64,000 bases of DNA from Candidatus Latescibacterota bacterium. Lineage in GTDB: Bacteria; Latescibacterota; UBA2968; GCA-2709665. The stretch is from assembly GCA_965248435.1 (NCBI GenBank), contig OZ252100.1, positions 2,464,001 through 2,528,000 of the forward strand, written 5' to 3'. The translations under genes and the position numbers were made by a program. Below the pieces are notes generated by a model. That model was not told the DNA's origin and ran no database searches. It saw nothing but the letters and a program-made list of their open reading frames with translations. Positions 1 to 64,000 of the stretch are shown in pieces (position 1 is the stretch's first letter; every line of letters begins with the position of its first letter).

Positions 1-73
1 TTCCTTCGAGCGAACACCAAAGCGGAATGAGCTTGCCCGGCAAAATGATGCTTGTCCCCTGCGCCGCGGTCAT
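1..73 (-). CDS. 5' fragment of a hypothetical gene running off the window edge
   Basis: ATG at 73 preceded by GGAGGAG about 10 nt upstream; frame open to the edge (MTAAQGTSIILPGK...). Confidence 0.3.
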   Translation of the reverse strand, partial: MTAAQGTSIILPGKLIPLWCSLEG

Positions 74-140
74 GAGCGACAAACTCCTCCGCAAACACTG
101 ATGGTGATCGGGAAGGATGAGTCGGTTCGCGGTTCAACCA

Positions 141-179
141 AAGAAGCCCGGTCCCTTACTCCTTGGGATCGGGCTTTCT
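141..179. terminator. Intrinsic terminator-like hairpin
   Basis: AGCCCGGTCCC / GGGATCGGGCT stem flanked by A- and T-rich tracts. Confidence 0.5.
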
Positions 180-392
180 ATATCGAGGATCTAAGAAAGA
201 TGCCTGCCCGGGTTACCTGGTCAAGGACTTGACGGCTTCAATGACATGGCCTCAAGTCTGCGGATCTACTGGGGGCCGAAGTGAACGGCAGGGCAACTTA
301 TTGAGTATACGATCACGCAACACGAGAATGGTCGAACTGGCTTGGCGAAAACTTCCTTAAGCGGTACACTGCTGATTGCCAACCGTCTTTAG

Positions 393-526
393 GTTGCGAA
401 CGACGATCGACGAACGACGGCCTTTCAGCGCCACGGCGCGTCATCCATTTACCGAGGGCAACGCCCTCGGGTCGCGAAGTACGTAGCGGCGTGCGGCCTG
501 AAGGGCCGCGATAACTTCATATCGCC
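393..526 (+). repeat. Triple-hairpin repeat, copy 1 (IS200/RAYT-end-like)
   Basis: Core 426-513 (CAGCGCC..GGCGCG, CCGAGGGCAACGCCCTCGG, GCGGCCTGAAGGGCCGC) recurs at 3148, 4189 and 5037; the 5' extension is shared with copy 3. Confidence 0.9.
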
Positions 527-568
527 ATGCCTCAATCCCTGTCCCGCACACTGATTCATCTTGTGTTC
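527..568 (+). pseudogene. tnpA: N-terminal stub of an IS200/IS605-family (Y1 HUH) transposase
   Basis: MPQSLSRTLIHLVF resembles the typical TnpA start (MPQSL..I.IHLVFSTKxR); similarity stops after about 14 codons. Confidence 0.6.
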
Positions 569-854
569 CGGATCCCCTACCCATCGCGGACCGTTGGCCC
601 GATGATGCATCGCCTCATAGAAGCTCGCTTTCGGCCAAAAACCTGGAAGATTGAAAATGTGAATGACCTGACGCGTGGGTGCAGACCGCGAAAAGCACGG
701 CTCCCTGGCTTGAACCGTGCCCCAGCTTAAAGCATACCGGGACACGCCCAGCCTAAACCTTGCCAGCTTGTTTATTGGAACGAATCGCGCTATATTATCG
801 TAACACCCTTGATTCACTGGCGTTATGCTGGACGGATGGATCGTGGAGTGATTT

Positions 855-1082
855 ATGGCGGATTGGCAGAATTGCGATGCGGTTGAGCGCGACTCGAAAA
901 AGGTGAGCGGGGCCTGGATATTTCGAGGAACACGGGTCCCCGTATCCGCGCTTTTCGAGAATCTCAAAGATGGCGCGTCGATTGAGCAGTTTCTCGAATG
1001 GTTCCCTGGCATAGAACGATCGCAGGTAGAAACCGTGCTCGATCACGAAGTGAAGGCGCTAGCAGATTCAGTTGATACGTGA
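855..1082 (+). CDS. DUF433-family putative antitoxin
   Basis: Motif SGAWIFRGTRVPVSALFENL..GASIEQFLEWFP; GTGA overlap with the downstream PIN-like gene. Confidence 0.9.
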   Translation: MADWQNCDAVERDSKKVSGAWIFRGTRVPVSALFENLKDGASIEQFLEWFPGIERSQVETVLDHEVKALADSVDT

Positions 1083-1396
1083 GGATTCTATTTGATCAGG
1101 GCACTCCCGTTCCTCTTCGACGATACCTTGCCGATCACTCCGTCGATACGGCCTTTGAGCGAGGATGGTTCAACCTGCAAAATAGCGAATTGATTGCGGC
1201 AAGCGAGAAGGATGGATATCAACTCTTGATCTCTACAGACCAAAGCCTCCGATATCAACAGAATCTGTCCGATAGACAGCTCGCGATCATCGTTCTTCTT
1301 TCAGCTTCGTGGCCACGCATCCAACCGCGAGTTGATGACATCCGAACGGCTGTGGACAAGATTGTTCCGGGTGATTACAAAGAGGTATCGATCTGA
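1079..1396 (+). CDS. PIN-like (DUF5615/VapC45-like) putative toxin
   Basis: MRILFDQGTPVPL...STDQSLRYQQNL motif; translationally coupled to DUF433. Confidence 0.85.
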   Translation: MRILFDQGTPVPLRRYLADHSVDTAFERGWFNLQNSELIAASEKDGYQLLISTDQSLRYQQNLSDRQLAIIVLLSASWPRIQPRVDDIRTAVDKIVPGDYKEVSI

Positions 1397-1561
1397 GACA
1401 TTGCCCTCTGTGAACGTGGTCTCTCCACTGGCTTGAACAGGGTTCTTTTGTCCCGCTGGATGACTCCTCCGGCGGGATTTCTGTACGTGTTTTGCTCAAT
1501 CAGAAATGACTTTTTCGATTCGGCACGGCTGTGAACGAACCTAGTAGACGGTTCCGAATGG

Positions 1562-1957
1562 TCAGGCGATCACATCAACCCCATAACGCGCGAAGACGGC
1601 GTCGCCGGTTACGACGGGTAGGCTGTGGGTTTCAGCCGTGGCGATCAGGATCCGGTCGACAGGGTCGGCATGGATCGCGGGGAGCTCCGTGGCGCGCACC
1701 GCGGCGGCCAGGTCGACGGGAAGTTCCCGGAGGTCGTGGTGTTCCAGGATGGTGGCAAGCCACTCTGCCGGACGCGACGGTAGAGTGAGTTTGCCCTTGG
1801 CGACTTTGATCCCGATCTCAAATCCGGAGATCGCGGAGACGTAGACAACCGGTGCGTCGTCTATTCGGGTCAAGGCGTCCTGAGACAGCTGTCCGCCTCC
1901 CTGGCCCAGCCACAGGATCGCACAGGTATCGAGAAGCACGACCCTACCCCTCCGCAT
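1562..1957 (-). CDS. vapC: Type II TA VapC (PIN) toxin; real start may be GTG at 1939
   Basis: LLDTC, SAISGFEI, HADPVDRILIATA and VTGD PIN motifs. Confidence 0.9.
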   Translation of the reverse strand: MRRGRVVLLDTCAILWLGQGGGQLSQDALTRIDDAPVVYVSAISGFEIGIKVAKGKLTLPSRPAEWLATILEHHDLRELPVDLAAAVRATELPAIHADPVDRILIATAETHSLPVVTGDAVFARYGVDVIA

Positions 1958-2183
1958 CTTCAGAAGGCCACTCGGCCGGACTCATTGGTTCGGTCGGATC
2001 GTAGTTGACGACTGCCTCCTTCGCAAGGGGGTGCGGATCGAGTCGGGTCCGCTTGCGGTACGGAACGAGACTGGCAACCGGCTTGCGGTGTCGGCAGATG
2101 ACGACCTCATCGCCGGTGCGCTCGATTCCCGCAAGGAGGGCGGACAGCTGGGTTTTGGCCTCGTGCACGCTCACGAGTTTCAC
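1944..2183 (-). CDS. Phd/YefM-family antitoxin
   Basis: VSVHEAKTQLSALL...EVVICRHRKPVA motif; GGAGG before GTG at 2183. Confidence 0.9.
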   Translation of the reverse strand: MKLVSVHEAKTQLSALLAGIERTGDEVVICRHRKPVASLVPYRKRTRLDPHPLAKEAVVNYDPTEPMSPAEWPSEDAEG

Positions 2184-2224
2184 GGAATCCTCCAATGAAG
2201 TTAGGGTATCGATTTGATCTATTA

Positions 2225-2253
2225 AACTTAGTCTGATTAGTCATAATTGTCAA
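2225..2253 (-). promoter_or_regulatory. Sigma70 promoter of phd-vapC with GACTAA operator repeats
   Basis: TTGACA-17 nt-TAAGTT; two GACTAA direct repeats overlap the spacer and -10. Confidence 0.6.
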
Positions 2254-2331
2254 GGGGGAGGGTCCGAGCACCGGCACGGCCCGACGACAATCAGAATCCG
2301 GGGACAATGAATCGCACCCAGCGAGGGAAGC

Positions 2332-2586
2332 GTGGGCAACTATCGACCGCAGTCAGCAGATACGACGGAAGCCGTCGATCGCCTGATGTTCGAGGCTTAC
2401 GGACGGATGTCCGCGGACGAGAAGCTGCGCCGGGTCAGGGACCTCAACCGCACCTGCAAGATGCTTTGTCTGCAAGGCCTCCGGGAGAGGTACCCCGATG
2501 CGGATGAGACCGAATTGAGTGCTCGCTGGGCGGCAACGTTTCTCGACGAAAAGATCGTCTCCGCCCTGTTCGGATGGTCCCCATAA
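2332..2586 (+). CDS. Small helical hypothetical protein, partner of the downstream nucleotidyltransferase (putative antitoxin)
   Basis: DT..EA......YGRMS..EKLRRV..L...GLRERYP pattern typical of genes upstream of MNT-like NTases; 4-nt gap to the next gene. Confidence 0.7.
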   Translation: MGNYRPQSADTTEAVDRLMFEAYGRMSADEKLRRVRDLNRTCKMLCLQGLRERYPDADETELSARWAATFLDEKIVSALFGWSP

Positions 2587-2590
2587 ACCG

Positions 2591-3127
2591 ATGAATCAGC
2601 CCGATCCGATAAAGGTCATAAACGATGTTGGCCGGATTCTCTCCGATTTGGGAATCCGGTTCTTCGTAAGTGGGTCTATCGCGAGCTCTCTGTATGGCGA
2701 ACCCAGGTCCACGAACGATATCGACATTGTCGCGGACCTGGACGAGGAAGATGTAAGGAGAGCGATCGAACGATCGTCTTCGTTCAACATCGTCCACAAT
2801 GAAACGGTCCAGAAAGTCGACATCTTCGTGGCCGGACGCGATCCACATACCATCCGGGAGCTCGGAAGGACACACCTGATGACTCTGCAGGACGGGTCGT
2901 CCATTCCGCTGGCCTCTCGAGAGGATCTGATTTTTCAGAAACTGGTGCGGTACGAGAAGGGAGACCGCGTCTCCGATCGACAGTGGCGGGATGTTCTTGG
3001 GCTGCTGAAGGGTTCGGAACCTGACGTCCACTACTTGAAAGACTGGGCGGAGCAGCTCGGCGTCGCAGATCTACTCAGCGAGGCATTCGTAGAATCCGAT
3101 CTGAGTGATCCCGGTGATGAGCGATAA
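2591..3127 (+). CDS. Nucleotidyltransferase-fold protein (DUF6036-like, putative TA component)
   Basis: GSIASSLYGEPRSTNDIDI (GS..DxD) and EDLIFQKL...SDRQWRDV motifs; ATG at 2591. Confidence 0.75.
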   Translation: MNQPDPIKVINDVGRILSDLGIRFFVSGSIASSLYGEPRSTNDIDIVADLDEEDVRRAIERSSSFNIVHNETVQKVDIFVAGRDPHTIRELGRTHLMTLQDGSSIPLASREDLIFQKLVRYEKGDRVSDRQWRDVLGLLKGSEPDVHYLKDWAEQLGVADLLSEAFVESDLSDPGDER

Positions 3128-3147
3128 TTGACGCGATCCTGTTCTTC

Positions 3148-3237
3148 CAGCGCCAACGGCGCGTCCTCCCTTTACCGAGGGCAGCGCCCTCGGGTGCGCG
3201 AAGTACATAACGCAGTGCGGCCTGAAGGGCCGCGATA
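3148..3237 (+). repeat. Triple-hairpin repeat, copy 2
   Basis: Near-identical to 426-513. Confidence 0.9.
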
Positions 3238-3347
3238 TGACCCACCCCGCCCAGCCAGTCGCACGCCTTTCTTGAGGCACCTCCGCCCCAGGCGAACGGG
3301 CACCCCTCCCAGGAGGGGACTTGGCCAGGCGGCTCGTGAAGTGGGTC

Positions 3348-3377
3348 AATTGCGAATTGCGGATTTGGGATTGCGGA
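3348..3377 (+). repeat. Heptamer tandem repeat (ATTGCGG-type)
   Basis: AATTGCGAATTGCGGATTTGGGATTGCGGA; 29/30 identical to the reverse complement of 36881-36910. Confidence 0.8.
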
Positions 3378-3407
3378 GGCGGTGAATTAGCCGAACTTGC
3401 GGAGTGC

Positions 3408-3851
3408 TCAGTCCAGGTTAGATGGCTGGTCTGCAGGATCGATGCGTTGGATGCCCGGGACGGAGTCGAAATGGGTGTCTACAGTGATGATGCGAGTGAT
3501 GCCGTGGCCCGACATGACAGAGCAGTGAACGGCGTCTCGCACCGGGAGGTCGGGATGATCCTCGAGGAGGCGGCAGGTGCCTCGCATGTCAGCACCGGTG
3601 ACGGACAGCAGATCGGGGAACAGGTCCATTACATCGGCTGCGAGACGGAGTCCTTCGACCCTGAGGTTCCGGCGGGAGAGAACGTAGAGCAGTTCCTGGA
3701 CGACTTCGATGCTGGTCACCGCGTCGAGGTCTCCGTCTCCGATACGGGTGAGGATGTCGCCACAAGGAACTTTGAGGCGATGTTCGCTACCGGCAGCGTA
3801 GAGGAAGATGTTGGTGTCGATGAAGACGCGAGTATCAGCGGACGCCGGCAT
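3408..3851 (-). CDS. vapC: Type II TA VapC (PIN) toxin
   Basis: FIDTNIFLYAAG, EVVQE, RDAVH and DTHFD motifs. Confidence 0.9.
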   Translation of the reverse strand: MPASADTRVFIDTNIFLYAAGSEHRLKVPCGDILTRIGDGDLDAVTSIEVVQELLYVLSRRNLRVEGLRLAADVMDLFPDLLSVTGADMRGTCRLLEDHPDLPVRDAVHCSVMSGHGITRIITVDTHFDSVPGIQRIDPADQPSNLD

Positions 3852-4077
3852 CGTGCGCCTCCTCGGCCTCCCGGTCGATATCCTGCCAGTCGACGACAGG
3901 AAGATTCATGATGCCGGCTGCAGCTTCGGCTTTCCGGGGCGGCACCTTCAGGTAGCGCTCACGGACGGCATCACGCACCAACTCGGCGACGGATACCCCT
4001 TCGCGTGCGGCCCGGATTTCGAGCTGCCGGTATTCGGCGGGTTCCATAAGAATCTGGGCGCGTTTGGTTCTAGCCAT
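3835..4077 (-). CDS. Ribbon-helix-helix (CopG/VapB-like) antitoxin
   Basis: KRAQILMEPAEYRQL...GVSVAELVRDAV; AAGGAG 9 nt upstream of ATG 4077; overlaps the vapC start. Confidence 0.85.
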   Translation of the reverse strand: MARTKRAQILMEPAEYRQLEIRAAREGVSVAELVRDAVRERYLKVPPRKAEAAAGIMNLPVVDWQDIDREAEEAHDAGVR

Positions 4078-4155
4078 AGACGACATCTCCTTAGTATGTG
4101 CATAAGTATACATATATACGGCTTCTTTGGCAACCCGAAACCCTGACGGGGCCAA

Positions 4156-4293
4156 GTTGCGAACGACGATCGACGAACGACGGCCTTTCAGCGCCAACGG
4201 CGCGTCATCCCTTTACCGAGGGCAGCGCCCCCTCGGGTCGCGAAGTACATAAACGCAGTGCGGCCTGAAGGGCCGCGATAACTTTGCATCGCC
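4156..4293 (+). repeat. Triple-hairpin repeat, copy 3 (long form)
   Basis: Matches 393-526 including the GTTGCGAACGACGATCGACGAACGACGG extension. Confidence 0.9.
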
Positions 4294-4380
4294 CTGCCCG
4301 TCAGCCAACCCCCAGAGAATGATGCAAATTCAGCGATAATCTCGCCCCCAAGGCAGCAGATCCTCCGATGCACTGCAGCC

Positions 4381-4409
4381 TTGACACGAATACCGTTATC
4401 CGTTATAGT
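4381..4409 (+). promoter_or_regulatory. Sigma70 promoter of higBA (leaderless transcript predicted)
   Basis: TTGACA-17 nt-TATAGT ending 7 nt before GTG 4417; CCGTTAT direct repeats as a likely operator. Confidence 0.7.
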
Positions 4410-4416
4410 ATGATAC

Positions 4417-4710
4417 GTGATAAATTCCTTTCGCGACAAGGCCACGGAAGATATCTTTGACGGTCGGGATACACGCGTTGCGCGTTCGGCGTGTCCGTCG
4501 TCCTTGTGGCCGGTTGCCCGGCGCAAGCTGGATCAGATCAATCGTGTCCGCGACGCGAACCACCTCTCGATACCCCCGGGAAACCGGCTCGAGCGACTGC
4601 GCGGGGACCGACGGGGTCAATACAGCATCCGAATCAACGACCAGTACCGTATCTGTTTCCATTGGGAGGAGGGTCATGCCTTCGATGTCGAAATCACGGA
4701 CTACCACTAA
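4417..4710 (+). CDS. higB: HigB (RelE/ParE superfamily) toxin
   Basis: MINSF.DK.TEDIF...PPGNRLERLRGDRRGQYSIRINDQYRICF...EITDYH. Confidence 0.95.
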   Translation: MINSFRDKATEDIFDGRDTRVARSACPSSLWPVARRKLDQINRVRDANHLSIPPGNRLERLRGDRRGQYSIRINDQYRICFHWEEGHAFDVEITDYH

Positions 4711-4738
4711 GGGGCGGGCTCGGCTCGCTGAGCGTCGG

Positions 4739-5038
4739 CTGCCGACCGACCGCCCACCGACGCACCCAGGAGAGATGCTTCGCGCCGAGTTCCTTGAACC
4801 CCTGGGGATTACACAGACCGCCTTCGCCGCTCGACTGGGCGTGTCCTTTCCCCGGCTCAACGAGATCATCAAGGGGCGCCGTTCGGTAACGCCCGACACG
4901 GCACTGCGACTTGCTCGCGTCCTTGGCATGCCCGCTGATTTTTGGCTCGGCCTGCAGAGCGACTGGGATCTCTGGCAGGCGATGCAAAGTGACAGTGCCG
5001 CCGACATCGAGCAGCTGACCCCTCTCGAGCTGCCTTAG
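4739..5038 (+). CDS. higA: HigA HTH antitoxin (start uncertain: CTG 4739 or ATG 4775)
   Basis: PTHPGEML..EFLEPLG.TQ..A..LGVS..RLNEIIKGRRSVTPDTALRLA...FWLGLQ. Confidence 0.9.
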   Translation: MPTDRPPTHPGEMLRAEFLEPLGITQTAFAARLGVSFPRLNEIIKGRRSVTPDTALRLARVLGMPADFWLGLQSDWDLWQAMQSDSAADIEQLTPLELP

Positions 5039-5170
5039 CGCCAACGGTGCGTCATCCCTTTACCGAGGGCAGCGCCCCCTCGGGTCACGAAGTTCATAAC
5101 GTGGTGCGGCCTGAAGGGCCGCGATAAACTCAGACCGCCCACCGCAATCCCTGTCCCCGCATCTGATTCA
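5037..5170 (+). repeat. Triple-hairpin repeat, copy 4, followed by a degenerate tnpA stub
   Basis: Core 5037-5126 starts inside the higA TAG; 5145-5170 resembles 533-558. Confidence 0.85.
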
Positions 5171-5190
5171 ACCGATCTTGTGCAGACGCG

Positions 5191-5226
5191 AAAAGCCCGG
5201 CTCCCTTCTGAGGGGGCCGGGCTTAA
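5191..5226. terminator. Terminator hairpin between converging higBA and vapBC
   Basis: AAGCCCGGCTCCCT / AGGGGGCCGGGCTT; degenerate copy at about 691-729. Confidence 0.6.
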
Positions 5227-5275
5227 TGTAGCTTGTGCGTGAGCAATCACGATCAATCAAGTTTTACGCTTGACC

Positions 5276-5674
5276 TCAATTCAGGACATCCCAGAGTCGG
5301 AGACCTGGGACCTTCTTAAAATGTTCATCGAAGGTGGCGATCACGGATCCGGTTTCGATGGCCTGGGCGGCAATCCAGACATCGTTCATCGGGATAGGAC
5401 TACCGGCCCGCTTAAGCGTATCCTTAACCTGGCCGAACACCTCGGCCGTTTCCCCACCGATCGGGAGCACACGAACCGTGGGCTTCTGAAGGAAGCGGGA
5501 AAGTTGAGCTCGGTTCTCCCGAAACTTGCTCCCACTTCTGAAGCCTGCGAAAAGCTCGCCCATCACGATCGCCGAGAGGTAGACGGTTTCCGCATCACCC
5601 AGCACGTTGAGAACGCGTTCGTCGCCGCTCAGGAACCGTGCATATGCGTTCGTGTCCAGAAGGATGGACTTCAT
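5276..5674 (-). CDS. vapC: Type II TA VapC (PIN) toxin
   Basis: LLDTNAY, GELFAG, PIPMNDVWIAA and TFDEHF motifs. Confidence 0.9.
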   Translation of the reverse strand: MKSILLDTNAYARFLSGDERVLNVLGDAETVYLSAIVMGELFAGFRSGSKFRENRAQLSRFLQKPTVRVLPIGGETAEVFGQVKDTLKRAGSPIPMNDVWIAAQAIETGSVIATFDEHFKKVPGLRLWDVLN

Positions 5675-5925
5675 TTCCAGTCCTCGGGATCGACGGTTTC
5701 AAAGTCTCCGGTCGCACGACCGAACGCTTCGAGATCCACCTGGGACCAGGACCCAAAAAGATCCTGAAAATCCAGCTTGCGATCAGGCGGCTGCTCAACC
5801 AAACCGAGAGCCTCTCTCAGTAACCGCTTGATCGTCTTGTTCAGGCTCTGGCCAGCCGAATCAGCCTTGCTCCGGATCTTGTCGTCCAGAGAATCATCCA
5901 GCCCGTGAATCGTAATGGATTTCAT
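5671..5925 (-). CDS. RHH/FitA-like antitoxin (VapB)
   Basis: MKSITIHGLDD...SLNKTIKRLL; ATGA overlap with vapC. Confidence 0.85.
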   Translation of the reverse strand: MKSITIHGLDDSLDDKIRSKADSAGQSLNKTIKRLLREALGLVEQPPDRKLDFQDLFGSWSQVDLEAFGRATGDFETVDPEDWK

Positions 5926-5937
5926 TGACCTATCCTT

Positions 5938-5997
5938 ATAGTTCATATTTCTATTCAGAATAGTTCAAAATATAGTTCATATTAGTCCCTTTGTCAA
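5938..5997 (-). promoter_or_regulatory. Sigma70 promoter with three TGAACTAT operator repeats
   Basis: TTGACA(5997-5992)-17 nt-TATATT(5974-5969); ATAGTTCA at 5938, 5960 and 5972. Confidence 0.75.
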
Positions 5998-6092
5998 GGC
6001 TGCTTTTTCAAGGATTTGCACCTTCAACCCAATTTTCCACGCGCGTGGAAAATTGGGTGAGAGCCTTCGAGCCAGCGCGAAACAAGTCAGGA

Positions 6093-9000
6093 CTACTTGA
6101 GCAGGAGCATCTTGTGGATCTGCTGGAAGCCTTCCGCCGCCATCCGGGTGAGGTAGATCCCGCTCGCAACCGGTCGGTTCTGTGCATCCAACCCGCCCCA
6201 GCGCAGGACGTAGTACCCGGCCAGGTGGTCCTCATCGACGAGCGTGGCGACCTCTTGACCGAGGATGTTATACACGCGGATGGAGACGCGACCCGCCTCC
6301 GGGACGGCATACTGGATCGTCGTCTCGGGGTTGAAGGGGTTGGGGAAGTTGGGCTCCAGTGCGAACTCGTCCGGGACGAGAGAGAGCCTGGCGCCAAGGT
6401 TCTGAGCGGCGTTCACTCCCAGCTTGTCGTCGATCAGGAGGCCTTCCACGATCTCGATCAGGCCTCCTCTGGGATTACCATCCAGGATCTCGAAGTGGAG
6501 CCGCGCCGCGATCCCATCCCCTGCGACGGGCGAGCCCTGTGTCATCGCGCTTGCGACTAGGACCTCGCCCTCCTCCGAGACGTGTCTGAGCACTCCGAAG
6601 ATCTCAGCGAGACGCCCATCCTGTTTGAGGATGCCCTGCCCGCCGTCCGTCGCCGAGATGAACTTGAGGTGATCCGGGTCGTACTTCACAGTCACTCCAT
6701 ACCCCTTCAGGTTGTGGGTATTCGAAACCGTGATGTCGGCGATGAACTCCTTACTCTGCGTAGAGGATGAAGGCCTTCTGACGAGCTGCAGTTTGGTGTC
6801 GACGTCTATGCCGTAGGTTTTTACCACGGCCACCGGTTTCGTGCCGCTCTCACCTTTGACGTACTGTTTGTCGAAGAGCCCTATTAAGGCAAGAAAGTCG
6901 AAGAACCCGACCGCACCATCTCCGGTCAGATCGGCGGCCAGGTCGAATCCGGAGTCGCCTGGAGACTTTTCGAAGGCACCCACGAAGCCCAGAAAGTCGA
7001 AGAAGCCGACCTTAAAGTCACCGTCCAGGTCACCGGGAAATTCGGCCGCAGTCGCGTCGACGGTAATCTGGCCCTCCAGGAAGGCACTTTCGAACGTCCC
7101 GTCGCCGGCCTTGACCCGGTAGTAGTAGGTGGTGCCGTCCTCCAGGGTCCTGTCCACGGTCCACGCGGTCACACCGGCTGGATCGCCCGATCCGGTGCCT
7201 GCCCCGGCCGAGAGTCCGGCTTCGAGGGAAAGGGCATCCGAGTAGTCGCTGGACGAGGCCAGGTGGAACGTGTAGGACAATCCACTTCCGGAGCTGTTGT
7301 TGATCACGATCGTCGGGCTGAGTGGGTCACCCTGGATCAGCGCAAGCGTCGGGGTATCCAGACCCTTGTCGACCGCCGGAGTCACGACGTCCGAAGCAAG
7401 GGAGGGATCGCCCGAAAGCTGCTGGGCTGCGAGGGAGCGGATCTGGTAGCTGTAGGACACGTCGTTATCGACGTTGTTGTCCACATAGCTCGTGGCCACG
7501 CCGAGGGTGGCGATGGGACTGAAACTCCCGTCTCCGGCTTCCCGTTCCACGATGTAGCCGACGACGCCCGAAGAGGCACTCGCCTCCCACGCCAGGCTGA
7601 CGATTCCGCTTCCCTCTGTCGCTGTGGGCTGATCAGGGGGATCCGGCGCAGGAACTGCACCCGCCGCGAACGTTTTAAAGGCAGTGACTGTGCCTTCGGA
7701 AGGAGGGTTCCCGGCACGATCGACCGACTCCACCTGGAAGGAGTAGTCTGTGTCAGGCGTCAGGTTGGTCAGGATGAGGACGTGGCTCGTGACGTCCGAG
7801 GCGTCCCCGACGTTGAAGTCGAGAGATCCGCCCGCAGCGCCGAACAACACCGCGCTGTCGGAGACCTCGTCGGTGTCCCACGTGATCGTGGCCGTGCTGT
7901 CGCCAGGCGTGGCGACGACGTTGCTGATGACGGGCGAGGTGACGTCGGGATCGGCGTCGGTCTGGAACGAGAGGATATCACTGCTCACGGGACCGTTGTT
8001 GCTCTGATCCTTGGAGGACACCCGGTAATAGTAGAGCTGATCCGCGTCCAGGTTCGTGAGCGTGATGGTATGTGCCGTGTTGAAGTCGGGATCGTTTCGT
8101 ATCTGGTCGAGGCTCTCCTCGGACGTTCCGAAGGCGACCTCTGCGTCGGCGGCCTCGCTCGTCTCCCAGCCGATCGTAGCCTGTCGGTCATTCTTGTAGA
8201 TCACACTCGCGTCCACCGAGATGACTGGCGCGGAGATGTCTATGTCTGACGGCGTACTGCCGAAGGCGACCTTGCTCAGCGTAGCCCCGTTTCCAGAGAC
8301 ATCCGTGGCCCCGGCCTGATAGGCGTAGGTGGTTCCAGCGGTCAGTTTTGTGAGCACAACCCGGTGTGTCGTCACGTTGTCGCCGGAGATCTCCGAATCG
8401 CCGAGGTCGTCCTCCGAGTCCCCAAAACTGAGCTGGCTGTTGCTGTTCTCGTCCGTGCCCCACTCGATCGTCAGACTCGACGTCGTAGAGGCCACGACCT
8501 TCGGGGCCGCAGTAATCACAGGGAACTGCGTGTCCGGATCGGTGTCGGTCGTGAAGCTCCCGAACCCTCCCGGGACCTGGAGCTTGGTGAGGGGATCGGT
8601 GCTGGTGACCTCCAGCCCGGCCGCGTTCGTCGACGTGACCTGGAAGACATACTGCTGCCCAGGAGTCAACCCCGTGACCTCCACGCTGTGATCCGTCGCG
8701 AGTTCATCTGTGTTTTCCACGACAATCTGAGAGGCTTCCCCGAACACCGGAACGTCACCCTGCAGGGCCAGTTTCGAAGCGGGGAGCGCGCCGACTTCGG
8801 CCAGAGAGGTGGCGTCCTGATCGGTCCTGAATCTGATGATGACGAAGTCGTCCTTGATGTCCACGACCGGGCCTTCGATGATCGACGGCGCCACGGCTGC
8901 CGCCGCAGGTCGCGTGCGGAAGGTGTGATCAAAGCTCAGCCCCAGGATCCCCCCGGCGGGATCTGTCTTGACTACGTTCCCAACGTTGTCCGCGGATTCG

Positions 9001-12000
9001 ACCCCGAAGTGATATTCCGTATCCTCAGTCAGGTCGGTCAGGGCGATGGAGCAAACGATCCCGCTCGTGGCCTCCTCGATGGTGCTCGTGTACTCGCCGG
9101 TGGCGCCAAACTCCGCGTCTGTTGCCCAGCTGATCCGACAGTCAGACAGCTCGTTCAGGAGCCATTTCACCCTGGCCGATTCCGAGGTGATGTTCCGGAC
9201 GACCGGGCCTTTCACGATCACCGGGGCCTCGTCGTCAACATCGTCAGCCGCCCGTGTCGTGAACACCATCAGGGCGTGTTCACTCAGGCTCGTGTTGCCG
9301 AACGGATCGGTCATCCGGACCTTGAAGCGGTAAGTCGTTCCAGGCTCCAGATTGCCCACGCTCACGCCCCTTCTCTTCCGGAGCCTGGCGCCTTCCACGA
9401 CAATGGAATCGTCGTTGGCCTGTTTCGCGCCGCCGCCAATTGCCTCTTTATTGAGGATGACTTCCGCGGAGTGGACCTCGTTGGCTCTCCAAATGATGAT
9501 GACCGAGTTGTTGGTGATGCCGACGGGGATGGGATGTCCGAAGACCCGCGGCCCCTCGGCGTCTGGCTCTGTGCGTGTGACGAAGGAGAGTTGGCCCGTG
9601 TTCGTCGTGGGTCCGTTGCCTGCGAAGTCTGTCGCCTTGATCTTGTAGAAATATTCTGTGCCTGAAGTCAGACCCGTAAGGAAGAAGGTGTGTAGACGCC
9701 TGGGATCGGTCGTCGACTCCAGGATGCCCACCGTGCCTGTGTCGTCTTCATAGACATCGGGGGTCGTTGCATACTGGATGTCCATCGTGGTGGGCTCGTT
9801 CGCCTTCGCGAAGATTTTAGCCTCGGTGTCGCTGATAAACAGCACACCGGGCGGTCGCACGAATATCGGGGGAACGTCGTCCTCGACCGACGTGGTAACG
9901 ATCGTGAAAGGGGGTGAAACCACAGCGTTTCCGCTCACGTCTGCGGACCGGACCCTGACGTAGAGCGTGGTGTCGACCGGAAGGTTGGCCAGGGAGATCT
10001 GGTGGAGGCGCACTGCTTCGTCGACGGTGACCGAATCGATCCCCGCTTCATCTTCGTCCTCGTCTTCGTCCTGTAAAATAGCTTTGGTGAGTACGTCGAC
10101 GGTCAGCGCATCGATTGCGTCTTTGTCCAGACTGTAGAAGATGGCACTGTTGCTCCGCCTGCTGGTTCGCCATTGGACGTTGGCCCGGTCGAAGGAAGAA
10201 AACGAAGAAGGCCTTCCAAGGACTTCAAGGGGGCGGGTATCGACAGCATCCAACGTTCTGAAGCTGAGCACAGTCGATTCGAACGCGTTGTTGTTCAGGT
10301 CCGTTACCGTGACCCTGTAGAAAACCTCCTCGCCGGGGTTTAGACCAGAGACGACGACCTCGTGAGACTTGGTGGGGTCGGCCGGACCTGCAGCGGAGGT
10401 GTCCAGGGCGTCCGCGGCGGCCCCATAGGCGATCTGAGAGGTCGCGGCCTCATCCAGCTCGAATCCTATTCTAACTTCTGTTTGAGTTCTTCCAAGGAGT
10501 CCCGGGCCCTCCAGAATGCGCGGAGGCCGGGTGTCCTGATTCTTCGTGACGAAAAGGGCCGTAGTGGACGGGTAGAAATCGGATTCGCCCTGGGCGCTCA
10601 GCGATTTGGCCTGGAAGAAGTAACGCGTTCCGGGTGTGAGGCCTTCGATCACGAGCCGGAAGCGCGTCATCTCATCGACCAACTCTACGCTCCTGTCCAG
10701 GTTGTTGGGGTCTTCACTGTAAACGACCGTGACGATCCCGGGTTTGTCGAATTCGCCTGTAATCACCGCCCGGGTATCTGTAACGGCCTCGGCCGCGGGA
10801 CGCACAGTAGCCACCGGGACATCGGTGACCCAGGAGTCGATCACCAGGGTTACATCGGGGAAAATGGTTTCAGACGCGAGGACATCGGCGGGATCGGTGA
10901 AGGTGACCTCTGAGAAGGTGATCTGCGTCCCCCGGAACTGGTCTCGGGCCAAAAACCATATCGACCCGGCCAGCGCGTTCGCCGGAGGCACCTGGCTGGC
11001 GCTTTCGGGGACCGTCAGCCTCAGCCTGATCGTGGTTTGATCCACGTTTTCAATCGCAGTGCCCCGTCGGTTGACGACCAGGCGGACGTTGGGGGTAACG
11101 ACCTCTTCGGAACCGTCCTGGAAGGAGAATTTCACGCTGGTCAGCGTAATCGTGAAGGTGCGAAATTCGTCCTTGAGCAAAAGGTCCAGGGATCCGACCC
11201 GTTTCAAGACATTCAGCGGCTCGCCCTCATCGAATGCGGATACGGTCCCCTGGTCAAACACGATCTCTTTCGTGTTCAGCTGCCAGGATACAGGGTTGGG
11301 CGGAAAATCATAGCCCTGTCCCTTCTCGCCTGTGACATCTGCAAGCGCGAAACGCTTGTCGAGGGCGAACGTGAACGTCAGACCGACCGTATTGGAGAAC
11401 CCCGTTGCGTCCAGTCCTATGCGGACGGTCTGGCCGCCGCCGCCCCTGGCTTCCACTTCTTTCGTAGCAGAAGGCAGAAAGCTTACCGATGCGCGACTTT
11501 CATCGGAAACGGGGGCCGCTGGAAGTTCTGGAACTACGACCCGGAAAGGGGCCCGGGGGAAAAACAGGGTGTACCCTCCCAGGATCTGTTCGCGGTCCAA
11601 CTGCGCCTGAATCTCAATCTCGGTCGCCTCGGTAATCCCTCCGAGAAAGATGTGCGCCCCGATCCTCGCACCCGGGTTCACCCTGCGCTGGTGCACGCTG
11701 TCGTTTATCAGAGAACCCCTCTTCAGGTCCGCGTCAAACGCCTTGGGGATATTCCCAGGACTGAAGATTACAAACGGGATGTTGAGAGGAATCGTCGTTT
11801 CCGAGCCGTCCTGAAAACTCAGGACGACGTCGTTCAGGGACACCGCGAGGGAGGTGAAGGCGGACAAACGGAGATGCACTAATCCGGCAAGCTTTAGCGC
11901 CCCGGTGTTATCCTCGTCGAACACACTTTCGGTGCTCTCATTGAATGTGAAGTTCTCAGAGCCATCCCAGGTAACGGGGTTTGGCGGGGAGTCGTAGCCG

Positions 12001-12284
12001 AGTTGTCTTTCGCCGGTTATCTCAGTGACAGCCCCGGCATCGCTCATCGTAAAGTTCGCCGTGAGCCCTACCGTATTGGAAAGGCCAGTCGCAAAGATCT
12101 CGAACGTCACATTGTCGCCGGCGTTCGCGACGATCGACCTCGTCTGGGATTGCGCCCCGTCTCCCTGGAGCTGGATGTCTGCGTCCGCATCTGGATCCTG
12201 AGCAAGTGAGCTACCGCACGTAACTCCGAACAGGGAAACAGATACGACAAAAGTGGCCAACCTGAGCCTGGAGATGAATTTCAT
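6093..12284 (-). CDS. Large secreted protein with many FN3-like repeats, a dockerin-like EF-hand pair, a cohesin-like domain and a FlgD/T9SS-type C-terminal domain
   Basis: Signal peptide MKFISRLR...SSLAQ; repeated W.TDE.S...H.V.LT.L...T.Y.Y motifs; GDLDGDFKVGFFDFL and ADLTGDGAVGFFDFL; NFPNPFNPETTI...SGIY...KMLLLK. Confidence 0.9.
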   Translation of the reverse strand: MKFISRLRLATFVVSVSLFGVTCGSSLAQDPDADADIQLQGDGAQSQTRSIVANAGDNVTFEIFATGLSNTVGLTANFTMSDAGAVTEITGERQLGYDSPPNPVTWDGSENFTFNESTESVFDEDNTGALKLAGLVHLRLSAFTSLAVSLNDVVLSFQDGSETTIPLNIPFVIFSPGNIPKAFDADLKRGSLINDSVHQRRVNPGARIGAHIFLGGITEATEIEIQAQLDREQILGGYTLFFPRAPFRVVVPELPAAPVSDESRASVSFLPSATKEVEARGGGGQTVRIGLDATGFSNTVGLTFTFALDKRFALADVTGEKGQGYDFPPNPVSWQLNTKEIVFDQGTVSAFDEGEPLNVLKRVGSLDLLLKDEFRTFTITLTSVKFSFQDGSEEVVTPNVRLVVNRRGTAIENVDQTTIRLRLTVPESASQVPPANALAGSIWFLARDQFRGTQITFSEVTFTDPADVLASETIFPDVTLVIDSWVTDVPVATVRPAAEAVTDTRAVITGEFDKPGIVTVVYSEDPNNLDRSVELVDEMTRFRLVIEGLTPGTRYFFQAKSLSAQGESDFYPSTTALFVTKNQDTRPPRILEGPGLLGRTQTEVRIGFELDEAATSQIAYGAAADALDTSAAGPADPTKSHEVVVSGLNPGEEVFYRVTVTDLNNNAFESTVLSFRTLDAVDTRPLEVLGRPSSFSSFDRANVQWRTSRRSNSAIFYSLDKDAIDALTVDVLTKAILQDEDEDEDEAGIDSVTVDEAVRLHQISLANLPVDTTLYVRVRSADVSGNAVVSPPFTIVTTSVEDDVPPIFVRPPGVLFISDTEAKIFAKANEPTTMDIQYATTPDVYEDDTGTVGILESTTDPRRLHTFFLTGLTSGTEYFYKIKATDFAGNGPTTNTGQLSFVTRTEPDAEGPRVFGHPIPVGITNNSVIIIWRANEVHSAEVILNKEAIGGGAKQANDDSIVVEGARLRKRRGVSVGNLEPGTTYRFKVRMTDPFGNTSLSEHALMVFTTRAADDVDDEAPVIVKGPVVRNITSESARVKWLLNELSDCRISWATDAEFGATGEYTSTIEEATSGIVCSIALTDLTEDTEYHFGVESADNVGNVVKTDPAGGILGLSFDHTFRTRPAAAAVAPSIIEGPVVDIKDDFVIIRFRTDQDATSLAEVGALPASKLALQGDVPVFGEASQIVVENTDELATDHSVEVTGLTPGQQYVFQVTSTNAAGLEVTSTDPLTKLQVPGGFGSFTTDTDPDTQFPVITAAPKVVASTTSSLTIEWGTDENSNSQLSFGDSEDDLGDSEISGDNVTTHRVVLTKLTAGTTYAYQAGATDVSGNGATLSKVAFGSTPSDIDISAPVISVDASVIYKNDRQATIGWETSEAADAEVAFGTSEESLDQIRNDPDFNTAHTITLTNLDADQLYYYRVSSKDQSNNGPVSSDILSFQTDADPDVTSPVISNVVATPGDSTATITWDTDEVSDSAVLFGAAGGSLDFNVGDASDVTSHVLILTNLTPDTDYSFQVESVDRAGNPPSEGTVTAFKTFAAGAVPAPDPPDQPTATEGSGIVSLAWEASASSGVVGYIVEREAGDGSFSPIATLGVATSYVDNNVDNDVSYSYQIRSLAAQQLSGDPSLASDVVTPAVDKGLDTPTLALIQGDPLSPTIVINNSSGSGLSYTFHLASSSDYSDALSLEAGLSAGAGTGSGDPAGVTAWTVDRTLEDGTTYYYRVKAGDGTFESAFLEGQITVDATAAEFPGDLDGDFKVGFFDFLGFVGAFEKSPGDSGFDLAADLTGDGAVGFFDFLALIGLFDKQYVKGESGTKPVAVVKTYGIDVDTKLQLVRRPSSSTQSKEFIADITVSNTHNLKGYGVTVKYDPDHLKFISATDGGQGILKQDGRLAEIFGVLRHVSEEGEVLVASAMTQGSPVAGDGIAARLHFEILDGNPRGGLIEIVEGLLIDDKLGVNAAQNLGARLSLVPDEFALEPNFPNPFNPETTIQYAVPEAGRVSIRVYNILGQEVATLVDEDHLAGYYVLRWGGLDAQNRPVASGIYLTRMAAEGFQQIHKMLLLK

Positions 12285-12434
12285 AGCGATGTGGCCAGGA
12301 GAGTCCATCGGTTCACTCCGTGAAACGTTGACCATCAATTTCTGGCATTGTAATCACTTCTCTGACAATATACACGATGTCTTGTCTTCACGAACCCAAT
12401 TTAGGTAACCCCATTCAACCGTTCAGTCGATCGA

Positions 12435-12468
12435 AAATGAAAGCCCTGGAGGATAGTCCTCCAGGGCT
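12435..12468 (-). terminator. Intrinsic terminator
   Basis: AGCCCTGGAGGA / TCCTCCAGGGCT perfect stem with a T-rich tail on the minus strand, downstream of the 12538 stop. Confidence 0.75.
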
Positions 12469-12537
12469 ACGGTGTTCCTGATCTAGGGACGAATTACCAG
12501 CCGATAATGCTCTCTTTTCTCCGGGATTACCGCCCCC

Positions 12538-13680
12538 CTACTGTCCTTTCTGCTGTGTTTTCTGCTGTGCTGCTCTCTCCTTTTTCTCCTTTAATGCTTT
12601 GTCCTTTGCTGCTTTGTCCTTTGCTGCTTTCTGCTGTGCCCCTTTCTTCTGTGCTTCCTTTGCCGCTTTCTCCTTTAATGCTTTCTGCTGTTCCACTTTC
12701 TTCATAAATTCTTTTCGCGATTTTGCATCCTCCTTCTTTACTTTCTCCTTCGCTGCTTTCTCCTTCACTGCTTTCTGCTGTGCAGGACCGCGCGAAGGTG
12801 GACCTACCTGTTTGGTCTTGCCCTCCGGCGATGCACCCTTTTTCGCCTGACCGCCCAGCCCCATACCCGGCGTGCTCAGACCCGGAGGCTGCCCGGGACG
12901 CTGACCGCCTGGCTGCTGTGCCTTAGGGCTTCTCAGACCTCCCTGCGATGAACCTTCCTTCTTGGTCTTACCATCCTGCGGTGCACCCTTTGTTGACTGA
13001 CCGCCCTGCTCCATACCGGGCGGTCCCAGACCAGACTGCGGACCGGGACGCTGCCTGCCGCCCGGCTGCTGCGCCTTCGGTTGCCCCAGACCTCGCTGCG
13101 ATGAACCTTCCTTCTTGGTCTTACCATCCTGCGGTGCACCCTTTGTCGATTGACCCCCCTTCATCATGCCAGAAGGTTCCATCCCTGGCGGACCGGGACG
13201 CTGCTTGCCGCCTGGCTGATTTGCTCTCGGCGGTCCAAGACCGGTCTGCGGGGGACCGCCCCCCTTGGTCATTCCGCCTTGCGCCCCGCCCGGCTTCGTC
13301 GGACCGCCCAGCCCCATACTTGGCGGGCCCACGCCAGACTGCTGCATGGGATGCTGCCTACCAGAACGCGGTTGTGAACCTGCCGTGCCCTGTATACCGG
13401 GGTGTTGCTGTGAAGGCCCAACGTTCGGACCTCCCCAGGCCTTCGCCAATTCCTGCTTCATCTTCACTTGCATCTGCGGTGGAAGCTGACTCATGAGTTT
13501 GACCATCTGACGGTTGAGGTCAATGATCTTATCCACGATCTGGTTTTCGGGGCCCTGCTGCGGTGCCTCCTTTGAGGATGATGCCTTCTCTCCCTTCTTC
13601 TTGATCTGCGCGTCCGCCGTTGCAGCGAAAAAGAGACACGCCGCCACCAACGCGATCCAACTAAACCGACACTGGGACAT
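12538..13680 (-). CDS. Secreted low-complexity Gly/Pro/Gln/Lys-rich protein with internal repeats
   Basis: AGGAGG RBS; signal peptide MSQCRFSWIALVAACLFFAATADA; about 50-aa internal repeats; KAAKEK-rich tail. Confidence 0.75.
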   Translation of the reverse strand: MSQCRFSWIALVAACLFFAATADAQIKKKGEKASSSKEAPQQGPENQIVDKIIDLNRQMVKLMSQLPPQMQVKMKQELAKAWGGPNVGPSQQHPGIQGTAGSQPRSGRQHPMQQSGVGPPSMGLGGPTKPGGAQGGMTKGGGPPQTGLGPPRANQPGGKQRPGPPGMEPSGMMKGGQSTKGAPQDGKTKKEGSSQRGLGQPKAQQPGGRQRPGPQSGLGPPGMEQGGQSTKGAPQDGKTKKEGSSQGGLRSPKAQQPGGQRPGQPPGLSTPGMGLGGQAKKGASPEGKTKQVGPPSRGPAQQKAVKEKAAKEKVKKEDAKSRKEFMKKVEQQKALKEKAAKEAQKKGAQQKAAKDKAAKDKALKEKKERAAQQKTQQKGQ

Positions 13681-13719
13681 CGCGATTCCTCCTTTCAGAC
13701 GAGATACGAAATACGAGAT

Positions 13720-14143
13720 GCTGGATTCAATGACTAAGTGCAACACTTGGACTTGAAGACTTCAGCTGGTGTTTTGAAGTTAAGACATTTTCTTGGTCGG
13801 TTGTTGATCCGGTTCTGAATTTTCTTTAACTCGTGTTTGCTGACCTTTGAGAAGTCTGTCTTCTTGGGGAGGTATCTGCGGACCAGACCGATAGCGTTTT
13901 CCACAGCGCCTCGCCTCCCAGCTGTGGAACGGTTTGCAGAAATAGGATTTGGTGCCAAGCACCTCGTTGACCCGTTGATGTTGGCCGTTTTTGGATCCGT
14001 TGTCATATGTGATGCTCTTCCTCATGTGGGGAGGATGTCGCCCAAGGCGTCGATTAATCGCTTCGGCGACCTCCGAGGGTCCGTTCTTTGCCAGCTTAGG
14101 ACAGTTGCTACCCTAAGTGTTGCACTTCCTTATTGAACTCGGG
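13720..14143 (-). mobile_element. Internally deleted IS30-family element (424 bp, both IRs, 3-bp TSD GAT)
   Basis: Near-identical to both ends of 19336-20390 and lacks 19715-20346; GAT at 13717-13719 and 14144-14146. Confidence 0.95.
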
Positions 14144-14157
14144 GATACGTTTTGTCC

Positions 14158-14691
14158 TTAAGCCGAATCATCCTCCTCCGGCGCCCCATCCTCCCCACTT
14201 CCTTCCTCTACCTCCTCATCTGGCTCCCCACCGCGTATCGTATCCGCATAGTTCTCGATCTGTAAGTTCGCGCCTATCATTCGTTTACACATCAGGTCCA
14301 GCACGTTCTGCATCACCTTCCGGTGCAGCTCCCAGTCCTCCGCGAACAGACGCGCCAGATCCATCTTGTCGATCACCAGCGCCGTCGTCTGGACCGTCGC
14401 CGTCACGTTCGCGGATCGGGGCTGTCCGGAGAACAGCCCCATCTCTCCGCTCGACATCCCCTGTGTGATACTCCCCAGGACATCCCCGGTCTTGGTCGTG
14501 ACAATCAGCTGACCTTTCAGAAGCGTCACCATACTATCGCTCGGCTCCCCCACCCGATAGATGGGCTGGTCGGGCTCGTAGGTGTGCATATGGCAAATGT
14601 TTAAGATATGCTTGACCTGCTCCAGATCCAGCCCCTTGAAGATGTCGATCTTCTCGATCGTCTGCTGTATGCGGTATTGATCCTGGTTCAC
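14158..14691 (-). CDS. Cyclic nucleotide-binding domain protein with acidic tail
   Basis: IDIFKGL, GEMGLFSGQPRSANVTA; no C-terminal HTH visible. Confidence 0.85.
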   Translation of the reverse strand: MNQDQYRIQQTIEKIDIFKGLDLEQVKHILNICHMHTYEPDQPIYRVGEPSDSMVTLLKGQLIVTTKTGDVLGSITQGMSSGEMGLFSGQPRSANVTATVQTTALVIDKMDLARLFAEDWELHRKVMQNVLDLMCKRMIGANLQIENYADTIRGGEPDEEVEEGSGEDGAPEEDDSA

Positions 14692-15242
14692 GAAGCGTCC
14701 CTCGATTCATCCACTTCCGATTCCGTGGATTCCACAGACTCGGATTCAACCTCCTGGTCCTCCTCATCCGCTTCAGACGCTTCGCCCTCTTCATTGAATC
14801 GCGTCTCGATCTGCACGTTGGCCTTGACGAGCCGCTCACTCAACAGATCGACCACGTTTTCGAGGACCTTCTTATGAAGCTTCCAGTCCGCTTCGACCAC
14901 GCCCATCAAATCCGATCTCTGGATCACCAGCACCGTCGTCTGGACTGTCGCGGTTACATTCGCCGACCTCGGCCTCTGGGTAAACAGGCCCACCTCTCCG
15001 CTCGACATCCCTGTCGTGATGCTTCCAAGCATACCACCCGTCCCGCTCGTGACGATCAGGTGGCCCTTGATGACCGTCAGCATGCTGTCGCTCGGGTCCC
15101 CGAACGCGTAGATCTGCTGTCCCGGTTCACGCGTGTCCATGCTGGACACCCTCAGGATCCTCTGTACCTCCTCCAGCTCGAGTCCCCTGAAGATATCGAT
15201 CTTTTGAATCGTCTGAAGCACGCGGTATTGCTGCTCGTCCAC
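14688..15242 (-). CDS. Cyclic nucleotide-binding domain protein with acidic tail (tandem paralog)
   Basis: IDIFRGL, GEVGLFTQRPRSANVTA; highly similar to 14158-14691. Confidence 0.85.
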   Translation of the reverse strand: MDEQQYRVLQTIQKIDIFRGLELEEVQRILRVSSMDTREPGQQIYAFGDPSDSMLTVIKGHLIVTSGTGGMLGSITTGMSSGEVGLFTQRPRSANVTATVQTTVLVIQRSDLMGVVEADWKLHKKVLENVVDLLSERLVKANVQIETRFNEEGEASEADEEDQEVESESVESTESEVDESRDAS

Positions 15243-15573
15243 GGTAACCTCAATTCTTTCCCGACGTCAGCCTCTCTGATGCACAGTTCCCCGACACGAG
15301 CAAACCAGGCTCACCAAAATCCCCTCCCGGGTCGGGGCGGGTCACAATGGAGTTTCTACTCATCGCAGCCACCCCTACATCCCCCGAAGGAATGGGCTTT
15401 ATTATTCCACCAAACGTCTCTCCGGGATGCCCCGGCAAAGCCGAGGCCTGCCCCGCCTGCCCCTGCGTGATTCAAGCAGGGGGTATGAATTAAGCCGGGG
15501 CGGGGCCTGCAAGGTTTAAGCAGGGGTGGTCAAAATCGCGAATTCAATCATCCGGAGCTGGAGCGCAGCCGGT

Positions 15574-15930
15574 TTACGTCCCAACGAGCGCCTCCACCGT
15601 CTCAAGGATCTCCTCCCTCGCAAACGGTTTTTCGATCGCGCGAAACGCGCCCAGGTCCTTGGCCATGCTCATGTATTCAACACCACTGCCCGAAACCACC
15701 AAGATCCTGATCGACGGAAACTCTCTTTTGAGTTCTCGAATGACCTCTATGCCTTCCTTCTCCGGCATGAAGATATCCAGGATGACGAGATCGGTCGGGT
15801 TCATCCGGTAGCGCGTTACGCCGTCTACGCCATTCGGCGCCTCCGTCACCACGTGCCCGGCCGGCTCCAGAATCGCCTTCAGGACATCCCTTGTCGGTTC
15901 GTCATCATCGATCACCAGGATGGAAGCCAT
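15574..15930 (-). CDS. Stand-alone response regulator receiver (CheY-like)
   Basis: ILVIDDD, LDIFMPEKEG, SG and KPF motifs. Confidence 0.9.
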   Translation of the reverse strand: MASILVIDDDEPTRDVLKAILEPAGHVVTEAPNGVDGVTRYRMNPTDLVILDIFMPEKEGIEVIRELKREFPSIRILVVSGSGVEYMSMAKDLGAFRAIEKPFAREEILETVEALVGT

Positions 15931-15992
15931 CCAAAATCTCCTTCACAAAGGCGGATTGTGACAGCAGCGGTCTGCGGTCAACCACGGGTTCT

Positions 15993-16283
15993 TTAAAGAG
16001 ACCCGATAATCGACCTGTACTCCTCTTCTGAGAATGCCTTCAGCGTCTCCGTCCTCACGCTTCCTTTGGAGGCAAGAGCGAGCGCAAGCTTGGCGATCGT
16101 CTCGTCGTCAGGCGCCTCGGCAATGGCGACCATATCGTGGCTGCCGAAGGTCATATAGAAGGGCCCCAACTTCGCGCCAGCTTCCTCGAACGAATGCCTC
16201 GCCTCATCCAGTCTGTTCGGACTCTCCCTGATGTCCTCGATTCCGTCCTCAGTCCAATTCAGCAAAATGACGTAGGTAGCCAT
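15993..16283 (-). CDS. GYD domain protein
   Basis: MATYVILLNWT..G...YMTFGSHD...RTETLKAF pattern. Confidence 0.85.
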   Translation of the reverse strand: MATYVILLNWTEDGIEDIRESPNRLDEARHSFEEAGAKLGPFYMTFGSHDMVAIAEAPDDETIAKLALALASKGSVRTETLKAFSEEEYRSIIGSL

Positions 16284-16338
16284 GGCGTACCTCCTCTAGG
16301 ATTCTACGGCCTGCTAGCCAGCAGACACTGGTTTACCT

Positions 16339-16767
16339 CTAAGCTTCCCTTCCCGCGAGTCTTCGCATCCAGATCCAATGCGTCGCGAAAAGAACGACGC
16401 ACGCGATGATCAGCAACCCCCGCGTCGTCAGATCTCGAAGCGCGTGAAACCGGACGGTTTCGACGCGATTGGCCCTGGTCGCCTCGTACATCTTCCTCAA
16501 GGTCTCGTCGTCCGGAACATAACCTGGATCGGCGGCATCCGGGCCCTTCGGAGATCTGAGAACGCTCATCCTGTAGCCTTCGTAGGAAGACAGATCCACC
16601 GGACCGTGAAAACGCTCAACTGGACCGTAGCGGGCGCCGCCAGTGAGCGGAGCGCTCAGGCTGAACACGGCATCCACGAGGCTGCTTAGGGAAACCAGAA
16701 AGGTGACGACCGTGACCAGGCAGACTGCGTAGCCGTAGATCTGAGCCACTTTGTTTTGTTTTTCCAC
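16339..16767 (-). CDS. Hypothetical two-TM membrane protein
   Basis: GGAGG RBS then GTG; N- and C-terminal hydrophobic helices (YGYAVCLV...; LFATHW). Confidence 0.7.
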   Translation of the reverse strand: MEKQNKVAQIYGYAVCLVTVVTFLVSLSSLVDAVFSLSAPLTGGARYGPVERFHGPVDLSSYEGYRMSVLRSPKGPDAADPGYVPDDETLRKMYEATRANRVETVRFHALRDLTTRGLLIIACVVLFATHWIWMRRLAGREA

Positions 16768-16805
16768 GTTCCTCCAGCAGGGAATTCAGTTCTGGTGCAC
16801 GGCGG

Positions 16806-16838
16806 AAAAACTAAAAGCCGCACCTCTCCAGATGCGGC
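16806..16838 (-). terminator. Intrinsic terminator located in the 5' region of the 16339-16767 gene
   Basis: GCCGCAUCU-GGAG-AGGUGCGGC followed by UUUUAGUUUUU, about 40 nt before the start codon. Confidence 0.75.
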
Positions 16839-16934
16839 ATTTGCTGTCCCTTCATAGGCGAAACATCAGAAGGTCCATGTACGCTTCCCTGGCAATCAAG
16901 CAAGGCGTGCGTGATCCCCGACAGAATTACCAAT

Positions 16935-16963
16935 ATGATGGGGACGTTTCTCTCCGATGTCAA
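16935..16963 (-). promoter_or_regulatory. Putative sigma70 promoter
   Basis: TTGACA(16963-16958)-17 nt-CATCAT(16940-16935). Confidence 0.5.
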
Positions 16964-17068
16964 AGAAAATCCTGCAGTGGAGCCGCCCCCTTTTTGGTGT
17001 ATATACGCCGACTTGGAGTCTCCGAAGGCGTCCACTTTAGCCACGGGTTTATGCTACTCCGGTCTTTG

Positions 17069-17106
17069 CGATCTACGATCCACGATTCACGATCCATTAT
17101 CCACGA
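17069..17106 (+). repeat. Heptamer tandem repeat (ACGATCC-type)
   Basis: CGATCTACGATCCACGATTCACGATCCATTATCCACGA next to the MerR stop; similar tract at 36443-36459. Confidence 0.7.
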
Positions 17107-17109
17107 ACT

Positions 17110-17601
17110 TTAGCTCCCAAACTGCTCCCCAACGCGTTCCTGAAGGTCATCGATCAACCCGTGCAGGTCCAGAGCGAACAATCCGCGTCTCGGACCCTTC
17201 CTCAGAAATTCCCTGCTCTGTCGGCGGTTCAGAAATCGCGCCCTGAACCGATTCCCCCTATCCCCAACGCGGACGAATACCATCAGCTCCCGATCTCCCA
17301 GGATCGCATCGTCGTGCACCTCGGCGACCAGAAGCCTTAGGAACCGGGGGGCGACGCCGAACGCCTCGAGCTGTAGCGCGATCGACATGCGGAGCAGGTC
17401 GAGAAAGCTGAACCCCCGCTCCCGGCCTCGACCCCCGCTGTCCAGAGAAGGATCGATGATCCCCTGCTCCACATACAGGCTCACCTTCCGCCGTGAGATC
17501 TTCAGAATCGCCGAGGCATCGCCAGACGAGAACAACCCAAAGGTTGAAAGGCCCGTCTCCGCCTCGATGCGTCCCTTGCCCCGCTTACCATTGAGTCGCA
17601 T
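17110..17601 (-). CDS. MerR-family HTH regulator (start uncertain)
   Basis: FSSGDASAILKISRRKVSLYVEQGIIDPS...R.FSFLDL motif. Confidence 0.75.
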   Translation of the reverse strand: MRLNGKRGKGRIEAETGLSTFGLFSSGDASAILKISRRKVSLYVEQGIIDPSLDSGGRGRERGFSFLDLLRMSIALQLEAFGVAPRFLRLLVAEVHDDAILGDRELMVFVRVGDRGNRFRARFLNRRQSREFLRKGPRRGLFALDLHGLIDDLQERVGEQFGS

Positions 17602-17613
17602 CGGATATATTTC

Positions 17614-17680
17614 CGTATTTACGAGTTTAATAAACGTATTTACGGTTTATAATTTAGCCCCGTCATCGAGCCGTTGTCAA
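17614..17680 (-). promoter_or_regulatory. Promoter and candidate operator upstream of the MerR gene
   Basis: TTGACA-18 nt-TAAATT; CGTATTTACG repeated twice 21 bp apart. Confidence 0.45.
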
Positions 17681-19335
17681 GTAAAATCGAGATGGATTAC
17701 GGGTCCAAAAGACCCCTCCGAGTTCTTGGCGCTCACCTTCCTCTTTCCTGCAATTCTTTTCTATACATACAACTTTTCCCACTCAAACGGAAAATAATTC
17801 CCAAATCTGTTCCATTCAGGGGGGCTAATCTCACCGGAAAAATAATTAGGTGATCTACATTACACTTAATTTCTTCTTAATCAGTGACCTGCCTCACAAT
17901 GAAGTTTTTTGACTCACTTTTCGATCAAAAAGCATGTCTCGGGCACGGGAATTGCAACCTATATATAGTGTAAAAAGTGACGGTTTTCTCCTGTTCACTC
18001 TAAACATCTAAACTCCCAGACCTTAAACCAGATCACACCCATTAACCTTTTGAGGAGGGTCGGCAAATGCGCCATTTCGTACGAGCCTTCAGCCTCGCCT
18101 CCTCCATTTCGTTACTCTTCGCGTTTGATAGTTTTGCTGCGAAGGTCGAAAGGGGACCGGCGAGTCCAAGTACCTCCAGCGTGACACAGGTCACGCCGAT
18201 TCAGTCCAGGTGCCAGTCCAGTACAGTTTGGATGTTACAGCGGTTGGTCGACGACGGAATCGCACAGGCAGAGGACTATGTCTGTCTGGGGCACGCGCAC
18301 CTCGTCGCAAAAGACGGGAAAGCTGCAAAGCGTGCATTCAAGAGTGCCGTCGAACTCGGAGCAAAAGCCGCAGGTCACAACGGACTCGGACTGGTGAGCT
18401 GGAACAACAGGAACGGCGGAATGCAGGCAATCTTCCAATTTCGACGTGCCCTGGCAGAAGATCCAACCTTTGTGGATGCCCAGTTCAATCTCGCGGCAGC
18501 CTATCAGAAACTGAGACCGCGGGATGCCATGGCGGAATACGAGAAGGTCGTCGCGCTCGATCCGCAACATCGGGACGCCTACTACCGCATCGGTCAGCAG
18601 CGGGAAAAGATTGGAGAGACCGACCAGGCGATCACGGCCTACGAAACTCAGATTCGGGTCAATCCCACGCACGTCCGCGCGAAGTACAGGATGGGCAAGA
18701 TCGCTGCAGCGCGGGGCCAGTTGCGGAAGGCCGGGCTGATTTTTGGAGAGCTGACGACCGCGGGCGGCGACGTCGAAGCGTGGTCTTACCTGGAAATGGC
18801 CGTGCTGAACTACAGAATTCAGAAACTGGATCGCGCTCAGCGCTTCTTCGAGGCCTACATAAAGCGTCTGCCTGAAGAAGAGCGCTGGCTCTACCGGGAC
18901 ATTTCTCGGGACGCCACAAAGAAGCAGATGGTTATCTATAAGAATACGTCAGATGACAAGAAGGAGGAGATGGCCAGTCGATTCTGGGACCTTCACGATC
19001 CAACGCCGCTTACGGCCGTAAACGAACGGCTCGTTGAGCATTACCTGCGAGTGGCCACCGCACGAAAGAAATACTCGAGTGGGGAGTTTCCCTGGGACGC
19101 CCGCGGGGAAGTCTACATCCGTCTGGGGCGCCCGGATCACGTCAGTAGTTGGAATAATGTCCGTACCGAAGCCGATCCCGGGATCCAACTTGCCAGAGAG
19201 AAATTCTCGAATAGAGTCAGTTCCGACTTTTCCGCGTCTCCCGGTCTCCCCCTCTTCCCGATGAAACACCGCTGGGAATACTGGGTCTATCCAGAACTCG
19301 AGGGAGGCGTCGAGTTCACGTTCGAAAATCGGTTT

Positions 19336-20390
19336 GCTGGATTCAATGACTAAGTGCAACACTTGGACTTGAAGACTTCAGCTGGTGTTTTGAAGTTAAG
19401 ACATTTTCTTGGTCGGTTGTTGATCCGGTTCTGAATTTTCTTTAACTCGTGTTTGCTGACCTTTGAGAAGTCTGTCTTCTTGGGGAGGTATCTGCGGACC
19501 AGACCGATAGCGTTTTCCACAGCGCCTCGCTCCCAGCTGTGGAACGGTTTGCAGAAATAGGATTTGGTGCCAAGCACCTCGTTGACCCGTTGATGTTGGC
19601 CGTTTTCGGATCCGTTGTCATATGTGATGCTCTTCCTCATGTGGGGAGGATGTCGCCCAAGGCGTCGATTAATCGCTTCGGCGACCTCCGAGGGTCCGTT
19701 CTTTGCCAGCTTAGCCAGGTGTAGGTATCTCGACGATCGCTCAAGACAAGCGCCAACGGCCTGTTTGCTCTCACGAGAGATGATGGTGTCGGATTCCCAG
19801 TGGCCAGGTTGTTTCCGTTTTTCGATGTAACGGGGACGTCGATCGATCGAAATACGGCCTGGAATGTGGCTTTCCCGGTGTTTTCGGGTATGCCACCGCG
19901 GCTTTCGTTTTTTGTGAGCTCGGGATAAGCAAGCAACCAGATCCCGCTGCTTGCGCACCTTTGGATCGTAGATATACTGATAGATGGCTTCGTGGCTGAT
20001 ACCCGCGCTCGGACGCTCCTCGGGAAGCCTCCCAGCGATCAACTCGGGAGACCATCCTTGCTTGAGTTTGGTCTCGACATATCGCCGGATAACCGGATTC
20101 TTCAGCCGTTTCCGCTTGCCGGCCTCCCGCTTACGTTTCTCAGCCCTTCTGTGAGCCTGGAGGCCCGAGTAACTCTCAGCTATCGGGGACGGATTACGTT
20201 TCAACTCTCTTGAAATCGTGCTGGCGCTCCGGTCAAGGGCCTTGGCAATATCTCTAAGGCTTGCACCAGTGGCTCGACAAAGCGCAATCTGCTCGCGTTC
20301 GTCTATCGTAAGATGCTTGTAATTGTTTCCCATACACTTAGGATAGGACAGTTGCTACCCTAAGTGTTGCACTTCCTTATTGAACTCGGG
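19336..20390 (-). mobile_element. Complete IS30-family insertion sequence (1055 bp, imperfect IRs of about 28 bp, 3-bp TSD TTT)
   Basis: Ends CTGGATTCAATGACTAAGTGCAACACTT versus CCGAGTTCAATAAGGAAGTGCAACACTT; TTT at 19333-19335 and 20391-20393. Confidence 0.95.
19350..20333 (-). CDS. IS30-family DDE transposase
   Basis: YKHLT..ER HTH, WSPE, GHWESD, SITYDNGSE, WERGAVENA.GL.R and RPRKCL motifs. Confidence 0.95.
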   Translation of the reverse strand: MGNNYKHLTIDEREQIALCRATGASLRDIAKALDRSASTISRELKRNPSPIAESYSGLQAHRRAEKRKREAGKRKRLKNPVIRRYVETKLKQGWSPELIAGRLPEERPSAGISHEAIYQYIYDPKVRKQRDLVACLSRAHKKRKPRWHTRKHRESHIPGRISIDRRPRYIEKRKQPGHWESDTIISRESKQAVGACLERSSRYLHLAKLAKNGPSEVAEAINRRLGRHPPHMRKSITYDNGSENGQHQRVNEVLGTKSYFCKPFHSWERGAVENAIGLVRRYLPKKTDFSKVSKHELKKIQNRINNRPRKCLNFKTPAEVFKSKCCT

Positions 20391-21426
20391 TTTACGAATC
20401 GACGCTATTCGTTCGCGCCCGTGCCCGAGCGGATCACACGTTCTACTCCCGTCCGCCCGGGAGCTTTCAACGGCGAAACGATCCTTCGAAATGTCACGGC
20501 CCGGCAGCCAAGTGTCTTCAAGAGGAACTTTGCGGACCTGCCGATAGACTTCCACTACTATCCAGCAAGCTTTCGCGGGAAGACTGGACAGACTCACCTC
20601 GAAATCTACTTCGGCCTCCCCGCCTCTCAAGGTGCCAGGCTTGAGGCGGACGGAGACGGCCTCCTCGTGCTGGACCGGGGTGTGACGCTTCACGACAGCC
20701 AGTGGAACGAAGTTCACAGAGTAGAAGACCAAATCATCTTCGAAATGCCTTCGGACGATCAGATTCAAGACGGGGCCTTCATTCCCAGCGTCCTCCCGGT
20801 CGATCTGCCCCCGGGATCCTACCATCTCTCGCTCCAGGTTCGGGACACGAAATCGGGAAAGTCTCAGATTTCCGAGCGGGAGATCACAGTGAACGACTAC
20901 GCTGAACGAGATGCGCTCCAGCTCAGCGATATCGAGCTCGCTTTCTCGATCTCCGAAGCAGATTCGGACGAGGGCTTCGTGAAGCACGGACTTCGGATCG
21001 TCCCGATGCCTTCACAAACCTTCAGAAAACACCAGCACCCGTTCGCCTACTTCGAAATCTACAACCTGACTCGGGATGAATACGGACAGAGCCACTACCG
21101 TGTCGAGTACGCGTTCCAGTCTGCCGAAAAGCCCTCCGTGCCCGTCCGTATTCTCAAGGGGCTTGGCCAGGCGATCGTTAGCTTCGGAGGCACCGAACAC
21201 GAGATCGTCGTCGCATACGACCGCCGCAGCGACACACCAGATGAGATGGCATACGTAGAACTCGACTTGACCGAAGCCGATCACGGCCAACAGCGCATCC
21301 GGGTCACCGTTACGGATCTGCTGACCGAGAAGCAGGCATCCAGGGAGGTCGCCTTCAAGGTCGTTCCCTGAGCCGGTTATCTCCACTCAAACGCGCTCCG
21401 CCAATCATATCCTCGAACGGTGCGCA

Positions 21427-21460
21427 AAGAGGCCCCTGAGGATCACCTCAGGGGCCTCTT
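21427..21460. terminator. Bidirectional terminator hairpin
   Basis: AAGAGGCCCCTGAGG / CCTCAGGGGCCTCTT between convergent genes. Confidence 0.75.
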
Positions 21461-21485
21461 CTACTTGACACTATGCGGTTTCAGC

Positions 21486-21551
21486 TTTGCGGTACCCGGT
21501 ACCAGTGTTTTGCCTTCCCGGTACCCGTGTCTTGCCTTCCCGGTACCCGTG
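21486..21551 (+). repeat. GGTACC-unit repeat cluster
   Basis: Units of GGTACCCGTGTYYTGCCTTCCC; last GGTACCCG lies 4 nt from the stop at 21554. Confidence 0.85.
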
Positions 21552-21553
21552 AC

Positions 21554-22030
21554 TTACTCTGAAGGAAGGCTCATCACCTTCCCATCTTTCGAGGTGACCT
21601 CCAGCCCGCCATCACCCTTCGGATCCGCGCCGGCAGTCACCAGGTTCTTTCCTTCGCTCGACATCACAGCCAGGAGCCCGTTCCCGCTATCCTTGTCTGC
21701 TCCCGCGAACACCAGATTCGTCTCGTTACTCGAATAGACTGCCAGCATCCCATTCCCCGCGTCACTCTGCGCGATCGTCGTCGTCCGGTTGCCCTCTGCG
21801 TTTCTCACGTCGATCCGTCCCCCCAGCATCCAGGAGTCCAGGTTCACGACCCAGTCTCCACTGTCGTTCACGATCCGGAGCCGCTTGCACTGAACGACCT
21901 CCTTCACCCCGGACCTGCCTGCAGCGGCACTGATTCCAGCCGCCAGAATCAGTGTAAGAATTACTGTCATCCTTCGCCAGCGGCGGACACTGATCTCCAG
22001 CTCGGTTAGGCAATCTCCTACGGTTTTCAT
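21554..22030 (-). CDS. Hypothetical membrane-anchored protein with short beta-repeats
   Basis: GGAGGAG RBS before ATG 22030; TM helix; repeated G.G.L.V.S..G units. Confidence 0.7.
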   Translation of the reverse strand: MKTVGDCLTELEISVRRWRRMTVILTLILAAGISAAAGRSGVKEVVQCKRLRIVNDSGDWVVNLDSWMLGGRIDVRNAEGNRTTTIAQSDAGNGMLAVYSSNETNLVFAGADKDSGNGLLAVMSSEGKNLVTAGADPKGDGGLEVTSKDGKVMSLPSE

Positions 22031-22224
22031 AATCTCCTCCCTGTCGATGTGTGAGCCTGAAAGCTCGCGCGATCCCAACATGATGAAGCTTATGGGGCCT
22101 CGAAATATTGCGAGTGCCAAGCGTCCTGTCAAACAAAATTGGGGCTTGAGCACCGTCCGAACTGGCGCTATATTGCGCCGGAACACGGGAGGGCGCGTTT
22201 CCACCTGGCGGAGGAGAAAAACCT

Positions 22225-22872
22225 ATGAGTGAAGCCAAAACGAGTGAAACCAAGCCCAGCATCAATATCTCACCGACCGGACCCTTCATCGTCAAAGGGC
22301 TGAAGCGGCTGACCGACGCGCAGGGCAACTCAATCGAAATAGACAAACCTGTGATCGCCCTCTGCCGATGCGGCGGCTCGAAGAACAAACCATTTTGTGA
22401 CGGCGCCCATTCATCCATCGGTTTCTCAGGTGCGAAGGAACGCGCCGAGGACTACGTGGCGAAGGAATTCGAGGGCAAGGAGCTTACGATCGTCGACAAC
22501 GTCGGGGTCTGCTGTCACGCCGGTGCGTGCGTGGACGGCGCGCCGTCTGTCTTTTTCAGCTGGGATGGAGACGAGCGCATCTCGGTCCCCGACGAAGCGG
22601 ACAAGCAGGCGATTATCGATACGATTCGGAAGTGTCCCTCCGGCTCCCTGGCATACAAGCTTCAGGACGAGCTGCACGATGAGTACTTCTCCGATCCGGA
22701 GATCTTCGTCTCGAAAGACGGACCCCTACACGTGCGAGGCGGGATCACCCTGAACAATCCCGCAGGAGAATCGCCGCTCGCATCCGACCATTTTACGCTT
22801 TGCCGGTGCGGCGTTTCGAAGAACAAGCCCTACTGCGACGGCGCGCACAAGGAGGCCGGGTTCGAGGGATAG
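22225..22872 (+). CDS. CDGSH iron-sulfur protein with a central divergent 4Fe-4S domain
   Basis: Two LCRCG.SKNKP.CDGAH motifs plus CCHAGAC...CPSGSL. Confidence 0.92.
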   Translation: MSEAKTSETKPSINISPTGPFIVKGLKRLTDAQGNSIEIDKPVIALCRCGGSKNKPFCDGAHSSIGFSGAKERAEDYVAKEFEGKELTIVDNVGVCCHAGACVDGAPSVFFSWDGDERISVPDEADKQAIIDTIRKCPSGSLAYKLQDELHDEYFSDPEIFVSKDGPLHVRGGITLNNPAGESPLASDHFTLCRCGVSKNKPYCDGAHKEAGFEG

Positions 22873-22908
22873 GCTGCGACGAAATCGAGTCCTACCGGAA
22901 GTACTGAA

Positions 22909-22939
22909 GAGGGGTTACGTTTCCGAAACGTAACCCCTC
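22909..22939. terminator. Perfect palindromic hairpin
   Basis: GAGGGGTTACGTTT-CCG-AAACGTAACCCCTC. Confidence 0.6.
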
Positions 22940-23036
22940 GAATCTTTCCAGGCCCCGGGTTTCTGACTCCACTGAAACCAGGCCCGTCGCCGGGCGTCTA
23001 AGAGTGCGGCCGACGTCGAGGAATTCACAAGAAATC

Positions 23037-23080
23037 TTGACGTTAGATGCGTCACGGATATATTTACTTACCGGTAAATA
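23037..23080 (+). promoter_or_regulatory. Efflux operon promoter with a palindromic TetR-type operator
   Basis: TTGACG-16 nt-TATATT; TATTTAC-N6-GTAAATA inverted repeat overlapping the -10; the operon ends in a tetR gene. Confidence 0.55.
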
Positions 23081-23107
23081 AAATCATCTAAAAAAAGGAC
23101 TTGATCT

Positions 23108-24424
23108 ATGCGGGATGTAGGGGTTACAGCGCTTCTGTGCCTGATTTTGGCAACGCCATCGGCAGCTCGCGTCCTGACTCTGGACACCGCCGTCGATCTG
23201 GCGCTTCAGAACAACGAGGAGATGCAGCTCGCCGACCAGGACAAGCTGCGAGCCCGGGAGGAGATTCGCGAAGGTTGGGCGGAAGCGCTGCCCGACATTC
23301 GCCTCACGAGTAACTACGATCGGTCCTGGATCCTGCCGATACTCGTCTTCGACACCCCCGAGGGTCGTCAGACATTTCAAATCGGAACCTCGAACAACAT
23401 CACTACGTCCGTCCGTCTCAGCCAGCCGCTTTACTCGGGTGGCAAAGTCGGGGCGGCGCTGCGGGCGGCGAGATCGTTCAGGGACTTCACTGACCAGGGC
23501 TACAAACTTTCCAAGCAGTCGGTTGCTGCGAGGACCGAGATCGGTTTTTACGACACGATCCTGGCGGAGTCCCTCGTTGACGTGACGGGTGAAGCGCTCG
23601 ACCTGGCGAGAGCGAATCTCGAGCAGGTAGAGTCTCTGCGTCGAGCCGGACGCGTCTCCGATTATGACCTTCTCCGAGCGCAGGTACAGGTGTCAGACCT
23701 GCTCCCTGATTCTATCCGGGCTGCAAAGAACCTGGAAGTCGCGTTGATGAACCTCAGGAATATCGTCGGGCTCGATCAGACCGAAGAGATCACATTGAGC
23801 GGATCGTTCAGGGATCAGACGGCGCTCGATTTGAACGATCTCGAAGCGCTTACGGAACGCGGACTCCAGGCACGCCCGGAGATTCAGCAGGCCGGCTTCG
23901 AGGTCAGGATTCGAGACGCCGCGATCCAGGTCCAGAAGTCCGAGATGCGCCCCTCTCTCGACCTGGTGGCGACGGGGCAGCTGGCGGTCCAGAGCGAGGA
24001 CTTCAGCCTCTCGGGCGAGGATGCACAGGAGAGCTGGGTCACCGGTGTCGCGCTGACCATCCCCCTGTTCGACGGTCTGAAGAACAGGGCGCTCGTCAAC
24101 AAAGCGAAAGTCGACAAGCGCAAGGCCGGGATTCAGGTGGATCGGCTCAGGAAACAGATCGGTCTGGAGATTCGTCGGGCCTGGTTTGACGTCAACGAGG
24201 CAAGGGAGCGGGTCGCCGCACAGGCGCAGGTCGTCGCACAGGCCGATAGAGGGGAGCGGATCGCAAGATCGAGGTATGGCAACGGCTTCGGAACACAGCT
24301 CGAGGTACTCGACGCGCAGCTCGTTCTGACGAGAAGCAGAACCGAATGGGTAGGAGCGAAGCGTGACCACGCGGTTTCCCTTGTCCGTTTGGAACGCGCC
24401 GTCGGGCTCGAGGTCGAGCCGTGA
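23108..24424 (+). CDS. TolC-family outer membrane efflux protein
   Basis: Signal peptide; LTLD.AV..AL..N, IPLFDG and RY..GFGTQLEVLDAQ motifs. Confidence 0.9.
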   Translation: MRDVGVTALLCLILATPSAARVLTLDTAVDLALQNNEEMQLADQDKLRAREEIREGWAEALPDIRLTSNYDRSWILPILVFDTPEGRQTFQIGTSNNITTSVRLSQPLYSGGKVGAALRAARSFRDFTDQGYKLSKQSVAARTEIGFYDTILAESLVDVTGEALDLARANLEQVESLRRAGRVSDYDLLRAQVQVSDLLPDSIRAAKNLEVALMNLRNIVGLDQTEEITLSGSFRDQTALDLNDLEALTERGLQARPEIQQAGFEVRIRDAAIQVQKSEMRPSLDLVATGQLAVQSEDFSLSGEDAQESWVTGVALTIPLFDGLKNRALVNKAKVDKRKAGIQVDRLRKQIGLEIRRAWFDVNEARERVAAQAQVVAQADRGERIARSRYGNGFGTQLEVLDAQLVLTRSRTEWVGAKRDHAVSLVRLERAVGLEVEP

Positions 24425-24480
24425 GGAGCTGGGTTCCAGGGTTTTCACGACTTCACATTCCATTCAACCCGGGGTGATGC

Positions 24481-25562
24481 ATGGTTTGGCACGAAGGCAG
24501 GGCAAAGGTGAGAAGAAGAACAATGATCCTGGTCGCGTTGATCGGCGGAGTGGTGAGCGGGTGTGGTGGGGATAAGGATGCCGTCGAAGCGACGGCCCCG
24601 GGAGAGCCGGCAAAGGCAGTCAACGTCGCGTCGATGACGGTTCGACCCGACTCCCTGACGCAGGTCAGCCGGTATCCCGCATCCGTCGAAGCCTGGCGGG
24701 ACGTTCAGCTCAGTTTTCTCGAGTCTGGGCCGGTTTCCAGAATCCTGGTCGATCTGGGCGACCGAGCGGTCACGGGACAGATGCTTGCGGCGCTGCACAC
24801 GAGCCTTCTGGACGCCGCGCTCATCGAGGCGGAGGCTGGGGTGAAGTTTCACAAATACAATTTTGAAAAATCCAAGCAGCTCTTCGGAGACGGAACGATC
24901 GCCGAGCGGGACCTGTTGCAGTCCGAGTATGACTACAAGCGAGCGGAGTCCAACCTCGCAACGATCCGACAGCGGCTGGTGAACAGCACCCTGCTGGCCC
25001 CCTTCTCTCGGGGACCGTCGCGGCTCGCGCGATTGAAGTGGGTGATCTCGTCGCTCCGGGCCTGCCCGCAATCCAACTCGTGCAGACAGACAAGGTCAAA
25101 ATGAGAGCCTGGGTGTCCGAGAATGATATCGGGGACTTCGAGGTCGGGCGCGACGTAGATGTTCTTTTAGACGCGATTCCGCGACGCGTTTTCGGCGGCC
25201 AGATTGGGAGAGTCGGGCCGGCGGCCGACCCTCGCCGACGCGTCTTTCCGATCGAGGTGAACATCGATAATGCAGACGGCGCGATCCGTCCAGGAATGGT
25301 CGGGAAGCTGGTGGTTCGCAGGAGAACGTTTACCGACGTCGTCGTCATACCGCGTGAAGCGATCGTCGAACGGGAGACAGGTCCGGTTGCGTTCGTCATC
25401 GAAAACGACCGAGCCGTCTTCAGATCTCTCCAACTGGGCGTAGGTCAGGGAAATCGGGTGATCGCGCTCTCTGGCGTCGAACCCGGGGAGCGCCTCATCG
25501 TTTCCGGCAGTCGCGATCTGATCGATGGCGAGCGTGTCATCGTCCGAGAGGTCGTCAGATGA
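24481..25562 (+). pseudogene. RND periplasmic adaptor (MFP), frameshifted at about 25004-25009
   Basis: Lipoprotein signal (VSGC); APF-SGTV reading frame broken by an extra TC in TCTCTC; the C-half continues in the 25038 frame. Confidence 0.85.
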
Positions 25563-28500
25563 AGATCACCGACTACGCGATCTCGAAAAAGGTCACCGTC
25601 TACGTGCTGGTCGTCCTGATGGTTCTGGCCGGCACGTCGACCTACTTGACCCTGCCGAGAGAAGCCGCGCCGGATATCGAGATTCCGTTCATCATCGTGA
25701 CCACGCCCTACGTCGGCGCCGCGCCGGCCGACGTCGAGAACCTTGTGACACGAAAGATCGAGAAGAAGCTGCAGGGACTCGAGAACGTGAAGGATCTGGG
25801 TTCGACCTCTGCGGAGGGGATCTCGACGATTCAGATCGAATTTGTCGCCGGGATCGACGTGGATGAAGTCCTGCAGAAGGTGAAGGACAAAGTCGACCTG
25901 GCCAAGCAGGACCTGCCCGATGACGCCGATGACCCGATCGTGTCCGAGGTGAATTTTTCGAACATCCCGATCATGATCGTCAATATGTCGGCTGATTACG
26001 GTCTTGTCCGACTGAAGGAGATCGGGGAGGACCTCTCGGACGAGATCGAGGCGATTCCCGGCGTCCTGGAGGTCCGCCTGGCCGGCGGGCTCGAAAGAGA
26101 GGTCAAAGTCGATGTCGATCCGGACCGGCTGGCCGTGTATGAGCTGTCGCTGAACGACGTCGTCGAAACGATACAGCGAGAGAACGTGACGCTTCCCGGT
26201 GGAAGCATGGATATCGGCGCTTACCGCTACTCTGTGCGGGTGCCCGGCGAGGTCGAGCATGTCTCCGAAATCGCCGACCTCGTGACCAAATCAGAAGACG
26301 GGCTGCCGGTCTACATCCGGGACGTGGCCCAAGTCACCTACGGGTTCGCAGAACCGACGAGCTACGCACGCCTGAACGCGAAACCGTGTGTCAGCCTCTC
26401 CGTGATCAAACGCAGCGGCGAGAACCTCATCGAGATCTCGGATCGCGTGAAGGACCTGTTGGTGACCCTTCAGCCGACCTTCCCGAACGGCACCTCGACA
26501 TCGATCCAGGGGGATCAGTCCGAAGACATTCGGATGATGGTGAAAGACCTGGAGAACAACATCATGTCCGGCCTGATCCTCGTGATCCTCGTGCTGTTCT
26601 TCTTCATGGGGCTTCGCAACGCCATCTTTGCCGGCGTTGCGATACCCCTGTCGATGTTGATATCGTTCGTGGTGATCGACGCGCTTGGGATGACGCTCAA
26701 CATGGTCGTGCTGTTCAGCCTCATCCTGGCGCTGGGTATGCTGGTCGACAACGCGATCGTGATCGTCGAAAACATCTACCGTCACGTTCAGAACGGAAAA
26801 CCACGAGAGCAGGGTGCAAGCGTCGGGACCAATGAGGTCGCCATTCCCGTGATCGCCTCCACGCTGACGACGCTGTGTGCCTTCGCCCCCATGATCTTCT
26901 GGCCGGGGATTATGGGAGAGTTCATGAAGTATCTGCCGATTACTCTGATCGTGACGCTCTCCTCTTCTCTGTTCGTTGGCCTCATCCTGAATCCGACGTT
27001 CTGCTCGACGTTTATGAAGGTCGATACTTCACCCGGCGACAAGGATCCCTGACTGACGGCCGTACTCGATCGATACCAGGAGATCCTGGACAGGGCGCTC
27101 GATGCGCCGGGCAAGACGATGCTCCTTGCCGGGGGCACGCTAGTCCTGGTGATCGTCACCTACGGCTTGCTCGGTCGCGGGGTAGAGTTCTTCCCCGATG
27201 TCGACCCGCGAAAGGCCTATGTGGACGTTCGAGCACCCTCAGGAACGCGCCTGCAAACGTCGGATAAACTGGTCGTCGAGATCGAAGACGTCCTGGGGTC
27301 CATGACCGACGTGGAAACCTATGTCGCCACCGTAGGGTCTTCAGCGGACCCCGAAGACTTCTCGTCGACCGCCGGATCGCCCCACAAGAGCAGAGTCACC
27401 CTGGACTTGATCGACGAGAAGTTGAGGCCGCACGACGGTTTCGCCGTGATCGACATGCTCCGCGACCGGCTCATCGGCATCACCGGCGCGGAGGTGGAGA
27501 TTACCAAGGAACGTGTCGGCCCCCCGACCGGGCCGCCGATAAACGTCGAGGTCGTCGGTGAAGACTTCGAGATCCTGGGCGAGCTCTCGTCGCAGGTCAA
27601 GCGAATCGTCGCCAGGGTTCCAGGCATCGTCGACGTGAAAGATGATTACGACAAAGGACGGCCGGAGGTTCGGGTGATCGTCGACCGGGAGGCGGCCGCG
27701 CTTGCTGATCTGAATACCTCACTGATCGCGCAGACGGTTCGCACGGCGATCTATGGAAACGAGGCGTCCGAGTTCCGTGTCGGCGAGGACGACTACGACA
27801 TCCGTGTTCGGCTGAAGGAGGATGCGAGAAAACGACTGTCCGATCTCGAGAATCTGATGATCGAAGAGGATGGCAAACTGGTGCCCCTGGGCACGGTCGC
27901 GCGCATCGAAACCGGGGGAGGGTTCAGCAGCATCAAGCGCAAAGATATGAAGCGCGTGGTCTCCATCGCGGGCAAAGTCGTCGGGCGCACGACGGATGAG
28001 GCCCTTACGGCCGTCCAGACAGCATTGTCGGACTTCAAACTGCCGCCCGGCTACCGGATCCAGTACACGGGCGAGAATGAAGATCAGAAGGAGTCCGCTG
28101 ACTTTCTGTCCAAGGCGTTCGTCGTTGCCGTATTCCTCATCGCGCTCGTCCTCATCACGCAGTTCAACTCGGTCGCGCTCCCCTTTGTCGTCCTCACGTC
28201 GGTCGTTCTCTCCCTGATCGGTGTGCTGCTCGGCCTGCTTATCACCGCTACGCCGTTCGGTATTCTGATGACTGGGATCGGCGTGATCAGCCTGGCGGGT
28301 GTGGTCGTGAACAACGCGATCGTCCTGATCGACTATATCCTCCGCCTGAGATCCGAAGGCAGGTCGCCCAGACAGGCAATCGTCGAGGCGGCACGGACGC
28401 GTTTCCGCCCGGTCCTCATGACGGCCATCACGACGATCCTCGGCCTCATCCCCCTGGCAACCGGAGTCAGCGTCGATTTCTTCTCCCTGTCGCTGGAGAT

Positions 28501-28675
28501 CGGGGGCCGCAGCAGTGAGTGGTGGGGGCCGATGGCGAAAGCGGTCGTGTTCGGACTGGCATTCGCAACCGTGCTGACGCTCGTCATCGTGCCTGTGATG
28601 GTGGAGTTGATCTGGTCAGCCACCGATCGTTTGAACCGAAGGAGCAAGCCCAGCCTGCACGCCGCGGCTGACTGA
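25559..28675 (+). pseudogene. AcrB/AcrF-family RND permease split by an in-frame TGA at 27050-27052
   Basis: GMLVDNAIVIVENI and RFRPVLMT motifs; both halves are in the same frame, with DKDP*LTAVLDRY continuity. Confidence 0.85.
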
Positions 28676-28683
28676 GGTAAGAG

Positions 28684-29316
28684 ATGACCGTAGCTGATAG
28701 GAAAATCCGAAGAGGGACGGGCAGACCGACCGATCTGGTCGAAGGAGAGGTGAGGGCACGCATCATCAGCGTGGCCGCGCGGGTCTTCTCTCAGAACGGC
28801 TACTCAGGCGCGTCCATCCAGGAGATCGTCGATGCGGCCGGGACGACGAAGCCCATGGTCTATTACTACTTCAAGAATAAACAGGCTCTGTATCAGGAAA
28901 TCTTCCGGACCGTACACCAGGCAATCGGTCGTGCTCAGGAAAAGATCGTCTTAAGGGACGATCTGTCGATCCGGGAGAAGCTGGTCGCGATCGTCGCGAC
29001 GCACTTCAAGCTCGGGTTGGAGTCTCCGGAGCGCGCCCGCTTCATGTTTGCCGCCCATTTCGGGCCGCGCAGGGCGATGCCGGCCGTGCACGATCCGGAA
29101 TGCGAGGATGTGATGTTCGGGACGCTGGTTCGCCTGGCCGGAGACGGTGTCGAGCGGGGCGAGCTCAGAGGGGATCCCATCGCGACCGCTCAGGCCCTGC
29201 TTGGACAGATCATGATCCACCTCACATTCCATCTCTCCGAGGACAATCCCATCCGCCTCACCGACAGATCCGCGGAAAATGTCGTCGATCTGCTGTGGCA
29301 AGGTGTCGGGATTTAG
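28684..29316 (+). CDS. TetR/AcrR-family regulator
   Basis: F..NGYSGASIQEIVDAAGTTKPMVYYYFKNK HTH. Confidence 0.92.
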   Translation: MTVADRKIRRGTGRPTDLVEGEVRARIISVAARVFSQNGYSGASIQEIVDAAGTTKPMVYYYFKNKQALYQEIFRTVHQAIGRAQEKIVLRDDLSIREKLVAIVATHFKLGLESPERARFMFAAHFGPRRAMPAVHDPECEDVMFGTLVRLAGDGVERGELRGDPIATAQALLGQIMIHLTFHLSEDNPIRLTDRSAENVVDLLWQGVGI

Positions 29317-29323
29317 AATCACG

Positions 29324-29435
29324 GAAATCCCCCTCAATCCCCCTTTTAGGAAAGGGGAAAGAATTTATTTCTGGATGGGTACTCTTTCACAGAGGGCAAC
29401 CTTCCCCCTTTGGAAAAGGGGGGGAGGGGGGATTT
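29324..29435. repeat. Inverted pair of REP-like CCCCCTTT..AAAGGGG hairpins
   Basis: AAATCCCCCTCAATCCCCCTTTT...AAAGGGG and its inverse; another copy at 59295-59331. Confidence 0.75.
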
Positions 29436-29470
29436 GTTTCCATGTCGACTTTCATAATCACCTGCTGGAA

Positions 29471-30484
29471 TCACATCGCCTCAAAACCCATCTCTGGATT
29501 CAACTGGCCCCCTCCGCTCATCTCCTTTCCATCTAAATAGATCGTAGGCGTCGACAGCATCACGTCCCAGTGGTAGAGGCTGTGCCCAACCGTGCCTCCA
29601 AGCTCCGGGTACTGAAACCCGAACCCGAAGTCCAGCGCCGCAAGCTTGCGTTCATCTTCCATCAGATTTCCCGATATGCGGGCCGCCGGGTTCATCCCGA
29701 TGCTGGCGTGACACAACCTGTATACCTTCTCGTCCCTGGCGCCGATCGTTTCCAGCCAATTTCGTATGAGATCCGCCTCAGGTCCACCTTCGACACGCAT
29801 GATGATCCCGTTTTCCACGAACAGGGAATAGGGCGTGTGGACCAGCCTGTTGTGGGTATCGCTTGCGTCCACGACAATCACGCCGTTGATCGTCTCTTCT
29901 ACAGGCGCAACATTCACCTGGGCGCCCGGGAAGAAATCGATCTCGCCGTCGTAGGAAATGGCGCCATCCCCGAATTCGCTTTTCACCTTACGCGGTATCA
30001 GCTCATAGGTCAGATCGGTTCCCTGCGGTGAGGTCACCCGACAGACCTTCGTCTTGTTCCACAGCGCCTCTACGCGCTTGCAGTTGCGATTCATGGCATC
30101 GATGTCGACGTCAAGCACTGCGCGGAGACAGTAGTCCTCGATCCCGTTCACAACCGTGGACAAGATACGTGCACCCTTCTCCAGGGCCTCCAACGTCGCG
30201 GGATCGCGCACAATCCCACCGCCGAGGACGAGCACCAGCTTGCTGCCGAGGATCGCGCCCTTCAGAGAGGCCCCCAGCTCCTTTCCGGCATCTCTGTGCG
30301 TACGCTTCTGGACGATCATGTGGGTGTCGGCGCCAGCAACGATGCCCGCCGTGAAACAGGCCTGCACCAGGTTCATGTCCGTAGCCGTGTCGGCTACGAT
30401 CAGGAGCGGATCGCCTGGCTCAGGATTGACCAGACGGTTGATCACGACGTGCGCAAACTCTTGCCAGAAGACGACTGAACGCAT
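29471..30484 (-). CDS. M29/leucyl aminopeptidase-like metalloenzyme (2,5-dihydroxypyridine dioxygenase-like fold)
   Basis: VTSPQGTDL, NGVIVVD, HASIGMNP.A, EDER and HWD motifs. Confidence 0.7.
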   Translation of the reverse strand: MRSVVFWQEFAHVVINRLVNPEPGDPLLIVADTATDMNLVQACFTAGIVAGADTHMIVQKRTHRDAGKELGASLKGAILGSKLVLVLGGGIVRDPATLEALEKGARILSTVVNGIEDYCLRAVLDVDIDAMNRNCKRVEALWNKTKVCRVTSPQGTDLTYELIPRKVKSEFGDGAISYDGEIDFFPGAQVNVAPVEETINGVIVVDASDTHNRLVHTPYSLFVENGIIMRVEGGPEADLIRNWLETIGARDEKVYRLCHASIGMNPAARISGNLMEDERKLAALDFGFGFQYPELGGTVGHSLYHWDVMLSTPTIYLDGKEMSGGGQLNPEMGFEAM

Positions 30485-30543
30485 GGTCTTCTCCCTTAGT
30501 TACCAGGAAAGCAGGACGGAGCAGCTCACATTTGGATACATCT

Positions 30544-30575
30544 AAGGGGTTACGCCAATTTTGACGCAACCCCTT
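30544..30575 (-). terminator. Hairpin downstream of tRNA-Leu
   Basis: AAGGGGTTGCG...CGTAACCCCTT. Confidence 0.55.
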
Positions 30576-30583
30576 GATTTTCT

Positions 30584-30672
30584 TGGTGCCGAAGGTGGGA
30601 CTCGAACCCACACGAGCGCTAAGGCTCACAGCGCCCTGAACGCTGCGCGTCTACCAATTCCACCACTTCGGC
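30584..30672 (-). tRNA. tRNA-Leu (CAG)
   Basis: GCCGAAG/CTTCGGC acceptor stem, encoded CCA, anticodon arm CAGCG-TTCAGGG-CGCTG, long variable arm, GTTCGAGTC T-loop. Confidence 0.97.
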
Positions 30673-30708
30673 ACCTCTTAAATCCGGTCCCTCGAACAGG
30701 GCAAAATC

Positions 30709-30737
30709 AATATACTTAAACGTTTTTTGCTTGTCAA
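30709..30737 (-). promoter_or_regulatory. tRNA promoter
   Basis: TTGACA-17 nt-TATATT. Confidence 0.75.
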
Positions 30738-30758
30738 GAAAGGGGCCCAGGAACCCCG

Positions 30759-31298
30759 CTACCCGACGTCACCTCTCACCTCCCCAGTACCCAGTCCGAT
30801 GCGCTTCGCTACTCGAAACCGATCATCCGGGGCGTCGTCTCTCCAGATCAGACTCACCTCCTGCGCGCCAAAGGTGAGCGGCTGCCATCCGTCCTGAAGC
30901 GCAGCGATTAATTCCTGTGATTCTGGTCTGCCCATCGCCTGGCCAACGCTGAGATGTGGCTTGAATCCCCCTGGGTACTTCCTGACTTCATCGCAGTCCG
31001 GCACCACCTCCCAGAGCGACGTCTGAAGTCTGACAAGGTCGTCTTTCGGTTCCGGTGAAAGCCACACGGTGGATCCCCTACCCGTGTGGTCGAAACTCCT
31101 GAACTCCCCCAACTTTATCTGAAACGGCGGGACCTCTACGCAGGCCGCTGAGAGTGACTCTGTTAACCCATCGAATTCCGTTCGGGGCATAAACGGATAA
31201 ACCAGTGTGATATGGGGCATCCATCGCCTGACCTGGCGATCGTGGATCTCACGGATGGCTTGAATCGGGGGCCAGATCTCGGTCGGCGGAATCATCAC
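30759..31298 (-). CDS. 2H phosphoesterase (2'-5' RNA ligase family); true start possibly about 30 nt upstream
   Basis: PHITL and PHLSV HxT/S motifs. Confidence 0.85.
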   Translation of the reverse strand: MMIPPTEIWPPIQAIREIHDRQVRRWMPHITLVYPFMPRTEFDGLTESLSAACVEVPPFQIKLGEFRSFDHTGRGSTVWLSPEPKDDLVRLQTSLWEVVPDCDEVRKYPGGFKPHLSVGQAMGRPESQELIAALQDGWQPLTFGAQEVSLIWRDDAPDDRFRVAKRIGLGTGEVRGDVG

Positions 31299-31666
31299 GA
31301 TTGCCGTCTTATGGGTCTTTCTGGCGACCTGAATCTCTCCTTATTCAACTTGACGTGGTCTGGAACACATTCTAACCCGTGAACTCGCGGTTCATTATAA
31401 GATAAGTTGTTGTAAAAACAAGCTTTAAACGCACTTCTTTTCGCTTGACAATACAGAGTTTCTCCCCTATTTTCTTATGTACGCACATTGTATTGGCTTC
31501 CTGATCGGGGGGAGGGAAGCTGCTTTACCGAGCTTAAACATAACCGTTGGGAATCGGGGATAACCGCGTCGGGCGGCGTGCGGTTTTCCTATACCTGAGC
31601 GGTTTTTTTATATCTATTTCGTTCGGGCGACCTATCTCCTCGGATAGCCCACAGCTGGAGCCGTGA

Positions 31667-33088
31667 ATGCAGGAAGCGAACGAGGTCGAAGCCCTACAGT
31701 ACATCGAAAAACTCAATGACCTGCCGACGCTGCCGACCATCGCAACACGCGTCGTGAGCGTCACGTCAGATACGGACACGTCCGTCAAAGAAGTCGCCTC
31801 TCTGATCGAGAAGGACATGGCCCTTTCTGCCAAGATCCTCCAGGTCATCAACTCCACGTTCTACAGCTTTTCCCGCGAGATCGTCAGCGTACCCGAAGCC
31901 GTAAGCCTGATGGGCTTTACCCAGGTCGGAAATCTGGCCCTCGGCTTGTCGGTCGTCGAGGGCTTTCCAAGGGGACGGATATTCGGATTCAGCTTTCCGG
32001 AGTTCTGGGAGCGATCCGTGAGCAACGCCGTGGCCGCGGTCATGGCCGCCTCCAAGCTCAAGACAGAGGTCCCCGGCGGTATATTCACGACGGCCCTGCT
32101 GCAGGACATCGGCACCTACGTCCTGGTTCGATACCTCCCCCTCGCCTATGGGGATTCAGCAGGCGTGAGCCGGGAGAGGAGTGTCCACCGGGTGCACGCC
32201 GAACGAGATGTGATGGGGACCGACCACGCCGAGGTCGGTGCCCTGTTGTCAGAGAAGTGGAACCTGCCCCAGGCCATGCGAGTCGCCATCCGTCACCACC
32301 ACTTTACTGAATTCAGCCCCAAACTCGATCCGGAAATTCCCCAGAACGGCGAGGCGACGATGGTGAAGATCATCAACGTCTCCAACTTGATAACCGACGT
32401 GCTGTATGAAGAAGATGGGGAAGACCGACGGCCCGACCTGGATCAGCGCGTCAACGAGATCCTGGGCCTCCGACCCAATGATGTGGATGAGATCCTGGGC
32501 AAGCTTCCCGAGGAGATCGAAGGCATCAAGTCCCTCTTCCAGCTCCACACGATGCAGGAATCCGACGTCGAGGAGACCTATCACGAATCCTGCCCGAAGT
32601 GCGGCTCCGGAAAGAGCGTCAAGTACTGCGCGGACTGCGGGGGCTCGCTGATCCGGACGGGACCGGAAGAGGCACGAGAGGCCAGGAGAAAGATCGTCGT
32701 CGCCGAGGACTCGGAGGCGATCAGGACCGCCATCGTCTCATTGCTCAAAAAGCGGGGCTACAAGGTCTTAATCGCGATCAACGGAGCGGAAGCCGTAGAA
32801 ATAACGAAGGATGAACAGCCCGACATGGTCCTCATGGACATCCGCATGCCGATCATGGATGGAATCGAGGCGTTGAAAATCCTCCGACGTGATGTCCGCC
32901 TGCAGTCCACACCCATCGTGATGCTGACCTCGATCACGGACCTCAACACCGTCACCGAGGCGATCGAAGCCGGGGCGAACGACTACATCGCAAAGCCCTT
33001 CAAGGTCAGCAAGCTCCTCGAAAGCATCGAAAAATACGTGCACGCGAGTGCCGGCCCGGATCCTGCCTCCGAATACAACGTCAATTAG
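31667..33088 (+). CDS. HDOD + zinc-ribbon + receiver domain signalling protein
   Basis: LPTLP, DHAEVG..L.EKWNLP, CPKC..C..CG and AEDS..DIRMP..DG..KPF motifs. Confidence 0.9.
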   Translation: MQEANEVEALQYIEKLNDLPTLPTIATRVVSVTSDTDTSVKEVASLIEKDMALSAKILQVINSTFYSFSREIVSVPEAVSLMGFTQVGNLALGLSVVEGFPRGRIFGFSFPEFWERSVSNAVAAVMAASKLKTEVPGGIFTTALLQDIGTYVLVRYLPLAYGDSAGVSRERSVHRVHAERDVMGTDHAEVGALLSEKWNLPQAMRVAIRHHHFTEFSPKLDPEIPQNGEATMVKIINVSNLITDVLYEEDGEDRRPDLDQRVNEILGLRPNDVDEILGKLPEEIEGIKSLFQLHTMQESDVEETYHESCPKCGSGKSVKYCADCGGSLIRTGPEEAREARRKIVVAEDSEAIRTAIVSLLKKRGYKVLIAINGAEAVEITKDEQPDMVLMDIRMPIMDGIEALKILRRDVRLQSTPIVMLTSITDLNTVTEAIEAGANDYIAKPFKVSKLLESIEKYVHASAGPDPASEYNVN

Positions 33089-33104
33089 CCTTCCCGACCC
33101 CGCC

Positions 33105-33794
33105 TCAGATCAGATCAGGCCGAGCTACAAGGAGCTCGGCCTCTTTTGTGATTCGGATGGCGAATGGGGCCCGGTCGATATCCAGCGCGATTTCACGATC
33201 TTCAGGATGGAAGTGCGGCTGCTTCGGATCGCCGAATTTCTTTGACTCGTGCGCGTCGAGAATCAAACTTTTCACGGCCTCTGGATCCGGCTGCAGTCCC
33301 CTCAGCAGGTTACGCAGGTAGAGCGCACACTGTTCGTCCTCATCTGTACGCTCCGCAGCAGCCCAGCCCATCGCCACCAGCGTCACGACGTCTGGGGCGT
33401 CACGCAGAATCGCCTTCGCCGTTCCGCCCGCCACCAAAAGGGACCCTGCGTAAATCTGCGTGGCCCGTGTCGCGGCCGCCACGCCCACCGTGCCGGCCCG
33501 CGTCGACTGAATCAGCGTCTTCCCGGCCACATCCACCCCGGAGAGCTCGTGGGGAGAGTTGCCGAAGTCAAACCCTTCGGGGCGTTTCCCATCCACTTCG
33601 CCCACGCACAGACTTCCCACACCGCTCGCCTTGAGTGACAGTGCCTCGTCCACCTCGGCCACGAGAACGATCTTCTCCGCGCCCCGGAGAAACGCCACGG
33701 CCGCCGTCGTAAACGCCCGGTAGACATCGATGATGACCACGGTCCCTTCGGAGTTCTGTGCCCCCGCCAGAAGGCTCTCCAGTCGAATCTCCAC
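33105..33794 (-). CDS. comB: 2-phosphosulfolactate phosphatase (ComB family)
   Basis: VVIIDVYRAFTT, GFDFGNSP, STRAGT and EDEQCA; AAGGAG before GTG 33794. Confidence 0.85.
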   Translation of the reverse strand: MEIRLESLLAGAQNSEGTVVIIDVYRAFTTAAVAFLRGAEKIVLVAEVDEALSLKASGVGSLCVGEVDGKRPEGFDFGNSPHELSGVDVAGKTLIQSTRAGTVGVAAATRATQIYAGSLLVAGGTAKAILRDAPDVVTLVAMGWAAAERTDEDEQCALYLRNLLRGLQPDPEAVKSLILDAHESKKFGDPKQPHFHPEDREIALDIDRAPFAIRITKEAELLVARPDLI

Positions 33795-33821
33795 CCGATT
33801 CTCCTTTGATAGCACAAGCGA

Positions 33822-33848
33822 TTGAGACGCCCCAACGGGGCGTCTCAA
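33822..33848. repeat. REP-like palindrome
   Basis: TTGAGACGCCCC-AAC-GGGGCGTCTCAA. Confidence 0.7.
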
Positions 33849-33858
33849 CAGCGACGGA

Positions 33859-33907
33859 TGACGGTTTTACGGTACCCGGTACCCGTGTTTTGACTTCCCG
33901 GTGCCCG
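33859..33907 (+). repeat. GGTACC-unit repeat copy at the 3' end of ndh
   Basis: GACGGTTTTACGGTACCCGGTACCCGTGTTTTGACTTCCCGGTGCCCG. Confidence 0.8.
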
Positions 33908-35210
33908 ACTTACCCCTATCTCCAATCACCGGCAGAGGATCCAGCCCCGTTATCAGCCTGGCGCCCCGTTTCCTCGTGAAAAAATTCCACGCCCACTGGA
34001 AGAGCACGAGAACCTTGTTGTCGAACTCGATCAGGTAGGCGATGTGGATAAAGATCCACATCAACCAGGCCGGGAAGCCGCTGAATCGCAGGAAGCCGAA
34101 GTCGGCAACCGCCGCCTTTCGGCCGATCACCGCCAGGTTCCCCTTGTCGCGATATCGAAAGGGCCGTGACCGCTTCCCTGAGATCCGGGCACCGATCTGC
34201 GAAGCGACGTACCGGCCCTGCTGCATCGCCACCGGTGCGATGCCCGGCAGGGGACGCTCTCCTTGATGTCCAAAACACGCAAGATCTCCGATCACGAAAA
34301 GCTCGGGATGTCCGGGAACCGTCAGATCGGGCGCTACGATAACCCGTCCGGCTCGGTCCAGCGCGACGCCCGTCTCACGGGCAATCATCGCCCCGAGCGG
34401 TGAGGCCTTCATCCCAGCCGCCCACAGGACCGTGCGACACTGGATCTCTCGCTCGATTTCGCCCTGCATCACCGTAACAGAACCATCCTCGATCCGCGTC
34501 ACCAGCGTCCCGGTGCGCACCTCTACACCCAGTCGCTTCAAAGCGCGTTCAGCTCGGGCCGAAAGCAGCTGGATACGGCGGGAGCACGCGGTCCGTCCCC
34601 TCCAGCAGAAAAACTGCCGCCTCCCGCGTATCGATATGTGAAAAATCCCGCTTCAGTGTGTTGTGGGCCAGTTCGGCCACGGCACCAGCGAGCTCGACGC
34701 CCGTCGGACCCCCGCCCACGATCACGAAGTTCATCCACGCACGACGCGTCTCCGAGTCCGTTTCTCGCTCGGCCGCCTCGAAGGCCGTGAAGATGCGCCG
34801 CCGGATCTCGAGCGCATCTTCGATCGACTTCAGTCCGGGTGCGGTCTCGCTCCATTCCGGATGGCCGAAATAGTGATGACTGGAACCCGTCGCGATGACC
34901 AGGAGGTCATACAGCAGCTCACCGTCCCGGAGCACGACGCGACGGTCCGACACACTGAGGTCCACGACTTCCGCCTGAACGACACTGACATTCGGTGACC
35001 GGGCCAGGACGGCCCGCAGCGGAGAGGCGATGTCCCCGGGAGAGAGGCCGCCGGTGGCCACCTGGTAAAGCAGCGGCTGGAAGAGGTGAAAATTTCTTCG
35101 GTCCACCAGGGTCACGCGGACCCGGAATCGACCAAGTCGCTGGGCCGGTAAAGTCCGGCAAAACCGCCGCCTACGATGACCACGTGAGGCACGTCCTTTT
35201 CCAAAGCCAC
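33867..35210 (-). pseudogene. ndh: Type II NADH dehydrogenase, frameshifted at about 35147 and 34567
   Basis: VVIVGGGFAG, FQPLLYQVATG, VGGGPTGVELAG and APVAMQQG spread over three consecutive frame segments. Confidence 0.88.
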
Positions 35211-35352
35211 TGGATTACCTCATTACCCGGATCTTGACAAAATCCATTCGGAAAGATATACTGTCTTCACGCCTCCGAGTCTGGATAGGCGATTCCCGGG
35301 CTCTGCGCGAAAACCGAAAAGGGTGTGGCCGGGACTGAACCTGGAGACAAAC

Positions 35353-36216
35353 GTGGACAGAGAAGACATCCGACTGGCCGTCCGAAACATCAGGAACCTT
35401 CCAACACTTCCCACCGTTGTAACCCGAATCCTCGAGGCCGCTCAGGACAAGAGTGCCAACGCAAAACAGGTGGCCGAGATCGTATCCAACGATCAGTCCA
35501 TCTCTGCCAAGGTACTCCAGCTTGCAAACTCCGCCTTTTACGGTTTTTCCAGACAGATCACCACAATTACCCAGACGGTCGTCATCCTCGGGTTCGACAC
35601 CGTCAGAAGCCTGGCCCTCAGCGTCTCCACCTTCAACACCCTGTCACAAAACCTCGAAGAGAGCAACTTCGACCGCGGTGGGTTCTGGCTGCACTCCATC
35701 GGCTGCGGCGTGGCAACCAGGCCCATAGCCAAGAAGCTTGGTATACGCGACGCCGGAACACTCTTCGTCGCGGGCATTCTTCACGACCTGGGAAAAGTGA
35801 TTCTGGACAACTACTTTCGGGAGCCTTACGAGCTGGCGGTCCAAAAAATGAAGTCCGAAAGGCGTGCCGCGCACGAAGTCGAAATGGAGATTATGAACAT
35901 CGATCACGCCGAAGTCGGCGGCTGGCTCGCTTCCCGCTGGCACTTTCCGCCATCCCTCATCGTTCCCGTCCAGTACCACCACGATCCCCTGGCCGCGGAC
36001 GAGGAATATCGCAGAGACGCCATGATCGTTCACCTCGCGAACATAATGGCCAAGCAGCTCCAGATCGGCGTCTGCTACGAGGCGGAAGTCCCGGATCCAG
36101 ATGAAGCCATCCTCAACGAGTTGAACCTCACCCCCGATGACATCCAGCTCCTCCTGGAAGAACTCGAGGGCGCCAAAGAAGAGATCGACGAATTCTTCAA
36201 GTATCTGCACGGATAG
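35353..36216 (+). CDS. HDOD domain protein
   Basis: LPTLP, ANSAFY, FWLHS, GILHDLGK and HAEVG motifs. Confidence 0.92.
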   Translation: MDREDIRLAVRNIRNLPTLPTVVTRILEAAQDKSANAKQVAEIVSNDQSISAKVLQLANSAFYGFSRQITTITQTVVILGFDTVRSLALSVSTFNTLSQNLEESNFDRGGFWLHSIGCGVATRPIAKKLGIRDAGTLFVAGILHDLGKVILDNYFREPYELAVQKMKSERRAAHEVEMEIMNIDHAEVGGWLASRWHFPPSLIVPVQYHHDPLAADEEYRRDAMIVHLANIMAKQLQIGVCYEAEVPDPDEAILNELNLTPDDIQLLLEELEGAKEEIDEFFKYLHG

Positions 36217-36329
36217 TTCTCAGGCATCAGAACCACCCGTCTCGAGTCCCCTCTTTTGGAAGGGGATTTTTTTTTTTGATCCTCTCTGCACCCTCCGCGC
36301 CTCTGCGGTAAAGTTTGTTTTTCGAACGG

Positions 36330-36435
36330 TGAACGACGGTTTTACGGTACCCGTGTCTTGCTTTCCCGGGGCGACGCCTGCGTCGCCCCAAAACCGTCAG
36401 GTCTCTGTAGCCCATCTACTGTATCCCGGTACCCG
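36330..36435 (+). repeat. Composite GGTACC/REP element (about 105 bp)
   Basis: Colinear with 51508-51618; contains a GGGGCGAC..GTCGCCCC hairpin. Confidence 0.85.
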
Positions 36436-36462
36436 AGTCTTTACGATCCACGATCCACGGTT

Positions 36463-36810
36463 TTAAAGCATCTTCTTTAAAGCCATCCACGTCCGTTCCA
36501 GCGTCTCGTCTATGTCTGCCTCCGTATGCGCAAGCGAGATGCTCCCCTGCTTCGTCGCCACCGGAACTGTTTCCAGAACCTTCTGCACCGCGCCGGTCAC
36601 GTCCGGATCTGCGTGTCCAAGAATGTAGGGTGCGAACGCAGCGTGATAGTCGATGTACTCGTTCCCGTCCGCGTCCCACACCCGGCATCCCTTCCCCCGA
36701 ACGAAAGCGATTTCAGGTTCCACCGCCCGATTCACGGAGACGAATCCCCCTGGAATCACCTTCCGGTTCCGCTCGTGAATCTTTGCTGACTCTCGATGGC
36801 TCAGACCCAC
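36463..36810 (-). pseudogene. Class III aminotransferase (GSA-AT-like) remnant with a large in-frame deletion
   Basis: N-terminal IPGG.VS..R, WDADGNEYIDY and ILGHA fused directly to C-terminal SLAHTEADIDETL; only 115 aa. Confidence 0.75.
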
Positions 36811-36880
36811 AGTCCTCTACTCCTTCCTGTGCGGCTCGATCTTTTTCGTGGAATTTCGTGTGCTTTCGTGATCCAGCCTT

Positions 36881-36910
36881 TCCGCAATCCCAAATCCGCA
36901 ATCCGCAATT
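36881..36910 (-). repeat. Heptamer tandem repeat (ATTGCGG-type)
   Basis: TCCGCAATCCCAAATCCGCAATCCGCAATT; related tracts at 3348 and 38039. Confidence 0.8.
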
Positions 36911-36975
36911 AAAAAGGGATCCTGCCTTTCCTCCGGATCCCCTTCTCGTTCTATCTCTCACACTGAACGTTCCGG

Positions 36976-37977
36976 CTATCGCGCTTCCTGGAAGAACGCC
37001 TCTGCCTCCTCCACATCTTCGGCGCTTCCGATCACCAGCGGCACGCGTTCGTGTAGTGCCTTTGGCTGTTTATCAAGAATGCGCTCCCAACCCGTCGAGG
37101 CCAGCCCACCTGCCTGGTGGACGACGAAGGCCAGGGGTGCGGCCTCGTACATCAATCGAAGCTTCCCCTTTCCTGACTTTCGTTCCGGCGGATAGAGAAA
37201 GATCCCGCCCTTGAGCAGGTTCCGGTGAAAATCGGAGACCAGGGATCCGATGTAGCGTGCCGAGTAGGGCCTGCCGGTCGCCTTGTCTTCCTCCTTGAGA
37301 TGGTCCACATATCTCTGAACGCCTGGATCCCAGCGATGATAGTAGCTCTCGTTGACGCTGTAGACCTTCCCACGCTTTGGGATCTTGATATCTTCGTGCG
37401 ATAGCAGGAACTCGCCCACGGTGGGATCGAGCGTAAACCCGTGCACCCCAAGTCCCGTCGTGTAGACGAGCATCGTGCTCGAGCCGTAGATGATGTAACC
37501 CGCGCACAGCTGCTCTGATCCCTTCTGCAGGAAATCGTCGAGGTCGGCCCGCTGACCCTCCTTCTTCGCGCGGCGAATCGAGAAGATCGTACCGATGCTC
37601 ACGTTGACATCGATGTTCGACGACCCGTCCACCGGGTCGATCAACAGGACATATTTCCCCAGAAGCTTCTCATCCGGAATCTGATAGATCTCCTCCATCT
37701 CCTCCGAGGCCAGCCCTGCCAGGTGTCCGGTGTGATCCACCGACTTGATGATCGTGCTGTTCGCGTATTCGTCCAGCTTCTGCACTTCCTCCCCGTGTAC
37801 GTTCATCCGCCCAGTAAGCCCGAGCACCTGAGCCAGACCGGCCTGATTCACCTCCCTGGAAATGATCTTTCCCGCCGTCGTCAGCTCCGAAAGCAGCTCC
37901 GTGAACTCACCCGTCGCTTCGGGAAGTTTACGTTGTTCTTCAATAATGAATCGCGTCAGTGTTGTACCTTTTTCCAT
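36976..37977 (-). CDS. fbp: Class 1 fructose-1,6-bisphosphatase
   Basis: QKLD, SEE, DPVDGSSNIDVN.SIGTIF, RYIGSLV.D and KLRLMYE motifs. Confidence 0.96.
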   Translation of the reverse strand: MEKGTTLTRFIIEEQRKLPEATGEFTELLSELTTAGKIISREVNQAGLAQVLGLTGRMNVHGEEVQKLDEYANSTIIKSVDHTGHLAGLASEEMEEIYQIPDEKLLGKYVLLIDPVDGSSNIDVNVSIGTIFSIRRAKKEGQRADLDDFLQKGSEQLCAGYIIYGSSTMLVYTTGLGVHGFTLDPTVGEFLLSHEDIKIPKRGKVYSVNESYYHRWDPGVQRYVDHLKEEDKATGRPYSARYIGSLVSDFHRNLLKGGIFLYPPERKSGKGKLRLMYEAAPLAFVVHQAGGLASTGWERILDKQPKALHERVPLVIGSAEDVEEAEAFFQEAR

Positions 37978-38038
37978 GGTTTTTCCTGTCTTGTCGCGCC
38001 TACAACTTCAGATCTTCTTTACTGCCGCTTTTGCCCTT

Positions 38039-38128
38039 CAATCCGCAATCGCCAATCCGCAATCCGCAATTGACTCACTCGACTTTCCCGACCCACGATA
38101 CCCGTGTTTTGTCTTCCCGGTACCCGGT
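38039..38128 (+). repeat. Heptamer tract followed by a GGTACC unit
   Basis: CAATCCGCAATCGCCAATCCGCAATCCGCAAT, then ACCCGTGTTTTGTCTTCCCGGTACCCG 5 nt from the stop at 38132. Confidence 0.75.
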
Positions 38129-38131
38129 TAA

Positions 38132-38716
38132 TTACTTCTCTTCTACCAAACCCCCTGCTTCTAAGATGCGCCAGAAATCAACATCCGCCTGGTGCACGAT
38201 CGTGTTCTCCAGGCTCCGCACAACGAACTCCCCCTCCGCCGAGTGCCCGCCTGCGATATGCGCGACTTCCTCGGGAAGCCCAACGGTCAGGCAGATGTGA
38301 ACGCCATACCCGGGGTGTCGGATCGAGGGCCACCCTTTGGCACGAGGATCTTCCTTCCAGCGCACCTGGCGCTCGGGATCGAACTCCCAGGGTTTGCCCA
38401 CGTCGTGACACAGCCCGCCGGCGATCAGGGTGTCCCTGTCGACCTTCAGGTCCGGAAACATCTCCATCAATTCGTCAGCGATGCGCACGGCCAGCCGGGT
38501 CACGCCGCGGATATGGTCTGTCTGTGTACCTGACTTGAGCGGTGGGGTATCCGGGTTTCCCGAGGGTCGGATCTCGGATATCGATCCGAAACTGCTCCCG
38601 GCGAGCGAAGTGGCCCAGGCCTCGACGACCTTGTCCCGTAGCTCGGGATCCGAAATGTCCTCCACCTCTGGCAGGTCCTCACGAACCCTGGATCGCAGTT
38701 CATCTGTCACGGTCAT
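38132..38716 (-). CDS. HD-domain phosphohydrolase
   Basis: DH..GV, LCHDVGK, RH..YG and HQAD motifs. Confidence 0.88.
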   Translation of the reverse strand: MTVTDELRSRVREDLPEVEDISDPELRDKVVEAWATSLAGSSFGSISEIRPSGNPDTPPLKSGTQTDHIRGVTRLAVRIADELMEMFPDLKVDRDTLIAGGLCHDVGKPWEFDPERQVRWKEDPRAKGWPSIRHPGYGVHICLTVGLPEEVAHIAGGHSAEGEFVVRSLENTIVHQADVDFWRILEAGGLVEEK

Positions 38717-38825
38717 AGCCTACCCAGCCCCATATGAAACTTGGAGTGCTTCTGGCGCAATAATCTATTTCCCTCTAAACACGATGTCAAGCCAAGTCCC
38801 ACCGGATTCCTTTTTTTGACACCCC

Positions 38826-39806
38826 TCAATCCCTCACCGTGAGCACGACCTTCCCGATGTTCCGATTCTCTGCGAGCATTTGGTGGGCCGCTTCTGCCTC
38901 AGTGATGGGCAGTACAGTGTCGATGATCGGGATGATCTTGCCGTCGACCAGATCACCCCAGAACCGCTCGGCGAATCTCCTGGCGATCGTCGTCTTCTCA
39001 TCGAGCGACCGGCTGCGCAGTACAGATCCGATAATCCGCAGCCGCTTTCTCATCACCGTCCCCAGGTCGATTTCCGCCCGCGCTCCGGTCAGCAGGGAAA
39101 TCACCACCAGGCGACCTCCGGTCTTCAAGACCTCTATGTTGGAGGCCAGGTAGCCGCCCCCAGCGATGTCCAGGACGACATCTACGCCAACGTCGCAATG
39201 ATCCAGAATCGTCCTGACAAAATCCTTCTCCTTGTAGTTCACGCCGAATTCCGCGCCTAATGCCCTGCAGCGTTCCAGCTTGGCCTCGCTCCCGGCCGTA
39301 ACGAAGATTCGACACCCTGCCTCTCTCGCCAGCTGAATCGCCGCAGTGCCGACCCCGCTCGCCCCGCCGTGGATCAGCACCGTCTCTCCTTCATCCAAAC
39401 CTGCTTCCATGAACAGATTCACAAAAGCTGTGTAGAACACTTCCGGCACCGCGGCAGCATCGGTGATGCTCCACCCGTCTGGAATGCGCATCAGGATCGA
39501 AGCAGGGACGGCGACCTTTTCCGCATAACCTCCTCCTGGAAGCAATGCACAGACGCGGTCGCCGGTCTTCCAGCCAAGAATACCAGGATCCTTGTCAGTA
39601 ATCACCCCCGCCATCTCCAACCCCATGTATGGAGAGCCGCCCGGCGGCGGCGGATACAGCCCGGCCCGCTGGAGAAGGTCCGCACGGTTTACGGCGGTCG
39701 CGTGAACCTCCGCGAGAACCTCGTCCTCTTTGGGGACGGGATCCGGGACCTCCTGCCAGTTCAGAGCGCGCCCCTCGCTTTCGGTGTCGATCACGATCGC
39801 CTTCAA
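38826..39806 (-). CDS. NAD(P)H:quinone oxidoreductase (PIG3/MDR family)
   Basis: VNRADLLQR.G.YP, GLEMAG, IHGGASGVG and GKVVL motifs. Confidence 0.93.
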   Translation of the reverse strand: MKAIVIDTESEGRALNWQEVPDPVPKEDEVLAEVHATAVNRADLLQRAGLYPPPPGGSPYMGLEMAGVITDKDPGILGWKTGDRVCALLPGGGYAEKVAVPASILMRIPDGWSITDAAAVPEVFYTAFVNLFMEAGLDEGETVLIHGGASGVGTAAIQLAREAGCRIFVTAGSEAKLERCRALGAEFGVNYKEKDFVRTILDHCDVGVDVVLDIAGGGYLASNIEVLKTGGRLVVISLLTGARAEIDLGTVMRKRLRIIGSVLRSRSLDEKTTIARRFAERFWGDLVDGKIIPIIDTVLPITEAEAAHQMLAENRNIGKVVLTVRD

Positions 39807-40549
39807 GCTGTCGGGACCCCTCTGATTTTATCGTTGGACGGTGTGCAGAGCGTTTCGGAGGCCCAACCCAGCTCGACGAACAGGGCTTCGACCTCCTCCG
39901 GAACGGGACACTCTATATTGACAGGCTTTGAACTGTAGGGGTGCTCGAAGGCCAGGTCTGATGCGTGAAGCAAGAGCCGCCTGATACAGAACGTATCCCT
40001 GAAGAATCGATTCTGCTTCCCGTCGCCGTGCGTCGTATCCCCGATCACCGGGTGGGAAACGTGTGAGAAATGCCTGCGGATCTGATGGAACCGTCCCGTC
40101 AGCGGCATCGCCCTCACGAGCGAGAATCGCGCACTCGGATGAGGGCCCACAGGAAGCGGCAGCTCCACGGTCGCCTCTCTTTCATATTCCGTAATCGCAT
40201 CAGCGGGGTCCTTTTCCGGCGTTTCCCGAAGCGCGTGATGAATCCGGCCTCGCTCCGGGGTGTGACCCCGGACCACGGCAAGGTAGCCCTTCTGCACCAG
40301 ACGTCTCTCGAACAGCAGACACATCTTGTTGGCAGCTTCTGGATCGAGCGCGAAGGTCAGGATGCCCGACGTCGCCCGATCCAGGCGGTGAACCGGGTAG
40401 ACGCGCCTGCCGATCTGGTTGCGCAGCATCATCATGCACGTGGGTTGTCTGCGCGCAAGCCTTGTGGGGTGAACGAACAGACCGCTCGGCTTGTGGACCG
40501 CAATGTAATGATCGTCTCGGTAAATGATATCCAGCAGCGTTTGGCTCAT
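39803..40549 (-). CDS. truC: tRNA pseudouridine synthase (TruC/RluA family)
   Basis: KPSGL.VH, HRLDRATSG, TGRFHQIRRH and IGDTTHGDGKQN motifs. Confidence 0.85.
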   Translation of the reverse strand: MSQTLLDIIYRDDHYIAVHKPSGLFVHPTRLARRQPTCMMMLRNQIGRRVYPVHRLDRATSGILTFALDPEAANKMCLLFERRLVQKGYLAVVRGHTPERGRIHHALRETPEKDPADAITEYEREATVELPLPVGPHPSARFSLVRAMPLTGRFHQIRRHFSHVSHPVIGDTTHGDGKQNRFFRDTFCIRRLLLHASDLAFEHPYSSKPVNIECPVPEEVEALFVELGWASETLCTPSNDKIRGVPTA

Positions 40550-40653
40550 AGCGTAGTTTATCGTGATTGGTTGTTACTCACCCAAATCAATCAACCGGTC
40601 CGGTATTGTCATATGACGAACGACGATTCGCGAACCACGATGCTCGATTTTGC

Positions 40654-40772
40654 GGTACCCTGTTTTGCCTTCCCGGTACCCCGTGTCCTGCCTTCCCGGT
40701 ACCAGTGTCCTGCCTTCCCGGTACCCGTGTCCTGCCTTCCCGGTACCCCGTGTCCTGCCTTCCCGGTACCCG
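40654..40772 (+). repeat. Tandem array of about five 21-23 bp GGTACC units
   Basis: Consensus GGTACCCGTGTCCTGCCTTCCC, no spacers; ends 2 nt from the stop at 40775. Confidence 0.95.
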
Positions 40773-40774
40773 TT

Positions 40775-41482
40775 CTATTTGATGGCGACCAATTCCACCT
40801 CAAATACCAGCGTCGAGTTCGGCCCGATCGTCCCCCCTGGGCCTCGCGGCCCGTAGGCCAGGTCCGAAGGGATGTAGAGCTCCCACTTCCCCCCTACCTT
40901 CATCAACTGGAGGGCCTCGGTCCACCCGGCGATCACCTGGTTCACTCCAATATCCAGCGGCTTTCCACGCTTGTAGGAACTGTCGAACTCTGTGCCGTTG
41001 ATCAAACGCCCCCGGTAGTGCGCGCTCACGGTCTGGGTCGCCGTGGGGGACCCACCTGTACCGCGCTTGAGTACTTTGTACTGCAGGCCGCTCGGCAGAG
41101 TGACGACACCCTCTTTTGTCATATTCTCCTTTAGAAACGCTTCCCCCTCCTTGCGATTTCTCTCCGCGACTCCTGAAGCCGCTTCACCGCCCGCCGGTTT
41201 ATCCACGGCCTGGGACTCGGCCATCCGCTTCTGGAGCGCCATCAGGGCGTCGCTCATCTCAGATTCCGACATCAGGCGTTCCTCACCCTCGAAAACGTCC
41301 CTGAAACCGGTCGCGAAGGCCTTTGCATCCAGGTCCACATCCTGGCCTTTCAGCGTCTTTCCGATCGAAACGCCCATGCTGTAGCTCGCCTTCTCCTTGT
41401 CGGTCTTCAGTTCCATCTTGCCCTGCTCCGTCTGGCATCCCAAGAAACAAACCAGAAGCACCAAACCGGTCACGCGACTCAT
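40775..41482 (-). CDS. FKBP-type peptidyl-prolyl isomerase (FkpA/Mip-like lipoprotein)
   Basis: FLGC lipobox; KASYSMG, SGLQYKV, FDSSY and VIAGWTEAL motifs. Confidence 0.95.
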   Translation of the reverse strand: MSRVTGLVLLVCFLGCQTEQGKMELKTDKEKASYSMGVSIGKTLKGQDVDLDAKAFATGFRDVFEGEERLMSESEMSDALMALQKRMAESQAVDKPAGGEAASGVAERNRKEGEAFLKENMTKEGVVTLPSGLQYKVLKRGTGGSPTATQTVSAHYRGRLINGTEFDSSYKRGKPLDIGVNQVIAGWTEALQLMKVGGKWELYIPSDLAYGPRGPGGTIGPNSTLVFEVELVAIK

Positions 41483-41522
41483 GCCGACTCCTTATCGTGA
41501 GAAATGACCACCCCGAGCTCGT

Positions 41523-43058
41523 TCAGAGCTCGAAACGGGCCTCCACTTCCGCGAGGACAATCCTCGGGATATCCTCCTGCTTCTCCACAGGGTAGACGCA
41601 GATGTTCTTGGACGGATTCACGGCCTCCCTGAACCGTTCTGTCTCCTGGCTCCTGCCCACGTGAACCGCGGTCACGCGACATTGGGCCCCCTGAAGGTAG
41701 CTCGTCACCGCCTCCAGATTCGTAATCTGCATGTCCGTGATGATGAAAATGTCCGATCGTTCGCGTCTCAACAGATCGAAATCGGGAAGGTGAAGCGCCG
41801 TCCCCCCGCCGAAGTAGCGGCACAGGGCGCCGTAGACCTTCCTTCTGTCCCGGGTGAACGGCACCATCTCACGCCCCCCTGCGGGGGCGTCGCTGAAATT
41901 GTAGACCGCAACGCTCCGATCTCGATTCAGGTAGGCGTCCACCGCGCATCCCGCGCCCAGAACCGCATACGACAGCTCCTTGCACGGATTCGTCATGCTT
42001 CCGGACGAGTCGATCACGACGAGGCAGTCCGGGGTACCCTCATCCGTCCCGTGCGTCTCCCCCTGCTTGCGTTCCCAGACCTGTGAAATCCCGGGAAGCA
42101 CCTTTCCGAAGCTCGTCCAGACGTCGATGTCTTCCACTGGACGGCCCACCTCCCACGGCGAATGAGAATGGGGATGCAGTCCGCCCACCTTCTCCATCGG
42201 GAGTGTTCGGACCCGAAGGGCGTAGGACCCTGCCCGATTCATGTAGAACAGGACGTCCGCATCACTCGGAATCCCTTTTCCCCGCCCCATCCCACCCTCC
42301 GGCAGGTTTCCGGTGACCTCCAGCTCTTCACGGAAATCCTCTACCATCGCTCGAAAAGCGTAATACCCTCGCTCTGCGAATCGCTGGAGCCCCTGGTCGA
42401 CCTCTTCCGCGGAGTACTGCTGGGCGCCGTGGGATCCCATCATCCCGTCTCCATCCAGTCCGGTCCGATCCTCCTCTTCTTCGAGCAGCGGCGCCACGAC
42501 GTTTGAAAACGCCTTCAACGCCTCCCCCCAGCGCGCGCGATCCAGATACGGAATCCGCGAAAGTCGCGAAACCGCCTCCGGCTCGATCTCGACGCCGAGG
42601 TCGACGCCCCAGATCCGCTGATACAGAGCCCTGAGCACCTCCTCGACCCCGCCCCCGCGCACCTGTCGATACAGCTCCGGCAGCCTCGAGTCGCGTTCCT
42701 TCACGCAGTGTGTATCCACGACGACATCCGAAAAGTAATTCACCACCCGCTTGACTAGCTCGCCGTCCAGCAGCACCGGCTTCAGCTCAGCATAAAGCGC
42801 CAGGTGGGTATCGAAGTCCCAGGGACAATACGTATGGTGCGCCACTCCGTGGTCCAGCAGAGCCTCCACCACCTCCTCTGCCGGGAGTTCCGCTGCCAGT
42901 TCTTCCACGTGCGCGCGGCTGAGACCGAGCTGCTTTCCGACCATCTCGATGCGAACGGCCTCTTCATCGTCCGAAATCTGCGGCACGGGCAATTCAGGGA
43001 AGAGATGCCTCTCTCTGACCTTCGGCCAGACGTTTTCTATGATCTGTTTCAGATCCAT
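41523..43058 (-). CDS. vWA domain protein
   Basis: VVIDSSGSM MIDAS, NFS, GGT and ITD motifs; ATG at 43058. Confidence 0.85.
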   Translation of the reverse strand: MDLKQIIENVWPKVRERHLFPELPVPQISDDEEAVRIEMVGKQLGLSRAHVEELAAELPAEEVVEALLDHGVAHHTYCPWDFDTHLALYAELKPVLLDGELVKRVVNYFSDVVVDTHCVKERDSRLPELYRQVRGGGVEEVLRALYQRIWGVDLGVEIEPEAVSRLSRIPYLDRARWGEALKAFSNVVAPLLEEEEDRTGLDGDGMMGSHGAQQYSAEEVDQGLQRFAERGYYAFRAMVEDFREELEVTGNLPEGGMGRGKGIPSDADVLFYMNRAGSYALRVRTLPMEKVGGLHPHSHSPWEVGRPVEDIDVWTSFGKVLPGISQVWERKQGETHGTDEGTPDCLVVIDSSGSMTNPCKELSYAVLGAGCAVDAYLNRDRSVAVYNFSDAPAGGREMVPFTRDRRKVYGALCRYFGGGTALHLPDFDLLRRERSDIFIITDMQITNLEAVTSYLQGAQCRVTAVHVGRSQETERFREAVNPSKNICVYPVEKQEDIPRIVLAEVEARFEL

Positions 43059-43059
43059 C

Positions 43060-43770
43060 TCAGCTTCCCGTTTCTGCGGACGTGCCGGACGCCTCCGAAG
43101 GATAGACCCTCCGGCTCCGGTGGTAGATCTCCCCGCCGAGCGGCTTCCCCATCCCGCCGATCTTTCCGAACAGGTGGATCTCGCCACCGATCATCTGCTC
43201 TCCGATGAAGCGACCCGCTTCCCCCTTTATGTCCGTCCGTCCTTTCGTCATACCGGCTCCAAGATAGCGACCGACATTGCCACGGACTTCGAGATGACCC
43301 CCATCCAGCGAAATCCCGACCAGGTCACCCAGGTCGCCCTCCACTGTCAGGCTGAGTCCCGTCCTCAATCGATAGCCAAGAAGCGGAATGCGTGTGCCGC
43401 GCGTCCCGAGGTTCATCCGGATTTCGGTCGACGTGCAGGCGTTGCACAGGGCGGACAGATACAGCCCCAGGGGACCCATCAGAAAAAACCCCGGGTCACT
43501 GCTCTGCGTCGCGTGGAGACAGAAGGCCTCGATATCCAGGGCCTCGAACTCTATCTCCGCAACGATTCCTTCAGCGTGTTCATATACCCGGACGATCGAA
43601 TCCGCGTCCGGCTGCCAGGCACCCTCATCCGCTTCGTCGGAAACGAGCAGTTTATATCCGTCCTCCAGCCGGGACATCACCGAGGCGTGAGCCTCCAGAA
43701 TCTGATCCAGGGGGATCTTCCGCTCTGGCGGGGCCGCGTAATCGCGAAACTCTTCGAAGGGGTTGTTCAT
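43060..43770 (-). CDS. GXGXG-motif (FwdC/GltB C-terminal-like beta-helix) protein
   Basis: Repeats V.GD.G..VG...GG, GNVGRYLGAGM..G and GEAGRFIGEQM.GGEI. Confidence 0.75.
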   Translation of the reverse strand: MNNPFEEFRDYAAPPERKIPLDQILEAHASVMSRLEDGYKLLVSDEADEGAWQPDADSIVRVYEHAEGIVAEIEFEALDIEAFCLHATQSSDPGFFLMGPLGLYLSALCNACTSTEIRMNLGTRGTRIPLLGYRLRTGLSLTVEGDLGDLVGISLDGGHLEVRGNVGRYLGAGMTKGRTDIKGEAGRFIGEQMIGGEIHLFGKIGGMGKPLGGEIYHRSRRVYPSEASGTSAETGS

Positions 43771-43879
43771 CTCACCTTAGGTAAAAATCGTGATCTACGG
43801 ACCACGGACCGCTCAAGCCCAAAACATCACACTATTCATCCCGCGGTCTGCCGTCTGTGGTCTGCGGTCCGATATGGCT

Positions 43880-45226
43880 TCACTTTGCTTCACCCATCGG
43901 GACCGGCGGCTCCATCCCCAGGTCCCGCATGATCTGGGCGTAGATGGGATGATCTCCCTCCACCGCCTTCTCCTCCGCGCCATCGAAGATCCTGCAGGCC
44001 GTCGCGAGTGCGCCCTTGATCCGATCGCCCTGTTCACTGTAACGTCGGAACACCTCTCGTACAGCCTCGCGGGTGCGGTGAATCGGAAGGATGTCCTGCC
44101 GCCTGCCATCGACGCCGTTATGATCATCCCGCCACTGGACCCGATGAGCGGAAGCGTAGGGGAGGACGGCACGCAGGTGCTCCACGTCTACGGTGGCACT
44201 TCCTGAGAGCCAGGCCAAAGCTTGTGCATATCGACGGACAGACATCGGGAGACGATTCGACGGACAGTTCGTAACCGCGTAACAGAGATACCCCGTGTAA
44301 TGGCATCCCTCTCCGCAGACTTCGTTCGACCGCTTCTGGCCGTACTTGCAGCAGAAGGACAGCTCTGCCAGATAGGTTCGCATAAACCCGCTGGCATCCT
44401 CGTCAAAATCTAATCCCGCTACCTCCGCACGAGCGGCATCCCGCTCGGCCCGACCGAGGGTCGGCACGCCAAGTCGTCGTTCCAGGGCGGCACCGTATCC
44501 ATCGCAGACCGAATCCAGCCCTTCAAGGCCGTTCGGCTTCTTCAAGCAGTCTCGCAGCGCGGTCTCGTGTTCCTCGTCCCGCAGCAGGTGATACGGAGGG
44601 TCTTCCTTACCGATCATCCACGACAGGTTGGGACCGGGGTGCTTCGATTCCACCATCACGTCGAACCGATCCAGAAGGGGCGGCACGATCGTATTCGTCC
44701 CTCGATCCTGATAATTGCACGTCGCGAAAAGGGAGAACTCCCGATTGATCACCGCCTGGTTCAAGTAGGTCCAGTTTCCACGGTCCACGCCGTCCAGAAT
44801 CATGCTCTGTTTCGTCTCCGGAAGGCGGTTGATCTCGTCCACCACCTTCACCGGAAGCAGGGCGAATCCGGACCAGACGACCTCCTCGATCCCCTTGTTG
44901 AGCTGCCCCAGGTCGGGACGTCCCACGATCTTTTCCTCGGTCTGTTCGGGGTGTCCCGAGACCTCCGCCTCCCAGATCGTCCCCAGGGGAAGCCGGTAAA
45001 GCAGCGCGCCGATATACTCGGCGGATGTCGTCTTTCCGAGTCCGGGCTCCCCGACGATCAGCTCCTTGCCGCCGACCAGTCCCGTCAGCAGGCCGAACAG
45101 GACGGCCGCGTTCTGCTGCTCCCCTTTGACCTCCAGATCAGGCCGATTGAAGTAGAGCCGGTCCTGAATGAACGCCAGAATGTCCTTCAGCTTTCCTCTG
45201 AGTGCATCAGAATTCATTCGTGCCAC
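43880..45226 (-). CDS. MoxR-like AAA+ ATPase
   Basis: Walker A GEPGLGKT, Walker B VVDEINR, LLDRFD; Cys-rich insert near the C-terminus. Confidence 0.88.
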   Translation of the reverse strand: MARMNSDALRGKLKDILAFIQDRLYFNRPDLEVKGEQQNAAVLFGLLTGLVGGKELIVGEPGLGKTTSAEYIGALLYRLPLGTIWEAEVSGHPEQTEEKIVGRPDLGQLNKGIEEVVWSGFALLPVKVVDEINRLPETKQSMILDGVDRGNWTYLNQAVINREFSLFATCNYQDRGTNTIVPPLLDRFDVMVESKHPGPNLSWMIGKEDPPYHLLRDEEHETALRDCLKKPNGLEGLDSVCDGYGAALERRLGVPTLGRAERDAARAEVAGLDFDEDASGFMRTYLAELSFCCKYGQKRSNEVCGEGCHYTGYLCYAVTNCPSNRLPMSVRRYAQALAWLSGSATVDVEHLRAVLPYASAHRVQWRDDHNGVDGRRQDILPIHRTREAVREVFRRYSEQGDRIKGALATACRIFDGAEEKAVEGDHPIYAQIMRDLGMEPPVPMGEAK

Positions 45227-45283
45227 CCGTTTTCATGCTGAGAAACGGAAAATAAAATATCCAATGTCCAATGGGAGAGAGCT

Positions 45284-45423
45284 TGCCCCGGTATGCCTAA
45301 AGCCGGGGTGCTTTAAGCGGGGGATGCCGAGCCCCTCGACAGGCTCAGGGTAAACTCCGCGAGGCAGGATGAGGGCCCGTGTTTTGCCTTCCCGGTACCC
45401 GTTCTTTGCTTTCCCGGTACCCG
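45284..45423 (+). repeat. Mixed repeat cluster (CCCCGG hairpin, CTCGACAGGCTCAGG, two GGTACC units)
   Basis: GCCCCGGTATGCCTAAAGCCGGGG resembles the inverse of 61644-61667; GGTACC units end 4 nt from the stop at 45428. Confidence 0.7.
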
Positions 45424-45427
45424 CTCT

Positions 45428-46228
45428 TTAAGGGCGATCCTCTGCCCGATCCTGCGGAACGTATCCCACTACCTCTCTGGCGTGTTCGATGTCCACCCAG
45501 ATGTACTGATTATTCGATATCCCATAAAAGATGTCGAACCTGAGCGCATCAGGCGCATCCACGCAGCGCTCGGCGAGCTGCACCACGTCCCGCTGGCTGG
45601 ACCAGACCGGGGCGAGCGCCAGACTGACGGGCCGGTCCGGGGCGTTGACGGCTCCGATCCGAAGGCAGATGCATGAAAGCCCGTGCACGTCCGAGTAGAT
45701 CCTGGCCAGTGCTTCACCCCACACCTTGCTCGCCGAGTAGGGCTCCGTCGGCCGCGGCGGATCCAGGTGCGTCACCTTTGGAATCTCAGCAGGAACGTCA
45801 TCAAATCGACCCTCTTTGATTGCCTTGTAAGGCTCATCGAACTGGTAGCCCCACGAAGCCATAATCGAGCTGGCGAAGACGATCCGCTTCACGCCCGCCA
45901 CCCTGCTCGCTTCGAACACGTTGTAGGCACCGATCATGTTGCTGGACAGAATCTGCTCCCAGCTCGCCTGGGGCCGCGGATCCGCCGCCATCTGCACGAC
46001 CACATCCATCCCCTCTACGGATCGCCTCACGGCGTCAAAATCTGAGAGGTCGGCCAGAAAGAACCGGTCATCCGGGATGTCCAGGACCAGGTCCTGGGAG
46101 ACGCGCTCCGAAGGCACTCGCCTTCGGGCAAGGGCATAGACCTCATACCGATCCGTCAGCTGGACTAATCGTTGATAGATGGCCGCGGCAATCAGTCCGT
46201 ATACGCCAGTAATAAGAACCTTCTGCAT
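45428..46228 (-). CDS. NAD-dependent epimerase/dehydratase (uronate dehydrogenase-like)
   Basis: VLITGVYGLI, VFASS, YSASK and CLRIG motifs. Confidence 0.85.
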   Translation of the reverse strand: MQKVLITGVYGLIAAAIYQRLVQLTDRYEVYALARRRVPSERVSQDLVLDIPDDRFFLADLSDFDAVRRSVEGMDVVVQMAADPRPQASWEQILSSNMIGAYNVFEASRVAGVKRIVFASSIMASWGYQFDEPYKAIKEGRFDDVPAEIPKVTHLDPPRPTEPYSASKVWGEALARIYSDVHGLSCICLRIGAVNAPDRPVSLALAPVWSSQRDVVQLAERCVDAPDALRFDIFYGISNNQYIWVDIEHAREVVGYVPQDRAEDRP

Positions 46229-46346
46229 AGAACAATCCTTTAGGTAGGGACGGTGATTTTCCATCCATGCCAGCCAAAATCTCAACCATAATTGGGATAA
46301 ATTCCGTCCATGTCAAACGGATTCCTCTAAAGGTCGATGAATTTCG

Positions 46347-46374
46347 TTGACAGGTTTTTCGGCCTGTCTATATT
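46347..46374 (+). promoter_or_regulatory. Sigma70 promoter upstream of the UMP kinase gene
   Basis: TTGACA-16 nt-TATATT. Confidence 0.55.
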
Positions 46375-46420
46375 AGGCCAAGATGGCTGCCCAAACCTAC
46401 CTTAACGGAACTGCTGCGGA

Positions 46421-47155
46421 ATGAGATACAAGCGCATCTTGCTCAAGCTGAGCGGCGGGGCGATCGCAGGCGAACGGGGATTCGGATTTGATTCGACCTC
46501 GCTGGACTACATCGCCGACGAGATCCTCAGCGTTCACGAACTCGGGGTACAGATTCCGAGTGTGATCGGGGGTGGGAACATCTTCAGAGGGGAGCAGGGC
46601 GCCCAGTGGGGCATCGAGCACTCCGAAGCGGACAACATAGGAATGATGGCCACGGTCATCAACAGCCTGATGCTACGCGGCGTTCTAACTGCGAGAGGGA
46701 AACACGAAGTCCGGGTGATGACGGCGATCCCGATCAACACCGTTGCCGAGCCCTATATCCGGCTTCGCGCCATCCACAACATCGAGAAGGACTACCTGAT
46801 CCTGCTCGCCGGAGGCATCGGTAACCCCTACGTCACAACCGACTACACCGGGGTTCAGAGGGCGTTGGAGCTTCGAGCAGACGCCATCTTCTTTGCCAAG
46901 CATCAGACCGACGGGGTCTATACAGACGATCCGAACGAAAACCCGAAGGCCAAGCGTTACCGAAGGGTCAAGGCGGCCACCGTCATCCAGAAAAACCTGG
47001 GGGCGCTCGACCAGTCGGCCGTCCTCCTGGCCCGGGACAATGACCTCCCCATTCACGTCTTCGATTTCGACCAGGAGGGATCTATGCGCCGAATCCTGGA
47101 AGGCGAGGACGTCGGCACCCTGATTTCCCAGGTGTCCGAAGACGAAATCGAGTAG
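46421..47155 (+). CDS. pyrH: UMP kinase
   Basis: YKRILLKLSG, GGGNIFRG, GMMATVIN, NPYVTTD and DGVYTDDP motifs. Confidence 0.88.
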   Translation: MRYKRILLKLSGGAIAGERGFGFDSTSLDYIADEILSVHELGVQIPSVIGGGNIFRGEQGAQWGIEHSEADNIGMMATVINSLMLRGVLTARGKHEVRVMTAIPINTVAEPYIRLRAIHNIEKDYLILLAGGIGNPYVTTDYTGVQRALELRADAIFFAKHQTDGVYTDDPNENPKAKRYRRVKAATVIQKNLGALDQSAVLLARDNDLPIHVFDFDQEGSMRRILEGEDVGTLISQVSEDEIE

Positions 47156-47277
47156 CAGACTCACATCCGCTTTACAGGTCGAGCAGCAAAGAGGCCCGTT
47201 CGTTCTCCTCCGATTGATCTGATCCGTCCGAACACCACAACCCGTCAATCGAACAAGCAGGAAGGAGAGGCGCCCCG

Positions 47278-48564
47278 ATGAAGATCCTCGTCGTGGGGAG
47301 TGGGGGTCGCGAACACGCCATCGCCTGGAAGATCGCGCAGAGTCCGCGCGTGACCCAGCTCTTTGCCGCGCCAGGAAATCCCGGCATGGCCCGCCAGGCC
47401 GAGTGCCTCGATATCGGAGTCGATCAACTGGATGATCTCATCTCGTTCGCCGAAGCGAAAGAGATCGACCTGACCGTCGTCGGTCCCGAAGCGCCTCTTG
47501 CGGCCGGCATCGTCGACCGCTTCAAAGAAAAAGGCCTGCCGATCTTCGGCCCCACTCAGGCCGCAGCTCAGATCGAATCCGACAAGGATTTCGCACTCGG
47601 CCTGATGCATCGACACAACATTCCCACGGGTCGTTTCGAAACCCATACAGACGCAGAATCGGCGCTGCACTGCCTCCGGGATTGGGGCGCCCCGGTGGTG
47701 CTCAAGGCCAATGGGCTCGCAGCGGGAAAAGGGGCCATCGTCTGTCAGACACTGGAAGAAGCGGAACACGCCGTCGATCAAGTGATGGTCCAGTCTACCC
47801 TGGGGTCGGCCGGGGACAAACTCGTAGTAATGGAATATCTGGAAGGGGAAGAGGCTTCGATCTTCGGGTTCACGGATGGAAGCGACCTCGTCTGCCTTCT
47901 ACCGTCACAGGACCACAAGCCAATCGGGGAAGGGGATACCGGGCCCAACACAGGAGGAATGGGCGCCTACGCGCCCGCTCCCGTCGTCACCCCCGATTTG
48001 GAACGTGAGATCATCGAACGAATTATGCAGCCCACCGTCCGCGCCCTGGCGCAGGAAGGCCGGCCCTACACAGGCATCCTCTACGGCGGTATCATTTTCA
48101 CCGCAGAAGGCCCCAAAGTCATCGAGTTCAACTGCCGGCTCGGAGATCCAGAGGCCCAGGTCGTCCTCCCCCTCCTCAAAACCGACCTCGTCGAGCTTTT
48201 GCTGGCGGTGAACGAAGGCAGACTCAAAGACCTCACCGTCGAGATCGAGGATCGAGCGGCAGCCTGCGTCGCGGCCGCCTCGGGCGGATATCCCGGGAGC
48301 TACGAAACCGGTCTCCCGATTTCTGGCATCGGGGAGGCCGAGGCCCTCGGTGACGTCGTCCTGTTCCACGCAGGCACCCGTCTCGAGAACAATCAACTCC
48401 TCACTTCCGGCGGGCGCGTGCTTGGCGTCACCGCTATCGGTGACGACATCCCCGCGGCGCTTCAAAAGGCCTACGACGCGGTCCAGAAGATCGAATTCAA
48501 AGACATCTACTACCGTAAAGACATCGGCTACCGGGCGCTCGGACACATCGAGGCGAACGCCTGA
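47278..48564 (+). CDS. purD: Phosphoribosylamine-glycine ligase
   Basis: [27 protein letters not shown] and [10 protein letters not shown] motifs. Confidence 0.97.
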
Positions 48565-48584
48565 CCGAATCGGAGGTTGACCTT

Positions 48585-49043
48585 ATGGCCAGTCCACTCG
48601 TCGGTATCATCATGGGCAGTAAATCGGACGAACCCGTCATGCAAAAGGCCGCCGCGATCCTGGACGAGCTCGAAATTCCTTATGAAATGACCGTCTCCTC
48701 CGCCCATCGGAAACCCGGTCCGACCGCCGACTACGCCAGCACCGCGGCCGAGCGGGGTCTGAAGGTCATCATCGCCGGCGCGGGTCTCTCCGCCGCCCTG
48801 CCGGGTGTCCAGGCGGCACACACCACGCTTCCCGTCATCGGCGTCCCCATCGCCTCGGGGGCACTCAACGGCGTGGACGCCCTCTATTCGATCGTCCAGA
48901 TGCCACCCGGCGTACCCGTCGCCTCTGTCGGCATCGACAACGCGCGCAACGCCGCAGTCCTAGCAGCACAGATCCTCGCCCTCAGCGACGAAGGCATTCG
49001 CAAGAATCTCGAGGCCTACAAAAAGGGGCTAGCCGAAGGCTAG
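48585..49043 (+). CDS. purE: N5-CAIR mutase
   Basis: [19 protein letters not shown] and [12 protein letters not shown] motifs. Confidence 0.97.
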
Positions 49044-49185
49044 CCCCCACGTCACTCCTTCACGCTCCCGATGCCTACCGGCTAATCCTCTTTCTCCTGA
49101 CGTAAACCCCTGCTTCACGTTTTGCAGTCCCTGCCTTCGCAAAGGTTACAATCAAGAAGCTTCCTTTCCGCTTCCTATTCTTCGC

Positions 49186-49884
49186 TTAGAAAAGCTTCTC
49201 CAGTTTTAACCCAACAATACGAGGGCTGTCCCCGCTTTGAATGGACATGACGCCTTCAATGATCTTCTGATACTTTACTTCTTGCTCTTGTAGTAAAGAC
49301 TCCACCCAATTCTCCAGAATCTCCTGCAGCAGTTCCGGTTCGATGCCGTCCACAGCTGAGCTGACGGCGGACTTAAGAAACTCGTCCGAGATGTCTGGCA
49401 CGAGTTTTTCCAACTCAAAAACACCTTCTCTTCGGGCGATCTCTGTCAGTTCTACAAACAACTGATTGATCTCATCGAAGTTCAGCATAGACAAGGGACG
49501 TTGAGTCGTAGTCACTATGGACCGTTTCATGGAACTGTATTTCTTGCTCAACTTTGGTTTACGCGTCGGTGCCGCTTTCGAAGAGGGCCAGGCAATCTGC
49601 CCAACCTCTTTTAGCTCCTGGGCAGCTTGCGCAATTCCCCGTTGCACAGCTTCCACCTCGCTTGCCTCAAGTTGATCGGAAAACTCCATTTCCTCTTTGA
49701 TCAACTCCTCAACCCGCGTAGAGACGTTCGAAAAGATGCGATTCCTTAGTGCTTTGCTCGCCCTGTTCATTGCCGTGGCCAGATCCCTTGTGTCGACTTC
49801 CCGCAAGAGCAATTGAATTTCGCGGTCTGTCAGCTTCGGAATATCTTCAAAGCGGATCTCTTTGTCTGTCCGTCTCTTCGCCAT
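49186..49884 (-). CDS. FliG C-terminal domain fused to a MotA cytoplasmic-loop-like domain
   Basis: FEDI..L.DREIQ.LLREV...NVSTR..EEM...VEAVQ followed by ARREG...LE...FL.....AVDG.EPE; no TM segment. Confidence 0.75.
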   Translation of the reverse strand: MAKRRTDKEIRFEDIPKLTDREIQLLLREVDTRDLATAMNRASKALRNRIFSNVSTRVEELIKEEMEFSDQLEASEVEAVQRGIAQAAQELKEVGQIAWPSSKAAPTRKPKLSKKYSSMKRSIVTTTQRPLSMLNFDEINQLFVELTEIARREGVFELEKLVPDISDEFLKSAVSSAVDGIEPELLQEILENWVESLLQEQEVKYQKIIEGVMSIQSGDSPRIVGLKLEKLF

Positions 49885-49917
49885 GACAATACCTCCTTCT
49901 TCCTCGTAAAGAGAACG

Positions 49918-50625
49918 CTAGTAGAATGCTTGGACGATCGCTAGAAACTCTTTCCAGCCCAGCACCACTGCATCCGGCTCGACCCCGTCGTTGGGATCAC
50001 CGACCCGGTTATACCAGACCCCTGTCATCCCTGCGCTCTTGGCCCCTCTTACGTCGTACTTCAACGAATTCCCCACATACCACACGTCCTTCGGTTCGAG
50101 ACCCAGTTTAGCCGCTGCCGTCTGCATGATCAAGGGGTGGGGTTTAGAAACCCCATAGTCTGCACTCGACATCAAAAATTCGAAATAGTCTGCCAGGCCC
50201 TGCCGCTCCAGTTCCGACGAAAGCGTACGTCCGCTGAAGGTCGCGTTGCTCACGATCGCCATGGGAAGTTCCATTCGAGTGAGCGCCTGAAGCGTGGATT
50301 CAATCTCCGGCTCTCGGGTGAACTTCATGGAGGTCTTGAAGAACTCGAGTTCGACCTCCTCCTGCGAAAGACTAAACGTAATCCCGTGAGCTTCGTAAAC
50401 GAGACGATGGACCCAATCAGAACGAAGTTCCAGCATCGACGCGTCCCTTCGAGCTTCCAGGTCTTCCCACAATTCCGCGACAAGATCCTGTACATCTCGT
50501 GCACTCAGGCCCCTTGGATTTTCAGCAAACTGGAGGACGTGTTCGGTCCCGGATAAAGGATCCATCCCTTCGTAGGTCAGAAGGGTATCCCCCAGATCGA
50601 ACAGAATGCCTTTCGGTCTTCTCAT
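49918..50625 (-). CDS. HAD-superfamily hydrolase
   Basis: FDLGDTL, VSN, KPHP and VGNS...DV motifs. Confidence 0.9.
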   Translation of the reverse strand: MRRPKGILFDLGDTLLTYEGMDPLSGTEHVLQFAENPRGLSARDVQDLVAELWEDLEARRDASMLELRSDWVHRLVYEAHGITFSLSQEEVELEFFKTSMKFTREPEIESTLQALTRMELPMAIVSNATFSGRTLSSELERQGLADYFEFLMSSADYGVSKPHPLIMQTAAAKLGLEPKDVWYVGNSLKYDVRGAKSAGMTGVWYNRVGDPNDGVEPDAVVLGWKEFLAIVQAFY

Positions 50626-50657
50626 GTTGGTGTTTTGAACCATGATCAATCCTTATT

Positions 50658-50710
50658 CCCTCTCCCATTTATGGGAGAGGGACGCCGAGCGAAGCGAGGC
50701 AGGGTGAGGG
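50658..50710. repeat. REP-like CCCTCTCCC..GGGAGAGGG..GGGTGAGGG element
   Basis: CCCTCTCCCAT-TT-ATGGGAGAGGG hairpin plus GGGTGAGGG. Confidence 0.7.
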
Positions 50711-50721
50711 CCCGAGGGTTG

Positions 50722-51480
50722 TTATGGCTTCATAGCAGAGAACAGCGTACGCCGAAAGGCGTAGAGGATTTTCTCCGTAGGGTAGAGCCCACGCAGCCGG
50801 GCGCGGTATTCATTCAGGAAGGCGGTCTTGACCTCGCTGGAGAGTCGGTCGAAATAGGGAAGGAGAACCGTCCCGGAGGTCCATTCCACGAGTGCGTCGG
50901 CGTCCTTCATAAGATGCGGGTACACCTTCTCGAACACCTCGATCTCCCCTCCTCCGTGCTCGTGCAGCAAGACCGCGTACTCATCTACGCTGAGCACCGG
51001 AAAGGTTCGAACCCAGCCGTTCAGGGCGCTCCGGAAAGGCTCCTCGCCGGCGATCTCAACGATCGTCCGATACACAGGATGGTGATGGTTCGACGGAAGC
51101 TGAACGGCCAGCTGGCCGCCTGGATTCAGCAGGGCCAGAAGCCGGGGGACGAGCGCCTGATGATCCGGGACCCACTGGATGGCCGCGTTCGAAAACACCA
51201 GGTCCCACTGCCCCTCTATGCTTTCGATCTCCCCGCTCTTGAACGCCAGGCCAGGCCCCACGTACTCCTTCGCCTTTTCCAACATTTCTTGCGAACTGTC
51301 GATCCCCAGGACATCACTTCCCGGCAAACTGTCCGAAAGCCTCCGGGTCATCTCGCCCGTCCCGCACCCCAGATCGATCACGGACAGCCCATCGCGAACT
51401 CCGATCAGCTTCAGCAGATCCGCGAACGGGGCGAATCGCTCCGCCTTGAACTTCAAGTAGCACTCAGGATCCCAGGGCAT
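50722..51480 (-). CDS. tam: Trans-aconitate 2-methyltransferase-like SAM methyltransferase
   Basis: MPWDP..Y..F..ER..PF.DL, DLGCGTG, SNAAIQWVPDH and LAVQLP motifs. Confidence 0.85.
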   Translation of the reverse strand: MPWDPECYLKFKAERFAPFADLLKLIGVRDGLSVIDLGCGTGEMTRRLSDSLPGSDVLGIDSSQEMLEKAKEYVGPGLAFKSGEIESIEGQWDLVFSNAAIQWVPDHQALVPRLLALLNPGGQLAVQLPSNHHHPVYRTIVEIAGEEPFRSALNGWVRTFPVLSVDEYAVLLHEHGGGEIEVFEKVYPHLMKDADALVEWTSGTVLLPYFDRLSSEVKTAFLNEYRARLRGLYPTEKILYAFRRTLFSAMKP

Positions 51481-51507
51481 TCTTTCTCCGCGGTTTTGCG
51501 CCTTCCT

Positions 51508-51618
51508 TGAACGACGGTTTTGCGGTACCCGGTACCCGTGTTTTGATTTCCCGGGGCGACCCAGCGTCGCCCCCAAACCGTAAGATCCTTGTAACCTATC
51601 TACCTATCCCGGTACCCG
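51508..51618 (+). repeat. Composite GGTACC/REP element (about 110 bp)
   Basis: Colinear with 36330-36435; ends 3 nt from the stop at 51622. Confidence 0.85.
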
Positions 51619-51621
51619 GTC

Positions 51622-52605
51622 CTAACTGTCAACCGTCTGTGTCTTGCCGGTCCGAGCTGCCCGATCAAGCGCATTGCAGAGCGCCACTGTGCGCGCCGCG
51701 TCTCGCGCATCGCACAGCGTATCGCCGTTCGTTTCGATCGCCTCCACCAGGTTCGCCAGCATCGAGGCCTTCATCTGATCTTCCTCAGATACGGCATCCG
51801 TCTCCAAGGTCTCGATGTCGCAGCCGCCGAAGTCTACCCGACTGATATGCGCCGAAAGCACGGCGCTTCGTTCGCCGTCCCACACCTCGCAGAACCACTT
51901 GGACACGTAGGGGTTCTGTCCCTGATCGCAGCTGATGACCGTGGAGAGTCCGCCGCTCTTCCACAGAACCGTGCCCACCAGACCATCCGGAAACCCCTCG
52001 GTTCCCTTGTTCTCTCCAAAGACTTTCCCCTCGGCATAGACACGATCGGGCACGCTGTCCATCAGAAACGAGATCAGATCGATCGTGTGTACCGCAGTCC
52101 CGATGACCAGACCCCCGCCCTTCTCCTTATCCCAGACCCAGGTGGAGCCGCTTGCTCGTAATTCGTCCATCGCCAGCTGACCGTGACTCATCCGGGGGTG
52201 GGGCAGCAGCTCTCGAACCTTCTGGACCGTCGGCGCGATCCGGAACTTGCAGTTCACGACCAGCTTGACACCGGCCTTTTCGACCGCCTCGGCCACCTCA
52301 GTGGCCTGGGCATACGTCAGGCAAATGGGCTTTTCCACCAGCAGGTGTTTGCCTGTTTGCGCACCCCTCATCGCCAGCGGGTGGTGGGTGTCGTGCTGCG
52401 TGGCGATCACCACCAGGTCGACGCTGTCGTCGCCCATGATCCTTTCCGGATCGGTCGTCACAAACCCACTGCCCACTTCGTCGCTCAACTTCTGTGCAGA
52501 GGCCTCCACGATATCGCAGAGGCCAGCCACCTCCAGCCCCAGCTCCTTTCCCCTGACCGCGTGACTGCGTCCTGCCCATCCACAGCCGATGATCGCCATT
52601 TTCAT
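51622..52605 (-). CDS. Gfo/Idh/MocA-family oxidoreductase
   Basis: AIIGCG, HLLVEKP and GG....AVHTID motifs. Confidence 0.92.
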   Translation of the reverse strand: MKMAIIGCGWAGRSHAVRGKELGLEVAGLCDIVEASAQKLSDEVGSGFVTTDPERIMGDDSVDLVVIATQHDTHHPLAMRGAQTGKHLLVEKPICLTYAQATEVAEAVEKAGVKLVVNCKFRIAPTVQKVRELLPHPRMSHGQLAMDELRASGSTWVWDKEKGGGLVIGTAVHTIDLISFLMDSVPDRVYAEGKVFGENKGTEGFPDGLVGTVLWKSGGLSTVISCDQGQNPYVSKWFCEVWDGERSAVLSAHISRVDFGGCDIETLETDAVSEEDQMKASMLANLVEAIETNGDTLCDARDAARTVALCNALDRAARTGKTQTVDS

Positions 52606-52787
52606 ATCTCAAAACTCCTCTTTTGCGGGATTTCTAGGTGTACAAGCCACATCTGTGAATTCCAGTTTGTTCAAAAAAGGGGGTTGACAAACATCCGTTT
52701 TTACATAAATTTTATGTGTAAAATGTGTACACTTCCCCTTCCCCACGGAATTGACTTCCCTGTAATTATACCCACAAGGAGACCTGA

Positions 52788-53078
52788 ATGGCCACTGCGG
52801 CGGGGAAGACAATGACTCTGATTTCCTCGACGGAGGAAACCACAGAGAACTCAAAGACAGGAAGGAGGGACAAAGACCAAAAGAGGTATAACCTTGTCTT
52901 GCCTAAAGAGCTCTATGAAGAAGTGCGACAGTTGGCAGACAAGCGACAGACAACTGTGGTAGACCTGCTACGCCGATTCATAAAACTAGGGCTCCTGGCT
53001 ACATCCATCGAAGAAGCGCCAAACTCCTCATTGCTAGTCAAGGAGAACGGCGTCGAGCGAGAGATCATCCTTCTTTGA
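52788..53078 (+). CDS. Ribbon-helix-helix-like small protein
   Basis: KRYNLVLPKELYEEV..LA.....TVVDLLRRFIKLG pattern. Confidence 0.7.
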   Translation: MATAAGKTMTLISSTEETTENSKTGRRDKDQKRYNLVLPKELYEEVRQLADKRQTTVVDLLRRFIKLGLLATSIEEAPNSSLLVKENGVEREIILL

Positions 53079-53262
53079 GCCAGAGCTTAAGTTTCGTCCC
53101 GCGCTGAACTTCCCTACACGAAGCAGGTCTGGGCTCCCCTATCTTAACCCAGAATTTCTCCCCCGTTCCCCAATCTCCTCCTCTTCCCTTGGATTCCCCA
53201 TGTTGCCGAGAGCATTGAAATGTGCTCCCCACGGCACACATAATGTAAGGAGTTTAGTAAAC

Positions 53263-53487
53263 ATGGGCGAAATGCAACTCGAGAAGGTCGGGGTGGATGA
53301 ACTTGCAGCAGAGAAACTCCGAACCGACGTTGTGGATGTCCTAGCTAAGATCGAGCTTGTCATCACAAAGGATGATTTCATTGAGGTTAGAGCGAGGATG
53401 CCGCTCAGCAACGTCCGTAAGGTCTGCGCCGTAGTTGGAGGCGTAGCTGGTGCTATCTGGGCGTTCTGGGAGCTTGTTGCAAGATAG
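53263..53487 (+). CDS. Small hypothetical protein with a C-terminal TM helix
   Basis: AAGGAG before ATG 53263; hydrophobic C-terminus. Confidence 0.45.
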   Translation: MGEMQLEKVGVDELAAEKLRTDVVDVLAKIELVITKDDFIEVRARMPLSNVRKVCAVVGGVAGAIWAFWELVAR

Positions 53488-53495
53488 CAGATTCC

Positions 53496-55223
53496 TCAAG
53501 CCCTGGGAATAATCGGCAGCACGATATGCGAAGGATGTTCCTGCGTGTGGAGAATCGTCTGATGGGCGACTTCCATCCGTGTCCCCGTGAATATGCCTTC
53601 TCCTGTATTCAGGTTGCGATCGAACCGGGGGAAGTTCGAGCTCGAAATCTCGACGCGTAGACGGTGCCCTTTCAGAAACAGATTACTCGTGGGGGCAATT
53701 TCGATCCGGTACGTCTCCACACGACCCGGCTCAAGCAGTTCTTCGCGCTCCAGACTGTTTCTGTGGCGGGCCCGGAGGATCCCCTCTGCCAGATGGATCG
53801 CTCGCCCATCCGGGTGGACGTCCACGAGTTTCGCTGTAAAGTCCGTATCGCGCGCCGACGTCTCCGCGTAGAGCACCACCTCCAATGGCCCTGTCACCTC
53901 CAGATCTCGCTCGAGCGTCTCACTCGTGTAGACCAGAACATCCTCCCGAGCTTCCACCGGCCTCTGATCGAGTGGTCCCGGCAAAACCGGATCGGGCGAG
54001 TACATCACCATCGTCCACGTCGAGTTGTTCCCGCCGAGCGTGGGCACCGGGTTCTCCGGATCGTAGTCATATCGATCGGGCGGCTCGTCTCCCGGCGAGG
54101 TCGTATTCAACGTCCCGTCACCGTCGAGCGAGTTCGCGCTTCCATCGCTATGGAGGTAATAGGGCGTGTACTCGGTTCGCCCGAGCGGCCAGGCCTCTTC
54201 GAAGCGCCACACGTTTTCCCCCATCACGAAAATCCTGATCGGCGGCTCGTCCGTAATGCCGTTGCCTGCTCCCTTCAGCCAATAGTCGAACCAGCGGAGG
54301 TCCTCTTCTCTCACGTCCACGTCAGCGTCGGGCCCGAACACCTGGGGGTCCGAACCCTCCGGGGCGGCGTGTGACCACGGCCCGATCCAGATCTTCTGAT
54401 GCTTGCGGGCGAGTTCGGTGCCCGCACGCTGCCTCAGGCTGTTCCACATCCGGAACATACACCCCACGTAGGGATCGTACCAGCCGCCCTGCTGATAGGT
54501 GGGCACTTGGATCTGTTCAACGCGCTCTTCCGCGTTCACTTCCTTCCAGTAATCGTCGTAAAGGGTGTGTTCGACCCAATCGCGGTAAAAACCGATCTTA
54601 CGGCCGATCGCAGCCACATCGGCATCGATAAGCGGAAGGTGTCTGAGAAAACGCTGATCGCCGAACAGATAGGTGCATCCCCTCTGGATCAAGTTGATGC
54701 TGGAGGGAAACAGAACAGCTCCAAGAATCGTCAGCAGCCACTGGACTGCGCCCCCGATGCGGTGGCAGTCGCGAAAAAAATCGATGCAGACCACGTGCGG
54801 CGCCATCGCCGTCAGATGCGGACTCCCCAGGGGCGCGGCCAGCCACTGTACGAGTGCGGCGTAGGACCGGCCGTTCATGCCGATCTTCCCGTTGCACCAG
54901 GGCTGATTCGCCATCCACTCGAGCGTATCGTGTCCATCCTTTGCCTCGTCGTGGTAGGCATAAAAGGTGCCACCCGACTCGAACTTTCCGCGCGTGTCCT
55001 GAACGGCGGCCGCATACCCGCGACTCGCAAACCAGGCCCCCCACTCGATCAGTCCCGGCAGTGTGCTTTCGTAGGGCGTCCGCCACAGGATGGCAGGGAA
55101 GGGGCCGCCCTCACGGGGCAGGTAGACATCGGTGGACAGCTCGACGCCGTCCCGCATCGACGCCTTCAGATCGTACAGCATCCGGATATCGTGAGTGGGT
55201 TGAGATGCGTTTGCGTTTTTCAT
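53496..55223 (-). CDS. CocE/NonD-family hydrolase
   Basis: MRDGVELSTDVYLP, RTPY, QDTRG, GRSY, GWYD, GPWSH and SSNFPRFDRN motifs. Confidence 0.95.
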   Translation of the reverse strand: MKNANASQPTHDIRMLYDLKASMRDGVELSTDVYLPREGGPFPAILWRTPYESTLPGLIEWGAWFASRGYAAAVQDTRGKFESGGTFYAYHDEAKDGHDTLEWMANQPWCNGKIGMNGRSYAALVQWLAAPLGSPHLTAMAPHVVCIDFFRDCHRIGGAVQWLLTILGAVLFPSSINLIQRGCTYLFGDQRFLRHLPLIDADVAAIGRKIGFYRDWVEHTLYDDYWKEVNAEERVEQIQVPTYQQGGWYDPYVGCMFRMWNSLRQRAGTELARKHQKIWIGPWSHAAPEGSDPQVFGPDADVDVREEDLRWFDYWLKGAGNGITDEPPIRIFVMGENVWRFEEAWPLGRTEYTPYYLHSDGSANSLDGDGTLNTTSPGDEPPDRYDYDPENPVPTLGGNNSTWTMVMYSPDPVLPGPLDQRPVEAREDVLVYTSETLERDLEVTGPLEVVLYAETSARDTDFTAKLVDVHPDGRAIHLAEGILRARHRNSLEREELLEPGRVETYRIEIAPTSNLFLKGHRLRVEISSSNFPRFDRNLNTGEGIFTGTRMEVAHQTILHTQEHPSHIVLPIIPRA

Positions 55224-55340
55224 TTTCTTAAACCCATGGTCGATTCGGCATATGAACTGCTTCATATCTAGCACGGGCAGACAAGCTGCCCGTGGCACCG
55301 GCAGCTTGCTGCCGGTGGCTTGTATCTAGCCGCGGTCTGC

Positions 55341-56912
55341 CTATCGTCGAAGCACTTCACCCGCCCGCTCGCCCGTGAGTTTACCGTACCGAAGGGCCAG
55401 CACGCCGTTAACAACCACGTGGGCCATGCCCTTCGCGATTTGATTGGGCTCGAACGTGGTCCCGGTTTCGCCGAACATCTCAGGATCAAAGATGGCGAGG
55501 TCGGCGTGCGCACCCTTTCGGATGACGCCGCGATCCGACAGCCCCAGCGTCCGAGCAGGCTGCCCGGTGATCTTGAAGATGGCGGCCTCCGGCGTAAACG
55601 TCCGTGTCTCCCTCACCATCCGGCGATAAAACCAGGAGGCCCAGGTGTAGGCGCCGTGGAACACCGAATCCTCCAGCGGCCCGTCAGGCCCCAGGGCCGT
55701 CGCGTCCGAGCCGACCATACAGCACGGATGCTCGTAGGTCATCCTCAGGAGGTCCTCGGTATAGGAATGGAGGATCACCATCGGGCGATGCAACGCGTCG
55801 ACCTCCGCGATCAGAAGGTCATACGCACAGTCCAACGGATCCGCTCCCATCTGCTCGGCGATCTCTGCAAAATTCTTGCGCGAGAATTCTGGAAAGGTCG
55901 GATTGTCCAGAAGCACGACACGTTCCCAGTCGCCCAGCGAGGCGATCAGATTTCGGAACCCCTTCATCTCCGCTCGCGTCGCAGGATCTCGCAATCGCTC
56001 TACGATCTCTTCCTTACTGCCGTCCAGCACCCGATGCGGCAAAACGGTCTTGAGGTAGGTCGTCCCGAACAGCCGGGTATGCATGTCGAAAGCGACCTCA
56101 ACGCCCCGTCCGAGCGCTTCGTCAACCAGTTTCATAGAACGCTCTGCGTCGGCCGCCCCGCTCCGGGGGGTCAGGTGTGAGATCTGAAGCCTCGCGCCGG
56201 CGTTCTCCGCCGTTCGAATCGCCTCCTCGATCGCCTCCACCGCCTTCTCGTCCCGGTTTCGGGTATGCGTTGTGTATAGCCCCCCTGCCCGGGCGGCCAG
56301 TCCAGAGAGCGCCGTGACCTCCTCCTCCGGCGTCTCTGCCTCCGGCCCGGATTCCAATCCCGTCGAAAGGCCGAATGCCCCCTCTTCCATAGAACGCGTC
56401 AGGAGATCCTGCATCTGTTTCAGCTCGTCGGGTCGAGCAGGTCGCCCTTCTCTCCCCATCGTGGCCAGACGCAGCTGCCCGTTAGGAACCAGAGTCACTA
56501 CGTTGACCGCCGGCTGCGCCGAGTCCAGCTGCTCGAGGTATCCCGCCGTGCTGCGCCAGGAAATATCGACTTCCGGAGTGTATCCATAGATAAACTCCTT
56601 CGCAAGCTCTGGATCGCCCACCACGGCGCATCCGTATCCGCAGTTTCCGACCACTTCGAGCGTCACGCCCTGGCTGATCGAGCTCGCCGCACGCGGATCT
56701 ACGAGCAGCGTAAAGTCCGAGTGGCTGTGAATATCGATGAACCCGGGCGCGACGATCAGACCCGATGCATCGATAACGTCTGCTTCGCCATCCCCGTCCG
56801 CTTTCCCGACGTCAACGACCCGTCCATCGACGACGGCTAAATCACCGTGAAACGGCTTTTCGCCCGTGCCATCGACGATCGTACCTTCCCGAATCAAGAT
56901 GCTCTTACTCAA
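55341..56912 (-). CDS. N-acyl-D-amino-acid deacylase (amidohydrolase)
   Basis: PGFIDIHSHSD, QGVT.EVVGNCG, HTR, ISHL and GSD motifs; probable TTG start. Confidence 0.92.
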   Translation of the reverse strand: MSKSILIREGTIVDGTGEKPFHGDLAVVDGRVVDVGKADGDGEADVIDASGLIVAPGFIDIHSHSDFTLLVDPRAASSISQGVTLEVVGNCGYGCAVVGDPELAKEFIYGYTPEVDISWRSTAGYLEQLDSAQPAVNVVTLVPNGQLRLATMGREGRPARPDELKQMQDLLTRSMEEGAFGLSTGLESGPEAETPEEEVTALSGLAARAGGLYTTHTRNRDEKAVEAIEEAIRTAENAGARLQISHLTPRSGAADAERSMKLVDEALGRGVEVAFDMHTRLFGTTYLKTVLPHRVLDGSKEEIVERLRDPATRAEMKGFRNLIASLGDWERVVLLDNPTFPEFSRKNFAEIAEQMGADPLDCAYDLLIAEVDALHRPMVILHSYTEDLLRMTYEHPCCMVGSDATALGPDGPLEDSVFHGAYTWASWFYRRMVRETRTFTPEAAIFKITGQPARTLGLSDRGVIRKGAHADLAIFDPEMFGETGTTFEPNQIAKGMAHVVVNGVLALRYGKLTGERAGEVLRR

Positions 56913-57134
56913 GCGTGGACAAACCCCTTTCCGGCTCTTCGTGCTCCTTCGTGTATTTCGTGATTCAAAATAGATCACCCGGAACCGAAGTCAAGCACTC
57001 CTCGGATCCTTCAGTTGAAGGCTTGTTTCAGGCGGAAAAGGGGTTTGCCAAAGGGGTGGGCCTTCACTATAATGAAGCCCTGTTTTGGACCACTTCCGAA
57101 TGTATCACTCATAAGCTGTTTCCTCCCTTCTGCA

Positions 57135-58070
57135 ATGAATAATTTCCATATAGACGCCGAAGAAATCAATCTACCCGGTGCGGCCACACCCAGGTTCCGC
57201 CGCATCCAGGTCCGGTGGAAGGACCGCCCGATCACGGACCTGACTCAGGGCAATTTCAGATGTTACCTGTATCCCGTCTACGCCCCCTCCGGAGTCCCTC
57301 TTACGGCGGAAAGCCCGGTAGATCACCCGCATCACGACTCCATCACGGTCGGCGCAGATGCCTTCCGCGTCAAGCTCCCACCCCTGACTCCGCATATCAC
57401 TAAGCACGAAGAGCTGGCGACCTACAACCTTTACGTCAATCAGGTCTTTCAAGGACGCGCCCCGGGCAGGACGTGGGGGACATCGTTCGAGAGCAAGGAA
57501 ATCTCGGAGAATCATCTAAGGGTCATCCAGAACGTCGAGTGGCAGGGCCCTGAGGAGTGGGGTGCGGCCGATGGCCGCAGGGTCCTCGCGGAGGAGACGC
57601 GCACGATCGACATCCATCCCGGTGAAGTGGCGAATGTGATCGACATCCGCTCTCAGCTCAACCCGACAGAGTGGGACATTGAAATCGGGCCGACACGCCA
57701 CGCCTACTTCACGATCCGCCTTGCCGATCGGTTGAGGGTCGTGTCAGGTGGAACCCTCAGCGACTCTGAGGGCCGCATTGGAGACGAGGCCATTACCGGC
57801 ACCACCTCGGATTGGGTGGATATGTCCGGCCCCGCGTCTCACGGTCAGCAGGCAGGGATTACCGTCATCCCACATGCCTCCACGGCAGGGATTCCGTGGG
57901 TCGCCTACGACTGGGGCACGATCAACGTCAACCCCTTCCTCGAAAAGAAGTGCGAATTGCCGAGGGGGGAAACGTTGGATCTGGGCATCCGGATCCTCGC
58001 TCACGACGGCGACGCCCTCGAAGCCGGTATCTCCGACCTCTTCGAGTCGTTTAAGCCTGACACCAATTGA
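57135..58070 (+). CDS. DUF6807/PmoA-like-family hypothetical protein
   Basis: YLYPVYAPSG..LT.ESPVDHPHH and WVDMSG motifs. Confidence 0.7.
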   Translation: MNNFHIDAEEINLPGAATPRFRRIQVRWKDRPITDLTQGNFRCYLYPVYAPSGVPLTAESPVDHPHHDSITVGADAFRVKLPPLTPHITKHEELATYNLYVNQVFQGRAPGRTWGTSFESKEISENHLRVIQNVEWQGPEEWGAADGRRVLAEETRTIDIHPGEVANVIDIRSQLNPTEWDIEIGPTRHAYFTIRLADRLRVVSGGTLSDSEGRIGDEAITGTTSDWVDMSGPASHGQQAGITVIPHASTAGIPWVAYDWGTINVNPFLEKKCELPRGETLDLGIRILAHDGDALEAGISDLFESFKPDTN

Positions 58071-59161
58071 TGTCATCTGCAGTGTTAAGCGATTCTGAAT
58101 CGGTCACCATCGATTTCGATGCGGCACGCCGGTTGCTCTCCGACATCATGCAGCGGTTGAATGTGCCCCCCGACGAGATCGAGATCGTCGCCGAGACCCT
58201 CATGGAGGCCAGCCTGTCCGGTCACGACACACACGGGGTCGGCCGCATCCTGATGTATGTCAAGGGCATCCGCAGAGGGACGATGGTTCCCGGCGCGAAA
58301 ATGAAGGTCGTTCACGAGTCCGAATCCACGCTCCTGCTGGATGGCGGCGCCGGATTGGGTCCCGTTACCGCCAGACACGCGTTTTACATCGCGAGCGAGA
58401 AGGCAAAGAAAACCGGAATCGGCTGTGTTTCCACGCGAAACTCGAACGACATCGCCCGGCTCGGGTCCCACGTGATGAAGCCCGCTGAACGCGGCCTGAT
58501 CGCGATACTGATGGTGAACGACGCGGGCCTCGGACCCTACGTCGCCCCCTTCGGCGGCACGCAGCCCTTCCTGAGCACCAACCCTATCGCCGCTGGCATC
58601 CCGAGAGAGGCTGAAGACCCGATCGTCATCGACATCTCCACGAGCGTCGCCGCGGCCGCCAAGGTGAGCGCGGCGGCAGATCGAGGGAAACCTGTTCCTG
58701 AAGGTTGGCTGATCTCCGAAAATGGCAGCGCAACGACCGACGCCGCCTCGTGGGTCGAAAAACAGAGCGCCCTCCTTCCACTGGGCGGGATGGTCGCGGG
58801 CCACAAGGGCTTTGCCCTCGCCCTGCTGGTCGACATCCTGGCGGGCGCGCTCGGCGGCGCCGGATGCGCGGGCTGGAATCCCGATGTCGAAAACTACGAC
58901 CCGAACGCGATCTTCGCCCTCGTGATCGATCCGGAAAAGTTCGGTCCGCTCTCGGAATTCACCCAGTCCGTCGAAGGACTGATCCAGCGACTCAAGACCG
59001 TCAAGAAGGCCCCGGGCGTTGAAGAGATCCTCGTTCCTGGAGAACGCGCCGCGCGTGAACGCCGAAAGCGAGAGAAAGAGGGCATCCCGTTGGATGCGAT
59101 CACCTGGTCCGAAATCTCGAGCGTCCTGAAAGAACTCGGCATCGAAGAAGAATATGTTTAG
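58067..59161 (+). CDS. Ldh_2-family (malate/L-lactate/sulfolactate) dehydrogenase
   Basis: GHDTHGV, STNPIA, DISTS, GHKGFAL and PGE motifs. Confidence 0.92.
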   Translation: MMSSAVLSDSESVTIDFDAARRLLSDIMQRLNVPPDEIEIVAETLMEASLSGHDTHGVGRILMYVKGIRRGTMVPGAKMKVVHESESTLLLDGGAGLGPVTARHAFYIASEKAKKTGIGCVSTRNSNDIARLGSHVMKPAERGLIAILMVNDAGLGPYVAPFGGTQPFLSTNPIAAGIPREAEDPIVIDISTSVAAAAKVSAAADRGKPVPEGWLISENGSATTDAASWVEKQSALLPLGGMVAGHKGFALALLVDILAGALGGAGCAGWNPDVENYDPNAIFALVIDPEKFGPLSEFTQSVEGLIQRLKTVKKAPGVEEILVPGERAARERRKREKEGIPLDAITWSEISSVLKELGIEEEYV

Positions 59162-59582
59162 AAGACGTGAGCTTTCTCCCCCTTCCCTTTAGGGAAGGTT
59201 CTTCGCCGAATGTTGGGGTCAAGCTAATGAGCTCTGTTGCACCGCTGAATGCCATCCGGGCCGCGGTGTGCGACTCCCTTTCGTGATGCATCTTGAAATC
59301 CCCCTCAGTCCCCCTTTTCCAAAGGGGGAAGAGTTTCATTAATGCGTGTGTTTGAACGAAAGCAATGTCATCGCTCAAAACCATCAGGGCCGCGGTGTGC
59401 GACTCCCATGCAACCTCGTTCTTTCACCTCCCACGCGGTTGGGCCCTCTGCGCCGGTCCCATCGAGGACGTCAAGCGGGGCAGGAATCCCGCCCTGATTG
59501 CCGCCACCGTCCTTTCCGCTGAGGGTGAGGTGCCGCGGCCGAAGCCCCCGCGGCGTTTGAGCAGCGCCCTTCTTTTGCCTTC

Positions 59583-59647
59583 GGGCGCGGCACGCCGCGC
59601 CCCTACGGCGAAATCTTGGAGTGTAGAGGCACAGCCGCGCTGTGCCC
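59583..59647. repeat. Divergent doublet of GTAG-type REP palindromes
   Basis: GTAGGGGCGCGGCGTGCCGCGCCC on the minus strand (59583-59606) and GTAGAGGCACAGCCGCGCTGTGCCC on the plus strand (59623-59647). Confidence 0.75.
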
Positions 59648-59859
59648 AAGGGTGGTGGTTGCGGTAGCCCTTTTCTTGTGGCGAGACAAGAAAAGCATGC
59701 CCTGAGCTTGCCGAAGGGTGGACCGCCGGAGGCATGGGGTTCTGGGGTGGGGCGAACAGATTAGGGAGCAACGAGAGATAGCCACTTTTTCCTCTTGCCC
59801 TCCCCTAGATTCGGTGAAGAGCCTTAGCGAAGGGGGGCTGGGGGGGGTTAGGTCCGAGA

Positions 59860-61617
59860 ATGTCACGTAATTCTAATTTCACCCTATCCTGCACCGTCGA
59901 CTTCCCGGACGACATCATCTACGGTCCGTACAGCGAACCCCTCCTGGACAAAATGATGCAGAAGATGGTGAGCATGGGCGTCAAGCGCATCTTCTGGAAT
60001 TTTTACGAGAACGAAATTTTTGATCGGTCCGTCTTTCGATATGGATACCAGACGCTTTCTCTGATTGGCGAACCCGTCAAGGCCGCGGTTCCGGTTGCAC
60101 ACAAGCACGGACTGGAGATCTACGCGGGGATAAAGCCGTTCAACGCAGGAACTTCAGGCTCTTTTCCAGAGGGATCGCCTGATGCCCGCGACCGCACGCT
60201 CTCCTGCATAGGGGGCAAGATCGCCCACGCCATGCCGTTTGTCGAAAATCACCCGGAGAAGAGGATTCGCAGGCGGGAATGCGACATATCGCCTGACCAC
60301 CCCGTCGAGAAGATCCGTCTTATCAAAAGAGATGACGCGCCCACACGGCTGAGAAAAGAAAACCTGGAGATCTGGACGAGCCAGAACAACCATCTCTACG
60401 AACGCAGACCCATCGAGTTCTCGCTCGAGGAAAATGTGCAGCCCGCACCACGTGAGATCATCGACTATTTCGGTGCCCTCGTGACGTCCAAAGGCGCCCC
60501 CGTCCAAGTGCTGACGCTGAAGGGCCTGAATCTCACCGATCGGTATATTCTTATCACCACAAATTTCAAGGACGATGCGGGCGATTTTCAGAACACCGCG
60601 GTCGGAATGATCGAAGCTTATGGGCCCGGTGATGAACGCTTGTCGATCGTCGTCGCGACGAGAAGGGCCGCGCTTTGTCGAACGCGTGATTTCAGAACTT
60701 ATGGTCTGGAATTTGACTCCGGCCTGGGGCCGGTCCAATTCTCGCTGGACGTATACAACGCGCCGGGTGGAGGAGAGGGCGGATACCTCATCGCCGAACA
60801 GGGCGGCGTCATCGCCTTCGCCAGGGGCAAGAACCAATACCTGCCCTGTGCACCCTGCGAGGCGTATCCGGAAGTCCGCGATTACTGGATGGGACAGGTT
60901 CGTCAAATGCTGGATGCCGGCGTGGATGGAATCGACATTCGCACCTCCGCGCACGGCAGCAATTCCGACGAGCCTCACGAGTTCGGGTTCAACGAACCGA
61001 TCGTAGATGAGTATCGGAGGAGATTTGGAAACGACCCGACCACTGATCAGGAAGACCTGAAGAAGATTGCCGAATTGCGCGGCGAGCACTACACCGCTTT
61101 CTTGAAAGAGGCTAGCCAGGCCGTCCGGGAAAATGGAAAGAAGATGCACGTCCACCTCCACGCCGAGGCCTTTCGCCCCGATCCTTGCTACGGTCAGCTG
61201 ATGGCCTTTCCGGCGAATCTCCACTTCGATTGGAAGCGCTGGCTCAGAGAAGGGCTGATCGACAGCGCCACGCTGCGAACCAGCTGGTGGGAGGCCGTAG
61301 AGGATGCATCCGACAAGGAACCCAGCCGAAGCCGACTGGAAAATGCGCTGGAGGATCCCGTTGTGAAGGAGATGCTCTCAGTCTCCAACGAAGTGAACGT
61401 CCCGGTCACGATCAATCGATACGTCCACCGTGCCGTCGGCACCGAAGAGTACGTCTCCGACCTGGAGACCATCTTCAACGATAACCGGTTTTCGGGCTTT
61501 GACCTTTATGAGTTCAAGAACCTCGCGCGCCCCACGCCGGATGGGTCTCGGTTGATCCATTACGAGGACAGGATCGATCGCATCATCCCGAAGGTGACCG
61601 AGCTCGGTCTTTTGTAA
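59860..61617 (+). CDS. Hypothetical protein, possible glycoside-hydrolase-like TIM barrel
   Basis: AHKHGLEIYA, PEVRDYW...GVDGID and FGFNEPIVDEY motifs. Confidence 0.6.
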   Translation: MSRNSNFTLSCTVDFPDDIIYGPYSEPLLDKMMQKMVSMGVKRIFWNFYENEIFDRSVFRYGYQTLSLIGEPVKAAVPVAHKHGLEIYAGIKPFNAGTSGSFPEGSPDARDRTLSCIGGKIAHAMPFVENHPEKRIRRRECDISPDHPVEKIRLIKRDDAPTRLRKENLEIWTSQNNHLYERRPIEFSLEENVQPAPREIIDYFGALVTSKGAPVQVLTLKGLNLTDRYILITTNFKDDAGDFQNTAVGMIEAYGPGDERLSIVVATRRAALCRTRDFRTYGLEFDSGLGPVQFSLDVYNAPGGGEGGYLIAEQGGVIAFARGKNQYLPCAPCEAYPEVRDYWMGQVRQMLDAGVDGIDIRTSAHGSNSDEPHEFGFNEPIVDEYRRRFGNDPTTDQEDLKKIAELRGEHYTAFLKEASQAVRENGKKMHVHLHAEAFRPDPCYGQLMAFPANLHFDWKRWLREGLIDSATLRTSWWEAVEDASDKEPSRSRLENALEDPVVKEMLSVSNEVNVPVTINRYVHRAVGTEEYVSDLETIFNDNRFSGFDLYEFKNLARPTPDGSRLIHYEDRIDRIIPKVTELGLL

Positions 61618-61763
61618 TCGGGCACTTTTGGCTGTGGACCCGACCCCGGCTTGAGGCACGCCGGGGCACGTCCAGTCGGGGAAAGGGCTATTGGCAGGGC
61701 ATTCAGGCCCGTGATTTGGGGTGCAGGGGTCACCTATGATTTTTCGAACACACTAGAACGGAT

Positions 61764-62663
61764 ATGAGCACAATGGGAAATAAAACATCCGCCGGAAAGG
61801 CTTTCAGACAGGCCATTGCGGAAGAACAGCCGCTCCAGGTCGTGGGGACCATCAACGCCTTTTCTGCCTTGATGGCAAAGCGTGCCGGGTTCCGGGCGAT
61901 CTACCTCTCCGGCTCTGGCGTCGCGGGCGCATCCTACGGGCTTCCCGACCTGGGGATCATCACGCTCGATAACGTCCTCGACGACACCCGCCGCGTTACT
62001 GATGCCGTGGACCTTCCTCTCCTGGTCGACATCGACACCGGATTCGGGGGCACGGAGTTCTCGATCGCCCGCACCATTCAGACTCTGGAAAAAGCGGGTG
62101 CTGCCGCAGTACATTTGGAAGACCAGGTGCTTCAAAAGCGGTGTGGCCATCGTCCGGGCAAAGAGGTCGTCTCACGGGAAGAGATGTCCGACCGCATCGG
62201 AGCCGCCGTCGACGCGCGGTCCGATCCCGAGTTCATGATCATCGCCAGGACGGATGCCTTCGCCAGCGAAGGGCTGAAGGGTGCTCTCGAAAGGAGCAAA
62301 GCCTATGTGGATGCCGGAGCGGACGCCATCTTCGCGGAAGCCCTGACGACAGTCGAGGAATACGAGACATTCACGAAGGAACTCTCGGCCCCTGTCCTCG
62401 CGAATCTGACCGAATTCGGAAAGACCCCCCTCTTCTCGCTCGAAGAAATGCGTAAGGCCGGTGTGGCGATCGTCCTCTATCCCCTGTCGGCATTCCGGGC
62501 GATGAACAAGGCGGCAGAAGAGACCTACCGAACGATCAGGGGGGAAGGGTCGCAATCCTCGTTTTTGGACAGCATGCAGACACGAGAGGAATACTACGAC
62601 CTGCTCGACTACTACGCCTATGAAAGCACGGCCGATCGCTTGCAGAAGGGAGAACAGGAATGA
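61764..62663 (+). CDS. prpB: 2-methylisocitrate lyase
   Basis: YLSG, GLPDLG, DIDTGFG, KRCGH, ARTD and TEFGKT motifs. Confidence 0.97.
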
Positions 62664-63787
62664 GTACGGACAAGAACGAAACGACTGCCCTTGGATTGCG
62701 AGGAATAAAGGCGGGTCACACATCGATCTGCACGGTAGGCGGGGAGGGACACGGCCTCCACTATCGCGGCTACTCGATCGAAGACCTTGCGCCCAAAAGC
62801 AACTTCGAGGAGGTATCCTACCTGCTGTTGAACGGAGAGCTGCCTTCTCGGGGAGAGCTTGACGAATGGTCCACGCGGCTGATGCACAATCGCCACCTGC
62901 CAGAATCCGTCAAAGGCATCCTCTCTTCTCTTCCTGCTGATGCGAATGGAATGGACGTCCTGCGCACGGGCGTCTCCGTCCTCGGAATCGCAGAGCCCGA
63001 AATCGGTCTCGAAAATGGAAAAGAACGGGCCGTCCGGCTGCTCGGCGCACTACCCTCCATGCTGGGTTGCTGGATCCTCGGGACGAGCGGCTCCGAGGTG
63101 CCCTACGACATCGAGACAGACAGCTTCGCAGAATACGTTCTGAGGATGGTAAAGCCCGAGGCGCCCAACGAACTCGAGTGTAAGATGATGGACTGCTCCC
63201 TCATCCTCTACGCGGAGCACGAGTTCAACGCCTCGACCTTCACAGCCCGAACGTGCGCGTCGACCCTCTCCGATTTTTATTCGTGCATCACCGCAGCGAT
63301 CGGTACGCTCAGAGGCCCTCTGCACGGCGGCGCGAACGAAGCCACGATGGAACTCGTCAGCCGCTTTTCTAATCCGGACGAAGCGGTCAAGGGCATCCAC
63401 GAAATGCTCAACGAAAAGCAGATCGTGATGGGATTCGGGCACGCCGTCTACAAGGTCCGGGACCCCAGAAACGAAACGATAAAGGAATGGGCCCGAAGGC
63501 TCTCTGAGGCCAGGAACGACACGAAGCTTTTCGATATATCGAAGGCCATCGACGAGTTGATGCACGAAGAGAAGGGCCTCTTCCCGAACCTCGACTTCTA
63601 CTCCGCAACGGCCTACCACATGGCCGGCATCAAGACAGAGCTCTTCACGCCCCTGTTCGTCCTGAGTCGGACCAGCGGCTGGTCCGCCCACGTCCTGGAA
63701 CAGCGGAGCAATAACAAACTCATTCGTCCGCTGGCCAACTACCAGGGCCCCGAGCCGCGCGAATACATCCCGATCGAGACACGCTGA
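62660..63787 (+). CDS. prpC: 2-methylcitrate synthase
   Basis: [27 protein letters not shown] and PNLDFY; follows prpB. Confidence 0.93.
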
Positions 63788-63801
63788 CCTCGCTCCCGGC
63801 C

Positions 63802-64000
63802 ATGTCCTCCCATACTCCGTCAAAGAGCCGTCCCGATTTCGATTCCGAAATCGTGGACATCGCGGACTACGTCCTCAAGTCTCGAATCGATTCGGCCGAG
63901 GCCGTCAACACGGCACGACTCTGCCTGATGGACAGCATCGGCTGCGCGATCCTCGCCTTGAAATTCCCGGAATGTCGCAAAATGCTGGGCCCGATCGCGC
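63802..64000 (+). CDS. prpD: 2-methylcitrate dehydratase, 5' part (truncated by window edge)
   Basis: RPDFD..IVDIADYV...TARLCLMDSIGC...LLGP-like; follows prpBC. Confidence 0.9.
   Translation, partial: MSSHTPSKSRPDFDSEIVDIADYVLKSRIDSAEAVNTARLCLMDSIGCAILALKFPECRKMLGPIA

Follow-up and report, generated by a model that had tools for sequence, protein, structure and literature searches.

A genus-specific family of 22-bp GGTACC repeats, oriented with respect to both stop codons and replication, in a candidate-phylum bacterium

The GGTACC family is a genus-specific set of interspersed, head-to-tail 22-bp repeats that are polarized twice over, with respect to the stop codon of the gene upstream and with respect to replication. 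This double polarity is undescribed among the known bacterial intergenic repeats compared here. Copies of the family are vertically inherited at many orthologous sites, with the unit number changing between species. Bacterial intergenic repeats, including REP, BIME and MIRU sequences, have been known for decades, and their spread and role are still debated; the GGTACC family adds two hard constraints, both measurable on each element: a distance of 5-8 nt from the stop codon and an almost exclusive association with genes transcribed co-directionally with replication. We describe the family in a 64-kb window, the whole stretch of DNA that was analysed, in its source genome (G000) and in a same-genus genome used for comparison (G001).

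Scanning the window with GGTACCCGTGTYYTGCCTTCCC at up to 3 mismatches yielded 12 units, all on the + strand and all at seven loci (Table 1), while none of 100 dinucleotide-preserving shuffles of the window contained any unit match. This bears out the original prediction of seven unit-bearing loci on a single strand, with 0 expected by chance. The distances it gave between stop codon and CGGGTACC in mRNA sense (4, 5, 2, 4 and 3 nt past the stops at 21554, 38132, 40775, 45428 and 51622) are exact, and the 27-nt gap with heptamers noted at 36463 is the same on re-reading of the sequence. Its placement of every locus at the 3′ end of a minus-strand gene holds at the other loci, with the exception of 33859, where the stop is ambiguous. 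Period-22 arrays were reported by Tandem Repeats Finder at 21495-21555 (2.8 copies), 40653-40773 (5.5) and 45376-45429 (2.5). The two composite loci, 36330 and 51508, carry a hairpin module of ~60 nt inside the unit. An Rfam search of window positions 20000-53000 at E ≤ 1 returned one tRNA as its sole match.

Table 1. GGTACC elements in the window (window coordinates; composition in sense order)
Position	Strand	Element	Gene upstream	Stop codon, distance ahead of CGGGTACC	Other features
21491..21549	(-)	2 units + terminal extra GGTACC	ORF 21554-22204(-)	TAA, 4 nt	Hairpin resembling an intrinsic terminator after the element, ~21432-21462
33860..33907	(-)	1 unit, first hexamer degenerate (GGCACC), then terminal G-GGTACC + tail GTAAAACCGTC		Two candidates: TAG 33916-33918 or TAA 33910-33912	Longer ORF 33867-34541 runs through the element
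36332..36435	(-)	Composite: GGTACC, GGGA, ~60-nt hairpin module (36369-36427), one unit, tail		Stop 36463-36465	27 nt with CGTGGAT heptamers between stop and element
38087..38126	(-)	1 unit, distal hexamer degenerate (GGTATC)	HD-domain gene 38132-38716(-)	TAA, 5 nt	GCGGATT heptamers after the element, 38039-38070
40646..40772	(-)	Array of 5 units	FKBP-type isomerase gene 40775-41482(-)	TAG, 2 nt	
45373..45423	(-)	2 units	NAD-dependent epimerase/dehydrogenase-like gene 45428-46285(-)	TAA, 4 nt	
51510..51618	(-)	Composite: GGTACC, GGGA, hairpin module (51554-51610), one unit, G-GGTACC, tail GCAAAACCGTCGTTC	Gfo/Idh/MocA oxidoreductase gene 51622-52605(-)	TAG, 3 nt	

That such a pattern could arise by chance or from faulty assembly is an explanation of practically negligible probability. 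In public short-read runs, each of the repeat loci interrupts the unitigs, and assemblies made from short reads could therefore be misjoined at these points; however, a contig from another study's run (37675-40055) extends across the 38090 locus and includes the unit. Both forms of this explanation are refuted by the absence of matches in the 100 shuffles and by the second genome, which carries this family too, again with both polarities.

On the sense strand, an element reads (A)RGACCG, GGTACC and then at least one copy of GGGAAAnCAAAACACG-GGTACC. Arrays comprise 1-31 units, head-to-tail throughout, with an exact 22-bp period between the GGTACC palindromes; they frequently close with an extra G-GGTACC and a GYAAAACCG tail, the terminal doublets being 7 bp apart, and runs of heptamers often come next. 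Conservation is sequence-specific along the entire unit and is strongest at ACACGGG and CCGGGA, not over the whole palindrome, and each array is made of its own, near-identical unit variants. The longest array (31 units) lies downstream of an intrinsic terminator, and is thus not obviously in a 3′ UTR; 20 of its units read GGAACC and have lost the palindrome, which may therefore be dispensable. Terminal inverted repeats, a target-site duplication or a clean empty site were not seen for the family, nor were inverted core sites, a feature of integron attC, visible by eye in the units. Identity as an intrinsic (Rho-independent) terminator was rejected because the units are without a trailing U run, terminator-like hairpins lying farther downstream, as at the first locus of Table 1.

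Across the source genome, 138 loci with 224 units were found at up to 3 mismatches, and a limit of 4 mismatches gave 247 units against 7 for a reversed control pattern. The bare hexamer is itself unusually placed, 500 of its 1105 sites (45%) being intergenic, while the share is 6-38% for the 23 GC-matched palindromic hexamers used for comparison. At 124 of the 138 loci, the element lies downstream of a co-oriented gene and in mRNA sense. When distances were counted independently of unit calling, 57 of the 2821 genes on the leading strand had their first GGTACC 2-8 nt past the stop, most often at 6-7 nt; among the 1668 genes on the lagging strand there were 5. The spacer that separates this GGTACC from the stop is purine-rich and ends in CG, and since its length varies between 2 and 8 nt, the stop codon does not form a constant part of the element. 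The start fell 2-8 nt past the stop in 44 of the 124 co-oriented loci, where uniform placement within the same intergenic region would give 9.1, and the maximum reached in 20,000 simulations of such placement was 21. In 44 of the 124 the unit lies at least 60 nt from the stop, some of these being composite elements whose first GGTACC is still stop-anchored.

The bias in distance and orientation that the original prediction drew from seven loci thus extends genome-wide (44 of 124 loci against 9.1), and its caveat about replichore bias was apt, as a strong and separate polarity accompanies the first: of the 2821 genes on the leading strand, 103 are followed by a sense element, but only 5 of the 1668 on the lagging strand are (odds ratio 12.6, p = 1.4e-15). 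The purine-rich sense strand is the leading strand in 128 of the 138 loci, which span 4.6 Mb and both replichores. The same preference is found within the dense regions of the genome, with a sense element behind 25/239 leading versus 1/177 lagging genes in one count and behind 50/380 versus 0/148 in the densest region. The direction of the elements reverses between 2.90 and 3.02 Mb, where the fine-scale GC skew reaches the minimum that marks the replication origin, dnaA lying at 3.08 Mb, and a stretch of ~1 Mb spanning the skew-defined terminus, from 5.11 Mb to 0.48 Mb, holds no GGTACC locus.

Both polarities recur in the second species, where, in the first 400 kb, 68 of 68 units are on the leading strand and a GGTACC 5-8 nt past the stop follows 16 of 230 leading but 0 of 32 lagging genes. 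A search of 168 genomes of the phylum gave 140 matches in the source genome and 43 in its relative, with the 166 others at chance level (1-2 matches each in 15 genomes; 0-3 per genome for the reversed-pattern control). Of the collinear orthologous sites compared between the two species, about half retain their units, and orthologous loci share a unit that usually has an identical spacer variant, with unit number differing (0, 1 or 2). These shared spacer variants indicate that most copies are older than the split of the two species, which argues against recent mobility. No clean filled-versus-empty pair was found between the two genomes; where the relative is without the unit, the whole intergenic region is unalignable.

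The conservation at orthologous sites would fit a purely selected cis-signal at the 3′ end of the mRNA, without any mobility of its own, in which a putative RNA-binding protein or RNA reads a motif of ~22 nt just past the stop; we consider this somewhat unlikely. Orthologous units and spacer variants are ~85-100% identical, whereas the upstream genes reach 73% identity (584/800) at their third codon positions and the flanking intergenic DNA is mostly unalignable. The tight stop spacing with its mode of 6-7 nt, the sense orientation at 124 of 138 loci and the sequence-specific conservation along the whole unit also agree with such a signal. The G-rich sense strand, with two GGG tracts per unit and at least four in 88 of 138 loci, may form R-loops or G-quadruplexes, and a signal of this kind, tolerated only under co-directional transcription and replication, would be restricted to the leading strand; head-on transcription has been linked to R-loops. 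Where the sense-strand GGTACC differs by a single base, the change is mostly wobble-compatible (14 cases of C>T or A>G, 2 of G>A or T>C), but strand-biased cytosine deamination could equally produce this 14:2 asymmetry. The upstream genes point in two directions. Paralogous families are enriched among them: the 111 genes form 78 related pairs, while five random sets gave 4-12, and the families, as assigned by a Pfam search of 57 of the 111, include DUF6785, sulfatases, GFO/IDH/MocA and GH28-like proteins, which would suit a shared signal. Against it, unrelated housekeeping genes also stand upstream (formate-tetrahydrofolate ligase, shikimate kinase, dehydroquinate synthase, an Mrp/ParA-type ATPase), no single regulon is evident among the genes with Pfam assignments, and about half of the collinear orthologous sites are without a unit in the relative. 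CsrA was not found in the source genome, which is 97.5% complete, and this too counts against the cis-signal; we know of no binding protein for the GGTACC unit.

A site acting at the level of DNA, on which a dimeric protein would occupy GGTACC palindromes 22 bp, or two helical turns, apart, is quite unlikely in our view, although several features are in keeping with it. It would resemble the sites for gyrase, IHF and Pol I that E. coli carries in BIMEs at the 3′ termini of transcription units; in an alternative form, it would constitute a polar signal read by a translocase or replication fork. The exact palindrome period and the 7-bp terminal doublets, the very strong replichore polarity with its flip at the origin, the empty ~1 Mb across the terminus, and the conservation in both species of a ~700-bp array placed after a terminator would all fit, as would the weak folding of the RNA. 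The 6-bp GGTACC is the only self-complementary part of the unit, and folding z-scores relative to shuffles ranged from -1.14 to +0.71 for single-unit elements and were -0.64 and -1.64 for the two composite loci, the 5-unit array alone standing out (z = -3.98). However, a DNA site needs neither a stop spacing of 6-7 nt nor mRNA sense, the palindrome is lost in 20 units of the longest array, and, since GGTACC is symmetric, polarity would have to be read from the spacer. KOPS (FtsK-orienting sequences) and Chi are 5-8-mers within genes, and KOPS become denser towards the terminus. Set against these general descriptions, the GGTACC family shares a strong leading-strand skew that flips at the origin, but differs in its length (22-700 bp), its intergenic position in the first bases after stops and its absence from the terminus-proximal 1 Mb.

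Among known repeat families, REP and BIME sequences offer the closest parallels in distribution: like them, the GGTACC repeats are high-copy, lineage-specific, intergenic, mostly downstream of genes and plausibly transcribed, and form mosaics with other short motifs; long-term vertical inheritance, which is reported for REP/REPIN sequences, is a further likeness. Passages of one report note that REP termini may abut a stop codon or even supply one (PMC3733652). Membership of the REP/RAYT class was nevertheless rejected, as the GGTACC family is without a long hairpin, a GTAG tag or a flanking Y1 gene. REP/RAYT sequences are imperfect palindromes of 20-40 nt that form a stable hairpin with GT[AG]G 5′ of its foot, whereas the GGTACC unit has 22 bp with a 6-bp palindrome only, and (A)RGACCG before the first GGTACC; the GTAG tag is confined to the separate hairpin module and to other REP families of the source genome. 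REPINs and BIMEs are built as inverted doublets, GGTACC arrays of direct head-to-tail repeats only. The canonical REP families of the source genome also show no replichore polarity (33:34 and 32:22), compared with 128 of 138 loci for the GGTACC family. A REPtron, in which a cognate single-copy Y1 transposase gene is flanked by the repeats, was not found: the Y1 transposase family PF01797 has five matches in that genome, two IS200-like and three RAYT-like, each flanked by its own, different hairpins and none with a GGTACC unit within ~400 nt on either side; no mobilising enzyme tied to the family was found there.

MIRUs are likewise intergenic direct tandem units of variable number that follow the orientation of the flanking genes and whose placement at a gene end is precise to the codon. 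They measure ~40-100 bp and carry a small ORF for translational coupling, and we know of no replichore rule reported for them. A small ORF of the MIRU type that overlaps gene ends is missing from the GGTACC unit, which at 22 nt is not a multiple of 3, so that the reading frame shifts with every unit. According to passages of PMC12548453, MIRUs insert at start codons, with their internal ORF coupled to the gene; the anchor is therefore the downstream start for a MIRU and the upstream stop for a GGTACC unit.

Parts of two reports describe IS200/IS605 elements as excising from, and inserting into, the lagging-strand template (PMC3333891, PMC6006769), which fixes their orientation relative to replication. 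The GGTACC family shows a similarly fixed orientation (128/138 loci in the source genome; 68/68 units in the first 400 kb of its relative), and the insertion of IS200/IS605 elements directly 3′ of a short target sequence was counted as a second likeness. Unlike these elements, the GGTACC repeats are without distinct left and right ends, visible guide-target pairing or coding capacity. The two IS200-like copies of the source genome end in GTGGAAATRAATTTCCAC and GCGGGAATTCATTCCCGC hairpins that are unrelated to GGTACC units, and derivation as a miniature element of the IS200/IS605 type was rejected because the ends of the repeats are unlike the subterminal hairpins of the resident IS.

Our preferred reading, which is possible but tentative, is that the repeats are REP/BIME-like 3′-UTR elements with strand-specific deposition behind stop codons and a putative function. 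A strand-specific process acting on the lagging-strand template, which is the sense strand of leading-strand genes, may lay down new copies, the insertion target probably being the position directly behind a stop codon in a purine-rich context. One strand-specific insertion step behind stops would produce both polarities at once, and the IS200/IS605 elements offer a precedent for strand-polar insertion. Arrays would then grow and shrink through replication slippage. With their start 6-7 nt past the stop, stop-anchored copies are predicted to be transcribed as the beginning of the 3′ UTR or intercistronic RNA, and retained copies probably form a putative sequence-specific protein-binding site or a weak GGUACC:GGUACC hairpin, with a REP/BIME-like role in 3′-end protection or in translation-termination events as a putative outcome. 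Several results speak against this reading: no enzyme tied to the family and no target-site duplication was found, most copies predate the species split, the RNA folds weakly outside the 5-unit array, the palindrome may be dispensable, and 44 of the 124 co-oriented loci have their unit far from the stop. We regard as unlikely the bolder claim that a mobile or templated process, homing to stop codons on the lagging-strand template, left the repeats behind. Such a process would read the stop and its purine-rich 3′ context in single-stranded DNA at the replication fork, which would explain the start 6-7 nt after stops, the mRNA sense and the restriction to leading-strand genes; if true, stop-codon homing by a putative enzyme would follow an insertion logic new to bacterial miniature elements. 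More generally, a polarity that stems from insertion would implicate a single-strand mechanism able to recognize the context of stop codons, and one that stems from selection would make the family a natural read-out of which 3′-UTR sequences are tolerated in head-on versus co-directional genes. On the practical side, the positional rule shows which stop codons and gene orientations are correct in a candidate phylum whose annotation is poor, and the unit arrays are variable-number markers for strain typing in metagenomes.

The co-oriented repeats could also act as portable homology for the excision and re-insertion of gene blocks, a cassette-like shuffling that would keep genes on the leading strand; this is very unlikely. 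Synteny breakpoints occur in 12 of 25 repeat-bearing versus 33 of 190 repeat-free intergenic regions (odds ratio 4.4, p = 0.001), but the difference is not significant per stratum (10/13 versus 15/28 at 0-100 kb, p = 0.19; 2/12 versus 18/162 at 100-400 kb, p = 0.63), and repeat richness and rearrangement may merely share a region. For recombination of the RecA type, 22-60 bp is a short homology. Within the initial 100 kb of the second genome, blocks of 1-3 kb map to scattered positions in the source genome, almost all in the same orientation and with a repeat at many of the block junctions, although several small blocks are paralogues of 70-80% identity. The window segments 40536-45437 and 33801-36471, both bounded by repeats, are absent from the corresponding position of the orthologous locus (L014) in the relative.

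The 22-bp GGTACC repeat (a unit) occurs 224 times at 138 loci in the source genome, G000 (GCA_965248435.1), and many of its loci are anchored to stop codons. Stops were taken from 4489 genes called with a purpose-made codon-usage model, which is a crude caller, but one in which the position of the stop depends solely on the reading frame. Downstream of a co-oriented gene lie 124 of the 138 loci, and 44 of these 124 start 2–8 nt past the stop, whereas 9.1 would be expected if positions were uniform within those intergenic regions, and 20,000 placement simulations never exceeded 21. The bias in stop distance and orientation on which the original prediction had been staked thus holds genome-wide. 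When units are not called at all, 57 of 2821 leading-strand genes have their first GGTACC at offsets 2–8 after the stop; offset 6 accounts for 20 of these genes and offset 7 for 17. The spacer between stop and element is purine-rich and ends in CG. With each of the three stop codons its length ranges between 2 and 8 nt, and the stop was therefore discarded as a fixed component of the element. TAA is found at 23 of the 57 element-bearing stops and at 960 of 4489 genome-wide, and is thus some two times commoner behind which an element follows.

Judged by position, stop-anchored copies must be transcribed together with the upstream gene, since they start 6–7 nt past its stop. When a ribosome is paused on the preceding codon, downstream structures reach its mRNA entry channel at this same spacing. 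Earlier work has reportedly dealt with tmRNA and with REPs close to stop codons in E. coli. The RNA fold of the elements is weak and their conservation is sequence-specific, not confined to the stem, so recognition of the RNA or DNA by a protein would be no less likely than a bare hairpin.

The window, at 2.464–2.528 Mb of the 5.66-Mb contig and 56.6% G+C, contains 12 units in a scan allowing up to three mismatches, all on the + strand and all at the seven loci for which repeats on a single strand had been claimed. None of 100 dinucleotide-preserving shuffles of the window gave a unit match, and Tandem Repeats Finder, independently of the scan, finds arrays with a 22-bp period at 21495-21555, 40653-40773 and 45376-45429. 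Reading the sequence against the ORF list reproduced the five stated distances from stop to CGGGTACC (4, 5, 2, 4 and 3 nt) and the 27-nt heptamer-containing gap at 36463. Placement at the 3′ end of a gene, stated for all seven loci, stands at six and is not secured at locus 33859, where the gene could end at a TAG (33916) or a TAA (33910), or an ORF could read through. The upstream genes in the window are ordinary, encoding an FKBP-type isomerase, an HD-domain protein, a NAD-dependent epimerase/dehydrogenase-like protein and a Gfo/Idh/MocA oxidoreductase. Among contigs of three public runs covering window 33001-46000, the short-read unitigs end at every repeat locus; one contig from another study's run spans locus 38090, and a further contig gives weak evidence of ~40 extra bases at locus 33859. 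None of the five public runs listed for window 36001-46000 is an RNA run. At 12812-13218 and 12542-12783, a strongly C/T-skewed stretch of the window also carries a tandem repeat of 153 bp (2.7 copies) and repeats of 15/30 bp.

Across G000, paralogous families typical of polysaccharide use (DUF6785/DUF6784, sulfatases, GFO/IDH/MocA, GH28-like beta-helix proteins, PhyH and DHDPS) are overrepresented among genes upstream of elements. Element-bearing genes are longer than the other leading-strand genes of their region and have a slightly higher codon-typicality score per codon (0.210 vs 0.184).

The elements are also polar with respect to replication. Their orientation flips between 2.90 and 3.02 Mb, at the fine-scale minimum of the cumulative GC skew and near dnaA (3.08 Mb), and the sense strand, that is, the mRNA-sense strand of the upstream gene, is the leading strand at 128 of 138 loci; the replichore bias, which had been flagged as a possibility, is therefore strong. 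A sense element stands behind 103 of 2821 genes on the leading strand vs 5 of 1668 on the lagging strand (odds ratio 12.6, p = 1.4e-15), behind 101 of 1715 vs 5 of 960 when the downstream spacer is 40 nt or longer, and behind 25 of 239 vs 1 of 177 and 50 of 380 vs 0 of 148 in dense regions. The gene-side and replication-side polarities are separate: a co-oriented gene end lies upstream of 118 of the 128 replication-co-oriented loci, though the leading strand accounts for only ~63% of genes. Six of the 10 anti-polar loci have a co-oriented gene upstream, and around these 10 the local skew and gene strands are mixed, with no clear inversions. Canonical REP families of the same genome have no polarity (33:34 and 32:22), and the heptamers that accompany the elements are polar with replication less strongly (71:15 and 55:23).

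The restriction to the leading strand needs a cause of its own, for which there are two candidates. Ranked first, and tentatively, is strand-specific insertion on the lagging-strand template, which is the sense strand of leading-strand genes; such insertion would produce both polarities by one mechanism. IS200/IS605 transposition offers a precedent for insertion on the lagging-strand template, as described in two papers (PMC3333891, PMC6006769). No supporting enzyme, target duplication or recent insertion was found in G000 or in its comparison with G001, the one other genome of the genus.

On the sense strand, the consensus of the G000 loci is CG-GGTACC-GGGAAAnCAAAACACG-GGTACC, with ACACGGG and CCGGGA the best-conserved positions. 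Single units make up 115 of the 138 loci, the remainder having 2 to 31; an extra terminal G-GGTACC closes 64 loci, and many elements run on into GYAAAACCG and then into heptamer runs of CGTGGAT/CGTCGTT or GCGGATT. Where GGTACC differs by a single base, the change is C>T or A>G in 14 cases and G>A or T>C in two. Each unit contributes two GGG tracts (GGG-TACC-GGG-N12-GGG-TACC-GGG), and at least four such tracts with loops of up to 16 nt occur on the sense strand of 88 of 138 loci, making these loci possible candidates for long-loop G-quadruplexes. The second candidate cause, selection against a G-rich, putatively R-loop- or G-quadruplex-prone element in head-on genes, draws on these 88 loci and fits vertical inheritance; we consider it less probable than strand-specific insertion.

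At 32 of 138 loci the unit contains, between GGGA and GGGA/GAGA, a REP-like module that is ~60 nt long, forms a hairpin (GGGGCGACGCnnGCGTCGCCCC) and in some copies bears a GTAG tag. The module looks like a second element inserting into the GGTACC unit, and it is probably a separate insertion because the relative has plain units and no module at one orthologous site (that of G000 3744956). The longest array, of 31 units, is located after an intrinsic-terminator-like hairpin, and has GGAACC in place of GGTACC in 20 units; it might be transcribed as a unit of its own or serve as a DNA site. Architectural binding at the DNA level, a predicted role for the repeats as a whole, is an explanation that we regard as unlikely.

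Coordinates of repeat modules, arrays and Y1 genes (C1, contig of the genome named; window, positions in the 64,000-nt stretch)
Feature	Position	Strand	Remarks
Hairpin module in unit	window 36369-36427		locus 36330
Hairpin module in unit	window 51554-51610		locus 51508
Long array	G000:C1:3898307-3898988		31 units
Ortholog of long array	G001:C1:68901-69604		25 units
IS200-like tnpA	G000:C1:2292474-2292890	-	138 aa, L009
IS200-like tnpA	G000:C1:3762366-3762782	+	138 aa, L010
RAYT-like Y1 open frame	G000:C1:3752749-3753285
RAYT-like Y1 open frame	G000:C1:3604358-3604939
RAYT-like Y1 open frame	G000:C1:1386468-1386818
Heptamer array	window 17069-17106
Heptamer array	window 36443-36459
Heptamer array	window 36881-36909
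Heptamer array	window 38039-38070
Heptamer array	window 43843-43869

Several known types of element were rejected. Rfam families matched only a tRNA in window 20000-53000, and an intrinsic terminator is contradicted by the lack of a U run after the units, true terminator-like hairpins lying further downstream. A CsrA sponge, with GGA in hairpin loops, was dismissed because no CsrA domain was found in G000, and restriction avoidance of GGTACC because its genic count is ordinary (observed/expected 1.2). The family shares the ecological niche of REP/BIME elements; one study places REPs predominantly downstream of genes, with GTAG termini able to supply a TAG stop (PMC3733652). It was excluded from the REP/RAYT group as being without a long hairpin, a GTAG tag, inverted doublets or a Y1 gene flanked by units, and RAYT or IS200 was excluded as its mobiliser, all five Y1 matches in G000 having hairpins other than GGTACC units. 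The two IS200-like tnpA genes are clearly diverged, both on the leading strand, and have subterminal hairpins in common; L009 also contains a short deletion derivative without the tnpA gene. Two of the RAYT-like frames are flanked by REP families of their own (GGTAGGAGCC...GGCTCCTACC and GCACGGGCGG...CCGCCCGTGGCACACGTGA), and the third is truncated, with no such repeats seen beside it. GGTACC arrays resemble MIRUs in their head-to-tail build of variable unit number; MIRUs insert at start codons with codon precision, according to one report (PMC12548453). A literature search, with most subscription journals outside it, returned in the passages and listings covered no family restricted to the first bases past leading-strand stops, and no paper linking REP elements with both stop codons and the leading strand. 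For Latescibacter, titles and opening abstract lines held nothing on intergenic repeats of this kind, and the papers listed on G-quadruplexes, leading strand and stop codons in bacterial genomes held nothing on such a pattern.

The family extends to a second species. A looser 28-mer pattern has 144 matches in G000, 56 in G001 and none in any other of 41 relatives; a 17-mer junction pattern has 140 and 43, with 1–2 each in 15 others of the 168 phylum genomes searched, and a reversed-pattern control gave 0–3 matches per genome. G001 was examined over its first 400 kb and one 21-kb locus. In the 400 kb, all 68 units are on the strand marked as leading by GC skew, and GGTACC stands 5–8 nt past the stop in 16 of 230 leading vs 0 of 32 lagging genes. 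In the sister-genus genome G010, frequent 12-mers in two 400-kb stretches, and tandem repeats in the second, revealed no comparable family, only heptamer arrays; this is a weak negative, the first stretch being terminus-proximal, where G000 is also without the family, and the second almost without GC skew. Heptamers in G010 are TCTACCG/GGTAGAC. Intergenic DNA of G000 is filled by tandem CGTGGAT/CGTCGTT, GCGGATT, CGCAGAG, CACGAAA and also GGTACCG, arrays that we take to be reminiscent of cyanobacterial STRR heptamers.

At collinear orthologous sites of G000 and G001 a unit is often common to both, usually with the same spacer variant, while unit number varies (0, 1 or 2) and intergenic DNA around the unit is mostly unalignable; the proposed check on orthologous presence and unit number thus found the unit shared at part of the sites and differing in number. 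Shared units are roughly 85–100% identical, and third codon positions of the upstream genes 73% (584/800). Among 13 G000 loci with collinear flanks in a syntenic stretch, scored by eye, the unit was clearly kept at 4, altered at 2–3 and missing at 6–7. Genes that carry the element in both species end at the same codon, and those that carry it in one species end at the same codon or one codon apart, which indicates that the element sits behind an existing stop and, at the sites compared, excludes C-terminal remodelling by insertion.

Gene content around the repeats differs between the two species. Two gene-bearing segments, window 40536-45437 (4.9 kb) and 33801-36471 (2.7 kb), are absent at 7463-7504 and 11638-11755 of L014, the orthologous G001 locus, and both are bounded on each side by a GGTACC repeat locus. 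G001:C1:1-100000 (L094-L098) is a mosaic of 1–3 kb blocks that map to scattered places at 3.0–4.0 Mb of G000, with few exceptions in one relative orientation, many with a repeat at the junction and some of them paralogues. Shuffling of gene cassettes by way of the repeats would account for a breakpoint in 12 of 25 repeat-bearing vs 33 of 190 other intergenic regions (p = 0.001 overall), but the link is not significant within either the rearranged or the collinear stratum; repeat-mediated rearrangement was accordingly rejected, and we hold cassette shuffling to be very improbable. The 115-aa ORF at window 36463-36810 (-) represents a truncated gene, since its similarity to class-III aminotransferases/glutamate-1-semialdehyde aminomutase (~430 aa) is limited to their first ~80 residues; the L014 counterpart, a frame of ~210 aa, retains parts of both termini, N and C, and the window copy is shorter still by ~216 bp.
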